Translations under genes and position numbers: made by a program | Assembly: GCA_907165135.1 (NCBI GenBank) | Contig: OU015567.1 | Span: forward strand, 15,314,001-15,378,000 | Length of the DNA stretch: 64,000 nucleotides | Origin: Oikopleura dioica | Taxonomy: Eukaryota; Animalia; Chordata | Reading direction: 5' to 3' | In this document: piece after piece, positions 1 to 64,000 of the stretch | Layout: every line of letters starts with the position of its first letter | How positions within the stretch are numbered: the first letter of the stretch is position 1 | The notes under the pieces: model-generated | Databases searched by the model: none | Told to the model about the DNA's origin: nothing | The model's input: only the letters and a program-made list of their open reading frames with translations

Positions 1-1163
1 ATCTTTTTAAAAGCATTGTTTCCGTAATTAGCTTAATTATCACCGCGTTTGCCTATGTATAGTAATATGGATCATGTGGTTTTTTCTAACTCTTGCGCAA
101 ATTTACCTTTCAATTCTATTCAACATCTATCACTCGAGCTAAAAAACTTGGCTCTGGCGATAGAATCAAACGTAAAATCCAACCAATTTAATTATTTGAA
201 TCAATCACCACATCCTTGTCACTAACTTTGTTTTATTTCCACCAACTATCAATCTCTGAGCTCCTTGACCCCATCAAGCGCCCCAAAAACATCCCATTCT
301 CCCCCCTAAAAAGCAGTTCCTGCTCCCAAAATGATGATTTATTCTGTGTATAAATAAACGAACGAATAATTCGACGATTCACGGTGAATTTATGAGTGCA
401 ATGATTAGTAACATACTAATTGTCTTTATTTATAGATTCACCTTTTTATTGAAGGGTTAAACTTGTGCATCTGCAAGTGAGGCTAGATTCTCAGCGTTGT
501 ATTTTTAGCTTGTTTCTATCGAATATTTATTTCTTCTCAATCAAGCCCTACCGGAGTTGAAATGAGTCGCTTTTAAGATAGAATTCAACACAAAACACGG
601 TCTAAAAGTGTTATGGAAAAAGTACCGTCTTCGGAAAAAGAATGAGTGGTCTGGTAATCCGTTCATAAAACACTTAGAAACGCGCGAATACTAGCGTTAA
701 ACAATATGATTTGATAAAGGAGCGAGTCTTTGATCGGGCTTCTGACACAATGATGTGCTAAATCTCCGCGAAATTCACCTTGGCCCCTGTCCAATACGTC
801 ATCGCAATACGACCTTGGGTATGCTGGGTTTGAACAGCTGGATATATCCGGCCGCAAGCCTCTATCAGATTATTTACTAGAAAAGTCCAAACGCATCAAT
901 CTGGGGACATTTTATGCCCCGGATTTTATGACGAAAGGAGTGGCGAAATCTGTTTTGTTTCAGTTTGAAAGTATCATTTTATTTACAGTATTACAGTTCT
1001 CGTTCAGAAGCAGGACAGACTCATTGTCTTTCGTTTTCAATAATTATCAAAATAGAAAACGCAAAACAGCAAAACAAAGTAAAGCACTCGAATATTTTAC
1101 GAAGAACTACTCAAGTTGGAAATCACTGTAGTTGAAGACTTGGTGCGTAAGCGGAGCGAAAGT

Positions 1164-3308
1164 TCACGCGCTTGATTTTTCTGGCCTGGAAAGGGTGCAA
1201 TCATACGTCATGAACCAGTCCACATCGAGGTTGGAAAGTTCGCCTTCTTGTGGCATCGCGATGTCGTCAAACTCGTCGGGGGTACTTTCGCGCATTGGCT
1301 AGAAGATATACAGTCAGGCTGGGGTTTGTTTGAGCTTTCGTTTTTGGTTATCGGCCAGAGAGGAACCGGTTTCGCTTTTTATAATTTCACATTTGGCTGG
1401 GAACAGCAAACAAACATCGAAAAAATCGGAAACTGCACTTTCGATACTGTCATTTCAGTTACCTTATCTGTTGATGACAGGGTGGAGGAGTTGGAGGACG
1501 ACTGGATCGAGTTGACCGAGTTGTTGCGCGTCGTCAACGCCGCCGCGGAACTGAGCGAGTTGAGACCGAAGGGAAGCGTCGGTGGCGGAACCATGAACTT
1601 GGCGGGAAGGGACAGCATCGTCGAGCGTTGGCTCAGACTCCGCTCTGGCTCGCTGCCAACGGAAGAGTCCAGCGAGTCGTCAGCGCCCAGCGAGCGGCGG
1701 CTGCTCTCCCGGCTGGCACGCATTACTGGCACTTCAGTACGACGAACTGAATAAGCATGTTTCTACTTGCAGAATATTCAATAGTTCAAATTCAAGTGAA
1801 GAGTAAATTTACATTCGTTTGAGAACTTTGCTCTCCTGTCATACTTTTGCGAGTAAATACTACATTAGAGGGCATCGCCTTCTTTGATTTATGAGCTTTG
1901 AATGCTATGAATATTAGAAAATTTTGATTATTGTTTTCACTCCTGTTTCTATGATGGAACTATCAATATGGATACGCAAAAATAGCTTCAAATAAAGTGG
2001 CCTATTGAAAGTATTTTCGTGCCGTCTATTGGAATGAAAGGATTCTTTGGGAAAGACCATTGATGCTACTGTTATTGCTATCGTCGATACGACAAGTAGC
2101 CGTCTGATTGAACTAGGTCGGTGTCTAAATGCGTTCCAAGAAGCTCCGTAAACTTGACAGCGTGTCACGAAACACGGCTATTACGCAAATATTTCTCTGT
2201 AAAGCATGCCAACATCCTGTCTGTCAGGATAAGGAGTCCCATGCTGTTCAGGAAATATTTTCCTCTTTCATAAAACTTGCTCGAGTGACTGTATGTTTTA
2301 CCTGCATATTTCTTCTTTTCTTCTTCGCTCCGGACGATCTTATCGCTCTTAAGAAAATGTTAAAGGACTTTCGGAGATAAGAATCGTTTTCATAATGAAA
2401 ATGCCAAGAATGGTTCTTATTCTCGACTAATTTCGGCCCGACAGAAATGGTCAATTAAATCTGGGACCGCGAATCTGTCCAAATTTGGCACATTTGACAG
2501 AGCCTACACGTAAAAGGGATTATTGATGATCAGAGCAAGTCAGAGAGTTGTCCAAACAAGACACCCAGTTCATCAAACTTTCAATTTCAGTCGTATTTCC
2601 ATATTGGAATAAAGAAAACCGCGGCCCTCTTTGAATTGAGCAATGAATTTTTTGGCGTCTTGATTTGCTTTATTTAACACGATGTAGTAAATCGCGCATG
2701 TTTGATCTGTTCGTGTCAAACTAGGTCCCGTAAATTTTATGGATTATTGCGATGGGAGCTCGCCCGGTGCGCACTTTGACAAGATCGAGAGTAAGCGGAA
2801 AGTACTGGTTCTTTTGACAGGCAAATTTTAAATTCAAAGGGGTTTTTCTCGTCTTTCAGAAGATACAAAAGGTCAAAGTGTTTCGAATTACGCGGCCTAA
2901 GTGACCCTCATGCCGAAATTTTTTAAATAAGCCCGATCATTTGCGATTGAGTTACAAAGGGCAGGTCCTCAAAAAGTTCGAAGTTTGGCAGGTCATTATA
3001 ACTAGGTTAATCGAGAACAAGATTGATTCCAGCAGCACTTGAGAGAGTTCCAAAGTTCAAGAGCTTACCTGATCATTGTAACTTTGCGTTTCTTCCTTCA
3101 AAGCGCGGATTTGCTGGTACAACGAGACGTATTTTTCAATCAACTGGGCGTCGCTTACTGTCAGCGCCAGCTACAAAAATAAATTAATCCCACTTTGAAT
3201 CACTTGCGGATTTACAAACAATCCAAAATGCCTAAATTTGGACCCTTTTTTTAATTAGTTTATTTTGACCTGTTCTAAAATTACGATTTTCTGATGTATC
3301 TTTTCCAT
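1164..3308 (-). CDS. Multi-exon protein with an N-terminal LURAP/FAM89-like helical motif and a Ser-rich tail
   Basis: Four exons join in phase 0 at GT-AG sites: MEKIHQKIVILEQ | LALTVSDAQLIEKYVSLYQQIRALKEETQSYNDQ | KHAYSVRR...SSTDK (ORF 1379-1732 frame) | PMRESTPDEF...DVDWFMTYDCTLSRPEKSSA*. The D-x2-L-x5-SLY-x2-I-x3-K pattern resembles the FAM89/LURAP motif as recalled. Confidence 0.45.
2456..2737. mobile_element. Possible degenerate MITE in an intron
   Basis: Imperfect inverted ends TAAATCTGGGACC (2456) and GGTCCCGTAAATTT (~2724-2737); no TSD identified. Confidence 0.25.
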
Positions 3309-4574
3309 GTCGTAATTTTTTTTAAGACCGTGGACCACGGTGGTCCCTTTGGAAAAGAATTTATTTCCTAGTTCTCAGGAGTCGAAAAAGGGATCGCTAG
3401 ATGGCTACCGGCAACGGCTGTTGGGACTTGTACCTCTGTCAGGTGACTGCGGTCGCCAGGGGATATGCCTGATCAAACGGGACGTACTTCAAATGACTAC
3501 TCCTAAATGCATCACGCGAGGCTTTAGCTGTCGGTCTTTATTAATTAACTTTTGCAAGGCAGGCAATCACCTCAGTTCCTCCTTTTCATATTTATGCAAT
3601 ATGCCGGGAGGAAGCTCATTGCAGTGGAATCCGATGCATACTCATCTGGAGACCACCCAAGAGAAAGATCAAACGAGCGCGTTCCCAAATCGGCGGAAAG
3701 GTGGCTTTGATCCCTCTCTCGCGTGATGCTACTATTTTTGGTCCCGGTTGCAGACAATCCAGATTTGTTTGTTGTTTATCGGAAACACAATGGGCGACAT
3801 TGAAATTGCCGCTGTGGAAGTTTTTTTTTGGGAATGTTGTTTATTTCAAGTTCTCTTTTAGAGCCTTAGCCGCATGGGCTTGAGACTGGAAATTGAATTA
3901 TTTTCTGGAAATTCGATTTGAGAAAATAGAAAGAAGGGTTGGTTTTAGGGGCGAGTGGCGCTCATCCAGCGAGTTTACAGGCGATAATCGTATGCGAAAT
4001 CAGCTGGGGCCAAGATCAATATTTTATGCAGATTATTTTAAACTGCCCTACTTAAAAATCAGATTCGCGAGAAGGCAATAACTCGGCTTGATTTAGAGTT
4101 ACTGGCGTGACCTTCAAGCTCTTTTCTAACAGTAACAAAGGGGGCTTGTTACTGTCAGTCAGGGGAAGTAGCCAAGTATCAGTTACGAAATGGATTAATA
4201 ATACTGGGAGGAGTTGAATCATTGAATGGTTCCCGCGGTCGACCTTGAATGCCCTTCATGAGTCGAGATCAGACCACTGAAAAGTCCACCTCTCTTTGGG
4301 TATCGTTTGTAGGGCCTTGCGATAGAAAAGAGAGAAATAACGAACTCAGCGGGAAAGACTGTAGTTATCTGAACTTTGTGCGATCTCTTTTGACAGCTTG
4401 TTTATCCGTGCAAATATCCTTTATGCCACGAAATTGTATTTGCATCTACAATAAAAAGAAGAGCATATTCTAACTTAGCGTGGCGATGAATTCAATCTAT
4501 GCCGATAATTGCACCGATAATTGTTCAATCCAGCCAATGAACATTTGGAAAATCAATTTCGCGCTTTTACAGAT

Positions 4575-5480
4575 TTAGATATGTCTCCTTGATTTATGAT
4601 CAACTTGGGTACTCACCAGTTCTTCCTGAATGTTTCTCAGCTTCGGTTGGCTTGCAGTAACAGCCCTGTGTTTTGGAAGATTTCCACCGGCGATCATCTG
4701 GACGTACTCGGGCACAACCGTACCCGGAATCTGCGGGAGCTCTATTTTCTTCATTTTATGTCTCTCTTTCTTCTTTACGGTCCTCTCTCTTTTCTGTTTC
4801 CGTCTGTTTGCGTTCAAGCCAATTCAGAAATATGAAAAATAAAGAAAAGCTTCAGGTGTTTCAGATTAAAGGATTTGATTTTTATAAGTTATTGAACGGG
4901 AAAGGGCGACGCTTGATTTTTTCGAAAAACTGCGATGGCTTCGGTGAGATCGCGCGCGCAGGCAGCACGCGGGCGCCATCCCAAAAGCGCGGAGATGAGC
5001 TTCGAAAAATTGTGGAAAACCGCTTTGAATTCCGATTCCGTATCTGCAGCATTTGACCGTCAACTTGGAAGATATGAGGGCTAATCGGGGGTGCAGGTGA
5101 GCTTGTCAGGGTTGAGTCAGAACGGAGTTTCTTTTGATTGCGAATGTTAGCATTGAAGGCTTTCGAATACGGTTTATATTCTGGTAAGATTCTGATAACC
5201 CTAACCCTAACTCTAACCCTAACTTTAACCCTAACCCTAACAATGATAGAAATTGAAACATTTCACTTTGCTGGTGACACCCTTAAGACTCAATTTAGAA
5301 CGAGGTAATTTAGCGGTTGAATAGGTGCCTGAGCACTTCCGAACGGCGTGGTTCATCATGTCAGGAATCTCCTCATCCATGAAGCTGTCGATTGATTGAT
5401 TGATGATTCTGTAAATAGCAGTTCTCTCCGAACAATTTGCAATTGAAGATCAACTTGTACCACCTTGAAAGTCATTTCCG
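4575..5480 (-). CDS. Hypothetical multi-exon protein (partial model)
   Basis: Open exon-like segments bounded by splice-like sites: NHQSIDSFMDEEIPDMMNHAVRKC..., LPEYKPYSKAFNANIRNQKKLRSDS..., and ORF 4575-4817 ending EEL|GTGAGT. No family recognised. Confidence 0.3.
5196..5241 (-). repeat. Interstitial telomere-like (TTAGGG)n array, about 7 imperfect units
   Basis: taaccctaaccctaactctaaccctaactttaaccctaaccctaac; ends a few nt from a predicted CAG acceptor on the minus strand. Confidence 0.9.
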
Positions 5481-7242
5481 ACTGGCGTCATCAATCACTC
5501 TCGCTCAGATTTGCGCTTTATTCCCGTCTCATTAGTTTGTCCTTGAAATCGGCGAGGGCGGTGACCTCGTTGTTGGGATTTCCTGTGGTGATATTTCAAA
5601 AGACAAAAAAGCCCTGTTTTAGAGATGAAAAACAAATGCTTGTGGTGGGTGGATTCCCTTTATCGGTGCACTTTGTTTTGACAAGCTTAAAAAGGCTCTT
5701 AGAGATTTTCGTATAATCAGCTACTAGAATCGATGATTCATTGTTGGTGACTACATAATGAATACCTTCATTTTTAGCTATCCTGATGGCGCTAGAATTC
5801 CTCCGAAATTGGGTGATTCGCAGATTGTCTTCTCAAGGCTGTAAAACTTGCTGGTAGCCTCGTTGTCTGCCTTTTTGTGTTTTATGTATTTTTTCAACCC
5901 AGAATCAGAATATCAAAAAATACGACCAGCCTTGTTTGTTTGCAAGCGGCAATAAATTACGGCTAAAAAGGTCAGTCCACTCCTGCTGATGTTTATGGCA
6001 ATGAAGTCAAAGCGGCGTTACTGGAATACTGTCAGCGACCGCGACTGTCTCAGTTTGTTGGTTTCAGTCACCATTCTCGTCGAAGATGTGTTTATTTGGG
6101 GATTAATTATGGCTACTTATCAGTATTTACAACTCCGCCAGGCGGAAGATAAAAAACTGAAAGGACTCTGATTTCTGCTTTCTTGTCCTGGAAAGAGCGG
6201 AACCAACGCTAAGCCAGGCTATTGACGGTAAAAGCCGGAGGTGACGGGCTACTTCAACTCTGACTTTGGAAAGACTTTCAAAAAGCTGACGAAATCGAGC
6301 TCAAGAGGCCATTCACTCAAAAGTAGCTTCAAATGAGAATAGAGTCTATTAGACTGTCGCTGTTTTCGACAACATAAATATTGGACACTGTAAATATTGC
6401 TTACTGTTGTCTTTGACCGTGAGAGTAGTGTAGCTAATGTGTGAGCTTTTCTTGAACAGCACTGGAGTTTCCTTGACCTTGATCCGAGCGCAAATTTGAA
6501 AAATCTTAGCTTCGGCACTATAAAACAAAGAAACGGGCTACAGTGATGACAGTAAGTCTCAATCTTACTGTATTCCCATGAACCCTGGTCCATGGAGCAT
6601 GTGATCTGGTTGTTTTCCAGACACTCGGAAGAACCACTACAGTAGCATTAATAAAACAGCGAAATATAAATTTGCTTTGAGAGATCCTGAAGCTGCTCTT
6701 CTTTTTGAGACAAATTCTTCCTCGTGATCAAATAAATTCACATGTAACCGTATAATTTCTACAGTCATCTTTATCCACACCTTCTTCACATTTAGTTTTA
6801 TGCGTCTGCATTCAACTTAACGAGCCGATTGAAAGAAAACGAGAATGTATTTCATTGCTTCCGGCCTTTCAAATTCTCAAGCGGCGACTCAGAAGTGATC
6901 TACAGGGGGTTAAATTCATATTACAGTCTTGTTAGTTTCGACAGCGCAGCGGGGTGCCGGGCGGTAGATCACCCGAGGAATGTTTAGAGAGACCTTTTCA
7001 TCTCGATTACTGTTCATTTTCGCTAAATATACCTTGCTAAGAAAAACGCCAGTCTTTTATTTGCTAAACAGAAGTTTCATAACTTCTGGTAATAGTCGAT
7101 AAGTGGAATCGGAAGATACTGTATTCACCAACTTCCGGTTTTAATCGAAACCTCGAGCTTCTGTCAATCCACTCAATGAATAAATCAATCATGCAAATAA
7201 AAATGAAAATTCTCACTAGTCTAGTGACACTAGAGATAAACC

Positions 7243-8070
7243 CCTATACCGTATAGCCTATACGGTATAGGCTATACGGTATAGCCTATACGATTTGACC
7301 TTCCTCTCAAGATAATCTTCTGAAAATCTCAGATAAGTTAGTCAAATATTCTCTTTCGAACTGCACTTATAAATTATCCGAGAAATATATATTTTGTCGT
7401 CAAGTTAAGGACAGTTACTTTCTTATTCTTATATTTTTATGAGAACATTATATTAAATTTTCATCTTATTAACATTGATTTTCAGATTCTCTATATAAGA
7501 AAACCCATAGATAACCTAAGAAACTGAAGCAAAGATGAATCTTTTAGAGAAAGGGAGTTTTTTCTTTTACAGGAGCGCGCGTGGTGTCGTAAGAAAATCA
7601 GTACTCGTACGACACTTATTCGGCTAATCACGCTGAATTTTTAGGTGAAGGTGCGCAAGTCTTGAGAAAATACTCACTTGAATTTTCAGGTCATTCCCAC
7701 CAACCAGTTCCGATCGGTGGGCAATTTATCCCGATATCGACAAAAATTCTACACTTCAGGTATACCTAGGGTCTTCGCGAAAAAAAACCTAAAATAGGGT
7801 ACCTTCTTATAAAATACCCTATACCGTAAAGGCTATACGGTTCTTTGTTGTTTTTATTTGTTAAAGCTTCCGGTTTTTGATTAAACCATCTTCAGTTTCT
7901 TTTGAATGGAAAGGAATAGAAAATTTTTCACACTTGACAACAAAAAATTATAAACCGATGTCAACAACAGTATAGCCTACACTGTATAGGCTACACGGGA
8001 TAAGTGGACATTTCAAGAAGAGTAGACATTTCAAGATAACGGACATTTCAAAAGAGAGGACGTTTCAAGA
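7243..8070. repeat. Clusters of a palindromic TATAGCCTATACGG-type motif plus a short GGACATTTCAAGA tandem
   Basis: Motif clusters at 7243-7292, 7817-7840 and 7969-7998; four GGACATTTCAAG-like copies at ~8006-8070. Confidence 0.7.
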
Positions 8071-8482
8071 AATCACTGAAATGTCACTTTTGCTGATCAA
8101 TGGAACCTTATCTTGTCAGTCCCACGACCAATTTTAACCGATTTAAGTCCCTTATTGATCTCAAAATAGAGCGATATTATATATCGTTGCGATTTTTAAG
8201 TTTTGGAATCATCATCGTCCATGAATACAATTTAATAATAATGATAATAAAATGCAGATATAAACCTGCCAGGAAAAGACCCGTTAAAACTGATACGACG
8301 TAAGAAATGTCCTGGTTTCACAACTATGAGTCAAGGAAAAATTATTTTTAATGGAGATTCTTGATTCCACAGAATTTGTTTAATGCAAATTTAAATATCA
8401 AATGGACTGAACCAATCGAGTTATATTTGTGAGTCAATTTCAAAATGCTAAGAATAATTACGAAATTTCATTCTCTTTAGAA

Positions 8483-8698
8483 ATGAGATTTTTTGGTATT
8501 CTCGTGTTTTTCGGAAGATATCTCGGAAGCGATTGTAGCTTTACAGCTCGCAAGCCTCCCAAAGATCTTGAAAATAGCGAGAATTTCCTCCAAAACCCAA
8601 ACGCTAGAACACTCGACAATTTTTTTAACAATGAGTCAACTGAACTACGAATATTGAAGAGCGACATGATCGAGAGGATCAAGGAAGAATGCCCGTGA
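8483..8698 (+). CDS. Hypothetical small, possibly secreted protein (first exon)
   Basis: ATG at 8483 directly after a TTCTCTTTAG acceptor-like site; hydrophobic N-terminus MRFFGILVFFG; exon ends at a GTGAGT donor. Confidence 0.3.
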   Translation: MRFFGILVFFGRYLGSDCSFTARKPPKDLENSENFLQNPNARTLDNFFNNESTELRILKSDMIERIKEECP

Positions 8699-9201
8699 GT
8701 TATTATATTTTTTATTATTAAGTCGATTTAAATAGATAAATTTAAAGAATAGGCATCCGACAATTATTATTAATTCTTGAGAGGATTCATGAGAGATCAA
8801 CACCGAAAATCTCAATTTTTATTATTATTTTTAATTTTTTAAATAGTTTGCAATAGTGACATCGATATTTTCGACGAGTGTTTTCTCATCTGCCGCGTCG
8901 ATTACCTTCAATGCAGAGCGGAATGTAACAGCGCGCTTTGCGAAACAGATTGTTCCACCAAATTCGGAGGTAGCTATTTTTTCAAGCTTTTTTAAAGTCA
9001 GCCTTAGACTGTACATCTTACTGTCCTTGTGGAGCAAACTGTCCGAACCAGAGTTTGTAAAATAGTGCACTCTAAATGTGCTTCATAATGAAGTGCACTT
9101 CTTTCAACCGTATTCAGCAACTTAAAATGCACAAGTGTGCTATTTTCCTTTCCTTTTTCCAAATAAAGCCCTTATTGGCTCTATAAGGCGCTATGATTTA
9201 A

Positions 9202-9932
9202 GGGACCCGGGCGAGTAACGCGAAGTCCAACTTCAAGCGCTTGGCATTGATCGTTCAGGAATGCGTTTTTGAAATATATTTTTGCTTAACATATCTTTAT
9301 TCTCTTAGCTTTCACCTTCCACTTTCAGATTCTGTATATCAAAATTAATTTTAAGAAAGAGTAAAAAAGAGAAGTTCAACTTAAAAAGGCATCAACTCCT
9401 GAAAACTTCATTTTATTGACATAACAAGTACCATTAAAAAGCCCATAAAATTCTGAACCGATCATACGTATTGCGCTAAGCTGAAACCGTACTAATTAGC
9501 GATAAAGACCAGATAAACAAGAAAACTTAGCGCGCGCAGAGCGGAATCATGTCACTGAAGCCCAAAATATACCGATCGGAGTGTCCTGCCGTGCTGAAAG
9601 CGCTCACTCTCTTTGTTTATCAGCGCAATCAGGGCAATAAGTACAGTTCCAGCTAAGCGCAATATGTATGATCTGTTCAGAATTTAATGGGCTTTTAATG
9701 GTGCTAGTCTTATGTCAATAAAATGAAGTTTGCAGGAGTTGATGCCTTTAAAGTTGAAATTCTCTTATTTGTCTAACTCAAAAATTTATTATGATATAAG
9801 AAATCTAAAAATAAGAGGTGAAAGCTGACAGAATAAAGATATGTTTAGCAAAGGAGAATTTCAAAAAAAGCTCATCTGAAAGATCATCGGCGAGCGCATG
9901 AAGTTAGACTTCGCGTTACTCGCCCGGGTCCC
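9202..9932. mobile_element. 731-bp palindromic MITE flanked by TTAA (Kolobok-like termini)
   Basis: TTAA|GGGACCCGGGCGAGTAACGCGAAGTC ... GACTTCGCGTTACTCGCCCGGGTCCC|TTAA; the two halves remain recognisably complementary for ~340 bp; no ORF. Confidence 0.8.
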
Positions 9933-10089
9933 TTAAATCGCCTTATCGTGGCAGATGAAGTGGCAAATAAAGTCGCATAAAGAATCGACAGCTGCAGTGC
10001 ATTTTTTCTTTTTGTAGCGCACGTGAAGTAGGTATTCCGGGCCTTTTCTACAACAAATACCCTTCAAAATGAAGCCCGCACTACAGATT

Positions 10090-11771
10090 TTTGAAGCAGA
10101 AAGTGCGCTTATTTACAAACTCTGGTTCGAACGGCTGCAAAGGCTGTGAAAACTCGATCTGCTCGATTGATGAATGTGAAGAAGCGGAAATAGAGAATGA
10201 TGACTTCATTCAATGCCGAGAAGAGGCCCTCGCAGCTCAAGTTAATATTTTTCTTTTGATAAGAGAATAAGTTTTAAGGCAAGCTGCATCCGATCCTGCC
10301 CGCCCGAGCAAGATTGCTTTGAAATTTGCAATCAAAAATTTTTGGAGAACCTGAATATTTGTCCATGCGTTCAGGTTAATTTCCTATTAGGGCATCCCTC
10401 CCAATTTTGAAAAATTCTCTGATGAATTTTATTTACAAATCCAGACCCCAGGTTCGACTTTGAAATGGCTTTTACTACGTTTTGGCGACTCGAAGGTCAC
10501 TATCATTATCAAAATCATTATCGAATCACTGTCATTATCAAATTGGAAGAGATAAAATTCTAAGATAGCTTTGTTCAATAAAATGTAGTTCGACCTAAAA
10601 ATTTGCAAAATTGGGAGGGCGAATTCTTGATGACAGTGCTAACAAATAACGGATATTATGTTTACTCAGGAAAAAACAACTACAACAGCAATAACTACAA
10701 CAGTCTCAACATCCGCCAAGGTTAATAAAAGATTCGATTTATAAAAGACTCATAGATTCAGCGTCTTCTGGTAATGGGACGAGAACTGAGCCAAGCTTTC
10801 TCAATTTCTTTCGATGGAACGGAGAAAACAGCAGCAATCATAACAGCACCTGATAACAACTTTATTGATGGGGGTCCTTTCGCACTTGTTAAAGGGAACT
10901 TATACATTTTTGGTGGTTATTTTGACGATCGACAAGTAATGTAAACACATGATTTTGAAAAATATAAACATTAAGATCGTCAAATTGACCGGCTGTGAAT
11001 TGATTCAAGAGCCGACGACACTGATTTACCACATGTCCTATGGCTCCGCTGCGTTAACAATGGGAGACAAAGCATTAATTTGCTTCGATCGTCCGGCTGC
11101 ACGAATTAATATATATAGTCGATGTGAAATTTACGATGGTGAATATACAAGTAAAACTTACGCAGCCATCTCTGGACATTTTGGAGGAAACCTTGGCTAC
11201 TTCAACGGCCAGCCTACGACCGTTGGGGGTTTTGGGTATGATTACCTGATAGACACAAGAAAAGTAGAGACTCTGACACCGCTTGGCTGGCGCTATCTAG
11301 CTGATTTCCCGAGGTAGTTAAAAAATTAATCATATATTATGATTCATATTAAATGGCCAATTTATTAACATCATCAAAGTCCTATTGCTGGTCATGTTTT
11401 AATGGGGCTTCCAAGTGGAAGTCTTTTGCTTGCAGGAGGAGCAAATGACGAAGTCTTCGGCGAAAAAGCCAAAACACAAATTTGGCTTCTCGAAACCGAC
11501 AGATGGGAAAAAATCGGTGATCTTCAAAATGTATAAATCAAAGATTATCGTTTTTAAACTTATTACTTTTAAGGCTGATTATTTGCAATCCGCAATTATG
11601 ATCAAGGACTCAGTTTTCATTGTCTCTGGCGCTGAAAGTCGTAACAGAATTGAGCGGCTCGACTTTAGAGGAGACCAGCTGATCGATCAAGAAACAATTG
11701 ACGATGGCAACCCAAATAGACATGACTATATTCCAGTTCTCTTCGAAGCATCCGCTGGCTATTGTGTCTAA
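10090..11771 (+). CDS. Cys-rich N-terminal region, Thr-rich linker and Kelch-like beta-propeller protein (5' part unclear, possibly disrupted)
   Basis: Exons read GCKGCENSICSIDEC...CIRSCPPEQDCFEIC...CPC, TTTTAITTT, LYIFGG, ALICFD, CEIYDG, HFGGNLG, TVGGFG, KVETL, FIVSG (ORFs 10949-11317 and 11415-11771). Confidence 0.7.
10396..10619. mobile_element. Possible small MITE (14-bp inverted repeat)
   Basis: CCCTCCCAATTTTG (10396-10409) and CAAAATTGGGAGGG (10606-10619) are perfect reverse complements; no TSD seen. Confidence 0.35.
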
Positions 11772-12044
11772 TTAAAATGCTGTTTTTTCAAAAAATAAAC
11801 GATTAAAATTGAAGATTTGATTCTGAAGTGCTTGGAAAATGATTTTTTTTTCTATTATATTTATTCAATAAAAGTTGAAATTTCAAATTTCTATGTTCAT
11901 GAATAGACATATTTTGTTCGATCCACCATTAGATAACCTGGTGTTTATTCATTGAACCTTACAGAAATTACTCTTACGATATTGAAATAGTCGTAAAGAG
12001 AAACATTTTTTGGAATTATTTTATTCCTCCTCGATGCAATCTTC

Positions 12045-12420
12045 TCAGACAGACACAACATACAGTTCGTGATCGTAAGTTCCGTAGTTTTTTCGCGGAA
12101 TTTGTGCAGTTGACCTGGAGCTCTGGAGAAGATTCTCTCTCGAAGAGGTTTTGTTGATTTCATCTTGACTTTTACGGTTCTTTTTGTGATCTTACTTCAG
12201 TAACACTCAAGTGTTTAGGAATTTTGATTATTGAAGAACCGATTCGAGAGACTCTAAAATGGAAGTTGTTCTCGACGATTGAGATATTCTTGGGAGTCCC
12301 TTCTATTTCCGCCTGCTTGAAAAAGTAAAAAGCGAAAATGATTACAATAATCGCGATGAGGATAAAAATTGACTCCGTCATCTTCAAGTCCTTCTCTGAA
12401 AAAGAAATCGAGTTTCCCAT
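12045..12420 (-). CDS. Hypothetical small single-pass membrane protein
   Basis: ORF 12172-12420 MGNSISF...IFILIAIIVIIFAFYFF with one hydrophobic segment; a possible second exon ends at the TGA at 12045. Confidence 0.35.
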
Positions 12421-12601
12421 GTTTTTGAGCCACCAAAATTATGCAAATAAAAAGTTAAGAGGCTGTTAAGCGGGATTACTTTCGCGCTTTTTCGGTAAAG
12501 TAATTAGTCCTGCTCCATTTTGAATCAGCTTGATTAGCTTCGACAATCGTAAATTATTGACCCTCGATTCTTATTTTTCAAAGAAGCTACTGTATTTATT
12601 A

Positions 12602-14384
12602 TCAGAAGGAAAAGAACTTGTTTCCGGATTTTGCAAGTTCATTTGCGTCGTCTACACTTTCTGGCAGATTTTTTGACAAAGTTGGTGGAAGAAAATAAAT
12701 CAACTAAAAGATGCAGTTGTTTTGCAAAGTTGTCTAAAATACTCCTACCTGGACAACAATGAGAAGTGCTATCGAAGCATAAGGAGTCATGATTCCAATT
12801 TTTGCGAATAAAATTGGCGCAAGAGCTCCACCAAGATTTCCACAGCATCTTTAACAATAAATAAGCCTCGATAAAGATAGATAGCTAAGGTCAGTACCAA
12901 CTTTTTTCATGGCGCTGGATCTAACCCTAACCTAACCCTAACCCTGGACTCTAACCGTAACCCTAGCTCTAAGTATACTTACAGCAGAATAGATACTCCG
13001 CGCTGTCTGAAATTCGTGGGCATGACTTCAACAATCAACGTATACATAAAGACAAAATAGCTAGTGCAGCACAATTTCGCCAAAGTTCCAAGAGCAAGCT
13101 TCAGAACAGCGAAGTCTCCATCCTCGTCGAATTTCGAGAGAGTAAGCATAGCCAGGAATAGAATAGGTGATAGAGTGAGGAAGAAGTAAATTCCCTTGCG
13201 CCGCATCTTCTTGATCAAAACGAAGGTGTAAGAACCTCTGATGGGGCCTTCGAGACAGATGAAGATTGCATAAGTTATGTAAATACAGCAATGCATCTTG
13301 TCTGATGCCAGGATTACGTTCATCCAGTACGCCATTGTAGAAAAACTAAGCGTAAAGAATCAATCATCTCGGATATATATTTCACTTACTTTATGGCGCA
13401 GAGAATGAAGAATCGGAGGACCAAGCTTTTTGCTTTCAAAAATTCCCAAACCGTCTCATGATTCTGACTGTCGCTCTCTTGCTGCTTGAGCATTGGTTCA
13501 AGACAGGAGTCGATATATTTCTCATCTACAGTAACGCCGTTTCTAGCGGCGATTCGCTTGATCCAATAAATTGCTTCTTTTTTTCTTCCATTTTTGAGAA
13601 GCCAGCGGGGCGACTCCGGAACCAGAAAGGGAATTGCAAGCGTTGATAAAAATGGAAGAGCAGTTAGCTGAAGTGCAAGTCGCCAGTCACGAAAAAAGTA
13701 AGTGCAAGTAGTCATCCAAATATTCCCGCCCGTCCAGCTTACAGTCGTTACTCCGCCAATGACCCACTTCCAAGAGTTTTTCGACAATTCCATCATGAGA
13801 GTATAAGTGCCAATTCCACAAGCTATAAATCCCAAGGCGCCGTAGCAGATCTTGAAGACCGCGAAATTCGGCGCAAAAGACATGCAGAAATAGACAATCA
13901 TTGCTTTTTATCGGCTATCATTATTGAAAAAACTAATCATCAAAGTTTAAGAAATGATGCCAGCCTGAAATATAGTAAAATATGGTTGCATTTCTCCTCC
14001 CAAATTTGTCAAAAATGAAGCCAGAAAAAAGAACGCCGATGGAACTGAAGAGCATATAAATGCTCGAAATTTGGTTTCGCTCATATTCGCGGTCACACAA
14101 GAGCCCCCAATCATTTGCGAAGGACGTCTCCATCGAACATGCGAACCCTTCGCATGAGGTCGAATTGGTAGTTGTGTAACTTTCAAGAACAGTGTTGTCT
14201 TCCGAGCACGTGTGGGGCAAAAGCTGTCCGTAAAACAAGTGAGGAACATAAAGTGCCTGCAAGCTGAAAATCGGAACGATGCTCAGCACTAGAAAAGTTC
14301 ATTTCAAACGGATAATTTGATCTTACGAAGAGATATTTTCTGACATCTTCCGGTGCCCCACGTCTCTTCCAAAAGCCTCTCCAT
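12602..14384 (-). CDS. SLC22-family organic cation/anion transporter (MFS)
   Basis: MERLLEETWGTGRCQK start; WGLLCDRE; FDKFGRR; LVPESPRWLL; EVMPTNFRQRG; LPPTLSKNLPE before the stop. ORFs 13933-14289, 13386-13901, 12979-13335. Confidence 0.9.
12921..12972 (-). repeat. Interstitial (TTAGGG)n-like array in an SLC22 intron
   Basis: ctaaccctaacctaaccctaaccctggactctaaccgtaaccctagctctaag, starting ~10 nt after the GTAAGT donor. Confidence 0.85.
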
Positions 14385-14653
14385 ATTTAGACTGAAAGAA
14401 CTCTTTTACACTTTGCATGTCGTAAGACAAACAATTAAATACTGTTCTGCTAAGATTTGCAAAGTTTCGTAAATGAATGAAAAAGGCCATCTTTATAAGA
14501 TGCTAAAGTCATTTTACTGCTTCGAAGACCGGGCTTGTCAGACGAATGTTATGCTGAACTAAAGTTAGTTTCAAACTCTGTTTTTTTGTTGATAATGTAT
14601 TAAGAGTATTTATAAAAAGTAAAATAAGATTCACAGAAACATGATGGCAATAT

Positions 14654-15460
14654 TTAAAGTCTCGCTGGTTTCTTCGTTTTTCGGATGTTGTTTGGCGCTT
14701 TTCCTTGATTCGGTTTCTTCTTGTGCATTTTCTTGTTGATTTTTTTCTGGTTGGACGTATTCTTCACGAGCTGTTCGTTGCAGGTTGTCGCCATTGCTTC
14801 CTCGTGTTCTTGCTGAAGATGTCGTTTCACTGAGCTTGGAAGACCACTTGAATACTTCCCTTCAGTCATCGAGACGTTTGAAGTCGGCACGAGCATGCTG
14901 AGGATGATGGCGCAGAGAAATAGCAAAAACATGAAGAGAATGGAGAAGAGAAGGGAGAGGATGAATACGAAGACATAGATGATGCATCTGAAGAGATGGA
15001 GGACGAGAAAACGCAAAAAGAGCGGCCAAGAAAGAGTGTAGTTCGATGGTTGATTTTTCGTAAGAAGAAACATGTAGATCTCTTTCAGCTCAAGATCAGC
15101 CATCTTTGATTTCGAGCTGGAAGTAGCATATCTAGATGTAGAATTGAGGAAATCTCTTCGTTTCTCCACTAGTTCGTCAACTCGTCTAATCTGTTCTTCG
15201 TCTTGGCTGCAGAAAGCATGAGGAGTTCGTGCGAAGTGAGGATCGCTCCAAAGAGATTGTTCTTCTTCAATGTTTCGACCTTCGTAGAGACGATGCATCC
15301 AGAAGCAAAAATGAGCCCAGTAGGCTGTTTCGTCAGCATTCACTTTGAAACTACATCCGCATGAAAACTCGACCTTTTGTTCAATACTTTCTCGCATGTT
15401 AAGCTTCATCTGGAAGTCAGCGGGGCCATCAATGTTTTCGAATTTGATGTAAGTCGACAT
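14654..15460 (-). CDS. Intronless 268-aa hypothetical membrane protein with a basic C-terminus
   Basis: Uninterrupted ATG-to-stop ORF; ~45-aa hydrophobic stretch (WPLFLRFLVLHLF...ILSMLV); Lys-rich tail. Confidence 0.6.
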   Translation of the reverse strand: MSTYIKFENIDGPADFQMKLNMRESIEQKVEFSCGCSFKVNADETAYWAHFCFWMHRLYEGRNIEEEQSLWSDPHFARTPHAFCSQDEEQIRRVDELVEKRRDFLNSTSRYATSSSKSKMADLELKEIYMFLLTKNQPSNYTLSWPLFLRFLVLHLFRCIIYVFVFILSLLFSILFMFLLFLCAIILSMLVPTSNVSMTEGKYSSGLPSSVKRHLQQEHEEAMATTCNEQLVKNTSNQKKINKKMHKKKPNQGKAPNNIRKTKKPARL

Positions 15461-15848
15461 TATTTGTTTATTTATTGAAGACGAGAAAATCTGCAGTTAT
15501 ATATCGGAAAAAAATTCAAGAGGGCGCTACGTGAGCGAATAGGATAACCAGCTGTAGGTAAAAGATCTTGAACAGCGGGTTATTATCAGCCAGAAGATCA
15601 GGATTCGGAAATAGCGTCCCATTTTTTAACAGATGGATCTTAATTATGAGTTCTCTTGAAGTTCCTACTGAAGAACATCACCCTTTGACGATCAAAAGAA
15701 ACCAATTTAGATTGCTAGTTATTTCCAAAAAGATGATGCTGAAAAATATGCTCGACAACCATTATTTCGAATTTACATTTTAATAGCTTCAAGTTGTTTA
15801 TATAAATATTGAATTAATGCAAATAATAGTTTCAGATAAGTTTTTTTT

Positions 15849-18800
15849 TCATCTTCTCGGCCAGCGAGCGATCGTGTAGTTAGAGTTGGCAGTGTTGTCC
15901 TTGTTGTTGGCAAATCCAACATTGATGAATTGAGAAAATCGCTGAAATTCTAGGAAATCATTTGAAGTTGAGTTATTTGAAGGTAATTTGAGGCGAGAGT
16001 TTTTTTTTCGTAATTTCTTCGTTTTTAGTCCAGTGTAAGCGCGAGCTTGATTCGGTTCCTTTTCTCCGGAATGCACTGCGCGCAGAGTCCGCCACAACGC
16101 GCCTGCAGGCGAGTTCCGTCGGGCGCGCGCCACATTTTCATCGTCCCGTGGCTGCCCTTGACCATCCAGTTTTGATCCTTGGCGACGGCGAAACCAGTGC
16201 CGGAGAGATTAATTGAGAAGCTTCCTTGTGGACAGTTGCCGGAAGAGAAGCAGTCTCCAGCTTGCGCGAATTTGACTGGGGTACCCTTGGACGTGGAGAA
16301 TGCAACATCGTTTGTAGCAACTTCAAGCGTTTCCGGAAAAAAGCGCAATTTGCTAAAAATAACCTCAGTTAAGACCTGTTAGACAGATGCTTGATTTCTT
16401 ACTGAAATAAGGTCTTTCCTCCCTTGATTTTCGCCTCAGATGCGAGACGTGGCGCGACGCCCTCCACGGGACAGCTAGAATTATCAGCTAATTGGTGGCG
16501 GTAAACAAAGCTGAAATTTTCTTTTTCCAGCAAGGTGATGTATTCTTCTGGATCTGGTGAAGACATAGCAAAGCAAAAGATAGTTATCGGCTTTCCATTT
16601 ATCTGAAGATAAAAATGATTTTCATGAAATATTCTGGAATTACCATAATTTCATATTCGCCGTCTGTAGATGTTGAATTGAGTCTTTGAACATCGCGACA
16701 GTGCATCGCCGTGCATCGTTGTTGATTGCACTTTACGCTCGTGCGAGGCTTTGTCTTGCTACAACTCTTTCCTTCCGGACAAGTAACGGGCCTAGTTTGC
16801 AGCCCGCCGCCACATTTCGCCGAACATGGGCCCCATTCTCCAACTTCCCAGTCGTTTCCAACGCTATCGCAGTTTGGCAAGTTTGAGCAAGCTCTTCGAG
16901 AAAGCGGCGCTGATTTGTGACTGCATGCATTTCTATGTACTTTCGCCCCGTTTGATGGAGATATACAAGTGATTCGACGAGACTTGGTTGGCATTGCGTC
17001 GTTCTCCGACTGGCAGGTTCCTGAGCAACTTCTCCAATTCGACACCTTCCAAATTCCACGGAGGCAGTTATTTTTGCAACCACGTTTTTCTTTCGGTTTT
17101 TCGATCTTATGACATTGCTCTTCCGGCAATTTTTTCTTCGTGTGTCGTTCTTGGCAAAAAACTTCCCTTCCTTGATGACAAGTGCTATCACACTGGGACC
17201 ACTCGGTAGATCTCCACCTTGTGCAATATTTCTCTGCGCGGCATCGTTTGGTCTTCTTTGGTCTGGCAGCGCGGGAATATTTTTTCATGCAGTAGCGGGA
17301 GTGAACGCGCTTGTTGGAATCTTTGACGCAGAAAACCTTTCTGTTTTGCTTTCCATGGCCACATTTTGCATCGCAGCGCGTCCATCTTCCCGTTCTCCAT
17401 TCAAATTGTGGACACGCCTTTTTCCAGCACTCTTCAATCTCAGCTTCTTTGTCTTTCTTTGGAACATGTCGGCAATAAATATCATCTTCGACCCGTCCAT
17501 CATCTCGCACACATTCTTGCTTTCTCGAACGAACTCCTTTATTGCATGTCGCACTGCATTCAGACCATTGAGAATATTTCCAAAGATATCTGCATGAAAA
17601 TAGCTCACAAGAAGCCCGTGCCACTGGTTTTTCGCTTTCGTCACACTCTGATTGATCGTTCTCACGCTCTCCGTTGAGAAGACATTCAACCTGCCGTGTT
17701 TTTACTCCCTGACCACAAGTGGTACTACAGGTGGTCCAGTCACTGGTCACCTCCCACTTTGGTTTGGGAAGTTCACGCTGGCAGCCGGCCAGGGAGAAGC
17801 AAGATTCTTCTATGTCACGTGGTCTGTATTCTGGAGGACAGTCGCGCGAAGGAAGATCTGTTCCGCTTTTCACGCATTTCGCGACTCTTCTTTTAGTCCC
17901 CGATCCGCAACTGTTCGAACATTGTGTCCACGGTTCCAAGGCCCATTCAGACTCATTTGGACAGCGATGAGTATTGCAGGATCTTTGGACAGTCTCGCGC
18001 TCGAGTTTGGGGCAATTCGACGTCAAGCAACGGGCCGATCGACTTTGACTACCTTCTCCGCAACTCGCGCTGCAGACTGACCATTCTCCGAACTCCCAAG
18101 CGTTGCAGTCCTTCATTTCGCACTGCTGGTACATCATTGGCATATTGCTCCGATTGCAGTAAGAGTTATGGACTTTTTGACCGTTACGTTTGCAAATAAC
18201 CGCTCTCGATTGAAGGCCATTTCCGCAAGTAACACTACAACTCGACCATTCTTCTTCTGCCCAGTCCGCGCAGTTATCCAAGTGGCAGACTTCTACGATC
18301 GGCTCAGAAATTTTTCCACAATACTTTTCATCAATGACAACTCCTGTGGAACTTCTACAGACTGCTAGGCGACTTCTCACGCCTCTTCCGCAGCTTGTTG
18401 AACATCCAGTCCATGATCCAAGCTTCCACTTAGCATCAGAGCAATCTTGGTAGCAAGGAATATTTTCTGGCGGTGCAGGGATTCGTTCTTCCTCACAATA
18501 GGTCTTTGCCATTCGCTCTATCGAGCTGTCGATCAGTGAAACCTTTATGCAATAGTTTGATTGCCTCGCTGTTCCTTGGCCGCATGAAGTACTGCATTCG
18601 CCCTGGACGGATCTCCACTCAAGTTTGCATTTTGAAGAGTCGCATTTTTCTGATTCGCTCGATCGTAAGCTTGTTGGGGAACATCTTGACGAGGAAACTA
18701 AGAAAGTGTTGAGTCGATCATTACTTCGAATCAATTGTTACCTGTAGCGCCTGAAATACTGGACCTGCATGTGAGAACGCGTTGCCTGTGACCACCACAT

Positions 18801-21800
18801 GGAGAAGAACAACTTGACCAGCCGGAATATTTCCAATCGAATGTTTCGCGAGAAATTTTCCGTTCTGACAAACTGCTGTAGCTATAATTGATTTCCAAAG
18901 AAGCGTAGCGCTGCTTTGTTGACTTGAAAACATAAACTTCTAGCCCATCGCTCATGAGGTGATTGACCTTGATCTGCTCATTCATTTTAGCTCCATATCC
19001 GGAGTACTCAATGACTAGCGGTCGTGAAGAATCCTCTCCCCAGATGACCTTAGTTTCTTGATTTCGAAAGTCGTGGCCGTTGAAGATTATTTTTCCGTCT
19101 TTTTTCAGGACCAGATAAACTTCATCAGATGCATGCGACTAGAATTAATCAACATTAGCCCGCAATTTTTAAGAAAACTTACATTTAGCTGCTTGATAAC
19201 AAGATTACGAGCTTCGGGAATTTCCGCAACTCGTACAAATCCCCTTCCACGAGGATAAAATCTCTTCCGGAAGGTCTTACAGGTGCTATCATCCCCATTA
19301 CAGACGCCGCAAGTGTCTTCTTTTGCCAAAGAGTCAATGTTTCCGTCACATCCTAGCTCGTGACATTCACCCTAAATGGTAAATGAATTTAAGTTTATAG
19401 TTATTTCATGTTATTAACGCTGGTCATATTTTCGAAATTTAATATTTCGAAAACAAAGAGGACGACGTAAATGAAGGTAACTGACCTTGATACAGATACC
19501 GCTGCGGTCGGGACGACACAAAGTGCCGTCTTGAACAGGACCATTGTTGCTGATGTGCCACGACCTCGCTGGATCAACACAAAAGAGGTTGCACACCCGG
19601 TCAGAGGAGTCCATCCATTGAGCTTTGAGCGCGACTTTCTTTTGAAACTTTTTACACAGTATGTCACGAGGGTCCTCCGTGGAAACAGGGCAGTTACGGT
19701 CTGAGTTACAGAATCTATGCTTTGAGTTTGATCCTTATCAAAGGTTTATCTTGGACGTTCCAAGTTGGAACAATTTTGTAAAAAAATTACCAAGTAAAAC
19801 CTTTCCTTCGCATTCTGCCCCACCATTTTGCGGGATTGGATTGTTACAAATTCGATTTGAACTTGTAATCCCGCCTTTACAAGTCGACGAGCATGACGAC
19901 CAACTTGACCATTGAGACCAACCACCATCTACCGATTCATCGAAAGGTAGATGCGGGTTCGCTTGAGAGCGAGAGACACATTGCTTATGGTAACATGCTT
20001 TTCCAGCAGCGCAAGCAGTTCCATCTGCCCAAGGTTGATGTCTAGTCGCGCACAGTTCCGACCCGTCTCTGGCTCTTGTCTTGCACCAGAGCTTTGAGCA
20101 GCTCGGGCCTCGTGAGCAGCTTGTACTATCATGACCAAAGACTATAAATAACTATCAAAAAAGCCCATCAAATTTGTAAATTTCCACTATTCGGAAGCTG
20201 TCAGTCTGATCCTTCCTCGCTTAAAATGAAATGATATTATGATTCCTACCTAGTTTGCATTGAACATCCGGTGATATATGAGTCCTGCCAGTGTAGAGGG
20301 AAGCCTGTGGCTGGATCAAAGTTGGACTTCGCACCGAAAACTCCCGCGTCCTACGCATCATGCAGTTTCCTAGTCCTTGATTGATGAGGTCGCCGATCTT
20401 CTGCGATGAGCACTTCGACCACATCCAAGGTCCGATCATTGTTTCTGATGGATAAAGGAAGACGGAGCCCATGATACCTTCTTCCTTCGCGATCGCCTTG
20501 AAAAACATGGTATAGAGCGGTTATAAGGGCAAGTACAATTGCTAACTGCTCGATTTTCGTAAGAACTATACCTGGCATCGTGGGTGATCGTCATGAATGG
20601 CACCAAGTAAGTGCCCAATCTCGTGGGTAATAGTGTAAGCTGTAGCCATGCCTGTGTCCTCAATAATCGCGCAGGATTTACTTGGTGAACAGATTTTGTA
20701 CTTTTCCGCCAATCCAAGTGTGTTACAACTGGGGTCGTTAAGCGAACATAAGTTTTTTTTGGTTATGAGCACAGAGGTATCCCAGTGTTTTTTGTCAAGC
20801 GGGTTGTGGTAGTTTTGGTCGGCTTGCCATCGACAAAACTTTTGAATGGCTTGATAACTGGGCTTCTTTAAAAATGTCTTCACAAAATAGTAATTGTCGT
20901 TATCAAGCCGTTCCTTAGATAAAAGCAAGTCGGCATCAATCGTATCACCAGCGTAGTAAAATAGATTATCAGAACGATAGGGCATAATCTCAGTCCTATT
21001 CGTAAAAGTTCGCAAAAAGTTCAACTACCTATTTAACGCGTTTATTTGCGCACTTGGTATAAAATAAATTGATGGCAAAAGTTTAATCTCAAAGATCTTT
21101 GCCGGAAAGACGGCTTGGTTTATTGCGCGGAGATCGAGAGATTTTGGGAATTGGATAAGCTCGTCAGACCGTTTTTGCGAACAATTGCCTGACAACTTTC
21201 AGCGTAATATCTTGGCCAAGGGAAGGATGCCGGATGATTCCAGCGACGATGGCCATGATTAGGGATTCTCACGGAAAAACAAAGTGAACTCAATTTTCAT
21301 AAAACTTTCACTCTAGATGTATTTTTTTCCGCTGATTCCAAATATGCCAAAATCATTATGAAATTCCGAGTAAGTGGTAATTTACAGCTGATAACGTCGC
21401 TTGGTGGTAAGCCCTAGTACTTGGTTCGGTTTGGAAGTAATCCTTGACTCTGAGTCGACTAATTCTTAGTAAACGGGTAGCTTACCACTTCCGGGAACTT
21501 TTTTGTCCAGACAACCCGCCGTTATTTGTGACAGATTTCCTACAGTAGGTCAAAGTGTGCACCCATCGAGAATATGAAGGGCGCGCTAATGCTTTCCAGG
21601 CCTCCCGGGGAGCGCGTAAAGCACTAGCGCGCCGTCACTTTCAGTCGATCATCGGCAGATTTCTGGAGGTATGAGTCTCCCATATTCTCAAAACTTTCAC
21701 AGAGTCTTAAGAAAAGTATGCTTGAGAACATATCCAAAATTCAGCGTTTTTTAAGCTTGTTTGGGGGCTCAAAAGTAAGAGAAACTCATTTCCGGGCCGC

Positions 21801-24240
21801 GCTCAGCCCGTAATGCACTACCGCGGCGCCAACCTTGGTCAGTCAACAGGTGGTTTTGGAAGGTTCTAGTCAATCCATAGTCTTCAAAATTTGAGTGATA
21901 CTGGCATAGGGTCTGTTTTATAACATATCTAAAAATCACAAAATTATAAGCTTGTTTGCGCATAGAAAAGTCGTGTTTTGTGTGAATTTTGCTGATTTCG
22001 AGGGTATTTTGCCAAAAAAACTATTTTTTGAAAGCAGATAATGAATAAGCTTCATCATTTTAGTAAGCTCGAAATGTTTTTCGCTCAAATTGTCCTGAAA
22101 AAATCAGAATAGCATTTGACAATTTTGAGTGCAGAAGGCCGCGCCGCGCGCAATTTTTCCGTGAGAATCCCTAGCCATGATCTTTGCCAAGTAGTTTTCG
22201 ATGGAAATGACGCTGCTTCCAAGTTGACGGAAAAATCGAGTCATAGAAGGGTCCACAAAAACGGCGACTCTGAGTTCTCGAGGAACTACATATCGTTTTC
22301 TTCGAGTGTGCGAGTTCTTAAATTTTTTATTATTTCATACGCTCATACTTTAAATGAGGAAGTGCTGACTAGAAATTGGCTTGAAAATCGAATCTAAAAC
22401 AACTTCCGTCATTGGTACGAGATCAAGGTTACGCGGCGGCATTAAGGGATCAACTATCCAGATCACTTACACGAGTTGGACGGGTGAAGTGACGAGAGGT
22501 CCGGAAGTCCCTTGGCAATGTGTCCTGCTCCGAGTTTTCTCCACAACTAGCCTCGCCATTGACTTTTCTTCTAGCAGCTTCAAGTTCGTCATCAAAGTCG
22601 AGATCAATCCTGCCATGCTGTCTGTCTTCAATGAAGCCAGTCTGAAAGCTAAAAGTCAAAACAAATCTTGACCGTTGTTCCTTGAAAATAATTCTAAATC
22701 AATTCAAAAATCATCAAAAGTGCCAAAAACATCCGCAACGACCTTGTTTCCGGAGTAAAATGATAATTAATCGTAAATCAGCGGGAGCTTGATTTAATGC
22801 AGCGCTGAAAATAGAAAAAGTCACAAGACATTATCATAAATGTCCGAAAGGAAAGCCTCGCGAAGAGCAATTAATCCTGTCTAATTGGACCTTGTCTACT
22901 TTGCTACCAAGAGAATCTTTCAGGGTTAGGGTTAGGGTCAGAGCTGCAAATTTGCTGAACTGAGTGAGCTGAGCCAACTGAGAGCGACTGCTCAGCTCAG
23001 CTCAGTTATCTTTGAAATCTGATCAGCTCACCTCAGACAATATTCACTCAGCTCAGCTCAGCACAATTATTTTCGAACAAGATCTGTACTGCTCAGCTCA
23101 GCTCAACTCAGACAATTATCACTTAGCTCAGCTTAGCTCAGCTCAACCAGCTCAGCTCAGCTCTAATTAGGGTCCGCTCAGCTCAGCTCCGCTCAATGAC
23201 CTCTGAAAAGGCCAGATCAGCTCAGCTCAGCCAAGTAATCTCCGAAATAAGCCAGCTCAGCTCACCTCAGCAAAAATAAAGCAAAATTTCCAACTCTGGT
23301 TAAGGTTTTATCTTTTTCTAAAAAATCTTCTCGATGTACTTTTGTACTGACAAGTTCATAACGATCTATTCATTTAATAATCTTCCAACAAAGCGGCTTG
23401 GCTTTTTATAAAAATGATTCTGCCGACTGACCAAGTTTTGATAGTCCGGCTTTGAGTGAAAGTATATTGTTTATGCAGCGTAAATTCTCCATAATTATTA
23501 AACGAAACCGGGGATTACGCGAATAATGACCGCGAGAGTCCCCAAATTCGTCGCACAATGGCCTCTTCGCACTTTTACTTTAAATATTTAATTCTTCTGA
23601 AATGTATAGCTTAACTAAATATTCAGCGCAAACGCGGGCCTTTATCCTGTTTGAAGTAAGATGAGTACTGAATTTTAACGAGGTCAATTCTGAAATCGCC
23701 AATTATTTTGACAGGAGGGGCACAATTTAAGTCAAAATTAATTAGCCCCGATATTTTAAGCTTCTATTTTTAGATTCACAATTGAAATCTCCGGAAGTCG
23801 GAAAGTCTCAAGAATCTGCTTTTTTCGCTGATTCATCGAGGTCTAATTATTTTGAATGTGTCACTCGTAATTGTCAAGTTCTGCTTCCTCTAGTCTAGTC
23901 TTTCTATGCCAAATGAATGATTCGTTAGCAAATTTCCTACTCTAAGAAAATGACTGTCTCAGTATTTATGTGCCAAATTGATGACTAAATAAGAAAGGTC
24001 TTTTGCAGGTCGTAACTTATAAATTGCAAAAGAAGTCGATTGGGGTTATTTCCGTTGTTAATTACATTTGATTTGATTTGAGTACTATTACAGTAATGGA
24101 TAGCGTTTTCTTTGATCTTCTAATTATAGCCCAGCGCTAAGCTGTATTGACGCTCTTACAGGTAGGCTATCAGGTCAGATCTCTCGGCCAGAGAGTTTCG
24201 ACTGCCAAGTGCAATTAGCGCAGCAACAAATCATCCCACC
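15849..24240 (-). CDS. ADAMTS9/ADAMTS20/GON-1-like metalloprotease (5' end approximate)
   Basis: Furin site RRKR, then AVFVDPSM; zinc motif HEIGHLLGAIHD (ORF 20566-21024); TSP1 VDGGWSQWSSWSSCS; Cys-rich and spacer regions; many TSP1 repeats (ORF 16599-18734); C-terminal GON domain (FSINLSGTGF, CGGLCAQC). One catalytic-domain exon is interrupted by an insertion at 21260-22173. Confidence 0.9.
21260..22173. mobile_element. 914-bp hAT-like non-autonomous element inserted in an ADAMTS coding exon
   Basis: Perfect 20-bp TIR TAGGGATTCTCACGGAAAAA; 8-bp TSD GCCATGAT at 21252-21259 and 22174-22181; no transposase ORF. Confidence 0.92.
22939..23298. mobile_element. 360-bp hAT-like MITE filled with (GCTCA)n repeats, in an ADAMTS intron
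   Basis: Imperfect TIR CAGAGCTGCAAATTTGCT / AGCAAAATTTCCAACTCTG; 8-bp TSD GTTAGGGT (22931-22938) vs GTTAAGGT (23299-23306), one mismatch. Confidence 0.75.
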
Positions 24241-24571
24241 CACCTTTCTCTCTGCCCAGTACCACTAGAATATGAATAGAAAGGAAGAAAACCGCATGAC
24301 CTGGGATCAACCAGAAGAAACTATTTTTAGAGGTGCAATAAGTACCCTCACCTCTCAGAATAAAAAATATTTACAGGGAAACAATACGAAGCAAAACTTT
24401 TCGACCCCTGCAATCTTACAGTCCCTCGCTGGTACAGTACCTGTTCGCAAATGTTGACAAATGCAGAAGAATATCGGTCGTGATATGTTCTTTGATCGGG
24501 GAACTTCAAGAAAAAGGAAGATATTATATCTTAGTATATCTTAGATATACTGTCAATCAATTTGAAAGACT

Positions 24572-25110
24572 TCAAGACTTCAGTCTACAAAAGTTCGCTT
24601 TATCAGTTACATAAGAGCTGATAAGCACCAGCCGCGTAGGCAGACAAGAAGGAGAAGAAGCGGGAATTCCTAGTAAAAGATAAAATCCTCGTTGTAAGTT
24701 CCCTTTCCTTCCAAAATAAGTGCAATTTTCCGCGATGACAGAATCTTCATCAGTCGAAGAAAGTTCATCGAAATCGTGTGGGACGCGAAGCTCGTAGTTT
24801 TCTTCATCGATCACGCGAATTTGTTTGAGCAGTAGGAGGTGTCTTCGTCCTTCCTTCTCCACGATCAACTCCTTATCACTTCTGCTCGCTAAAGATCGTT
24901 TCCTATTCTTTGGGTTGCAAACTGGAAGAGCGCTAGAAGACAGAAAAAAGCTAGAAGCAACCAATTTCCTTTTTCTCCTCGTTGACTGGCGCGTAATTTC
25001 TGATCGTAGCTGGGCAAAGTTCTCTTCTGATGAATCGTAAAAGCGAATCGCCCCATCTTTGCTTTCCCCATCTGGAAAGTAAAATTTAAAATAAAGCAAC
25101 CGTAAAACAA
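24572..25110 (-). CDS. Hypothetical protein; reading frame ambiguous
   Basis: A 175-aa stop-free frame (24572-25099) overlaps a second frame (24889-25110) with an ATG right after a TTTCCAG acceptor and one hydrophobic segment. Confidence 0.3.
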
Positions 25111-28100
25111 AAGCTTCGACAGCTGAAAAAGTAACTATGATTTATGGCATCCCTACGCATGGACGAACAAATAGCGCGAATTAATTGTCCCACTAATGAT
25201 TTCATTAATGACAAACAATAATTTCATCAGCAAGTTCGCGTTAGAATGAACGACTACAGTTAATAAGAAGCTGCTACTAAATTGATGGTCTCGGAGTCAG
25301 GGCGGCTCGGAGTAACGGAAACATAATTCACACCATGCACAGTATTTCTTCCGGCTTCGGAAGCGGTAAACATATATCAGTCCGTTTTTTATTATAAAAG
25401 TTCAATTTCATTCGAGTTTTTACGTATTTGTCTTACAAACATTCTTTTTCGAATATTCTCGGAGAAATTCAAACTAGAACTGGGCTCGATTTTTTTCTTG
25501 CATTTTGGGATTTCCCTGTTTATTTCTAAATCAGCAGAATTGAAAATTCAAGAACAGAGGCGCTACCGTCGATAATCGGCGTTTAAATTAGCGTCAATGT
25601 TTGCTTTGTGCGAACTTTTTGAAAGTCAAATTATCGATGATTATGTATTTTATGTTGCGCGAATGAAAAGGATATTGTTCCGGCGGAACCGCGGCTCGTC
25701 TTTAGACACATTGGACCTTATTAAATCTCAAGTTCAAACATAAAACTTCTTTTACGAGCACAAACATTTGCATAATTCGTAAAAAGAAAGAATTTCAGAA
25801 GCCGGAGAAGGCCGGTACATAATATCTACAGTAGCGCTGCTAACTTATTTTAACCGCGAAATTTAAAAGCAGCTGAAAATTTTGGCGCGACTTCAAGAAT
25901 TTGCCTAACTAATTCGGTGCTCCACCCATTTGTCAGAGTTTTTTCGTGAGAGTGATCATTTCTAGCCTTTAATTTTCGCTAGTAAATTACTATCGGTTAT
26001 CTCTTGAGCTCTGATGAATCGATGCTCCTTTCCCTGCGCTAGAATTCTACAGTAGATGCTCAATCTGGATCATCAACAATTTGGTAAAGCTTCGAGCAGT
26101 CAATTCAGAATTTTAATCGTATGAAAATGATTCGATAATTTTTCTGGATCCCGCACAATAAAAACTATAATCACTCGGTAATCTCATTCGAAACTAAAAT
26201 CTCAGACTTTCCGCTGGCTTACCGTCAGAAAGAGAAAACTGTCTAACATTGAACATAAATTTGACACTTCCTTTGATCCATTCATAGCGAGTTAATCCTC
26301 CTCAATTACTACTACTGTGCTAAGGAAGTCAAACAAAAAGTTCGAGGGCAAAAACGTGTGGGCTTCAACTGTATCTGACAGTAGAGATGTCAATTCGAAC
26401 TGTTTATTTTTAACCTTTGGGAACTCGTTAATTCAATTAAAAAAAAACTTGGCCGGGTGGTGTGTAAAGAAGCTATTTAGGGAATACTGTTGTTTCAAGA
26501 AGTTTATCCCTGTACACTCTAATTGTGGCGAACAAAAAAGTCTGAAGAGGAGTGCTTCCCATCAGAATGGATTCTGCTTCGGTGACATATTTATGGCAGG
26601 CGGAAATTGAAATGCTCTTGAAGCCGAATTCGCTACTATTTGACGCTACTGTAAATATATCGAACTATTGAAGCCGGTGCAGGATATTCTTCTAAAGAAA
26701 GTTGTGGTGGAGGAATCGTAAAATGGCAATTTGGGAAGGTCAAACTCACCCGGAAAACATGGGCCCCACCGGGAAAAGCAAATTTATTCTGGCTTTGCAC
26801 AGGTTCTCAAATCATCATACCCACTGTCAGCTGCATATTATATGTCAAGTGGGTGACATGCCCTTACCAAAGTGACTCTTAATGTCATGTTCATGGATTA
26901 ATTATCGCGGCCAGGGCTAGAAATCCCCGTCTGATTTGACACGCCGGTTATCTTGAAGGAGACCTATCCAAAAAGTCCTCATTCATCGGGAGTTTGGGGT
27001 ACTGCCCTCAAGGCAGAACGAATTTTCCCTCGAGTCTGTTGCATAAAAATGACCAAAAAAGGGTTAGGGTAATTCCAACCAAAAAGCCAAAGAAACGATA
27101 CCATTAGAAGAGACTATTATTTTGATTGTGACCTTGAGCTGTCAAGAACTTGCGCTACTGTTTGAGTACAATGTACACACAATTTCATGCAACTTTCGAA
27201 ATTAAGTACTTACAGTGGATTAACGAAGAAATCAGCCAGAGGAGAAGTTTTCGTACCATACTTATCTCTACTTTGCCTATGTCATGCCTACTCTGTGGAC
27301 CGGTGAAAAGAGGACAGTTCTATTCTTGTGGCACTAGAATTCGAGCTCAGAACAGAGCTAGAAGCCGCTCAAGCTATTGAGCTGAGTGCGGCGCGCGTAG
27401 AGAGCGCTCGCGCGTCGTAATAGGTGGCGCCGCCTTGGAAACGGGTTAAGATTTTTTCATGCCACCCAGGTTGGACTTGGCTTTCTTTACTTCAATGGGA
27501 AAGTACTGGTCGGTGCTACTGTCTTCATAATTTCGGCATTATCGAGCAGCTTTTTTAATGATAACTATCCATTTTTTTTCAATAAAATGAAGAAACAATG
27601 AGGTTTAATTGCAATTTCATCAGTAGTATTGAGCAATATTCTTCAGTAAAAAACGATACGCAGGCGATCAAAACATTACTTCTCAGAGTTATTTATTGAA
27701 TATTATCATCGCAATAAACGTAAGGGATTAATAACTACCGGTTCACTTTCTCCCAGCGAAAATTTCGATTATCTCAAGTTTCTGATCTGATAATTCCCCA
27801 CTTGGATCCTTCTGAAATTCTCAAATTTCCATCCATTCTCCCGGCGAAAATTTATGAATAAATTTCAACAAATATTTTCAAAGACGAATGTTAAGTTTTT
27901 TCTTTGTCTATCAAAGTGACCGTTAAGTGCGGTTAAGACATCCTAAGTGCCCGACTCCTTCAAAATTATAATTCTAAATTGTTGTTTGAAAATTGAAAAA
28001 TTTCCATTTTCAGAATACCGTTCATCAGAAGCAGTAGAAAGCAAGATTCAAAGGAACGCGTTGACACGGAAATTTATGCAAGTTTTGAACCCAATTCAGG

Positions 28101-28974
28101 AGGTCGATGGGGATTTACTCTTTTTACAAGAAGAGTTACAGAGCTTTTTTTCAAAAGGGAAGGGGAGTCGACTTTGACCTTTTCAGGCCATAAACTTCAA
28201 AGGCCAAAACTGAAAGAGCTTCCTGTGGATGCGATAATCAGTTCTGGACAGCGGAGAGACCAGATATCAAAATATCATTTCGTACAGTAAAATCGACAAA
28301 GGAACAATGGATGGCTTCGGATTCAAGTACAAGTTAGCAACCAGAAATGACCATAAACTACCTTGTTTGCGACCACCGGCGGCCTCGCGCTACTCTCACT
28401 TTTATACGCTGCTAAACCGCAGAATACAACGGCAAGTCCTTATGACAATTAATGAACCGGGCGCAATAATCCCTATAGCTTGAGAATTATGCAATGGTAT
28501 CATTATGTAATTGAAGCATTTGTGCTCAATACAAAGTTTTAATAAATTAAATTTAAGAAATAATACAGCTTGAAGTTGGAACGCAACTTGAATACGCAGA
28601 AACTTTCTGATTTGGTGTGAAACAAAATCGCTACTAGAAGAGGCCAGGTTCAAGTGAGTCGGTGTAAACTTAACTCAGCAGGCACACATCTGCTTTGTCC
28701 GCCGGTTCTGAGCCCCTTTGCGCGCCTAGAATTACTGCTACGATAAGTGGTGGGTTAGCCCATCGAGAGTGGGAGCTCTTTGCGTCCTGCGGTGACTAAT
28801 GCTTCTACAAATAATGCTCGTTCAAGTGCTGATCTTGCTTCGATACAAATCACAAAAAAAGACACGAACACCAGGTGCCAGAACAGCGTATATTTTTAAA
28901 TAAAAGTCTGAGAGCCTTGAAATTAGACTATTATATTAAAAGAGGAATGTTCCTCTTAGGGAGAAAACATCCGA

Positions 28975-29212
28975 TTTGATAGTCAGAATGTTTAAATTTG
29001 GATTTTGGCGACTTTCCAAAGCCAATTCAGATAAACTATCAAATACTCAAGAATTACGGAATAAAAGACGCACTGGGAAAACTCTCTGGGCCCTCGTAAA
29101 CGCATGTTCCGTAGCCGTTATTTTAATCTATCCCACTGACCATAATGAGGACCATCTGTTTACGAGAGCGTTCTCAGACTTTCAATTTCCATATTGACGC
29201 TGACCCGCCCCG
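28975..29212 (-). ncRNA. Candidate structured ncRNA with RNase P/MRP-like motifs
   Basis: TGAAAGTCTGAG (29184-29173, CR-I-like); 12-bp helix 29158-29169 with 29090-29101 enclosing CGGAACA (CR-III-like); ATTCTGACTA (28989-28980, CR-V-like). P3 and P7-P9 equivalents are missing or very short. Confidence 0.25.
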
Positions 29213-29259
29213 AATTTTTACAGAAGTAAGAATTTTCTTTATTTTGAAGAAAACCACAT

Positions 29260-30421
29260 TTACTCCTTATCCTTGATAGTTCGGGTACCTCGGACGAGAC
29301 CAGTTCGTCGGGCGGCGATGAGACCGACCTTCTTACCGGGAGAGGCCCGTCGGGTGATGGTAGATGGGTTACCAATATGCTAAAAGAAACGATAAGAGGC
29401 GAGAAGGATGAGTTCTTGTCTTACCTGATGGTTACCACCACCGAAGGGATGCTCGACGGGGTTCATAGCAACACCACGAACCTTAGGCCAGCAGTTACGC
29501 TTGACCTTGTACTTGTGGTAGGCTCGGCCAGCCTTGAGGAGAGGCTTGTCGATACGTCCACCACCGGCGACGACACCGACGGTAGCTCGGCATCGGGAGT
29601 CGAGGACCTTCTTGGAGCCAGATGGAAGCTTGATTCGGGTCTTGCCAGTGTCGGTGTTGTGGGAGATGATGACACAGGAGTTTCCGGAGCCCTTGGCGAG
29701 GACACCTCGGTCGCCGATCTTGGCTTCGACACCGCAGCATGCAGTACCTTCGGGCATGTTGCCGATGGGCATGACGTTGCCGATGTAGAGCTGAGCCTTC
29801 TTTCCGGCGTAGATGAACTGGCCGGTGGAGGTACCTTCGGCAGCAACGAAGAGCTCGTTGTCCTTACTAAAAGCGAGGATCAGATTTGGTTTATTTCCGC
29901 AGGTAAGCATGAGAAACGACACAAATACCAGAGGTATCGGGGTACATAAGTCAAACCTCATCTTTATGAGTGGACTTCCGGGTGATCTAACATTTTACGA
30001 CTGCGGGCGCCTTCTTGGGGAGGCAATAAATTACTGTCAAATAAATATGCTTCGCTCAAAAGTGTTCTGACAGAACTAAAAGCCCAAATAATGATCGAAA
30101 AAACTCAAAGAGCTTCAGACGAAGTTTAAGTATATAGCTACGGACTCGTTAAATTCGCAAAAGTAATTTTGCTAGTCGGGGTTAAGTCTGACTTCGATGT
30201 GTTACGACTTACCCGTATTTGTAAGGATCCTGGAACTGGACTCGGGCAAGGGGAGCACCTCGGCCAGGGTCGTGGATGATGTCCTTAACGACACCCTTGA
30301 TGTAACCGTGTCGCTCGGCGAAATCGAGGGATCGGTACTTGGCGGCGCCCTTTCGGGTTCGCGTACGGGCCTTGAAGATGCCTCCGGCACCCTTACGACA
30401 GGTTCGGATGATACGTCCCAT
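29260..30421 (-). CDS. RPL8: 60S ribosomal protein L8 (uL2)
   Basis: [17 protein letters not shown]; [13 protein letters not shown]; [17 protein letters not shown]; [22 protein letters not shown]|HIG; three exons. Confidence 0.98.
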
Positions 30422-30511
30422 TTCGGCTAACTCTGAAAGGAAAAAAATGCAATTTTAAAGCATACATTTTTAAGTAAGTTTCTCAAGTTTTCACGAAAAA
30501 CAGGAAGAAAT

Positions 30512-31283
30512 TTACTCGAAGCCACCCTGCTGAGCAGCCATCATCTTCTGCTTCTTGAGCTTCTTCTGGGAGACCTTCTTGGATCCAGATTCGGTAGCTC
30601 GGGGAACAGCCAAATCCTTCTCGGAGAGAATGATCTCGACGTGGCATGGGGAAGCCATGTAGGGGTTGATTCGACCGTGAGCTCGGTAGGTTCGTCGTCG
30701 CTGCTTGGCGGCGGCGTTGACCTACAAGAGGGTTACAACATCATGGTTTAGTTTCGCTTAATCCCAAAAGGAGTCTACTGTTGTTCTATTTTTAAAAAGT
30801 AGAAAGCTTTCCAGAGTTCTCGTTTTCATCTAAAAGCGCTTGATTTATACCTGGATGTGATCGATCACGAGGGCATCAACATCGAGACCCTTGACCTCAG
30901 CGTTGGATTCGGCGTTCTTGAGGAGGGAGAGGATGTGCTGGCAGGACTTCTTTGGCCATCGACCCTTGGAGGTGGTGGACTTGAACTCTTTGGTCTGACC
31001 AGTTCGGCCCATGGAGCCATCGAATCGGGTGAATGGGATGCATCGGTTACCCTCGATGACGGCCTTGAGGTAGGGAACGGCCTTGTTCAAGTGCATACCC
31101 TACAGTTTTGGTTTATTTTCAAATTCATTGTTTGGGATCACATAAATTGTGATGAAGGTACTAGTTTTAAACCTTGATAGCGTTAGCTGTTTCTCGGGTG
31201 TTCTTGAAGTGGACACGAATGTCAGAACCGCTGGTCTTGCAGCTTCGAGCCGCATTCTCGGCTTCCGCAGAGTAGCGGGTCAT
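30512..31283 (-). CDS. RPL17: 60S ribosomal protein L17 (uL22)
   Basis: [33 protein letters not shown]; GRWPKKSC; [22 protein letters not shown]; three exons. Confidence 0.98.
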
Positions 31284-31466
31284 TTTTCAAATCCGGTTTC
31301 TGAAAAAGAAAAACCGTGAAGAAGACTCGCCTTTTTGAAGCGTCGCTTGAAAATATTTTGAACCGAAGTGGTAAATAAGTGGCAGTGGAAATATTTAAAT
31401 GGGTGGGTGAAATTTGTATCTATGATTCTTGTGGCGAGGAAGGAGGGCGACATGTTTCATGTGCAG

Positions 31467-34400
31467 TTATTGAAGCCATCTTTCCAGCTTGTATTGAACT
31501 TGCTTCAGATTGTTCATCGCCAGAGTGGTGTCGGCGTTCGTCATGCCGCCAAGTGTCACATTGGCGGAGGCAATGATCTAAATTGAGGATTCGTATTTTT
31601 GAAAGCTTTTTAAGTCATTTCTGACAATTAATTAGACGTAGACAACTAGACAAATGGCTTCATAGATTGGAAAAAGAACACTTATAAATCTTAGCTTTGA
31701 ACAGTTCGAGTTTTCAAAATTAGCGCGCGAAATCCAATCAATCATTCCAAGGTTCAAAATACCAAAAAGGAAATCTTGATTAATAAGCTACCGTTCAATA
31801 ATCATTTCTGGTCAAATTTGATTTGTACAGTATTTTCGCCGTGTTAGATAAATATTCTCAAGCCGACCGAAAATGCCTCAAGTGAGAAACAACTTTTTAC
31901 GTCAAACAATTGATACTTATCCCCTTGACCTTCATTATTCCAACTTATTACCGGCATCATCGACCCGGCGAAGGGTGAATCAGCCGTTTTAGTTGACTTC
32001 AACCGCCGTTTAAATAAACTGACGAACTTTGAGAATATATCCAGCCTTGCAGCGTAATCGCCGCAAATGCCACTTTTTGCAGGTCGATGGGTTACTCAGC
32101 TGAACGGTCTTGACGTGCCTGGTGACAAAAATGAAATTCGGCAGACTAGACGCGTTCCCCATACGACCTATTCATAAGTGACACCTCTTTCGAGGACCCG
32201 AAGCATTCTCTTTCGAACTCATTGAAAAAGACAAGGATCAACAATCAACTGTTTGACAACATAAATTTCAAGGCAAGAAGCTATCGGATTAAGAATCTTT
32301 CTATTTTTAGCCATTTCCGTAAATATATCCGTGGCATTTTGAAACACAAGCAATACCTGAAGACACTTGTCGACGAACAGACGTCGTTCGTTGGGGACGA
32401 CGACTTGTGGCTTCTCAAGGAACGTTTCGAAGATAACCTTCAAAACGTCGATGAGGTGAAGTGGCTGGCCATTTTGAGCCCAGAAATCATCGTTGTCTTG
32501 AATGATTTCGAAGTACGTTTCCAAAATGCTGAGCATGGAAACGCCGACTTCCTTGAAGACCTGGACGACCCAGCCTTTGTTGGGCCACTGCATGAAGCAA
32601 GAGACTTTTTCAAGGAAGTTGATGATGAATAGCTTCGGCAGAAATCGTCCGCTTGCCGAGTATCGCTGGCCAACAGATAGTATTTTGGCTCGCATGGCCG
32701 ATACTTGAGCATCGGGTGAGAGATCTTTCGATTGCTCGACCTTCGAATGTATTTAGAAACTAAGTTGAGTTGGATTTGATTACCTCTTTCTCGATGATTT
32801 CCTGCCAGAAACCATCAACAGTTGCCTCATCATACTGCCCAGCGGAGTGAACGATGGCCAACTTGACTTCTGGCAAATCAAGCGGATCAGCATAATCCTG
32901 AAAATGAGATAGTTCAAGATTTACAGCGCGCAAATATTTACCTGATAGAGCTTGTTGAGGTCAAACAGTCGATCATCGAGCAAGTTATCGCGAGTTTGGA
33001 CTTGGATAAGATGCTGAATGCCGGCTACTTCAGCAGCTTCTTGCGCGTCTCGTCGAAGCTGTTCATCGGCGGCAGTGGGGGCCATTATCGCGCCGGCGTC
33101 GATCACCGCTCTCGACAAATATTCTAATCTGGTGGAGAGCTTCAGACCGGGTGCATTCTGCGCCAAGTCCATCAGCGTTCGCGCGGCGGCTCCATGCTGC
33201 TGGATCTTTAAACGAGTTGAATTATGATCTCAAGAGTTCTATCAAACCTGTTCGTAATATTTCCAGAGCATATCCGCCGCGAGAATATTGTCGGGAGAAG
33301 CCTTGACAGTCTGCAACAAGTAGCTTTCCAAGAATCCGCTCTTAACCGAGAGAAGCCTGTCGGCCAACTCCGATTGCATCATCCAGTCAAATACCGCGAT
33401 GTGGAAAAGTTCATCCTGTTAAAAATGTCACTTTCTGTCGAAATAAGACAAGTAAATTACTGACCTCGGAATTGATGATCTGAATAAGCATTTCGTCGGC
33501 GGCGCGGGCAGCCTCTTCTGCAGAGTTTTCGTTTTTATTTTCTTTACGACTCTGTGGCTTCTTGCCGGGACTGATAGGCAACGCCGGCGTTGATGTGGTG
33601 TGCTTGGCAGCTTCGACGAGTTCTTTGATGACGGAGAGGCAGGATTCGTAGCAATCACGGCGAACTGAGTAGGCTCGTTTGCCTTCCAAGTCGTCAGCTG
33701 GGCACTCTTGTTTGAAGTGGTGAAGGGCCATTCCAGATGGATCGCGTTTGTCGGCGGCGGCAATGCAGAGGGTGACGATGCCTTCCCAGTATTGAGCCAT
33801 TTTCAATTGAGGAACAACAGCGCCAAGGTTGCAGGTATGTGCAATCGTCAAGTAGAGACCTAGAGCTTCCTCGCATCGCTCCTTTGCTTCCTGGTCCGTC
33901 GCATTTCTTGTGAGGGCGAGGATCTCAGTTGCTCGGCTGCAGATGGCGTCGTCGGCCGAGAAGAGAGTTGGGCAAATGTCTCGAAGGGATCTCGAGACGA
34001 AGTCGATGGAGGCGTTATCACCGATGTAGCAGGACAGAAGGGCAGTGATGAGGTTCTGGCACAGAACTCGGCCGACTTCCGTGGTGACCAAGTCCTTGAA
34101 CAGGACGGAGTCGAGCAGTTCTAATTTTGGTTTTTCTTTGTTGTTGATTATTGAGATAAATTACCTTTATCGTTGGTCGAGAGCTCCTTGGAGACGACAT
34201 GGAGCTGATTTTCAGTCAACAAGTGCCAGAGAGAGGCGACTTCCAGCGATCTACAGACAAGTGCATAGACCGAAGAAAACTGGGCGTTTTCGTAAGACTG
34301 AAGATCAGTCGCATTGGCGACGGATGATGGAACCGTACCGATGTTGTTGGCGTCCATCCATGATTTGAGCTTTTTGAGGGCAGTGAGAACGCGTGCTAGA

Positions 34401-36649
34401 GAAATCGGGCTCAGGCGAGTTGTGTGAGGCAACTGCTTGATAACTGGGTCAGCTGAAGATGAAAGTTAGAGTTTGTGGTAAGAAAAGAGTGGCTTACGTT
34501 TGTTGGTGATGGTATTTAACCAGACTGGGCGCAGGACTCTCGACAAGTACTTGACAAGACCTCTGAATTTGGCGGAGTTAACGACGACCATGTCGCCACC
34601 AGGTCCAGGTGCGAGCGTGGTGGAGTTCAAGTTCGGCTGGTTTGGCGTTGGCAGACCAGGTGCACGCTGGCCGAAGGGTGTCGACTGTACAAAACCATTG
34701 CCCTGGTTGTGATTTCCTCGAATAGGCGAGAAAAATGAAGAGACATTCGGCGACGCTGCTCGGTTAGCCATTGGCGAGAGTGGAGCTCCAGAAAGAGAAC
34801 CATTCGTGTTGGAATTGGTGGCTCCACTTCTGGTTGGGCCGCCACCGTAACGGAAAAAGGCACCGGTTGCCCAGCTGGAAGTGACGTGGTCGATGGCCCC
34901 GTCGCAAGCGAGTTGAATGGCACAAGCGGTCGCCTCGGCAGACTGATCACGAGTGATCATGAATCGTTCCAGCTCGGCGGATTCCATACCACCGCTTCGT
35001 TTGAGAATGTTCAAGAGTTGATGCGCGCTGGGAAGACTTTCGTACAAGGAAGTTCCCTGTTTTGTCATGACGACGAATTCTGAAGAAGGCTGGTAGACGG
35101 AGCAGACGTCTCTGTGGGGAGCAAGCCCAAGGGTGCCATTTTCTGGCGGGACAAGAGGATCGTCGATATCAGAGATCGAAGCGCAAGTCCAGACGCGACA
35201 GTCAAGTCGGTTGACGCCGTATTCTTCCGGCATGTTGGCGCTGCCGTTACTGATTCCGACGAGCGACCACATCTGGTCTGCTTCGAGGCCGCTCTCTTCT
35301 GAGCAAAGGAGGGACACTTCCCCTGTCAGAAGGGCGGAATGCACTTTCCTTGGCTTGAGCTCTGCTGTCGAGGAAGTGAAGCCAGGTGGTAGGCGAACAT
35401 GGACGAGGAGTAGGTGATGAGGCCGTTCCCTAGAGCCAGTGCTGAAATAGTATCGAAGACCAGCTTGTGTGACGGCGACAAAGTGAATGGCCTGTGATGA
35501 GCCAGCGTCGATAGTAGCAACGGCGACGATAGGAGAGAAGAAGGACTTGTCGCACTGCGGGGCAGCACGTGATGCGGCGTGGACGATGGAGGAGCTGGAA
35601 AGTGAGGCGACTTTGCTGATGCCAGTTCCAGTTTTGCCGAGATCGTAAAGCGAAATCGAGCCTTTTTCAGACAGCGTCCAAATTGTCTTTCGTTTACGAT
35701 CGACCAGTAGGTGGGAAAGCGGATCATCATCAAACAAGACGTTCTGGACGACTGATGGGATCAGGTATCCGATCGAGGAAGACGAGTGATTGATCCGCCG
35801 ACACTTGCGTCCAAACCAGCCCGATTCGTTAGTGTAGGCCACCTCGTGCAAACAACCGTCCTTTCCGGCGAGAAAGATGCGCCCGTCATCAGTGCCTGTG
35901 ATCGACTGGAATCTGATGTTGTCGGTGGACACTGTGTAGAGAGGATCGGGAATGATGTTGAGCTCTTCGTCGGTGTTGTCGTTGTTGAAACAGACTCCGA
36001 GGAGGATGATTTCCATGGCAGTGGCGACGACGAGGATGTGTTTGACGTCGCGGAAGATCTGTTTCACCGGCTTTACAAGCGCACATGTGATAATCGCTTC
36101 TATAAATTGGAGATATTTCCATGAATATTATCGATTGATTTTACCTGAAAGGCCGTCATAATAAGCTAAATCTTCGCCAGACTCATATTTCCAGATAAAT
36201 ATATCTGCATCAATCGTCAGCCAGGCTCTTTGAATTTCTGTAAAAATACCCAATTTCCAATCTGTCTGCATGTGACCAAACTGCTCTATCAGCTCCGCGG
36301 GGAGGGGAACGCGTTTTTTCTGGGCAAGGAGAGGCACCGAATCTGACGCAGGAATTGATGGATAGTCGGATTCTTGGATTCCAGAGACAGAAGCTGTGTG
36401 GGCATAACCGCCTGAATAAGAATTCCGTTAGATTTTATCGATTTAGGAGCAAGAAATTTCATTTTTACGGGATTTTTAACGAATTCAGGGGCTTTTCGAG
36501 CAAATTTAAAAGGACAAAGTTTCCCTAGATCACTTACCGTCAGGATTGACCCCTAGAAGATTGGCAAAATCTGCCCTAGGAGCATCGGCGTATTTCTGTA
36601 GTTGATTGACGGCATCGTCGAACTGGTTGCGGTCAGTCGTGCCGCTCAT
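31467..36649 (-). CDS. NUP155: Nucleoporin Nup155
   Basis: [15 protein letters not shown]...[23 protein letters not shown]; [14 protein letters not shown]; [17 protein letters not shown]; [11 protein letters not shown]; last exon [12 protein letters not shown]...[13 protein letters not shown]. Confidence 0.96.
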
Positions 36650-36954
36650 CCAGCTTCTCACGGAATCTCTCTGTCTTCTGAATCACCCAAGTTTTAAAAA
36701 TTGAACAAGAACAAGCTATTTTCAGCTTGGAAATTGAAAGAAATTTCGTGCGCCAGGAACATCAGCGCGGGCGCTTATTCGTTGGAGCCGAGTGTAGGCG
36801 TCAGCGCCTTACTAACACACGTGCGCTTATTTTTTCCTCAGAGCGCAGCGCAAAGTGCGCTAAATCTCAGCAATTTACGAAAATTTAAATTACAACCATC
36901 ATTTTTCAAATTGATTAATTGTAAATAATAAACGCGCATTTCTCGCTCTCTATC

Positions 36955-37147
36955 TATAAACAAATTAATCGTATAGTAATTATGATATTATTATCAATTG
37001 GCAAATGGTCTTGCCCACCTGTGTAGAAAACCTGAGTCAGGGTCTGAGAGCGAAAAAGCTACCCTGACTCAGGTTTTCTACACAGGTTTCCAAGTCCATT
37101 TATCGATTGATAATAAAATCTATTACTATCCAATTAATTTGTTTATA
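36955..37147. repeat. ~190-bp palindrome (MITE-like) between SIRT7 and NUP155
   Basis: Perfect 26-bp core stem CCTGTGTAGAAAACCTGAGTCAGGGT / ACCCTGACTCAGGTTTTCTACACAGG; imperfect pairing extends out to TATAAACAAATTAAT / ATTAATTTGTTTATA. Confidence 0.8.
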
Positions 37148-37492
37148 ATGAAATATTTCTAATAAATAATAATATTATTTTTTCGAACTACGTTTATTGT
37201 TTGATTCGAGCTTGTAATTTGTATGAAGCTAAGGAAAAGATATCGAACATGAATATGAATAAAAACTTGGATATTTTGTTGAAATCAGGAACGGATAACA
37301 AAAAGAAAACGGGAAGGGTTGAATAGAAGTTACTTCTGAAAAGTTAAAAAAAGGGAAATATAGTTGAACGAAGATGGGATTAGAAAAAGATGGGCAACGA
37401 ACATAAAAAAGGAGTGTTAGAACAACGAGGGAACAGGCGAGTTTCAGGATATAAGAATATTTAAGACCGACACCTTGGTCGGTTAGTTTGAG

Positions 37493-38972
37493 CTAGTTTT
37501 TCTTCATGCCTTTGCCGTACCAGCCGGGCGTGTAATGCTCTTTGAAATTGGTCTTGAAGTTGTTGCTTTCGACTGAAATCAAGGATGAGAATGGAGAACA
37601 ACCATTATTTGAAATCAGCTACCTGGAAATTTAGCGTTGTTTTCTACCATATTGAGAAAGGGAGTCGAAGGTTTGGGATCGTTTTCGTTCAGGGCAGTGG
37701 CAAGAGAGATGAGCGGGTCCTCACTTTCCGAATACGGCGAGATCGGAATGTCGAAGGCCTTGGCCACTTCGCAGAGAATTTGGTCGCTCTGACCTCGAAT
37801 CAGCAAGTCCGCTTTCTTGTCCTTCGGCGTCCACTGCAAGTTGATAATCACCAGCTTGCATTTCTTCGGCCAGAGCACTTTGTAAGCTTTCAGGACTTTG
37901 AGACTTGTTCCGATGCAGACAATCAGATCCGTTTGAGCTAAGAGATGGTTGAGACTGAAAATTGAAATTTTGAAATACCAGCGTGAGTTTCGGCAGTTTC
38001 CCAACGATAGGGAACATCAAATCGGTTCATTTCGCCAAAATGCACAATCGCATCGTACAATTCTTCGTCGCAGTCTTCATTTGGGCACATTCGTCCGGTT
38101 TTATGGCGCTTTACATTCGTCTTTTCTGTCACATCGAATGTTCTTTGGTATTTTAGGAAAAGGGACGGAAGATAACTTCAAATTACCGATAAAAGAAGTG
38201 GCCTTCATCGCAGTTTTCCATGAACATATTTCCATGAATTTCTGAAAGTTGTTCGGGAGAAACACCGCTTCGGAGATGAAGACCATCGCAGTTTTGAGAA
38301 AGGAGAAACTTGAAGATTCCGCTTTTCAGCAATCCGGAAAGCGCTTTCAAAAAGTTTTCGAAAGTCCAAATAATCATTCATTGGATAATTTGAGGATAAA
38401 ACTCTTTCCCATGTGTCCAAGAGTTGGAGTGGCAGTTACCAGATTGCATTGTTTTATGTCTTGCCCTGATGCCAGTGATGACTGAAAATTTAAAAATGAA
38501 GGGATTGACAACAAATTTGAATAAATACTCGAAACTGTTATAAATTCGTACATAAACACCACCAGTCCCGCGATAGTCAGGAATATTCGCCGACGTCGAA
38601 ATCCCTGCTCCAGTGTAAACAATCGGATGCTCAGCATCTCGAATCATTTCGATCAGTTTGGCTACTTTGGGGGCAAGTTCTTCGGCAGTATCGTACATTT
38701 CGGTCAGTCTGGATTGGTTGCACTTTTGTGTTTCCCATTGTCGAGTTAAAATTTTAACCAGTCGGGGGTTTTCGGCAATCAATTGCTCTGAAATCGAAAT
38801 GAGAAAAGGACCTCATTGAAAAATAGAAACCTTGAAACTCGCTTTTGATTTCTGCCTTGAGAGCCGTGGCAAGCTCTTTGCGCTTGCATTTATACTCCGC
38901 TTTGGCATCAGAAATCGCGCCCGAGATTTGCGTGAGAGCACGGGGAGATTTCCTCTTTGAGCCGATCTCCAT
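37493..38972 (-). CDS. SIRT7: NAD-dependent deacetylase sirtuin-7 (class IV)
   Basis: IVYTGAGISTSANIPDYRG; LLSQNCDGLHLRSG; EIHGNMF; VHFGE; KLVIINLQWTPKD; C-terminal GWYGKG, typical of SIRT7. Confidence 0.9.
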
Positions 38973-39111
38973 CGATTTCAACTTTGTTTTACGATTGCAT
39001 TTTTATCTGAAGACGTGGATGTAAAAGAGTTTTGTTTTATTCCGCTTTATTTTATTGAACTTGAAGGAGAATAGTATGGAACTCTGGAACAAAATGGCTT
39101 CAAGACGGTGA

Positions 39112-40204
39112 CTAGTTCTTCGATCGTACTTTTCGATTTTTCTGTGGCTTTTCACGGTTCTCGATAAATAATTCAAAGAAGAAATCCGAGAAGCGCGCAA
39201 GCGGCTTCTCGATTGGGTTGTTACTAATGAGAAAAAGAACCCTTCCTGTGGTGGCCTGAAGTTATTTTCCAAATTTCCGCCATGGAGACATGGAAGAGAA
39301 CGAAGTGCAGTCATCGTTGACGGCGAAAGAAATAGAGGTTGTTTTAGAAGAATCCACATGACGCATTCGAGCAAAGGTGGCGTTGTCAGACTACCTTCGT
39401 AGCAATAAAAGTTTTTGTTTTGAGGAAGAAGTTCGAGAAGTTCCATCGGCTTGGAGATTTGGTACTTTTTGCCGATATCGAAGTTCTTTGGGAAGAATTT
39501 GGTCAGAAACTTTCCAGGGCACAGCGAAGCTATTTCCGATTTCATTACAAGTAAATATCAAGGAGTAAGCATCATTCATGAAATCGTTTTGATACTCTCC
39601 TTCGACGTCATCTCGTTCGTGAATTACAGCACCAACGACTGCCAATCCATCGCCGTTCTTCATCGCTTCTTCTGGCGAGCCGTACTTTTTATTCCAATGA
39701 ACAAAGTGGATTTCTGCATCGCCTGATTCTCCATTGATGAAATGCTCGGCGCCTTGTCCAATTTCAGATCCCTACGGAGAGGTCAATTAGGGGGCAACTT
39801 TGAACTTCTTTCTTACCCAGTGAATATGAAACTGAAGCAACTCATATTCAGAAGACAAATGAGCTCCAGTTAGAGTCGAGCCGGGCTTGAAAGTGACTTG
39901 TACAGAATGCCCATTGCAGAAGATTTCCGAGGCAGTTTCATTCTTCCATTGAAGATTGAGAGCCTTGAGTTTCTTATCAACCTTCACTCGTCCTAATAAA
40001 TTCATTTTGACAAAATTTAACAATAAGGAAAATCATCAAATAGGAGTATTTATAACAGTATTTGGGCGGTCTTTATATAATGGTACGAATTTGTAAGTTA
40101 CCAGTAATTATATCGATTGGGGACTGTCTCTCTCCATTAGCAACAGGGAACTGGGTATCCCACTTTGCTGGAGGACACTCGCTCCTTTCGTATCCCCAAG
40201 ACAT
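39112..40204 (-). CDS. Cytosolic alpha-type carbonic anhydrase
   Basis: MSWGYE...GERQSPIDI; QFHIHW and EIHFVHW (three Zn-binding His present); YEGSLTTPPLLECVMW; NFRPPQ|PQKNRKVRSKN* if a GA-AG intron 39148-39245 is used. Confidence 0.92.
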
Positions 40205-40975
40205 AACTGCTGAAAACAAAACAGTTTTAAAAAAGGGATGAAACTCGTCTAGAAAGAGACTATCTTTTAAATTAAACGCTCCGGGATTCCAATTGAAATC
40301 TGCGTCAGTCTCTTATTTAATCGCAAACGAAGATATTTGAGCTAGTAATTAGTTCTCAAGGGAGTGCTCTCTGAATGTTCGATTGAAGCTTCCGCGAGTT
40401 AGATAAACAAGAAGAAAGAAAACGCTTTCTTTCACGATTTAGAGCACTGGAAGTCAATTACTACAGAGCTTCTAATTTTATCTCTTTGCATATCTCGGGT
40501 AGAATGCTCGTATAAAAATGCCGTGCTCTTTCGACGGAGCGCAAATATTTGGCGAATACTGTAGATATTGGATAACAGTTGCCGCAAGCTACTTACGTAT
40601 ACATATTCAATTTTAAGATGATAATGAGGCGACAGCCGTTCTTAATCCCCTGCTGATCCGTCGCCCACATATTTGTCTTAATAAAAATAAACGATAACGG
40701 GGGAGAAGAAGATTATCAGATTTTTCATTGTACATGTGGTTCTTTTTCCAGTGTTCATTTCTGAATATGGCATAATGGAAATGAAAGCATGAGCTTAGCA
40801 TTCAATAAATAACATTTTTCAATTTTCAATCAGGGTTCTGGGTAGCTAGCAAAATTATTCTTCAACAATTTCATCGCCATATTTATTATATTTCTTGGGT
40901 TTGCTGATGGACGCAAGTTGATCTTGTTCCGGGATAAACAAATATTTTTCAATTGCAAAAGAGATTTTTATTTTA

Positions 40976-41623
40976 TCACGTTTCTGAGGTGGTTGTTTGC
41001 TGTGTTTGTAATTGCAACTGATTCGCTACGGCGTCGGTAATCTGACTTGAAGGGCCACCGGATGGAGGTGGTGGAACTGGGCTAGAATCATCGGGGTATC
41101 CGTATTTTCGTAGAAGCTCAATATTCTCCATCGGCGAAATTGTTCCTTCGATCGTTAGTTTCATGAAGTCAGTTGTGTAGCAAGGAGGAAGAGTGTCGAA
41201 CATTCCCTTCTTATACGCGTCAATCTGGGCTTTTTGGGCGGCTTTTTCAAGGATCAAAAAGTAATTGACTAAGAAAGTTACTTTCTGATTTTCGATCCTA
41301 ACTAATAAAGCAGTCATAGAGCCACCAATCCAGCCCATTGGGACGGAGAAAACAAATTTCACGAATCCCTTATTCCGGAGCAAGAAAAAAGCCGGTCCTC
41401 CAAGCATCAAAGCTCCAGCTCCAGCGGCAGCTGCAAGGGTTGGTGTTCCTGGAACGGCCGCAGCAATCTTCTCCCTAGCGATCAAATCATCAGAAGTAGG
41501 CCTCCAAGCATACGCCTTCAAGTGGGTTCTGCACAAGATTCACAAAAATGCGAAATTGAAAGTCTGTCAGTTCCCTAGCTTTCCATCAATATTCATGCGA
41601 ATAATATCATCTCCGACACTCAT
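40976..41623 (-). CDS. Small membrane protein, weakly OCIA-domain-like
   Basis: ORF 40976-41536 plus a short first exon (probable GC-AG intron); WRPTSDD...two hydrophobic segments...KFVFSVPMGWIGG recalls OCIAD proteins. Confidence 0.45.
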
Positions 41624-41796
41624 TATTTGCTAAAATGGGGAAAGAATTTTATTCAGAAAATCTCATTTTGGATACTTATGAAGAAATTGAAATGAAGAAC
41701 TTTGCAGGATATAAATTGCAATATCACTATAAGAACATGGAAATGACAGTGTATGCTGAAAAATCATCGCTTAGATAAGAAACGCTTGCTAATAAG

Positions 41797-44700
41797 TTAT
41801 TGCACAGGTAAATTTGGGCACTCTTCGTCCCCAGTAATTGGAGAAAGAGATTCACTTTGACTGTGAATTGCGGAGCTAGAGTCAAGGAGAGCTTGAGAAT
41901 TGCGTTTCTTCAGTTTTCCATCTGCTCCGCAAGATAACAGATGTTCCCCACAGAATGCCAAGCCCATCACTCCAGCAGTTGGGTTTTTGAAGACTTGAAA
42001 TATTTTTAATGATTGTTCATCATCCGATTTTACCGGAAGATCTGGGATGCTCAAGCATAAGGACTGAAACGAGCGACTGTTGAGCGAGAGAGCAGATTCT
42101 GATTGAACCATCGGTCGATCCAACCGCGAGGATTTCTCCATTGCCGCTGATATTCAGACATTTTACCATCCCGGCGAAGTTAATCGAAGAAACAACCAGG
42201 TAGTCCTTGTCGACAAACACGAGCCCTCCTTCTTTTCCGCCAACACAAATCAACTAAACATGCGTTTGGTTATCAGCTCAGAGAGGAAAATGACGGACCT
42301 GGTATTTGAGAGAATAAGTGACAGCTGATGCAGATTCGGAGATTTCTCTGAGTTCGAGTGAGTAAATAGGCTCGAGGTACTGCCTTGTGAGGAGATCCCA
42401 AACGCATAGGGCCGAGTTCGAGAAATTTCTATGCACACCAGCTGAGATAAGAATAGAAGAACCTTCCAGAAAGCAAATTGATAAGACATCACGTCCTATG
42501 TTGAATCGTTGCACTGGAGGAAGCACTGAATTTATCTCCATGAAAAGTTTGAAAAATGAGAGCTTTTACGTTGTTGGGAGAAGAGAATTTGGTCGACGAT
42601 CCAAATTCGCACTGATCCATCTTCAGCAAGAGCAGCTAGTCGCGAATAGGGTGGGTCACTTTTCAAACAATTTTTCTGTACGCTTTGTTTTTTGAGCTTA
42701 TCTGATAGAGCTCGTTGCGCTGATCATTTTGAGCCCTCAAATACCTCCGTACCCTTCCGGGAAAATACTTTTGCAGAATCTGGGAAATCATGAAAATCGA
42801 AAATTTTTGGTCAAATTAGGGTCAATTCCGGTATACTCAGAGCTTTAAAATGTGTATAAGATAAGTTCCTGTCGTTTCCCGGAGTAGATTTGGGTATCAA
42901 ATTGACCAGCTTGACGAGTTCTATCTGATGACGTAATAATATCACATGATATGGGGGTGTGCCCAAAAGTTATTCTAGAAAAACCATTTTTTCGAACATG
43001 AATTTTTCAAAAAAAACCCAAAAAAATTTTTTTTTCCTTATCTATTGAAAAAAGTTTTTTATTCGGGTCAGATCTATCACCTGAAAAAATTAAATCAAGT
43101 TCGGAAGACCAACCATGAAAGTGACCCACCCTAGTCGCGAACCAGATTGACAAAAGGTCAAGCATTTTATTCGAGCTTTTGATTCTTTCGAGGAGAGAAT
43201 TCTTGTCACAGAATTAGCCGCAAATTGAATGACATAGATAGGGCTGCCGCCAAAAAAATCAGGTACCACTTTTTGGGTACCTAGAGCTTTTTTACTCGGC
43301 TATTATGTTCTTTGAGTCAAGAAAAACGATTTCCAGCAAAAAAAATGGGTTCCATATGGATGACTCATCGAAAAATAAGCATTCAAAGTGCTTCCGGAAG
43401 CTAACTTCCGGCGGCCTGAATCTTTTTCAATTCTGATGCCGGAAATGGATTCTACGGGTCCGAAAACCTGTAAATCGAGTCTCAAAAAGTGTCAATCTTC
43501 TACATGAGAGCCAGAATCGACGATTTTTGGTCGATTTTCTTTGTTGTTGTCAGATCAAATTTCTTTTTTTCGTAAAAACGAAGGAAATGCTTATCAGTAG
43601 GCCCAAAATTGGTTTCTAGGTTATCGAGGATGCTGAAAAAGGTAAGATGGGCCATGAACCGCGATAAACCGTCACTGTAACCGGTCGGTTTTTCTAAAAA
43701 TTAATCAAAATATTGGATAAACGTTATTAAATCTTGTTAAAAGCCCGTTGATTATTGACATGAATGATATGGCCACCTTTGGTCAAATTTGGTCGAGCTT
43801 GGCCGGAGGACGACCCGGAGGACCAACCTGGTGGAAGACTAAGTACTGGAAGACCAATATTAAAAAAAAAAAAATCCTTGAAGGGCCAGAAATTTCCATT
43901 TTCGGCCACTTTTGGTCGTTTTTGCCGGAGGAACTCTTGGAGGACCACCCTGGTGGGAGACAAACTGCTGGAAGACGCATATTAAAAACAATATTTAATA
44001 AAATTTGAATCTTTGAAGGCCCAAAAATTGCAATTTTCGGCCACTTTTGGTCTTTTGTGCCGGAGGACCTCAAAGAGGACCACCCTGGTGGAAGAAAAAC
44101 TACTGGAAGCCCAATATAAAAAAAAACATATTTAATAAAATTTTAATCTTTGAAGGGCAAGATAATGCCATTTTCGGCCACTTTTAGCCTTTTTATGCCG
44201 GAGAAACTCGAGGAGGACCAACCTGGTGGAAAACAAACTGCAGAAAGACCAATAACAAAAAAACAATATTTAATAAAATTTAAATCAAAGAAGGGCCAGG
44301 AATTGCCATTTCGGCCACGATCGGCCTTTTTTTTGCCAAAAACCGCCGTAAGACAACCCTGATGAAAATAACTGCTTGAAAAAAAAATTTTTAAAAATAA
44401 AATAAGATCCTTGAAGGGCAAAGAATTCCCCTTTTTTGCCATCTTTGCCCGTTAACTGCCGAAAAACTCCTGGAGGAAGACTAACTATAAGCAAACTGCG
44501 TTCATTCAATTCAGTCTTCATCGGGGCCAAGCCGACCCAAAGGAGAGGCAAGCCCCGTCTATTCAATTCGATCAGGATCGGGGCCAAGCCGACCCGAAGG
44601 GGAGGCCAGCCCCGTTTATTCTATTCAGTCAGGATCGGGGCCAAGCCGACCCGAAGGGGAGGCCAGCCCCGTTTATTCAATTCAGTCTTCATCGGGGCCA

Positions 44701-47700
44701 AGCCGACCCAAAGGGGAGGCCAGCCCCGTCTGTTCAGTTCAGTCAGGATCGGGGCCAAGCCGACCCTAAGGGAAGGCCAGCCCCGTTTATTCAATTCAGT
44801 CAGGATCGAGGCCAAGCCGACCCGAAGGGGAGGCAAGTCTCGTCTATTCAATTCAGTCAGGATCGGGGCCAAGCAGACCCTAAGGGAAGGCCAGCCCCGT
44901 TTATTCAATTCAGTCAGGATCGAGGCCAAGCCGACCCGAAGGGGAGGCCAGCCCCGTCTACTCAATTCAGGCAGGATCGGGGCCAAGCCGACCCGAAGGG
45001 GAGGCCAGCCCCGTCCATTCAATTCAGTCAGGATCGGGGCCAAGCCGACCCGAAGGGAAGGCCAGCCCCGTCTATTCAATTCAGTCAGGATCGGAGCCAA
45101 GCCGACCCGAAGGGAAGGCCAGCCCCAACTGTTCAATTCAGTCAGGATCGGGGCCAAGCCGACCCGAAGGGGAGGCCAGCCCCGTTTATTCGATTCAGTC
45201 AGGATCGGGGCCAAGCCGGCCCGAAGGGGAGGCAAGCCCCGTTTTTTCAATTCAGTCAGGATTGGAGCCAAGCCGACCCGAAGGGGAGGCCAACCCCGTC
45301 TGTTCAGTTCAGTCAGGATCGGGGCCAAGCCGACCCGAAGGGAAGGCCAGCCCCGTTTATTCAATTCAGTCAGGATCGGAGCCAAGCCGACCCGAAGGGG
45401 AGTCCAGCCCCGTCTGTTCAGTTCAGTCAGTATCGGAGCCAAGCCGACCCGAAGGGGAGTCCAGCCCCGTCTGTTCAGTTCAGTCAGGATCGTGGCCAAG
45501 CCGACCCGAAGGGGAGGCCAGCCCCGTTTATTCAATTATGTCTCGGGCAGGGCCAAGCCGACCCGAAGGAGGGCCATTCCCGTCTATTCGATTGAGTCTG
45601 GGGCAGGGTCAAGCCGACCCGAAGGGGAGGCCATTCCCGTCTATTCGATTTAGTCAGGATCGGGTTCAAGCCGACACGAAGGGGATTTTCAAAATTGCTA
45701 TTATATCTAGGTGCGGCTTTATGTTCTCGAGATTTTAAAAGCTTTTAACTCTCGCTCCGGGCGTGAACTGGCTCCAACGTAGGGCGCTCATTCTCTCAAA
45801 GAAACCCCGCGCCTCTTCTTCATAGCGCAGTGAATAACACAAAAACAATTTGTTAATATAACAAGATTTCAAAGAAAAATTTGAAAAATCGGCCGATTAA
45901 AAAAAATTCATATAATATGATAGTAATTATAAATAAATTTATGAAATTCTTTATTCAAAATATTATCTTTCCGCTCATGCAATGCCCAGATTCACCCTAT
46001 TTAGAAGGAAATCAAGCAAATACCTCCGCCCCATTTGACTGTTCGATATCTGAAAACCCTTTATTTGCTATATTTTTCTTTCGGGTCAGCTTCGCGCCGA
46101 TCAAGACAAGATTAAATAAACTTTGCTGGCCTCCACTTCGGGTCGGCTTGGCCTCAATTCAGAAAAAATTGAATAAACGGGGCTGGCCTCCACTTCGGGT
46201 CGGCTTGTCCCCGATCCAGACTGAATTGACAAGACGAGGCTGGCCTCTACTTCGGGTCGGCTTGGCACCATTCCTGACAGAATTAAACAGACAAGGCTGG
46301 CCTCCCCTTCGTGTCGGTTTGGCTCCAATCCTGACTGAATTAAATAAATGGGGCTGTTCTCCCTTCGCGTCGGCTTGGCCCCGCTCAAGACTTAAGTGGA
46401 TAAACGGGGCTGGCCTCCCCTGTGGGTCGGCTTCGCCCTGCTCCAGACTAAATTGAATAGACAGGGCTGACCCCGATTCTGACAGAATTGAACAAACGGG
46501 GCTGGCCTCCCCATCGTGTCGGCTTGGCCCCGATCCTGATTTAATTGAAAAGACGGGGCTGGCCTCCCTTTCGGGTCGGCTGGGCACTGCCCAAGACCTA
46601 ATTGAGAAAACGGGGCTGGCCTCCCATATGGGTCGGCTTGGCCCCGATCCAGACAGAATTAAATAGACGGGGCTGGCCTCCCCTTCGGGTCGGCTTGCCC
46701 CGATCCTGACTGAATCGAATAAATGGGGCTGGCCTTCCCTTCGGATCGGCATGGTCCCGATCAAGACAGACTTGAATAGACGGGGCTAGCCTCCCCTTCT
46801 AGTCGGCTTTGCCCCGATCAAGACAGAATTGAATAGACGGGGCTGACCTCCTTTTCGGGACGGCTTGGCCCCGCTCCAGACTAAATTGGATTAACGGGGC
46901 TGGCCTCTCCTTCGGGTCGGCTTGGCCCCGATCCTGACTTAATCGAATTAATGGGGCTTGTATTCCCTTCGGATCGGCATGGTCCCGATCAAGACAGAAT
47001 TGAATAGACGGGGCTAGCCTCCCCTTCTAGTCGGCTTCGCCCCGATCCTGACTGAATTGAATAGACGAGACTTGCCTCCCCATCGGGTCGGCTTGGCCCC
47101 GCTCCAGACTAAATGTGATAAACGGGGCTGGCCTCCTTTTCGTTTCGGCTTGGCCCAGATCCTGACTTAATTGAATAGACGGGGCTTGCCTCCCCTTCGG
47201 GTCGGCTTTGCCCTGCCCCAGATTATATTTAATAAACGGGGCTGGCCTCCCCTTCGGGTCGGCTTGGCCCCGATCCTGACTGAATTGAATAGCCGGGGCT
47301 GGCCTCCCCTTCGGGTCGGCTTGGCTCCGATGCTGACTGAATTGAATAAACGGGGCTGGCCTCCCCTTCGGGTCGGCTTGGCCCCAATCCAGACAGAATT
47401 GAAAAGACGGGGCTGACCTCCCCTTCGGGTCGGCTTGGCCCCGATCCTGACTGAATTGAATAGACGGGGCTGGCCTTCCCTTCGGGTCGGCTTGGCGCCG
47501 ATCTTGACTGAATTGAATAGACGGGGCTGGCCTTCCCTTCGGGTCGGCTTGGCCCCGATCCTGACTGAATTGAATAGACGAGACTTGCCTCCCCTTCGGG
47601 TCGGCTTGGCCCCGATCCTGACTGAATTGAATAAACGGGACTGGCCTCGTATTCGGGTCGGCTTGGCCCCGATCCTGACTTAATCGAATAAACGGGGCTG

Positions 47701-50700
47701 GCCTCCCCTTCGGGTCGGCTTGGCCCCGATCCTGACTTAATCGAATAAACGGGGCTGGCCTCCCCTTCGGGTCGGCTTGGCCCCGATCCTGACTGAATTG
47801 AATAAACGGGGCTGGCCTTTCCTTCGGGTCTGCTTGGCCCCGATCCTGACTGAATTGAATAGACGAGACTTGCCTCCCCTTCGGGTCGGCTTGGCCTCGA
47901 TCCTGACTGAACTGAACAGACGGGGCTGGCCTCCCCTTTGGGTCGGCTTGGCCCCGATGAAGACTGAATTGAATAAACGGGGCTGGCCTCCCCTTCGGGT
48001 CGGCTTGGCCCCGATCCTGACTGAATAGAATAAACGGGGCTGGCCTCCCCTTCGGGTCGGCTTGGCCCCGATCCTGATCGAATTGAATAGACGGGGCTTG
48101 CCTCTCCTTTGGGTCGGCTTGGCCCCGATGAAGACTGAATTGAATGAACGCAGTTTGCTTATAGTTAGTCTTCCTCCAGGAGTTTTCGGCAGTTAACGGG
48201 CAAAGATGGCAAAAAGGGGAATTCTTTGCCCTTCAAGGATCTTATTTTATTTTTAAAAATTTTTTTCAAGCAGTTATTTTCATCAGGGTTGTCTTACGGC
48301 GGTTTTTGGCAAAAAAGGCCGATCGTGGCCGAAATGGCAATTCCTGGCCCTTCTTTGATTTAAATTTTATTAAATATTGTTTTTTGTTATTGGTCTTTCT
48401 GCAGTTTGTTTTCCACCAGGTTGGTCCTCCTCGAGTTTCTCCGGCATAAAAAGGCTAAAAGTGGCCGAAAATGGCATTATCTTGCCCTTCAAAGATTAAA
48501 ATTTTATTAAATATGTTTTTTTTTATATTGGGCTTCCAGTAGTTTTTCTTCCACCAGGGTGGTCCTCTTTGAGGTCCTCCGGCACAAAAAGACCAAAAGT
48601 GGCCGAAAATTGCAATTTTTGGGCCTTCAAAGATTCAAATTTTATTAAATATTGTTTTTTTTTAATATGCGTCTTCCAGCAGTTTGTCTCCCACCAGGGT
48701 GGTCCTCCAAGAGTTCCTCCGGCAAAAAACGACCAAAAGTGGCCGAAAATGGAAATTTCTGGCCCTTCAAGGATTTTTTTTTTTTTTAATATTGGTCTTC
48801 CAGTACTTAGTCTTCCACCAGGTTGGTCCTCCGGGTCGTCCTCCGGCCAAGCTCGACCAAATTTGACCAAAGGTGGCCATATCATTCATGTCAATAATCA
48901 ACGGGCTTTTAACAAGATTTAATAACGTTTATCCAATATTTTGATTAATTTTTAGAAAAACCGACCGGTTACAGTGACGGTTTATCGCGGTTCATGGCCC
49001 ATCTTACCTTTTTCAGCATCCTCGATAACCTAGAAACCAATTTTGGGCCTACTGATAAGCATTTCCTTCGTTTTTACGAAAAAAGAAATTTGATCTGACA
49101 ACAACAAAGAAAATCGACCAAAAATCGTCGATTCTGGCTCTCATGTAGAAGATTGACACTTTTTGAGACTCGATTTACAGGTTTTCGGACCCGTAGAATC
49201 CATTTCCGGCATCAGAATTGAAAAAGATTCAGGCCGCCGGAAGTTAGCTTCCGGAAGCACTTTGAATGCTTATTTTTCGATGAGTCATCCATATGGAACC
49301 CATTTTTTTTTGCTGGAAATCGTTTTTCTTGACTCAAAGAACATAATAGCCGAGTAAAAAAGCTCTAGGTACCCAAAAAGTGGTACCTGATTTTTTTGGC
49401 GGCAGCCCTAGACATAGACATCTCCTGATGCGCTTCCTGCGACGTAAACCATCGGGTCACTAAATACAAAAATTGAAGGATAAATACATATTGACGTCTT
49501 ACGTTGGAGAGGCGACTAATCGACGGATGTCTTTGAATGGTAGACGACTTCGAACTTCCAGTTTCGAATTGCCAATGACGGGATAAAACTCGATTATCTC
49601 GGTCGCTGTTGAAATGGCCACTTGCTGAGACTCAGTTTTTAGGGCGCTAAAATGGTGTTTTTGATCATTTAGTTACTCAAAGTGTCTGTTATGCTACAAG
49701 AGGTTATATTTTCTGTGCGATGAATAGAAGCGAGTTGTATAAAAGTAGCTGGTTAATTGGCTGTTTACTTGAACATTCAGATACCTTTTATATGCACTAT
49801 TTTGGCTTCGAAAAAAACTAGTCAAGTATTATTTTTTATGAATGCGTACCTAAGAGTCATATCATCGCTGTCTTTTTGCAGTGGATACAAAAGCGACAGT
49901 GTGGTCGATTTTGGAAGCAAAGAACTGCTACAAACTGAGTATACCACCTCAGGATCCGTGTAAGAGACTTTTGTATTCTTCTGGATCTCCATGTGACTGT
50001 GCGAGACTTCCTCGTAGTCCTCTCGATTTTGAACTAAGATAATATAAATTTCTCGTTATAAAAAGGCATTTTACCCGCAATCTTGTCATAGACAAATTGG
50101 TAGAAAAACGGCTTCAACAAGTGAACTTTCGAAAGAAGAATCCACTGAACCGAAAGCTCTCTTGCAACGAGACTGTTTCCAGATGAAAATGGATTCAGCT
50201 GCTCGATAGACATATCTGGCGTGAAATTCGGTATCGCTTCCAGTGGCAGGTCAATGTCAGAAAGAATGTCAAACTCGTCGAATGACCATTTTTTGATCAA
50301 ATCTTCGATTCTTTTCATCATATTCGACTCCAGCATTCGATTTAGTTCTTTTGACGAGTTTTTACGATTGCTATTTCTTTGACTGAAGATCATTCTAATT
50401 TAACTCGTTCCTGCTAATCTCTGCTGGACAATAACGAGTGCTACCGCTCTGCTCAGTCTCGGGAAGAAAGCCATTCGATCGTTCAATTCCGAATCGCATT
50501 CATGAAATCCATCATCGTCCATGTACTCCTCATCGAATAGATTTTCGAAGAACTCGTGCCGATCTTTGATATCTTGAAGGAGCAAATTCAGCAAATGATC
50601 GTTCTCCAACGGTGGGGTAAACTCATGCGTTGAGGATAACGAGCCAAATGCTAGAGCAACTCTCAAGAACAGAGAAAAGTAAAGCAGATTACCTTTCATC

Positions 50701-53700
50701 AAAAATCTTTTACTGTGAAACTCCGAAACAAAAAGTCGATTGACTATTCTTAGTTCTGTAGTTTGCCGTTCATCAAGCAGAGCGAGAACGAGAAGCGTCA
50801 GTACGGTTATAGAAGTGAATTCCAGGATAAGTTTTGTTGCTTCAAAGCCACCCTTGTTCAATGGCCAGAATGCTGCGGCTGCTGATGTTTCGTCAGAGTT
50901 CTTCGGAATCTGGTCTTCGTTTTCATCTGCTGGGGATCGTGGGATCAACCGGTCAAATAAATCTTTTAGCTAGAATGGGCTAGATCACATTTTTATCAAT
51001 ATATTTTTGTGAAAATCTGAGCCGTTCCTGAAGATAGTCATGTCTAAGAGCCGATCGACTAGTGACTTTTTCCGCCACAGTAGGAAGTTTGGAGTATCTT
51101 GAAATCTGTGCAACAATCTTCTCGAAATAGTGCCGTATGTGCTCCAAATCCGAGGATACGTAAAAGTTCTCGGCACCCCTAGAAACAATTGCTGAAGTCT
51201 TTCGACTAATCTTCACAATCTTACCTAACGAACGAAAGTAGAGGGAAGGACACATTATAATTTTGAAGGTAAATTTGAAGGGCTGTTTGAAACTTCACTG
51301 AATCCACAGACCGATTTCGACGAATTAACTTTGTAAAGCTAGGGCAGTAACCTGGCCAAAGTGCTCGCAAATCTGCTTCGGAAGAAACTAGATTGTCGAT
51401 TATTGCTTTCAAATCTTCTCCACGTTCTTCACTGTTTGTTTGGAAAGAAAATTCCTCAATAAGGAATGTTTTCAATGTTGACTTTGAAATTTCTTCTGAT
51501 AAGATATCCGGTCCATCTTCAAAGACAGCATTAACCTCATCATCTCGCCGGGTTTCCTCGACGACTTTAGGTGGAGAATCAGCTTCATCATCTTCGCTTT
51601 TTTCTTCGTCAGACCATTCCAAACTCAGAGCATCTTCTTGAACCGGTTCAGGTTCTCCCCAATTCAAATCCAGCGTTTCTTCTTTCACAGGTTCTGGCTG
51701 TCCCCAGTCCATTGGCGAAGCGCTGTCGAGGGTTTTCCCAGGAGAATCGCAAGAAACTTCTATTTGAACGGCTTTTCGGATCTTTGGTAAATTTTCAAGC
51801 GTGATCATCGCCGGCAAGGGGCAGCCATTTACCAAGTGCTCGAATGCCGCTCTGCTACAGAGAACTCGCTCTTGGGAAGTATTGCTAGATGATGTTTTTC
51901 CATGAATACTGAGAGCTTTCGTATACAAAGGATGCTTCGATAAGAACTTGTAAAAATTAAAGATCTTCGCTGGATCGTATTTTCTGCAGACTTCTGAGTC
52001 CAAGAAAATGTCCACGGACTCAATTTGCTTTCCCTCAAGCCAGTAAAGCATCGATGTGATGAAACTGTCTTCTTTCGAGAGCTCCTTGAATTTTTGAAGG
52101 AAAAGATCTTGTCCAGAGCGAAGCTTGGCTATCAAAAGAGTCAAGCAGCTATCCTGAAGTCGATTTTGAGCAACATCAAGGGCATCATTCAGCGCTCCTC
52201 CGATCAGAAAGAACCCTATTGCCTCAAGATAGCGGCGTTTTCCGAGAAGGGCGAATGCGTTTTCAAAGCAGCCTGTTTCCATCGCGTATCTGAGAAGTCA
52301 TTGGCAAAGAATTGAGCCATCTTTAGGTTGTTGACAGATTTGAAGAGTCCGCTGAGGATCTTTTCCTTCCCGAGAATCGAGTACCAGACAATAACAGGCA
52401 TAGGATCTTTTTCCTTCTGGAAGATGATTCTTGAGAGCTTCTCAATTGACATCCTCAACGTAGCAACGGATTTGCACCAGAACGCCGCTCCTGTGAGCTT
52501 CATCAAGTCCCAAGAAAAATCGACACTTTCCATAATGATCGACATGATTTCAGCCTGACTTTCAGAATGAAAAGCCCAGATCATCGCTGACGATGGAAGG
52601 TCGCTTTTAACTCGAGATGCGTTTCGTACGTATTTTGTGATACAACGATGATGGTGCCATTGAAGCATAAAAGTCGTACCGGCTCGATCGATACCGGCGG
52701 GAATAACGGTATTCAAGCACTCCCAGATCGCCTCTAAGGTCACTTGCTCTGATCTTGTTATTCCAGATAAACGGTAGCGCATAAGAATATCAGAAACGGT
52801 AACTTCGGAAGTATCGAACTCGTCTTCCGAGCATTCTGACTCAGATGACGAAAAGTCGAGGACGAGATCTTTCTCGAGATCTTCAGAAAGTCGTCTTTCA
52901 AAGTCCACAGTATCAGGATCCATCACTGACTTTCTTCTTTGATTTGGTCCAAGGTCCGAATTCACGTTTCCAAAAGAAGAATCGAGCAATGTCTGCAGCG
53001 GCGGCATGTTCGGCCTGATCTCAGACAAAGTATTATCGCTGAAAATCTCAGCCATCATCGCTTCCTTCGACTTTTTCGGTTTTACAGATCTTTTGAAGAA
53101 ATCGACGAAGGATGTGAGAATACCTTTCGCCAAATTGACTTTCCCCAAATTTATGATTTTCTGAAGAGCAACTGGGGAATACGAAGGACGAGACCAGGTA
53201 GGCTCAGATTCTAGGAGAAGAAGAGATTTTCCACAAATGGCGATAAAATGTTTCAAATCGAGTCGTTCAATCAATGATGGTCGTTTCAAAGTACCAGGAG
53301 TTTGAAATCGTGAGGATAGACAAATTTTCCCCTTTGGCGAAGTAGAGATGAAATGGGCAGGAGGCTGTTGAAGAATTTCTACGGTAAGAATAGTACGTCC
53401 GATTAGGAAGAAAACAGTGCTTGTCAGATTCGAGTGCTCGAATAAAAATGCTTTCGGGCTTTCCATCCAGCACTCAGTCGCCAGCTCAATGGTCAATTGA
53501 TCAAGGAACTCCCATAATTCAAAACCGGTGTGAATGCTGCTGTGAAGATTACACTCAATTTGCTTTCCAGAATGACTCCACGAGAAGATCAATCCAGGAC
53601 CGGCTGATAGAACGTTATCGTCGGAAATATTGATGCTTGGACAGATGGGAGCATTTATTTCACTTTCGTGGAAGAAATTCAAGGAACTTCCCTGTTTTGA

Positions 53701-55369
53701 TACATAAAAGTCTTCTTGTTGTCCCGCAATTCCTGTTATCACGCAATTAATGTTGATTTCTTTGACTTTCTCCTCGATAGGATCGATCAATAAGTTTCTT
53801 TCAGGGCTGCTGATAATGAGATTTGATTTGCTTCGATGGATTCCTTGGACATTTTCAACAGGCAAGTTCCACGAATGCCTCCTTTTCATCACTCCATTGT
53901 CGATAATTATCGAATAAACTATCAACTCTTTCGCCTTCTTTTCTATCGCAACGAGGATTTCTGATGTCATTTCTTCTGGCGATTGAATCCATTTGAGCAC
54001 AACTTCAGAATCGAATTTGAAAACTGATTTGTGATGGGCTTTGTTCATTAGCCTTTTCACAATAAAGACATTTCCAAGTTCATCCCCTGTCGCGATAACG
54101 GGTAGTTCAGGGTGAGCATCAATCGTTGTTATTTCGGCAGGGTGACCAGAAGCTTGACACAGGGACTTGATCGAAGTTGTGTCGCCAAACGAGTTGGTAG
54201 AAGAAGAAAGAGTCAGTGTCACTAAGTTCCCATCCGAATCAACGACGTCGACGAAAATCTTTTGCGAAGCACCAACACTCGCCATAGAAATCGAGTTCGT
54301 AATCGACGGCGAAAGCGAGAACATCGAACTTGCTCGTTTGAGTGGGGTTTCTGATGAGAGACGAGCTAGATACGGCCGAACTTGAATGTGCATTTTGATA
54401 TTCAACGAGTCGCTGGGGTAAATATTCGGAATCATACGAAGAGTTGAAATGACGACGGGTTTGATGCCTTTGTTGTTTTTCATTTTCAAATTGCTGACAG
54501 ACCAAAGATGAAAGTTCCCACGCGAGATTCCGACCAAATAATCTGTATCATCGTGCGAATAATACGCGTTGTTCAAGAAAGAAAACATCATATCCGGAGA
54601 AGACTTAGAAGCCAGTAGCTGAATCTTATTTTCTTGCCCAGACCAGAGGCGGAGAATCGAGTTCGAATGAGTGAGGAAGACTGAATTCTCGTCGTCGTCA
54701 CTGAGTCTCCAGTCGATGTGGGAGATTTTCCCCGGATGAGCGACTTTTGTTTGGTTGAATTCGTCGTTGAAGATAAAGACGAACTTTGATCTGACGACGA
54801 AAAGCTTTTCATTTGAAAACCCGAATTCGGTGATGTCTTCGGAATACTGCTCGTGGAAGCACTCTTTGAGATCAATGCTCCCTTCTTGATTGTAGCAAAG
54901 GCGATAAACATGCAAATTGGTGACTTCTTCACCGGAAAATACAGTGGCGATAGTTCGACCATTCGCACTTATCGCTATTCTTTGGACAGGAAAAGCAAGC
55001 TTGAAGTTCTTTTCGGTCGAGCCGAGGGAAGACTCTTTGGGAGCGATCTCTTGGTCGAGAATTCGGGAAATAGATCGGCAAGAAGCTTGTCCTACAATTC
55101 AAAAGAATAATAAGAAAGGGATCATTGACTTTACCAGAAAGGAGTCTGCAAACTTGAATTCCCCAGTCAAAGCCAACAACGACGATCCCCTCGTTATGGG
55201 CCGCCGCAATGCAGTTGATCTCATCCTCAGATTTGAGAAAACAGAGTTGATTTCCATCGTCGCCAGCTGATATTAGCACTTCCTTGTACGAAATAAACAA
55301 GAGGCTGCCTTGAGTAGTGGCAAAGCCGCAGCTCTGGACACTCCCGCAAACTTTTTCTAACAATTTCAT
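41797..55369 (-). CDS. DMXL: DmX-like / rabconnectin-3 alpha (Rav1-like), interrupted by two exonic insertions and one apparent 1-nt frameshift
   Basis: N-terminal WD40 region; Rav1p_C motifs WAFHSESQ, FFANDFSDTRWKQAALK-NAFALLGKRRY; C-terminal WD40 exons DIRRLVASPTDPMVYVAGSASGDVYV / CLTFCQSGSRLAALAEDGSVRIW / LCVWDLL. Confidence 0.92.
42647..43133. mobile_element. 487-bp hAT-like MITE inserted in a DMXL coding exon
   Basis: 16-bp TIR TAGGGTGGGTCACTTT; 8-bp TSD GTCGCGAA at 42639-42646 and 43134-43141. Confidence 0.92.
44510..45670 (+). repeat. 57-bp tandem array (~20 units), left arm of the foldback element
   Basis: Unit CGGGGCCAAGCCGACCCGAAGGGGAGGCCAGCCCCGTTTATTCAATTCAGTCAGGAT; produces a 19-aa periodicity in the spurious ORF 44436-45653. 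Confidence 0.95.
46095..48140 (-). repeat. Same 57-bp tandem array in inverted orientation (~35 units), right arm
   Basis: Reverse complement of the left-array unit; the inner units are more diverged. Confidence 0.95.
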
Positions 55370-55469
55370 GCCATTCTTGAAAATAAATATTTTGAAAATG
55401 AAAGTTTAATTAAATAATTTATTTTTGAATTGAGAAATTGAATAGTCTAGTTTTTTTTCCAGTTTAAAA

Positions 55470-56210
55470 TTAGTCAGTTGGCAGCAGCAGAATATGTTCA
55501 TAATAAGGGTGTAGAATTGCCAAACCAGGGCAGCCGATGAAATCTTCAATATCGGCTTTTTTGGCCACTCGCCCGTCGAAAGTGTTGAACAAGTCTTCTT
55601 CGATGTTCGCATTTTTCATGAACTGGAAGAATTTTCCAACTATTTTTCCTACTAAAAGCTCTTTTACACATCCATTTCTCAAAATAAGAACTCACAGTCA
55701 AGGTCAGAAGCGACCAAATTTTCTTTCTCGGCTGGAATTGGCAAACCTCCTCGCTGCAAAATCACCTTTTCCAAACTCGGCAAATACCCTTCATGAACAA
55801 GGAAAAATATGACGAAATGGACAAAGATCTCTTCGTCCATGTCCGACTCTGATTTCGAAAGCCATGTCAGGAGCACCTGAAGGACTGAAAATGTTAATTT
55901 CGGTAAATTGGCGAGATGATTGTGAGCTACCTTGAGGCACAATTGGATCAATTCGAATACAAAAATGAAGCCACTCAGCTGCCAGGGTCGTGTTCAATAC
56001 AAAATCCTCAAGAAATCAATAAAAAGCAATTTGAGTCGTCTCAGCTTACTCTTTTTGCTATATTTAGGATACCAGCGTCAGTAGAAACGCTGAATCTATT
56101 GATCTTCTCTTCGAAATCGAAGGAGTTTTCGTCCAAATAATTCTTCAAAACTTCGTCTTCACATGCTTGCGCGCCGTATAAGTCGGGCCAAGTGTTTTCT
56201 TTCACAAATG
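55470..56210 (-). CDS. Hypothetical multi-exon protein immediately upstream of DMXL (5' end not found)
   Basis: Exon-like frames ACEDEVLKNYLDEN..., DFVLNTTLAAEWLHFCIRID..., VLQVLLTWLSK... (55679-55951) and ORF 55470-55682 ending 100 bp before the DMXL ATG. Confidence 0.5.
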
Positions 56211-56746
56211 CTGAAAAAGGGGTTGCGAAAATCGATTAGGACACTTTGGCGGTTTCTTCACAAGAGATTATTCAAGGTCGAATGGGTCGAAAAACTTATC
56301 AGCTGGTTTTTAAGTCAGATGACATGACACCGTATAAAAGGGCTAAGTCAAATTATTTTTTAAGTATCATGCCGAAATAAATGCGATTTTATACTATTTT
56401 TTTGTTGAGTGAGAATATGATTTCAACACGCCCGAAACAAATTCATGACTCGTAACCTCGTTAGAACTAATTCCAACAAGCCAGCGATAAAATGAAAAAG
56501 CCGAAGCAAAAACACGACGATATCATGCTATGTTTGGAAAATTAAGAATCGTATGTTTCCTGACTTCTTTTCAGTTTAAAAAACAGTGATCATTTTTTAC
56601 TTTATTTCTTCTTCACTCCAGAACTTGTGGATCAAAAGCATTATAAATTATAATATTAAATTATTTAAAATAAAATGAGAACAATTTGCTGTCTAGGAAG
56701 TTTTAATGATAATTTAGAATCGTTTATGAAACCCAGTAATTGAAAT

Positions 56747-56760
56747 TAGGGTGGGTCACT
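56747..56760. mobile_element. Solo TIR identical to the 42647-43133 MITE end
   Basis: TAGGGTGGGTCACT; no partner TIR or duplicated TSD found in the window. Confidence 0.5.
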
Positions 56761-56761
56761 C

Positions 56762-57435
56762 TCAACCTGAAACACAGTACTGAGTATTTGATATAGTATA
56801 TTTCTGTATAAATAAAGAACTGCAACCCAATCCTATGCTAATAGTCTTCGATGTATCCATCAGCGTAGAATCAATCCCAATCGGCACGGGCACTAGCCCC
56901 AAATCTGCTCCAATTCGAGTAGCAATTGGCAAGAACTTTGTCAATTTCGCCATGCTTTCTTCTTGCCTGAGATTGACCATTTTCCCTAGAATTTCTGATT
57001 GTGACTTTGCTGTTGCTGCAATTTCTTTTCTTCTGGCGATAGGGTCGATTTCGGAAATGCCTGTGAAGTTGCCTTTTGAAATTGAAGAGCATATTTCTGC
57101 ATACGTCTTTAATTAATTATTTTTTATCTTGAAAGAATTCGAAAAACTGTACCTTGGATCTGTCCAAGACGGAGAAGAGCGATCTCCTTCCAAGCTTCAG
57201 CATTTTCGAGAAACCATAAAGCTTCCTTTCTCTACCACTAGCGCTGTAGAAACTCGCGCGCTGATTGGCCGAGCCGCGGAAAGCCCCGATCTCCAACGAG
57301 GGATTCGATTTTATGCATGTCTGGTTCTAGATGTTTGTGAAGAGAAAAACTTAAAAACTTATTTGTGAAGACAACACAACCGTGAAGAAAATGATATAAA
57401 AGCTGACCGAAATACAAGAAAATTCGAAGAGACAA
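56762..57435 (-). CDS. Hypothetical protein
   Basis: ~115-aa open frame KTYAEICSS...RIGADLGL ending at 56762, preceded by an exon-like EALWFLENAEAWKEIALLRLGQIQ|GT. Confidence 0.3.
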
Positions 57436-57780
57436 AAAAAAAATAATATGAATTCAATAACATTCTCTATGTTATGACTTATAAGTTCTTGAACTGTAAT
57501 CGCCAAATTTTAGGTAAAACGTAATCGAGAAGAGAAAAAATAAGTTAATAAAATGAAGCATATCTACAGTCTGTTATTCGCGAGAAGCACCCATATATCA
57601 AAATGATAATAAACTAAAATAATAAAAAAGTATGTAAGATTATGAAATGAAAGCAGAAGGATGACTTCCATCAAAGTTCTTAAAATCCCCTAATATGAAA
57701 AGAACTAATGAAAAAATGTTAATAAAAATCATTTCAGACTGTAGAAATGACCACTGTCGAAGTAAATCAGGCATATAAAT

Positions 57781-58075
57781 TCGCTTGGCGATTTTCGCCG
57801 AAAGCGAAAGCGAAGCGAAAGCGAATCGAAAATTTCGCTTTCGCCCCCCGAAAATGACACTCCTGATGTTCGCTTCGCTTTCGCTTTTTGTCCCCGATTT
57901 TCGCCAAAAATTCGCTTTCGCCGAGGCCTCGCTTTCGCCAAATTTTCGCTTCTGGCGAATCTTCGCCAAAATTTCGCTTTCGCCAAGGCCTCGCTTTCGC
58001 CAGGAGTTTGCTTTCGCCAAAATTTCGCCAAATTCTCGCTTTCGCCAAGAGTTCGCTTTCGCCAATATTTGGCCG
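57781..58075. repeat. (TTCGCT/GCGAAA)-rich short-unit array
   Basis: GCGAAAGCGAAAGCGAAGCG followed by many TTCGCTTTCGCC units. Confidence 0.85.
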
Positions 58076-58244
58076 AATCTTACTTTTTTGTCTTTCAAAG
58101 CGGTATAAATAGGGGGAATCACTTATAATTGAGCTCTTTCTCTAGCGTAGTAGAATTTATACAGTTTTAGAACACCTAGAAGCTGGGGATCATTTGGCTA
58201 CTGATAGATGGGGGTGATCTGAGGGCATTTAGGTACCTCCGAAG

Positions 58245-58652
58245 CTGGGGTCGGCAAGCCACCAAGCGATGTTTGGTCACCAACCGTTGGTGGAGGTGGG
58301 TGGGTTGACAAGAAAATCAAATTTTCACTGGTGGTGGTGGGTGAATGGTGGGTGGGTGGTGGATTTTTTTCGTAAACGTTTTTCTGACCCCAAAATTTAT
58401 AGAATAGGAGTTGATTACACCGATTTTTCGGTCATTTTTAACCAACAGGAGGAAAACGAAGTAGAGGTAAAGTCATTATAGAGAACTGATATTTTTGAAA
58501 GATTTCGCAAAAAAAGGTTTGGCCGAAAAATCTTTCCCACCACTTCCCACTATTTCAGATTTTTGAGACTTGAGGGTGGTGGGTTGGTTGCCCACCACCA
58601 CTCACCCACCATCCACCCACCCACCATTTCCACCATTTTTTGCTGACCCCAG
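58245..58652. mobile_element. 408-bp hAT (Charlie-like) MITE nested in repetitive DNA
   Basis: TIR CTGGGGTCGGCAA / TTGCTGACCCCAG; 8-bp TSD CTCCGAAG at 58237-58244 and 58653-58660; inverted GGTGG/CCACC subterminal repeats. Confidence 0.85.
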
Positions 58653-59179
58653 CTCCGAAGTCCCAAAATCTGGCCAACTTCGGAAATGGGAATTTTTGAA
58701 AGACTAAGACTTTTAGCCTAAAAGTTTTAGGGTCTGCCACCTATTCTCGATTATAGGCTATAATTTATAGCTCAGGCCCTGGCTGTCATTTTGAGCTCTA
58801 GAAAAGTAGGGAGGGGATTGGGAAAAAGTACTCAATTTTCCTAACTTGAAGAGCCCCTAGCTCCCCAGATACCCCACCCCCGCCCTACTTTTCTAGAGCT
58901 CAAAATGACTGACAGAGCCTGGGCCTTCAAAAATTCTGAGCTTTCATTTGGACGGGTATCCCTTATCAAGGGGTCAAGGCATTCATGGGACCGGAAGTTC
59001 CGAAATCGGAACTAGATCTCTTCAATCGAATTTTTGAGTAGCGGGAAACGGCTCAAATGAAAGCTCAGCTTCTCGGTGTTCCAAAACTGTGTCATAATTA
59101 TTATACTAAATTAGAAATATGGGTCGAAGTTTCATCTTATTAGATCGCGTTTTATTCAAATTTCTTTCAATATCTTTCA

Positions 59180-60508
<1,329 letters not shown>

Positions 60509-60789
60509 CTTCCAAAAGCATGTTTCTTTCATTTTCAAGTGCCCATTTACCTCTCATTTACTGCCGAAAACATGAAATACTCAATTTTTTTATTTTACAT
60601 ATTTGTTCGTATCCAGGAAATGAATCAGTAAGGCATGATTTCAGACTATTGATATCGAAATGCTGCGTCAACTAGTAACAAAGGCAGGTAGCATAGTTTA
60701 GTACAAACACTGAAAGTGCTAAATCACGAGCTTTTACCCTCGACGATTGCAGACTTTCAAAAACAGTGACTCCTTGATTCTTCTGATTC

Positions 60790-61996
60790 ATGATTTTCTC
60801 ATCGGAATCGCCTGTTTTTGCGCCAAACTTGAACTCTAATGACGATTTCTTAAAGAGACTCGCTGCTTGCCGCGGACTTGCCAGTGAAGTCAGGAAGGGA
60901 TTTGCTGCCGATGAATTCTTAGTTGGAAAATATGGCAAAATTATAATCTATCGAAAAGGATCGTAGAAGTAGGACCACGGGATGGTCTTCAAAACGAGAA
61001 AAATCATGTGTCAACCGCGCTGAAAGTTGAATTAGTGAACAAGCTTACAGCAGCAGGATGCGATTACATTGAAGCTGGTGCTTTCGTTAGCCCGAAAGCT
61101 GTCCCTAGAATGGCAGACTCCAAGCATGTCTTTCAGCAGATCGAGAGAAGCGACGCTGTTACATACGCTGCCCTCACACCCAATCTAAAGGTATTTCTTC
61201 CCTTTACGAAGTTACAATTCGAGTTTGCCAGAATGCAGTACACGCCTACTAGAGTAGTTTGAACTCTTTACAACTTTTCCACTGTTTATAATGACAAATT
61301 AGGGATTCGAAACAGCGATGGAAGTACACGCGAGTGAAGTCGCAGTTTTCACCGCCGCCTCTGAAGCATTCAACAAAGCAAACATCCGTTGCTCAATTGA
61401 AGAATCCATCGCCCGCTTCGATCCTGTCTTTGAAGCTGCGAAAGAAAACGGCGTCAAAGTACGAGGATACGTGTCCTGCATTGCTGGCTGTCCTTATCAA
61501 GGATGGGTGGATCCTGCAAAGGTCCGGGAAGTCACCCAACTCTTGTTGGAAAAGGGATGCTACGAGGTATCTCTTGGTGACACTATCGGCGTTGGAACTC
61601 CTGGATCGATCGCTGCTGTTTTGAAAGAAGTTCTCGAAACTGTCCAGCCAGGATCTATCGCTCTTCATTTGCATGATACTTACGGTCAAGCTCTTGCAAA
61701 TATTCTTGGTTAGTCTATCTTAGACTTGATAGTTCGTCTACTGTTATTTAGTTGGTCTTCAACACGGTATCAGAACTTTCGACGCCTCTGTCGCTGGACT
61801 CGGCGGATGCCCTTACGCTCCTGGTGCATCTGGAAACGTCGCCACAGAAGATGTTGTTTATATGCTCGACGGACTCGGAATCAAGACAGGCATCAGCCTT
61901 GATGATCTCGTGAAAGTAGGCAATTTCATATCCACTGAATTGGGGCGCATGAACGGCTCCAAAGTAGGCAGAGCGGTGGCAAGCTCCTGTGACTAA
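60790..61996 (+). CDS. HMGCL: Hydroxymethylglutaryl-CoA lyase
   Basis: [16 protein letters not shown] (via a GA-AG intron 60894-60958); FVSPKAVP; GYVSC; [14 protein letters not shown]; [11 protein letters not shown]; [19 protein letters not shown]. Confidence 0.96.
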
Positions 61997-62163
61997 CTTA
62001 TACTCGTACTGCTCTCCATTCTCTTACACTGTTTTTACGCTGGTGAGAGGTCGGTTGTCCTCTGTCTGTTCCGCAAGCTATTAAATATGGCTGATATTTA
62101 TTCTCTTCGAAATTCATAAATAGACGAAAACCTGCCTATCTTGACAACTTGATTATTTGAAGA

Positions 62164-64000
62164 ATGGGTAAAAATGCGGTGGCAAAGGGGAAAATTGCGA
62201 ATAAATTAGCCTCCAAGAAAAACAAAAACCTTCTAAAAGGATCCAACAAGAAAATCCTTGACAAGACGAAAGGTATCGGTGCGAAAGAAACACCCTACAA
62301 TGGACCAAATAAGAAAGTAAAAAGCCTGAAAAATGAGAAGAAAAAGGGGGCACAGAAAATTGTCGAAATGGCAAAACCAAAAGAAGAAGAAGAACTTGTG
62401 CTGCCTGATGCGGATATGATTGATTCTGACCAAGGTATTAAACGATCCGGAACATCTTTTTAATTATGTTTTAGACTCTGATAACGACATGGCTTTCTTG
62501 GACAGCGTGGCGAATAGCAAACAGATCGCCAAGTTACAGAAAGAACGAAAACGACAGCTTGAAAATATTGGCGAGGACTTTGAAACCGGCAAAAGAAGCT
62601 TCGGAGACGAGAAGGAAGATCCTAAGAAGAAGCGAATGTTGCCTGTTTTAAATGCAGAGGGAGACGTAGAAGAGAGATTCAAAGATGTTGATCACGTCCG
62701 ACTCATGGACGAAGAGACGGATAGCGAGGAAGAAGAAGAAACAAAGCCTGATGGAAGTAAAAACTTACGATGGAAGAAGTTCTTGAGCTCCAGAAAAAGC
62801 AGGCGGAGGAGTGGGAGCAGAGATTGGCCAGTATTGCCAACAGAACACTGTCGAATCCAGAGCAACACGCTCATGCTGCTCTTAGATTGGTCATTAAAGC
62901 GCTTCACTTTGATGGAGACCACCAGTATCTTCCGATTAAAATCCGTCAAATGGCCATTCTTACAGCAGGTTAGGCAATTGTAGCGCCTTCGTATGTGACT
63001 AAATATTTTTAGGAGCTGTTTTGACGGATATTCTTCCCTCCTACCGAATCCGAAAGCTGACTGAAGAAGAAAAGAACGAAAAAGTGAAGAAAGATATCCG
63101 CGCGCTAAGAAACTACGAGCAAGGACTTTTGGAATACTACCAGAAATTTCTGAAGCGAATGGAGTACTTCCTCATGCTTTATAAATCGCCTGGAATGTTG
63201 AAGAGAAAAACTGGTGTCCGAAATAGACGTAATTTTGTGGAGGCAGATCCGCTGGAAATTATTTCCAAGCCCGCTAGAGTCGTTATTGCTCGATCAGGAA
63301 ACGATTAAGACATTTTAGTCGGAGTCCCATTTTTAGATCAAATTTCATATCGCTAGAAAAGTTATCAAAGTCATGTCCAAGCTGATGGTCTCAACTCTTC
63401 AATTCAACTTCAACGAAAACATTATCGAAACGCTAATTCCATACATCAACGATACTGACGAAACCATCGGTGAACTCGTTCAAGAAGGAATAGTCGACTT
63501 ACTGAAGACTGACAGGACATCTGAAAAAGTCCTGCTTGTAATTCGAAAACTCGCAGCTGTTGTTAGGTAATCATTAGTTTGCAATCATGGAGGAAAACTT
63601 ATTTTTCGCTAGATCAAAAGGTCAAAAACTGATCCTCGCGTGATGGAATGTCTCTTGCACTTGAAAATCAAGCAAGTTGAAAATCGACAAGGAAAAGACC
63701 ACCGAGACAAAGAAAGAAACAAAATCGACAGAAAAAATGTGTCCAGAGCGCAGAACAAGCAGCGAAAGCGAGAAGCGAAGCTACAAATTGAATTGAAAGA
63801 AACTGAGGCTGTGGAGAACCAAAAAGATCGACTCTACTTCAACTCGCAAGCAATCGAGGCGGTGTTTGGAATATTTTTCAGGATTCTGAAGTCTATCAGA
63901 TGCTCGAAGGTAAAAATAATTAATCAAATTTGAGAGTTAGCTCTTTTTAGCTTTTATCCCCAACATTGATCGGAATCGGCAAATACGGGCATCTTATCAA
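62164..64000 (+). CDS. NOC3L: Nucleolar complex protein 3 homolog (3' truncated by the window; apparent 1-nt frameshift at ~62760)
   Basis: Lys-rich N-terminus; DILPSYRIRKLTEEEKNEKVKKDIRALRNYEQGLLEYYQKFLKRME; FNFNENII; KRKREAKLQIELKETEA. Confidence 0.92.

Follow-up and report, generated by a model that had tools for sequence, protein, structure and literature searches.

Recent hAT-type insertions in coding exons of Oikopleura dioica as candidate nascent introns

Oikopleura dioica, a tunicate with a very small and gene-dense genome, is the classic animal case of massive intron turnover, and the mechanism behind it is still debated. A 64-kb stretch of chromosome 2 in the Okinawa assembly OKI2018_I69 (15.314-15.378 Mb, on the autosomal long arm and not Y-specific; hereafter the window) raises the question of whether transposons lying within coding exons can be removed from the transcript as new introns. 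The initial annotation had described three elements of 914, 487 and 6172 bp, here E1, E2 and E3, with TAGGG/CCCTA ends and perfect 8-bp TSDs, as a family of exonic insertions and a candidate introner system. We re-read and rescanned the sequence, and the three structures were recovered as described (Table 1).

All three elements lie in exons, and collapsing them restores the ADAMTS and DMXL frames that had been quoted. The ADAMTS exon then reads ..ENYLAKIMA/IVAGIIRHPSLGQ.., and the DMXL exon, with E2 and E3 both collapsed, reads DPMVYVAGSASGDVYV/IQFAANSVTRILSSKESKARIKCLTFCQSGSR/LAALAEDGSVRIW.. over 49+97+103 = 249 nt, or 83 codons. By Pfam the host genes carry Reprolysin (ADAMTS) and Rav1p_C (DMXL), and for the large ADAMTS exon, the precomputed domains of its closest Logan homologue include TSP1_ADAMTS and GON. 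ORFs of at least 100 codons make up 54% of the non-TE window, compared with 10% in shuffles; apart from the element insertions the long ORFs are intact, and DMXL probably contains a 1-nt homopolymer error near 52262-52266. The verified introns of the window are 41-47 nt long and GT..AG, with GTA[AC]G donors and YAG acceptors.

Table 1. Elements E1-E7, their TSDs and the interrupted exons, in window coordinates.
Feature	Position	Strand	Description
E6	9049-10124		1076 bp, CAGAG, TIR CAGAGTTTGTAA, TSD GTCCGAAC/GTTCGAAC with one mismatch
ADAMTS9/20-like exon, interrupted by E1	21170-22334	-	Furin site RRKR, start of metalloprotease domain
E1 TSD, left copy	21252-21259		GCCATGAT
E1	21260-22173		914 bp, non-autonomous hAT-type, 20-bp perfect TIR TAGGGATTCTCACGGAAAAA, without long ORF
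E1 TSD, right copy	22174-22181		GCCATGAT
E7	22939-23298		360-bp degenerate CAGAG element, TSD 7/8, TIR 10/12
DMXL/Rav1 WD40 exon, single, holding E3 and E2	42536-49459	-	
E2 TSD copy	42639-42646		GTCGCGAA
E2	42647-43133		487 bp, MITE-like hAT-type, 16-bp perfect TIR TAGGGTGGGTCACTTT
E2 TSD copy	43134-43141		GTCGCGAA
E3 TSD copy	43231-43238		GACATAGA
E3	43239-49410		6172-bp foldback hAT-type element, 107-bp perfect TIR
E3 57-bp repeat	44504-45685 and 46471-48145		Inverted arrays
E3 TSD copy	49411-49418		GACATAGA
E4	57768-59467		1700 bp, CAGGC, TIR CAGGCATATAAATT, TSD AAGTAAAT at 57760-67 and 59468-75
E5	58245-58652		408 bp, ends CTGGGGTC, TSD CTCCGAAG, nested in E4

E1-E3 belong to the hAT superfamily as non-autonomous elements that are unrelated to one another, two being MITE-like and one a foldback. 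The hAT-like nature proposed at first holds: the 8-bp TSDs are perfect in E1-E5 and 7/8 in E6 and E7, with a single copy at empty sites, and the ends are YARNG-type in E1-E3 (TAGGG) and in E6 and E7 (CAGAG), those of E4 (CAGGC) and E5 (CTGGG) being off by one position. Against the target nTnnnnAn, judged on three sites only, E2 fits (TTCGCGAC, minus strand), E1 fits by half and E3 does not. The arms of E3 (43239-44500 and 48149-49410) are 98.7% alike across 1262 bp, which makes it a foldback element. The word family has to be given up, the interiors and TIRs of E1-E3 being common only in the 5-bp TAGGG terminus. No transposase-like ORF was found within any element, E3 included, or elsewhere in the 64-kb window, and E1, E2 and E3 each occur only once in the window. 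In X25, a DNA run of the same lineage, multiple copies of E2 and of parts of E3 are shown by a depth 3-10 times higher and by loose ends into foreign flanks. By calculation, 64 kb should contain about 2.5e-5 chance pairings of a perfect 8-bp TSD with a perfect 14-bp TIR within 7 kb, and a relaxed scan of 20 shuffles returned 0-3 weak matches and 0 perfect ones.

A comparison with other DNA, proposed along with the introner idea, yielded an empty site for each of the three. A TARA metagenome gDNA scaffold (L002), 92-95% identical to the window and with its introns present, has an uninterrupted ADAMTS exon with a single TSD copy at the E1 site. Both DMXL sites are empty in a sister-lineage scaffold (L003), where the exon is again uninterrupted. 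Within the lineage, an X25 contig joins 42635 to 43131, skipping 495 bp, at the full depth of 192, and E2 is missing from both haplotypes of this second individual; the Illumina-derived contigs of X25 contain the junction between E3 and its 49411 flank, at a depth that is heterozygous-like. E1-E3 are therefore recent cut-and-paste insertions into coding exons, and the lineage is polymorphic for E2.

These three belong to a wider wave. E4 follows codon 7 of thymidylate synthase (ATG 57747, plus strand) and its site is empty in L004 and L005; E6 interrupts a conserved Cys-rich coding exon (..CPCGANCPN/GCKGCENSIC..) and its site is empty in P0124 and L085. Presence and absence thus alternate at conserved exon positions in L002, the X25 contig, L003, L004/L005 and P0124. 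E7 adjoins a TTAGGG repeat and falls within the extent of the 5' ADAMTS gene model. Counted together, E1-E4 and E6 give at least five independent elements with 8-bp TSDs in the CDS of four genes within 64 kb. The claim that TAGGG elements are exonic and the others not fails on E4 and E6, and no exon enrichment was detected in the window, 5/6 elements in CDS at a coding fraction of about 0.5 giving p of about 0.11. The density is about that of random insertion into a genome that is about 50% coding.

Taking this density together with the genes it affects, we hypothesize that E1-E3 are nascent, introner-like introns, a reading of putative splicing to which we give an even chance. Coding insertions this dense, in DMXL, thymidylate synthase and similar genes, would be tolerable only if most of the alleles function, and the likeliest route would be removal of the elements from the pre-mRNA by a permissive Oikopleura G*-AG spliceosome, with splice sites drawn from the TSD, the TIR or the flanking host sequence. 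The load argument is extrapolated largely from one window. About 11% of introns in the Okinawa genome are non-GT/AG (PMC8008620).

In-frame and stop-free G*-AG solutions are available for all five coding elements; since the GGG of TAGGG ensures that every acceptor can be paired with an in-frame donor starting in G, finding such a solution is not in itself evidence. The AG noted earlier near each TIR end is present; it carries little weight, as an AG within 12 nt occurs about 50% of the time by chance. At E2, a host CTA ahead of the TSD copy at 42639-42646 extends the direct repeat to 11 bp, so that on the minus strand a GG..AG intron could remove the element exactly; the alternative would be a GT..AG intron with loss of 12 nt (4 aa). 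E4 could be removed through the GTAAAT donor that its TSD provides. The in-frame options of E1 (donor GGGATT, acceptor GAG, a 0.9 kb intron) and E3 (donor GGGCTG, a 6.2 kb intron) are GG..AG only and weak, and would leave +18 and +15 nt, that is footprints of 6 and 5 aa. It counts for nascent introns that E6 already falls within a modelled 1172-nt GT..AG intron (8970-10141) of the public annotation. RNA runs X5 and X6, from a divergent lineage, gave 6 and 9 partial reads, none across element junctions, and the coverage of RNA run X1 was confined to the neighbouring carbonic anhydrase gene.

Other observations count against nascent introns and favour plain loss-of-function alleles instead, the product of an active hAT system inserting near-randomly into a half-coding genome with no productive splicing. 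The copies would then be young, rare, recessive and deleterious, heterozygous in one lab-cultured male and fixed in the collapsed assembly; we regard this as rather unlikely, yet a serious contender. The perfect-TSD coding insertions E1-E4 are very young, with perfect TIRs and empty sites for E1-E3, and their age and frequency pattern, including the absence of E2 from both X25 haplotypes and the heterozygous-like depth of E3, is that expected of deleterious alleles; exons are neither enriched nor depleted relative to the coding half. The RNA-seq-guided public annotation cuts the ADAMTS gene in two at E1 and models no intron across it: the upstream model extends into E1 for 23 codons before reaching a stop at 22106-22104, and the downstream model (1496 aa) starts at an ATG in the left E1 TSD (21256-21254, minus strand). 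At the E3 junction, the TAG of TAGGG is an in-frame stop, and the candidate sites and lengths of E1 and E3 are far from those of the real introns. Against loss of function stand the five CDS insertions in four genes on one 64-kb haplotype, a load estimated to be orders of magnitude over mutation-selection balance for DMXL or thymidylate synthase nulls; the window is moreover autosomal, and its long ORFs are otherwise intact. E6, older because of its TSD mismatch, lies in a gene that the annotation nevertheless models as spliced around it.

The same E6 model also fits a bypass without element-defined introns, through exon skipping, an old donor joined to a cryptic acceptor, or a new start or trans-splice site, which we consider improbable. 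The annotated intron takes in E6 plus 47+9 nt of exon, joining a pre-existing donor to a cryptic downstream acceptor; skipping of the 249-nt DMXL exon would stay in frame; and the E4 TIR offers an ATG at 59461 from which ATGCCTGAAGTAAATAAAGAA.. is in frame with thymidylate synthase. However, these bypass forms are predicted from sequence and annotation, the tiny Oikopleura introns imply intron definition and so disfavour exon skipping, the loss of 83 aa from a WD40 propeller is perhaps not tolerated, and no bypass is apparent in the annotation at E1. That a long-read assembler misplaced the elements is hardly credible: the assembly is Nanopore-based (PMC8008620) and the DMXL homopolymer error is probable, but perfect TSDs and TIRs mark transposition rather than misassembly, the E3 junction recurs in independent Illumina-derived contigs, and E2-family copies exist with other flanks.

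For nascent introns of the kind considered here, the closest known systems differ in instructive ways. The Aureococcus introners (Gozashti et al. 2022, PMC9860276, Fig. 2F-G; Huff et al. 2016) are likewise exon-inserting non-autonomous DNA transposons with 8-bp TSDs, and their presence or absence varies, there between isolates. They keep the TSD and a few element bases in the mRNA (+12 nt, 4 aa), in parallel to the 5-8-aa footprints first proposed for E1-E3. In Aureococcus, however, splicing is shown and the families consist of many near-identical short copies with canonical splice sites, whereas E1-E3, as candidate introns, are unrelated, 0.5-6.2 kb long and, for E1 and E3, would need GG donors. 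A systematic screen found repeated intron families in genes of an Arctic Oikopleura MAG (PMC9860276, Suppl. Table 6); these introns of the same genus are about 200 nt long with mostly GT donors and a TSD/TIR status given as "?", and unlike E1-E3 they come without a hAT link or population data. In another larvacean, Fritillaria borealis (Henriet et al. 2019; Soo et al. 2026, PMC13326754), exonic transposon insertions became U2-spliced introns; these are MITE-derived, with AG/AC or AG/AT termini and a YAY triplet at both borders, in a genome that has a duplicated U2AF and in which GT/AG introns make up less than 10% of the total. The window has short GT..AG introns instead, and its E1-E3 have TAGGG..CCCTA ends and 8-bp TSDs. 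Introns of the Fritillaria type were considered and rejected: the window introns are GT..AG, and AG/AY termini do not arise in any exact-excision register of E1 or E3. Intron gains by transposon insertion in Oikopleura are tabulated in PMC3443670; those of O. dioica (Denoeud et al. 2010, as cited there) concern the same species complex and are reportedly few events, with their transposon origin proposed from indirect evidence.

The hAT type of E1-E3 also recalls maize. Wessler and colleagues, from 1987 onward, reportedly found exonic Ds/Ac (hAT) insertions to be spliced out via cryptic sites in the element ends; these elements are said to have 8-bp TSDs and TAGGG/CAGGG-type termini, as in the exon-borne E1-E3. 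Sites near the TIRs reportedly remove most of the element, with small in-frame changes and a leaky allele, although the cases are said to be single plant mutant alleles with canonical GT-AG sites and not a genome-wide pattern. To our knowledge, the intron gains reported for O. dioica have not been described in terms of hAT type, 8-bp TSDs or presence/absence alleles.

The loci described here are dated presence/absence alleles of hAT type in conserved exons (DMXL, ADAMTS9/20-like and thymidylate synthase) of a chordate that can be kept in culture. Its genome is publicly available, and RNA-seq of the same lab culture is reported in the genome paper. If the elements are not spliced, these loci reveal a surprisingly heavy burden of transposon alleles that disrupt exons, and a public annotation broken up by such insertions, which matters to users of the OKI2018_I69 gene set. 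Extended to the whole genome, our reading is that the Okinawa lineage may harbor an active, hAT-mobilised non-autonomous set that inserts into exons and is putatively tolerated via exact or small-footprint G*-AG splicing, which we put forward tentatively, at somewhat below an even chance. If carriers splice the elements, intron birth would be observable allele by allele and testable by crosses and reporters. Tolerance through G*-AG splicing would then mean ongoing, polymorphic intron birth in a chordate, and would directly explain how the 11-12% of non-canonical introns and the well-known intron turnover of O. dioica come about.

Direct reading of the sequence and two independent scans recovered the three TAGGG/CCCTA-ended elements E1, E2 and E3 at the coordinates of the initial annotation, each with an 8-bp target site duplication (TSD) and perfect terminal inverted repeats (TIRs). 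By our own estimate, a perfect 8-bp duplication combined with a perfect TIR of 14 bp or more would arise by chance about 2.5e-5 times per 64 kb, and the same scan of shuffled sequence gave zero perfect TSD/TIR matches; a chance origin of these perfect structures is excluded. With 8-bp TSDs and YARNG ends, the elements have the structure that defines non-autonomous hAT transposons, in agreement with the class first proposed. They had also been regarded as one family, a view that was not sustained: sequence comparison shows that E1, E2 and E3 have in common only five terminal bases, no second copy of any of them was found within the 64-kb window, and the "family" is simply a common hAT-type terminus. 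E3 is a foldback element, with 98.7% arm-to-arm likeness across 1262 bp and a core in which a 57-bp repeat forms two inverted arrays; no transposase-like ORF was found in E3, and the window yielded no autonomous transposase partner of E1-E3.

Elements with 8-bp TSDs in the window
Element	Position	Length	Ends	TSD	TIR	Site
E1	21260-22173	914 bp	TAGGG/CCCTA	GCCATGAT	20 bp, perfect	
E2	42647-43133	487 bp	TAGGG/CCCTA	GTCGCGAA	16 bp, perfect	
E3	43239-49410	6172 bp	TAGGG/CCCTA	GACATAGA	107 bp, perfect	
E4	57768-59467	1.7 kb	CAGGC	AAGTAAAT (8 bp)		after thymidylate synthase codon 7
E5	58245-58652					nested inside E4
E6	9049-10124		CAGAG	8 bp, one mismatch		splits ..CPCGANCPN / GCKGCENSIC..
E7	22939-23298			GTTAGGGT		degenerate; only insertion without a clear coding position

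The genes that host E1, E2 and E3 are all on the minus strand, and the exonic position of the three elements was confirmed. E1 interrupts an ADAMTS9/20-like gene, whose reading frame runs ..HTRRKRYVVPRELRVAVFVDPSMTRFFRQLGSSVISIENYLAKIM ahead of the element and AIVAGIIRHPSLGQDITLKVVRQLFAKT past it (downstream); the following exon contains HEIGHLLGAIHDDH and gives a Pfam match to Reprolysin, and for the large 711-aa ADAMTS exon the closest Logan homologue (94% identical) has TSP1_ADAMTS and GON domains. E2 and E3 are separated by 97 nt within a single exon of a gene identified as DMXL from a Rav1p_C match in upstream ORFs; once both elements are collapsed, this exon measures 249 nt and reads DPMVYVAGSASGDVYVIQFAANSVTRILSSKESKARIKCLTFCQSGSRLAALAEDGSVRIWIV.. 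Elsewhere in the gene (~52262-52266), two minus-strand DMXL ORFs (52216-54915 and 51221-52282) that lie in different frames overlap without an intervening intron, and the conserved motif ..AALK(N)AFALLGKRRYLEA.. requires one extra A in the ttgAAAAcgc run; the probable cause of this frame break is a homopolymer error in the Nanopore assembly, the alternative being a genuine frameshift. The 3' end of DMXL adjoins a carbonic anhydrase gene (38955-39954, minus strand).

Coding exons are also interrupted by E4 and E6, with CAGGC and CAGAG ends respectively, and the earlier statement that only TAGGG elements are exonic had to be abandoned. When E4 is collapsed, thymidylate synthase reads ATG ACC ACT GTC GAA GTA AAT / AAA GAA GAG CAG CAA TAT.., and its Pfam domain begins three residues further on. 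A JGI search with thymidylate synthase exon 1 yielded one genomic (L004) and one spliced (L005) sequence of a sister lineage, both at ~81% identity, with the same start-codon position and no E4; they were used for the ancestral state and not as a splicing test. L005 (JGI Ga0314685_10072599) consists of an upstream-gene part (133-362), corresponding to window 56868-57097, followed by thymidylate synthase (664-1591), an arrangement that resembles a polycistronic precursor of the operon type. The thymidylate synthase ATG of the window has a ttcag acceptor 9 nt ahead of it.

The target stretch of E6, in a Cys-rich exon, is uninterrupted in a sister-lineage ORF (P0124), and the one-base decay of its TSD marks E6 as an older insertion. 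The annotated gene model P0123 treats 8970-10141 as a single 1172-nt GT..AG intron that takes in E6 plus 47 nt and 9 nt of exon at its sides, and drops ~19 residues still encoded by P0124. The interior of E6 (9195-9939) shows inverted similarity of 78% over ~750 bp; E6 is foldback-like, as E3 is, and not a simple MITE. Interstitial telomere repeats (TTAGGGTTAGGG) occur at 5199-5240 and 22926-22937 (3 matches, against 0 expected from shuffles), one of them directly adjoining E7. Overall, five of the six independent 8-bp-TSD insertions in the window fall within CDS. ORFs of 100 codons or more occupy 54% of the non-TE window, compared with 10% in shuffles, and at a coding fraction of ~0.5 the observed proportion (p ~0.11) indicates neither enrichment nor depletion; the insertion pattern looks near-random, as if selection had not yet acted.

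Other DNA was searched for empty sites, and the uninterrupted state was seen for E1, E2 and E3. For E1, a TARA Oceans metagenome scaffold of 525 nt (L002), with 92-95% identity to both flanks, carries a single copy of ATCATGGC without the element; the scaffold is genomic DNA, because flanking intron sequence is retained. A sister-lineage metagenome scaffold (L003, 75% nucleotide identity) has the DMXL exon without E2 and E3. X25, a DNA run of another individual under the same species label, contains 85% of the sampled words, and one of its contigs links 42635 to 43131, skipping 495 bp that correspond to E2 plus one TSD. The depth of this contig (192) equals the total depth at the site, and E2 is therefore absent on both X25 haplotypes. 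Linked differences that help to tell the haplotypes apart at this site lie at 42317, 42353, 42407 and 42421. E3 is present in this second individual, where a contig connects its terminus with the 49411 flank at depths consistent with a heterozygote. At 41730-42077, X25 has two haplotypes (~95x and ~104x) separated by 30 differences in 348 positions (8.6%), and one of the two matches the window exactly; heterozygosity is extreme at this locus, and the X25 population is extremely polymorphic. The empty sites show that all three insertions are derived and recent, E2 is polymorphic within the lineage, and the recent activity that had been proposed is supported by the empty sites and by the presence/absence of E2.

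The reference introns, taken as those verified by cDNA or by eye, show that window introns are short (41-47 nt) and of the GT..AG type, with GTA[AC]G donors and YAG acceptors. Automatic intron discovery with a PWM from ORF joins produced noise (156 "introns", mostly false) and was discarded. The AG/AC introns of Fritillaria (PMC13326754) differ from these GT..AG introns, and this type was ruled out for the window. Splice-site enumeration showed that an exact GG..AG removal of E2 is possible, because the host TAG after the TSD matches the TAG that starts the element and gives an 11-bp repeat; the alternatives are a GT..AG removal with 4 aa lost and a TIR-internal GT..AG removal with 8 aa gained. 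The TSD of E4 generates a consensus-like GTAAAT donor, from which GT..AG removal would cost five non-conserved residues; a CAG or CAA 17-20 nt beyond the element would be the acceptor side for this donor, and the right TIR of this element carries an in-frame ATG at 59461. Near the ends of E1 and E3 the only solutions are GG..AG, adding 18 nt (KSLIMA, acceptor GAG) and 15 nt (YPIYV), with the donor after the second TIR base in both and the acceptors 8 and 5 nt short of the element end, and the candidate introns would measure 0.9 and 6.2 kb against a genome median of 49 nt. In-frame solutions weigh little, because the Gs of TAGGG give a G-start donor in all frames, and an AG at most 12 nt from the element end arises by chance in ~50% of cases. 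E2 and E4 appear spliceable and E1 and E3 doubtful.

Two bulk RNA runs (X5 and X6) come from a divergent cryptic lineage despite the same species label, with 6 and 9 partial reads on the window. A metatranscriptome (X1) contains the window's lineage and covers only carbonic anhydrase (39600-39954), where a 45-nt GT..AG intron (39771-39815) is spliced; this is the sole RNA evidence obtained from the window's lineage. RNA-seq of this Okinawa culture is reported in the genome paper. Protein-database and JGI searches for cDNA across the insertion sites gave genomic or sister-lineage sequence only, the 1496-aa annotated ADAMTS model lying beyond the protein lengths covered. The public annotation, built with AUGUSTUS and RNA-seq hints (PMC8008620), is mixed in what it suggests about splicing: it puts E6 in a GT..AG intron, and it breaks the ADAMTS9/20-like gene at E1 into two models. 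The 258-aa model continues 23 codons into E1 to a stop at 22106-22104, and the 1496-aa model starts at an ATG in the E1 TSD copy (21254-21256). The transcript-alignment and mapping tools behind this annotation usually down-weight or drop non-canonical junctions; if that happened here, the missing E1 intron is weak evidence.

We judge it an evenly balanced proposition that most coding-insertion alleles would be rescued in RNA through element- or TSD-defined introns. A rather less probable, though serious, explanation is that the coding insertions are unspliced null alleles: every one with a perfect TSD is very young, another individual lacks E2, E3 is apparently heterozygous, candidate donors are poor, and at the E3 junction the terminal TAG gives an in-frame stop. 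However, a single autosomal haplotype carries, in 64 kb, five coding insertions in four genes, DMXL and thymidylate synthase among them, whereas mutation-selection balance permits tens of such null alleles per haploid genome, or ~0.05 per window by our estimate, and the older E6 sits in a host gene still modelled as spliced around it. It is unlikely that the insertions are bypassed otherwise, by exon skipping, a cryptic acceptor or a new start. A mixture of these outcomes is quite possible. A Y-specific or degenerate region behind the insertion load was ruled out, the window (chr2:15,314,001-15,378,000 of OKI2018_I69) being part of the autosomal chr2 long arm. Two loci of record OU015567.1 (GCA_907165135.1) match the window at 100% identity.

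Splicing of Ds elements from exons is an old observation in maize, and its mechanism resembles the one proposed here for rescue through element-defined introns. In Aureococcus, introners with 8-bp TSDs leave 12 extra nt in the mRNA (PMC9860276), and the mechanism proposed here matches theirs. Introner families have been listed for an Oikopleura MAG (PMC9860276, Supplementary Table 6), and intron gains by transposon insertion have been tabulated in Oikopleura (PMC3443670); our literature search found no paper on a hAT-based polymorphic intron system in O. dioica. Gene sets for OKI2018_I69 are probably fragmented by such insertions. The kind of system is already known, and the novelty would lie in a hAT-based one that is still polymorphic in O. 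dioica itself.

Follow-up and report, generated by a model that had tools for sequence, protein, structure and literature searches.

The locus described here raises the question of whether a large foldback element lying within a coding exon of the larvacean Oikopleura dioica is removed from the message as an intron being born, or simply disrupts the gene that it entered. We approached this question in a window of 64 kb, by which we mean the whole stretch of DNA analyzed (contig OU015567.1, positions 15,314,001 to 15,378,000); all positions below are those of the window.

The interrupted DMXL exon

The host gene was identified as a minus-strand DMXL/Rav1 (rabconnectin-3) gene by two Pfam matches to Rav1p_C (PF12234; E = 4e-33 and 1e-12), which agreed with an earlier note on this DNA that had placed the element in a DMXL WD40 exon. 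When an element-free reconstruction was compared with the C-termini of other DMXL proteins by tblastn, the C-terminal WD40 region was colinear with its orthologues, with joint E-values down to 7e-17. The upstream part of the split exon (49419-49459, minus strand) forms, together with an 8-bp duplication, a 49-nt segment encoding DPMVYVAGSASGDVYV, and is preceded by a GT..AG intron (49460-49849, minus strand). The middle part, IQFAANSVTRILSSKESKARIKCLTFCQSGSR (43142-43238, minus strand), lies between the foldback and a second transposon. Deletion in silico of the foldback and one copy of the duplication restored the open reading frame ...SDPMVYVAGSASGDVYVIQFAANSVTRILSSKE..., which aligned colinearly with DMXL orthologues across the insertion site. 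As assembled, the foldback's own first triplet stops the DMXL frame (GTC TAG), and the sequence check bore out the proposal that the unspliced element puts an in-frame TAG after ...GDVYV.

A contig from a divergent lineage (L001) was colinear over approximately 11 kb with approximately 72% nucleotide identity, and its orthologous exon was uninterrupted, with neither the foldback nor an intron at that position. Most nucleotide differences between the two exons were silent at the protein level, and the 899-aa and 353-aa DMXL ORFs showed 78 and 69% identity, respectively, with the protein of the other lineage, relative to which there was an apparent one-base deletion in an A-run of DMXL at approximately 52265. 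With the orthologous 76-aa exon ORF as the query, matches came from its own lineage only, and the 87-aa ORF of the window gave no candidates as a database query. An exact database look-up of four window ORFs found no record, and metagenome scans gave no match to the empty-site junction, to the terminus, or to the junction with 15 additional nucleotides that is described below.

Anatomy and affinities of the foldback element

The foldback is a non-autonomous DNA transposon of 6172 bp at 43239-49410, with termini TAGGGCTGCCGCC.../...GGCGGCAGCCCTA; neither it nor its parts and flanking duplications were assigned a strand. It is bordered by two identical copies (8/8 bp) of an 8-bp target-site duplication, GACATAGA, at 43231-43238 and 49411-49418. 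The span first given for the element, 43231-49418, included both of these copies, so that the presence of the element was upheld and its borders were corrected. Among the contigs of X2, a further DNA sample from this lineage, one ran from the flank through the right-hand duplication into the element, joining 119 nt of right flank to the terminal repeat, and its loose end at 43239 was the reverse complement of 49411-49440. The insertion is therefore real. The earlier note had asked for confirmation that the palindrome is not an assembly artefact, and here uncertainty is confined to the internal lengths.

The element is built of nested repeats, which were mapped with inverted-repeat and tandem-repeat tools. 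The left outer arm (43239-44503) and the right outer arm that mirrors it (48146-49410) are 1265 bp each and contain sub-repeats, of 135-138 bp at 43817-44332 in the left arm and at 48311-48794 in the right. Alignment of the two arms gave 1257 matches, no substitutions, and 16 one-base gap columns, and the gap columns inspected fell in A/T runs; the terminal repeats were thus near-identical, as had been noted, but shorter than the 1.5 kb or so attributed to them. Their continuation inward as inverted 57-bp arrays was recovered at 44504-45685 and 46471-48145. The left array (44504-45685) consists of 20.8 copies of a GC-rich 57-bp unit with a small hairpin in each unit, and the right array (46080-48145) carries the unit in inverted orientation, with 29.4 copies at 46471-48145 and 6.9 degenerate copies at 46080-46469. 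The center of the foldback is a unique, AT-rich spacer at about 45686-46079; the earlier estimate, approximately 430 bp at 45670-46095, was correct as to its existence and somewhat wide as to its limits. In a self-BLAST comparison, 43239-45686 paired with 49410-46962 at 94.3% over approximately 2455 nt, that is, arms of 2.45 kb each with 94% complementarity. The RNA of the element was predicted to fold with a minimum free energy of -5129 kcal/mol and 89% of its bases paired, in a stem that begins at the first base of the element, in keeping with the suggestion that nearly the whole element could pair. A single 57-bp unit was predicted to fold at -20.7 kcal/mol (z = -2.0). The 29-nt terminus occurred exactly twice in the 64-kb window, against zero occurrences expected by chance. 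The perfect duplication and the substitution-free arms showed that the insertion is young.

No transposase domain was detected with Pfam in the seven foldback ORFs tested (at least 96 aa each), no Pfam match was found for a 191-aa ORF beginning in the spacer, and no transposase with the foldback's ends was found elsewhere in the 64-kb window, in which Rfam gave no match either. Pfam matches of the translated 57-bp array to HlyU and Big defensin had no significant stretch and were rejected because they are products of repeat translation. Because the foldback is without a transposase of its own, it has to be mobilized in trans.

The TAGGG.../...CCCTA terminal inverted repeats fit YARNG, the terminal consensus of hAT transposons, and the identical 8-bp copies of GACATAGA are of the length expected for that superfamily. 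The hAT transposase is characterized by a BED finger and a hAT dimerisation domain, and nTnnnnAn is often quoted as the target preference; GACATAGA / TCTATGTC fits this motif on neither strand, which is a weak, statistical criterion, and the duplication of the neighboring MITE, GTCGCGAA, does fit it. The foldback resembles non-autonomous hAT elements (MITEs and internally deleted copies) in its 8-bp duplication, its TAGGG ends, and its lack of transposase, but the inverted repeats of those elements span tens of bases, whereas here they are 2.45 kb of tandem arrays. Long arms built of sub-repeats occupy most of the element, which has no coding capacity, as in the foldback class. By structure alone, it is comparable with Drosophila FB and Galileo, which likewise have long inverted arms of sub-repeats, a short middle, and non-coding sequence prone to form hairpins or cruciforms. 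However, the duplication is 9 bp in FB and 7 bp in Galileo (P superfamily), in contrast to the 8-bp duplication and hAT-like ends found here.

Besides the foldback, two further elements in the window had the TAGGG five-base terminus and perfect 8-bp duplications, and therefore a family of such elements is mobile here. All three TAGGG-type elements of the 64-kb window lay in coding exons of conserved genes, and each of these three young hAT-like elements had in-frame removal routes on paper. Within the same DMXL exon, 97 bp downstream of the foldback and with the TAGGG terminus in common, sits a 487-bp MITE (42647-43133, no strand assigned) with the terminal inverted repeat TAGGGTGGGTCAC and the 8-bp duplication GTCGCGAA (42639-42646 and 43134-43141). 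Its removal in silico restored ...QSGSRLAALAEDGSVRIW, and two in-frame routes were found for it in silico: one cuts it out exactly at GG..AG borders, and the other uses GT..AG borders and leaves 24 additional nucleotides. The MITE is polymorphic, since an X2 contig carried the empty site, joined from 42635 to 43131.

Candidate splicing routes and rival explanations

Several routes by which the foldback could leave the DMXL pre-mRNA were enumerated in silico. A hypothetical GG..AG intron at 43244-49408 (minus strand, 6165 nt) would leave 15 additional nucleotides encoding YPIYV, and the arithmetic behind the product V-YPIYV-IQF, put forward in the earlier note, holds. The other route put forward there, skipping of the 49-nt upstream segment, is also in frame, with a net loss of 36 nt by hand count. 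The 3' terminal repeat does contain the reported acceptor-like site T7-GGCGGCAG|CCCTA, a T7 tract followed by CAG. Other combinations were rejected: GT donors in the terminal repeat (CAG|GTACC and TGG|GTACC) retain the in-frame TAG, GT donors just upstream (GAT|GT and TAT|GT), when combined with the CAG acceptor, leave the message out of frame by an extra 4 or 10 nt, and no AG..AC or AG..AT borders of the Fritillaria type were in frame at this site by eye. Were any in-frame message made, the strongest signals for it would be the proven GT donor at which the preceding intron begins (49850|49849) and the T7-GGCGGCAG acceptor (43244|43243). The product of this route would probably be crippled because a net 12 residues are dropped from a WD40 blade.

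The alternative that survives best, although we consider it unlikely, is that the foldback is a nascent intron, removed through the GG..AG borders or the upstream donor with the hairpin joining the two ends, and that the allele works. The in-frame GG..AG and skipping routes, the T7-CAG acceptor, the two comparable routes for the MITE in the same exon, and the exonic position of all three TAGGG-type elements are consistent with this idea, as is the intron repertoire of the species, in which 11-12% of introns are non-GT/AG (PMC8008620) and many are GA-AG (PMC7072748). The gene downstream of DMXL is expressed and SL trans-spliced 174 nt past the DMXL stop codon; given an operon shared with this gene in a carrier strain, transcription must cross the foldback. 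Against the idea, the donor TA|GGGCTG is a poor fit to the 5' splice-site consensus (approximately 3/9 positions by eye), and every GT donor within the element keeps the in-frame TAG. In the predicted fold, both the candidate donor and the candidate acceptor are paired inside a continuous perfect terminal helix, which usually blocks recognition; such a helix would normally mask the two sites, keeping U1 and U2AF away from them. In addition, the divergent lineage lacks an intron at the corresponding point of its orthologous exon, an intron of 6.2 kb would exceed the O. dioica median of 49 nt (PMC8008620) by a factor of more than 100, and a conserved WD40 blade would be hit either by five added residues (YPIYV) or by a net deletion of 12.

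RNA reads gave no sign of a spliced product in samples in which DMXL may simply be weakly expressed. Reads from two oligo-dT runs (X10 and X11) were placed on 41500-43810, most of them with at least 99% identity to the window. None carried either candidate splice junction, and none fell on 41734-43810, which takes in the left junction, in runs in which a neighboring gene was covered at 12-15x depth. No terminal-repeat reads occurred within the left-junction region in X10 and X11, and no RNA contigs containing the DMXL gene were found in two run searches.

Known cases of transposon-derived introns provide a partial parallel. In the sister larvacean Fritillaria borealis, MITE-derived introns with terminal inverted repeats and target-site duplications are spliced (PMC11282704); in the account of Henriet et al. 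2019 given in PMC11282704 and PMC13326754, removal by the U2 spliceosome is demonstrated by experiment and the usual borders are AG-AC and AG-AT. The foldback shares with these introns a larvacean host, inverted repeats and a duplication in coding sequence, a lineage-specific site, and pairable ends, but it is 6.2 kb rather than MITE-sized, and AG..AY borders are out of frame by eye. Introners of Micromonas, Aureococcus, and dinoflagellates (Huff 2016; Gozashti 2022) are likewise DNA transposons with terminal repeats and duplications in exons, in which one splice site can be element-derived and the frame kept with few added codons. Introners are, however, defined by their splicing and by their presence as introns in hundreds of nearly identical copies, whereas the foldback is known here from genomic sequence. 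The nonconventional introns of euglenids also have pairing of inverted-repeat ends, non-canonical borders, and flanks like target-site duplications (PMC11282704), but they belong to a different kingdom, are non-spliceosomal, and have short terminal pairing, and the likeness is an analogy only.

It is more doubtful still that this DMXL haplotype is a gene copy that has long been non-functional and has collected lesions. Two independent transposon insertions 97 bp apart in one exon, the apparent one-base deletion near 52265, and the lack of DMXL reads in two RNA runs, where the gene may be weakly expressed, are in keeping with such decay. However, the 899-aa and 353-aa ORFs are otherwise intact at the identities given above, and the differences of the split exon from the divergent lineage are mainly silent. 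Both transposons are of very recent date, with the MITE still polymorphic, and the apparent frameshift may reflect a homopolymer miscall in the assembly. A long-read chimera or mis-assembly that created all of the palindrome, or no more than the arrays within it, is very improbable: the arms differ by 16 single-base indels only, as consensus noise would, the A-run frameshift suggests residual indel errors, and array copy numbers of 20.8 versus 29.4 plus 6.9 are beyond the reach of short contigs, but a perfect 8-bp duplication stands exactly at both ends, the DMXL exon resumes as expected on either side of the element, and the X2 contig runs from the right flank into the terminal repeat.

The insertion allele and possible intron gain in Oikopleura

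The account that we regard as probable is that a non-autonomous, hAT-like foldback recently entered a conserved DMXL WD40 exon by cut-and-paste transposition, giving an allele that is most likely loss-of-function. The element depends on mobilization in trans, and the 8-bp duplication was made on its insertion. According to this account, the allele has most likely lost its function or been strongly weakened and still segregates, probably beside an intact one. The assembly may overrepresent the foldback allele if the longer of two alleles was retained when haplotypes were merged. The foldback allele was present in at least two samples, which we counted, together with the exonic position of all three TAGGG-type window elements, against a null allele. 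If exonic insertions of this kind are indeed frequent in the genome, recessive nulls would hardly account for all of them, and many would be tolerated, presumably through splicing. On the assembled haplotype, a second transposon has since been gained, or has joined, 97 bp from the foldback.

In the X2 contigs, depth was 90-106 over the arms, approximately 42 over single-haplotype sequence, and 70-85 over sequence common to both haplotypes, these being assembler word depths and not copy numbers. Approximately two arm-equivalents of depth hint at one heterozygous element. The polymorphism of the MITE and the X2 depth are also a hint of continued segregation.

Taken alone, this is a mutation of an ordinary kind, in which an insertion has struck the gene of an essential V-ATPase regulator. 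Transcription of the foldback, if it occurs, would make it a natural source of kilobase-scale dsRNA within a housekeeping gene; the part suggested for it in dsRNA formation, editing, and siRNA production is speculation. The value of the locus is as a test case of whether exonic transposons of O. dioica become introns, as in F. borealis, or are simply deleterious alleles. The species has very high intron turnover, with approximately 11-12% of its introns non-canonical (PMC8008620). We consider it distinctly unlikely that the foldback is cleanly removed with the help of its hairpin, as intron birth in progress and as one case of genome-wide splicing of exonic TAGGG-ended, hAT-like elements. If true, such genome-wide splicing could explain the long-puzzling excess of lineage-specific and of non-canonical introns in O. 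dioica.

Structure of the foldback element

The foldback is a young, non-autonomous, hAT-like transposon in a constrained exon of DMXL. In a self-comparison of positions 42500-50200, the sequence 43239-45686 paired with 49410-46962 at 94.3% identity over approximately 2455 nt. The foldback started at 43239 with TAGGGCTGCCGCC and ended at 49410 with the reverse complement of this sequence, and it was flanked by identical 8-bp copies of the target-site duplication (TSD) GACATAGA at 43231-43238 and 49411-49418. The earlier note had placed the foldback at 43231-49418; the element is present, but that span takes in both TSD copies, and the element itself is therefore 6172 bp. The 29-nt terminus occurred at two places in the window, both of them element ends, with 0 expected by chance. 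Over their outer 1265 bp, the arms aligned with 1257 matches, no substitutions, and 16 single-base gap columns; the gap columns inspected were located in A/T runs. Repeat tools identified 135–138-bp sub-repeats in the outer arms (43817-44332 and 48311-48794), a left inner array (44504-45685) in which a GC-rich 57-bp unit is present in 20.8 copies, a right inner array of the inverted 57-bp unit (29.4 copies, 46471-48145), and 6.9 degenerate 57-bp copies on the right side (46080-46469). Between the arrays, repeat tools and composition indicated an AT-rich unique piece of approximately 394 bp (45686-46079). A Pfam search found no transposase domain in the seven internal ORFs of at least 96 aa, and two Pfam names on the translated 57-bp array had no significant stretch and were rejected as repeat-translation artefacts. 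An outer-arm piece of approximately 150 bp (43372-43527) showed contig depth far above the rest of the arm in two DNA contig sets, X2 (490–940) and X6 (about 3000), and looks like a module common to a higher-copy repeat family.

The interrupted DMXL exon and its empty sites

The host gene, on the minus strand, was DMXL/Rav1, with Pfam Rav1p_C matches of E = 4e-33 in an 899-aa ORF and 1e-12 in the next ORF. The in-frame stop that the earlier note had described at the entry of the foldback was found in the assembled frame, GTC TAT GTC TAG, in which TAG is the first triplet of the element. Deletion in silico of the foldback and one duplication copy gave an open frame, ...SDPMVYVAGSASGDVYV/IQFAANSVTRILSSKESKARIKCLTF..., with ...GATGTCTATGTC/ATTCAATT... 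as the junction string of the empty site. DMXL orthologues were obtained by a library-wide protein search, and the C-terminal 700 residues were aligned to the transposon-free reconstruction. Their C-termini were colinear across the insertion point (for example, GIDGSVCLWQFG...RIVKCKFNQSGSKFGACDMAGNIMLW versus GSASGDVYVIQFAA...RIKCLTFCQSGSRLAALAEDGSVRIW), indicating that the interrupted exon encodes conserved WD40 blades. Four normal DMXL introns were inspected, all GT..AG; three measured approximately 45 nt and the fourth 390 nt, in keeping with the median intron of 49 nt in O. dioica (PMC8008620).

A second element in this exon, a 487-bp MITE with the terminal inverted repeat (TIR) TAGGGTGGGTCAC and the 8-bp duplication GTCGCGAA, was located at 42647-43133 (42639-43141 with TSDs), 97 bp downstream of the foldback, and its deletion in silico restored ...QSGSR/LAALAEDGSVRIW. 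One X2 contig jumped from 42635 to 43131 (495 nt, 11 ambiguous letters) and thus carried the MITE empty site, showing that the MITE is polymorphic. Upstream of DMXL, there was a lone MITE terminus, TAGGGTGGGTCACTCT, at 56747-56762, with no inverted partner within 1.7 kb. When the whole window was searched for TAGGG...CCCTA pairs flanked by identical 8-mers, exactly three elements emerged: the foldback, the MITE, and a third of 914 bp at 21260-22173, which has TAGGGATTCTCA at its ends and a perfect TSD of 8 bp, GCCATGAT. Deletion of the 914-bp element restored a minus-strand open frame, ...RKRYVVPRELRVAVFVDPSM..., whose sequence resembles the beginning of a metalloprotease domain of the ADAMTS type.

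The closest protein to the 899-aa DMXL ORF (P0001, 78% identity) was encoded on L001, a 13-kb Logan contig of a divergent lineage. This contig (1-13028) was colinear with the minus strand of the window (56236-38000) over approximately 11 kb at approximately 70–74% nucleotide identity, and both had the gene order DMXL, neighbouring gene, and carbonic anhydrase. Contig positions 6506-6742, 6740-6843, and 6835-8933 corresponded to window positions 49653-49414, 43236-43133, and 42646-40515, respectively; the foldback and MITE sites are therefore empty in the L001 lineage. The two transposons were the only large length differences over the approximately 11 kb. The L001 exon reads DPMVYVAGSASGDVYFIQFAANSLTRILSAKESKSRIKCLTFSASGSRLAVLAEDGSVRIWIVDQ with flanking introns at matching positions, and most nucleotide differences from the window exon were silent at the protein level. 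From this comparison, the interrupted exon is under purifying selection, and both insertions are specific to the lineage of the window.

Possible splicing of the foldback and transcription of the locus

The earlier note had proposed that the foldback may be a giant hairpin intron, and its arithmetic held in silico: a GG..AG cut from 49408 to 43244 removes 6165 nt and gives ...GDVYV-YPIYV-IQF..., with 15 nt added. Joining of the upstream donor (49850/49849) to the same acceptor in silico omits a 49-nt segment, gives the junction string ...CTCTTAG/CCCTATCTATG..., and replaces DPMVYVAGSASGDVYV with PIYV, a loss of 36 nt by our own count. Such productive removal of the foldback from the DMXL message is conceivable, and we consider it unlikely. 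In favour of removal, O. dioica accepts non-GT donors, with 11–12% non-canonical introns (PMC8008620) and abundant GA-AG introns (PMC7072748). Against it, approximately three of nine positions in the donor TA/GGGCTG agree with the 5' splice-site consensus. GT donors within the terminal repeat (CAG/GTACC and TGG/GTACC) keep the in-frame TAG, and those just upstream of the foldback shift the frame. AG..AY borders of the Fritillaria type would be out of frame at the foldback. In favour of removal, too, the larvacean relative Fritillaria borealis splices introns derived from MITEs with TIRs and TSDs (PMC11282704). The neighbouring MITE has two routes in silico, a GG..AG cut (43130..42636) for exact removal and a GT..AG cut (43129..42659) that leaves 24 nt in frame. 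Moreover, exonic transposons appear to be common in the genome, all three TAGGG elements in the window being in coding exons, and if this frequency is real, not all of them can be null alleles.

The predicted fold of the transcribed strand had an energy of -5129 kcal/mol, 89% of its bases were paired, and its stem began at the first base of the element. In this fold, GG of the putative donor is base-paired to CC in CCCUA, and AG of the acceptor to CU in GGGCUG. The hairpin would thus bring the two ends together, as the earlier note had supposed, but it would also bury both splice sites in perfect duplex, where splice sites are normally not recognised, and this argues against removal.

RNA runs X10 and X11 and the DNA contig sets X2 and X6 were aligned to 41500-43810. 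There were no reads between 41734 and 43810 in the two RNA runs; the exon of the neighbouring gene was covered at 12–15x, with reads mostly at least 99% identical to the window. RNA reads on 41579-41623 (minus strand) ran on into letters with the reverse complement ...TTTGAGTCCGATTTCGATTGTCTAACAG, which corresponds to the 3' portion of the O. dioica spliced leader of 40 nt (PMC6883708). This leader points to O. dioica as the probable source of the window, and the intron lengths agree with it. The leader was joined at 41623, 174 nt 3' of the DMXL stop codon (41797-41799), indicating that the next gene (ORF 40976-41536) is trans-spliced; it may be in a common operon with DMXL.

State of the DMXL allele

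An apparent one-base frameshift in DMXL was seen at approximately 52260-52275 (about 52265) on the minus strand, where the window reads TTGAAAACGCATTC with four A's; the protein of the other lineage (..AALKNAFALL..) implies five, one more than the window. Either the assembly has a homopolymer error here, or the window haplotype carries a real lesion. A real lesion could support a decaying gene copy, a reading that we regard as improbable.

One X2 contig carried, ahead of 43239, a loose end of 119 nt with the sequence GCAGGAAGCGCATCAGGAGATGTCTATGTC, which is identical to 49411-49440 in reverse complement. The right flank is here joined to the terminal repeat, and the foldback is therefore present in a second sample, which makes an assembly artefact extremely improbable. 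The two X2 haplotypes had depths of approximately 42 each, and 70–85 where they coincided. The X2 arm contigs had a depth of 90–106, approximately two arm-equivalents, which hints at one heterozygous foldback, although word depth is not copy number. In X6, the terminal repeat was joined to another flank, indicating another copy elsewhere; among the X6 contigs listed, none lay on 43138-43215, and they are hence uninformative on the DMXL insertion site. At least two samples thus contain the foldback and another lineage lacks it, and the interrupted gene is moderately likely to be a loss-of-function or crippled DMXL allele that is still segregating.
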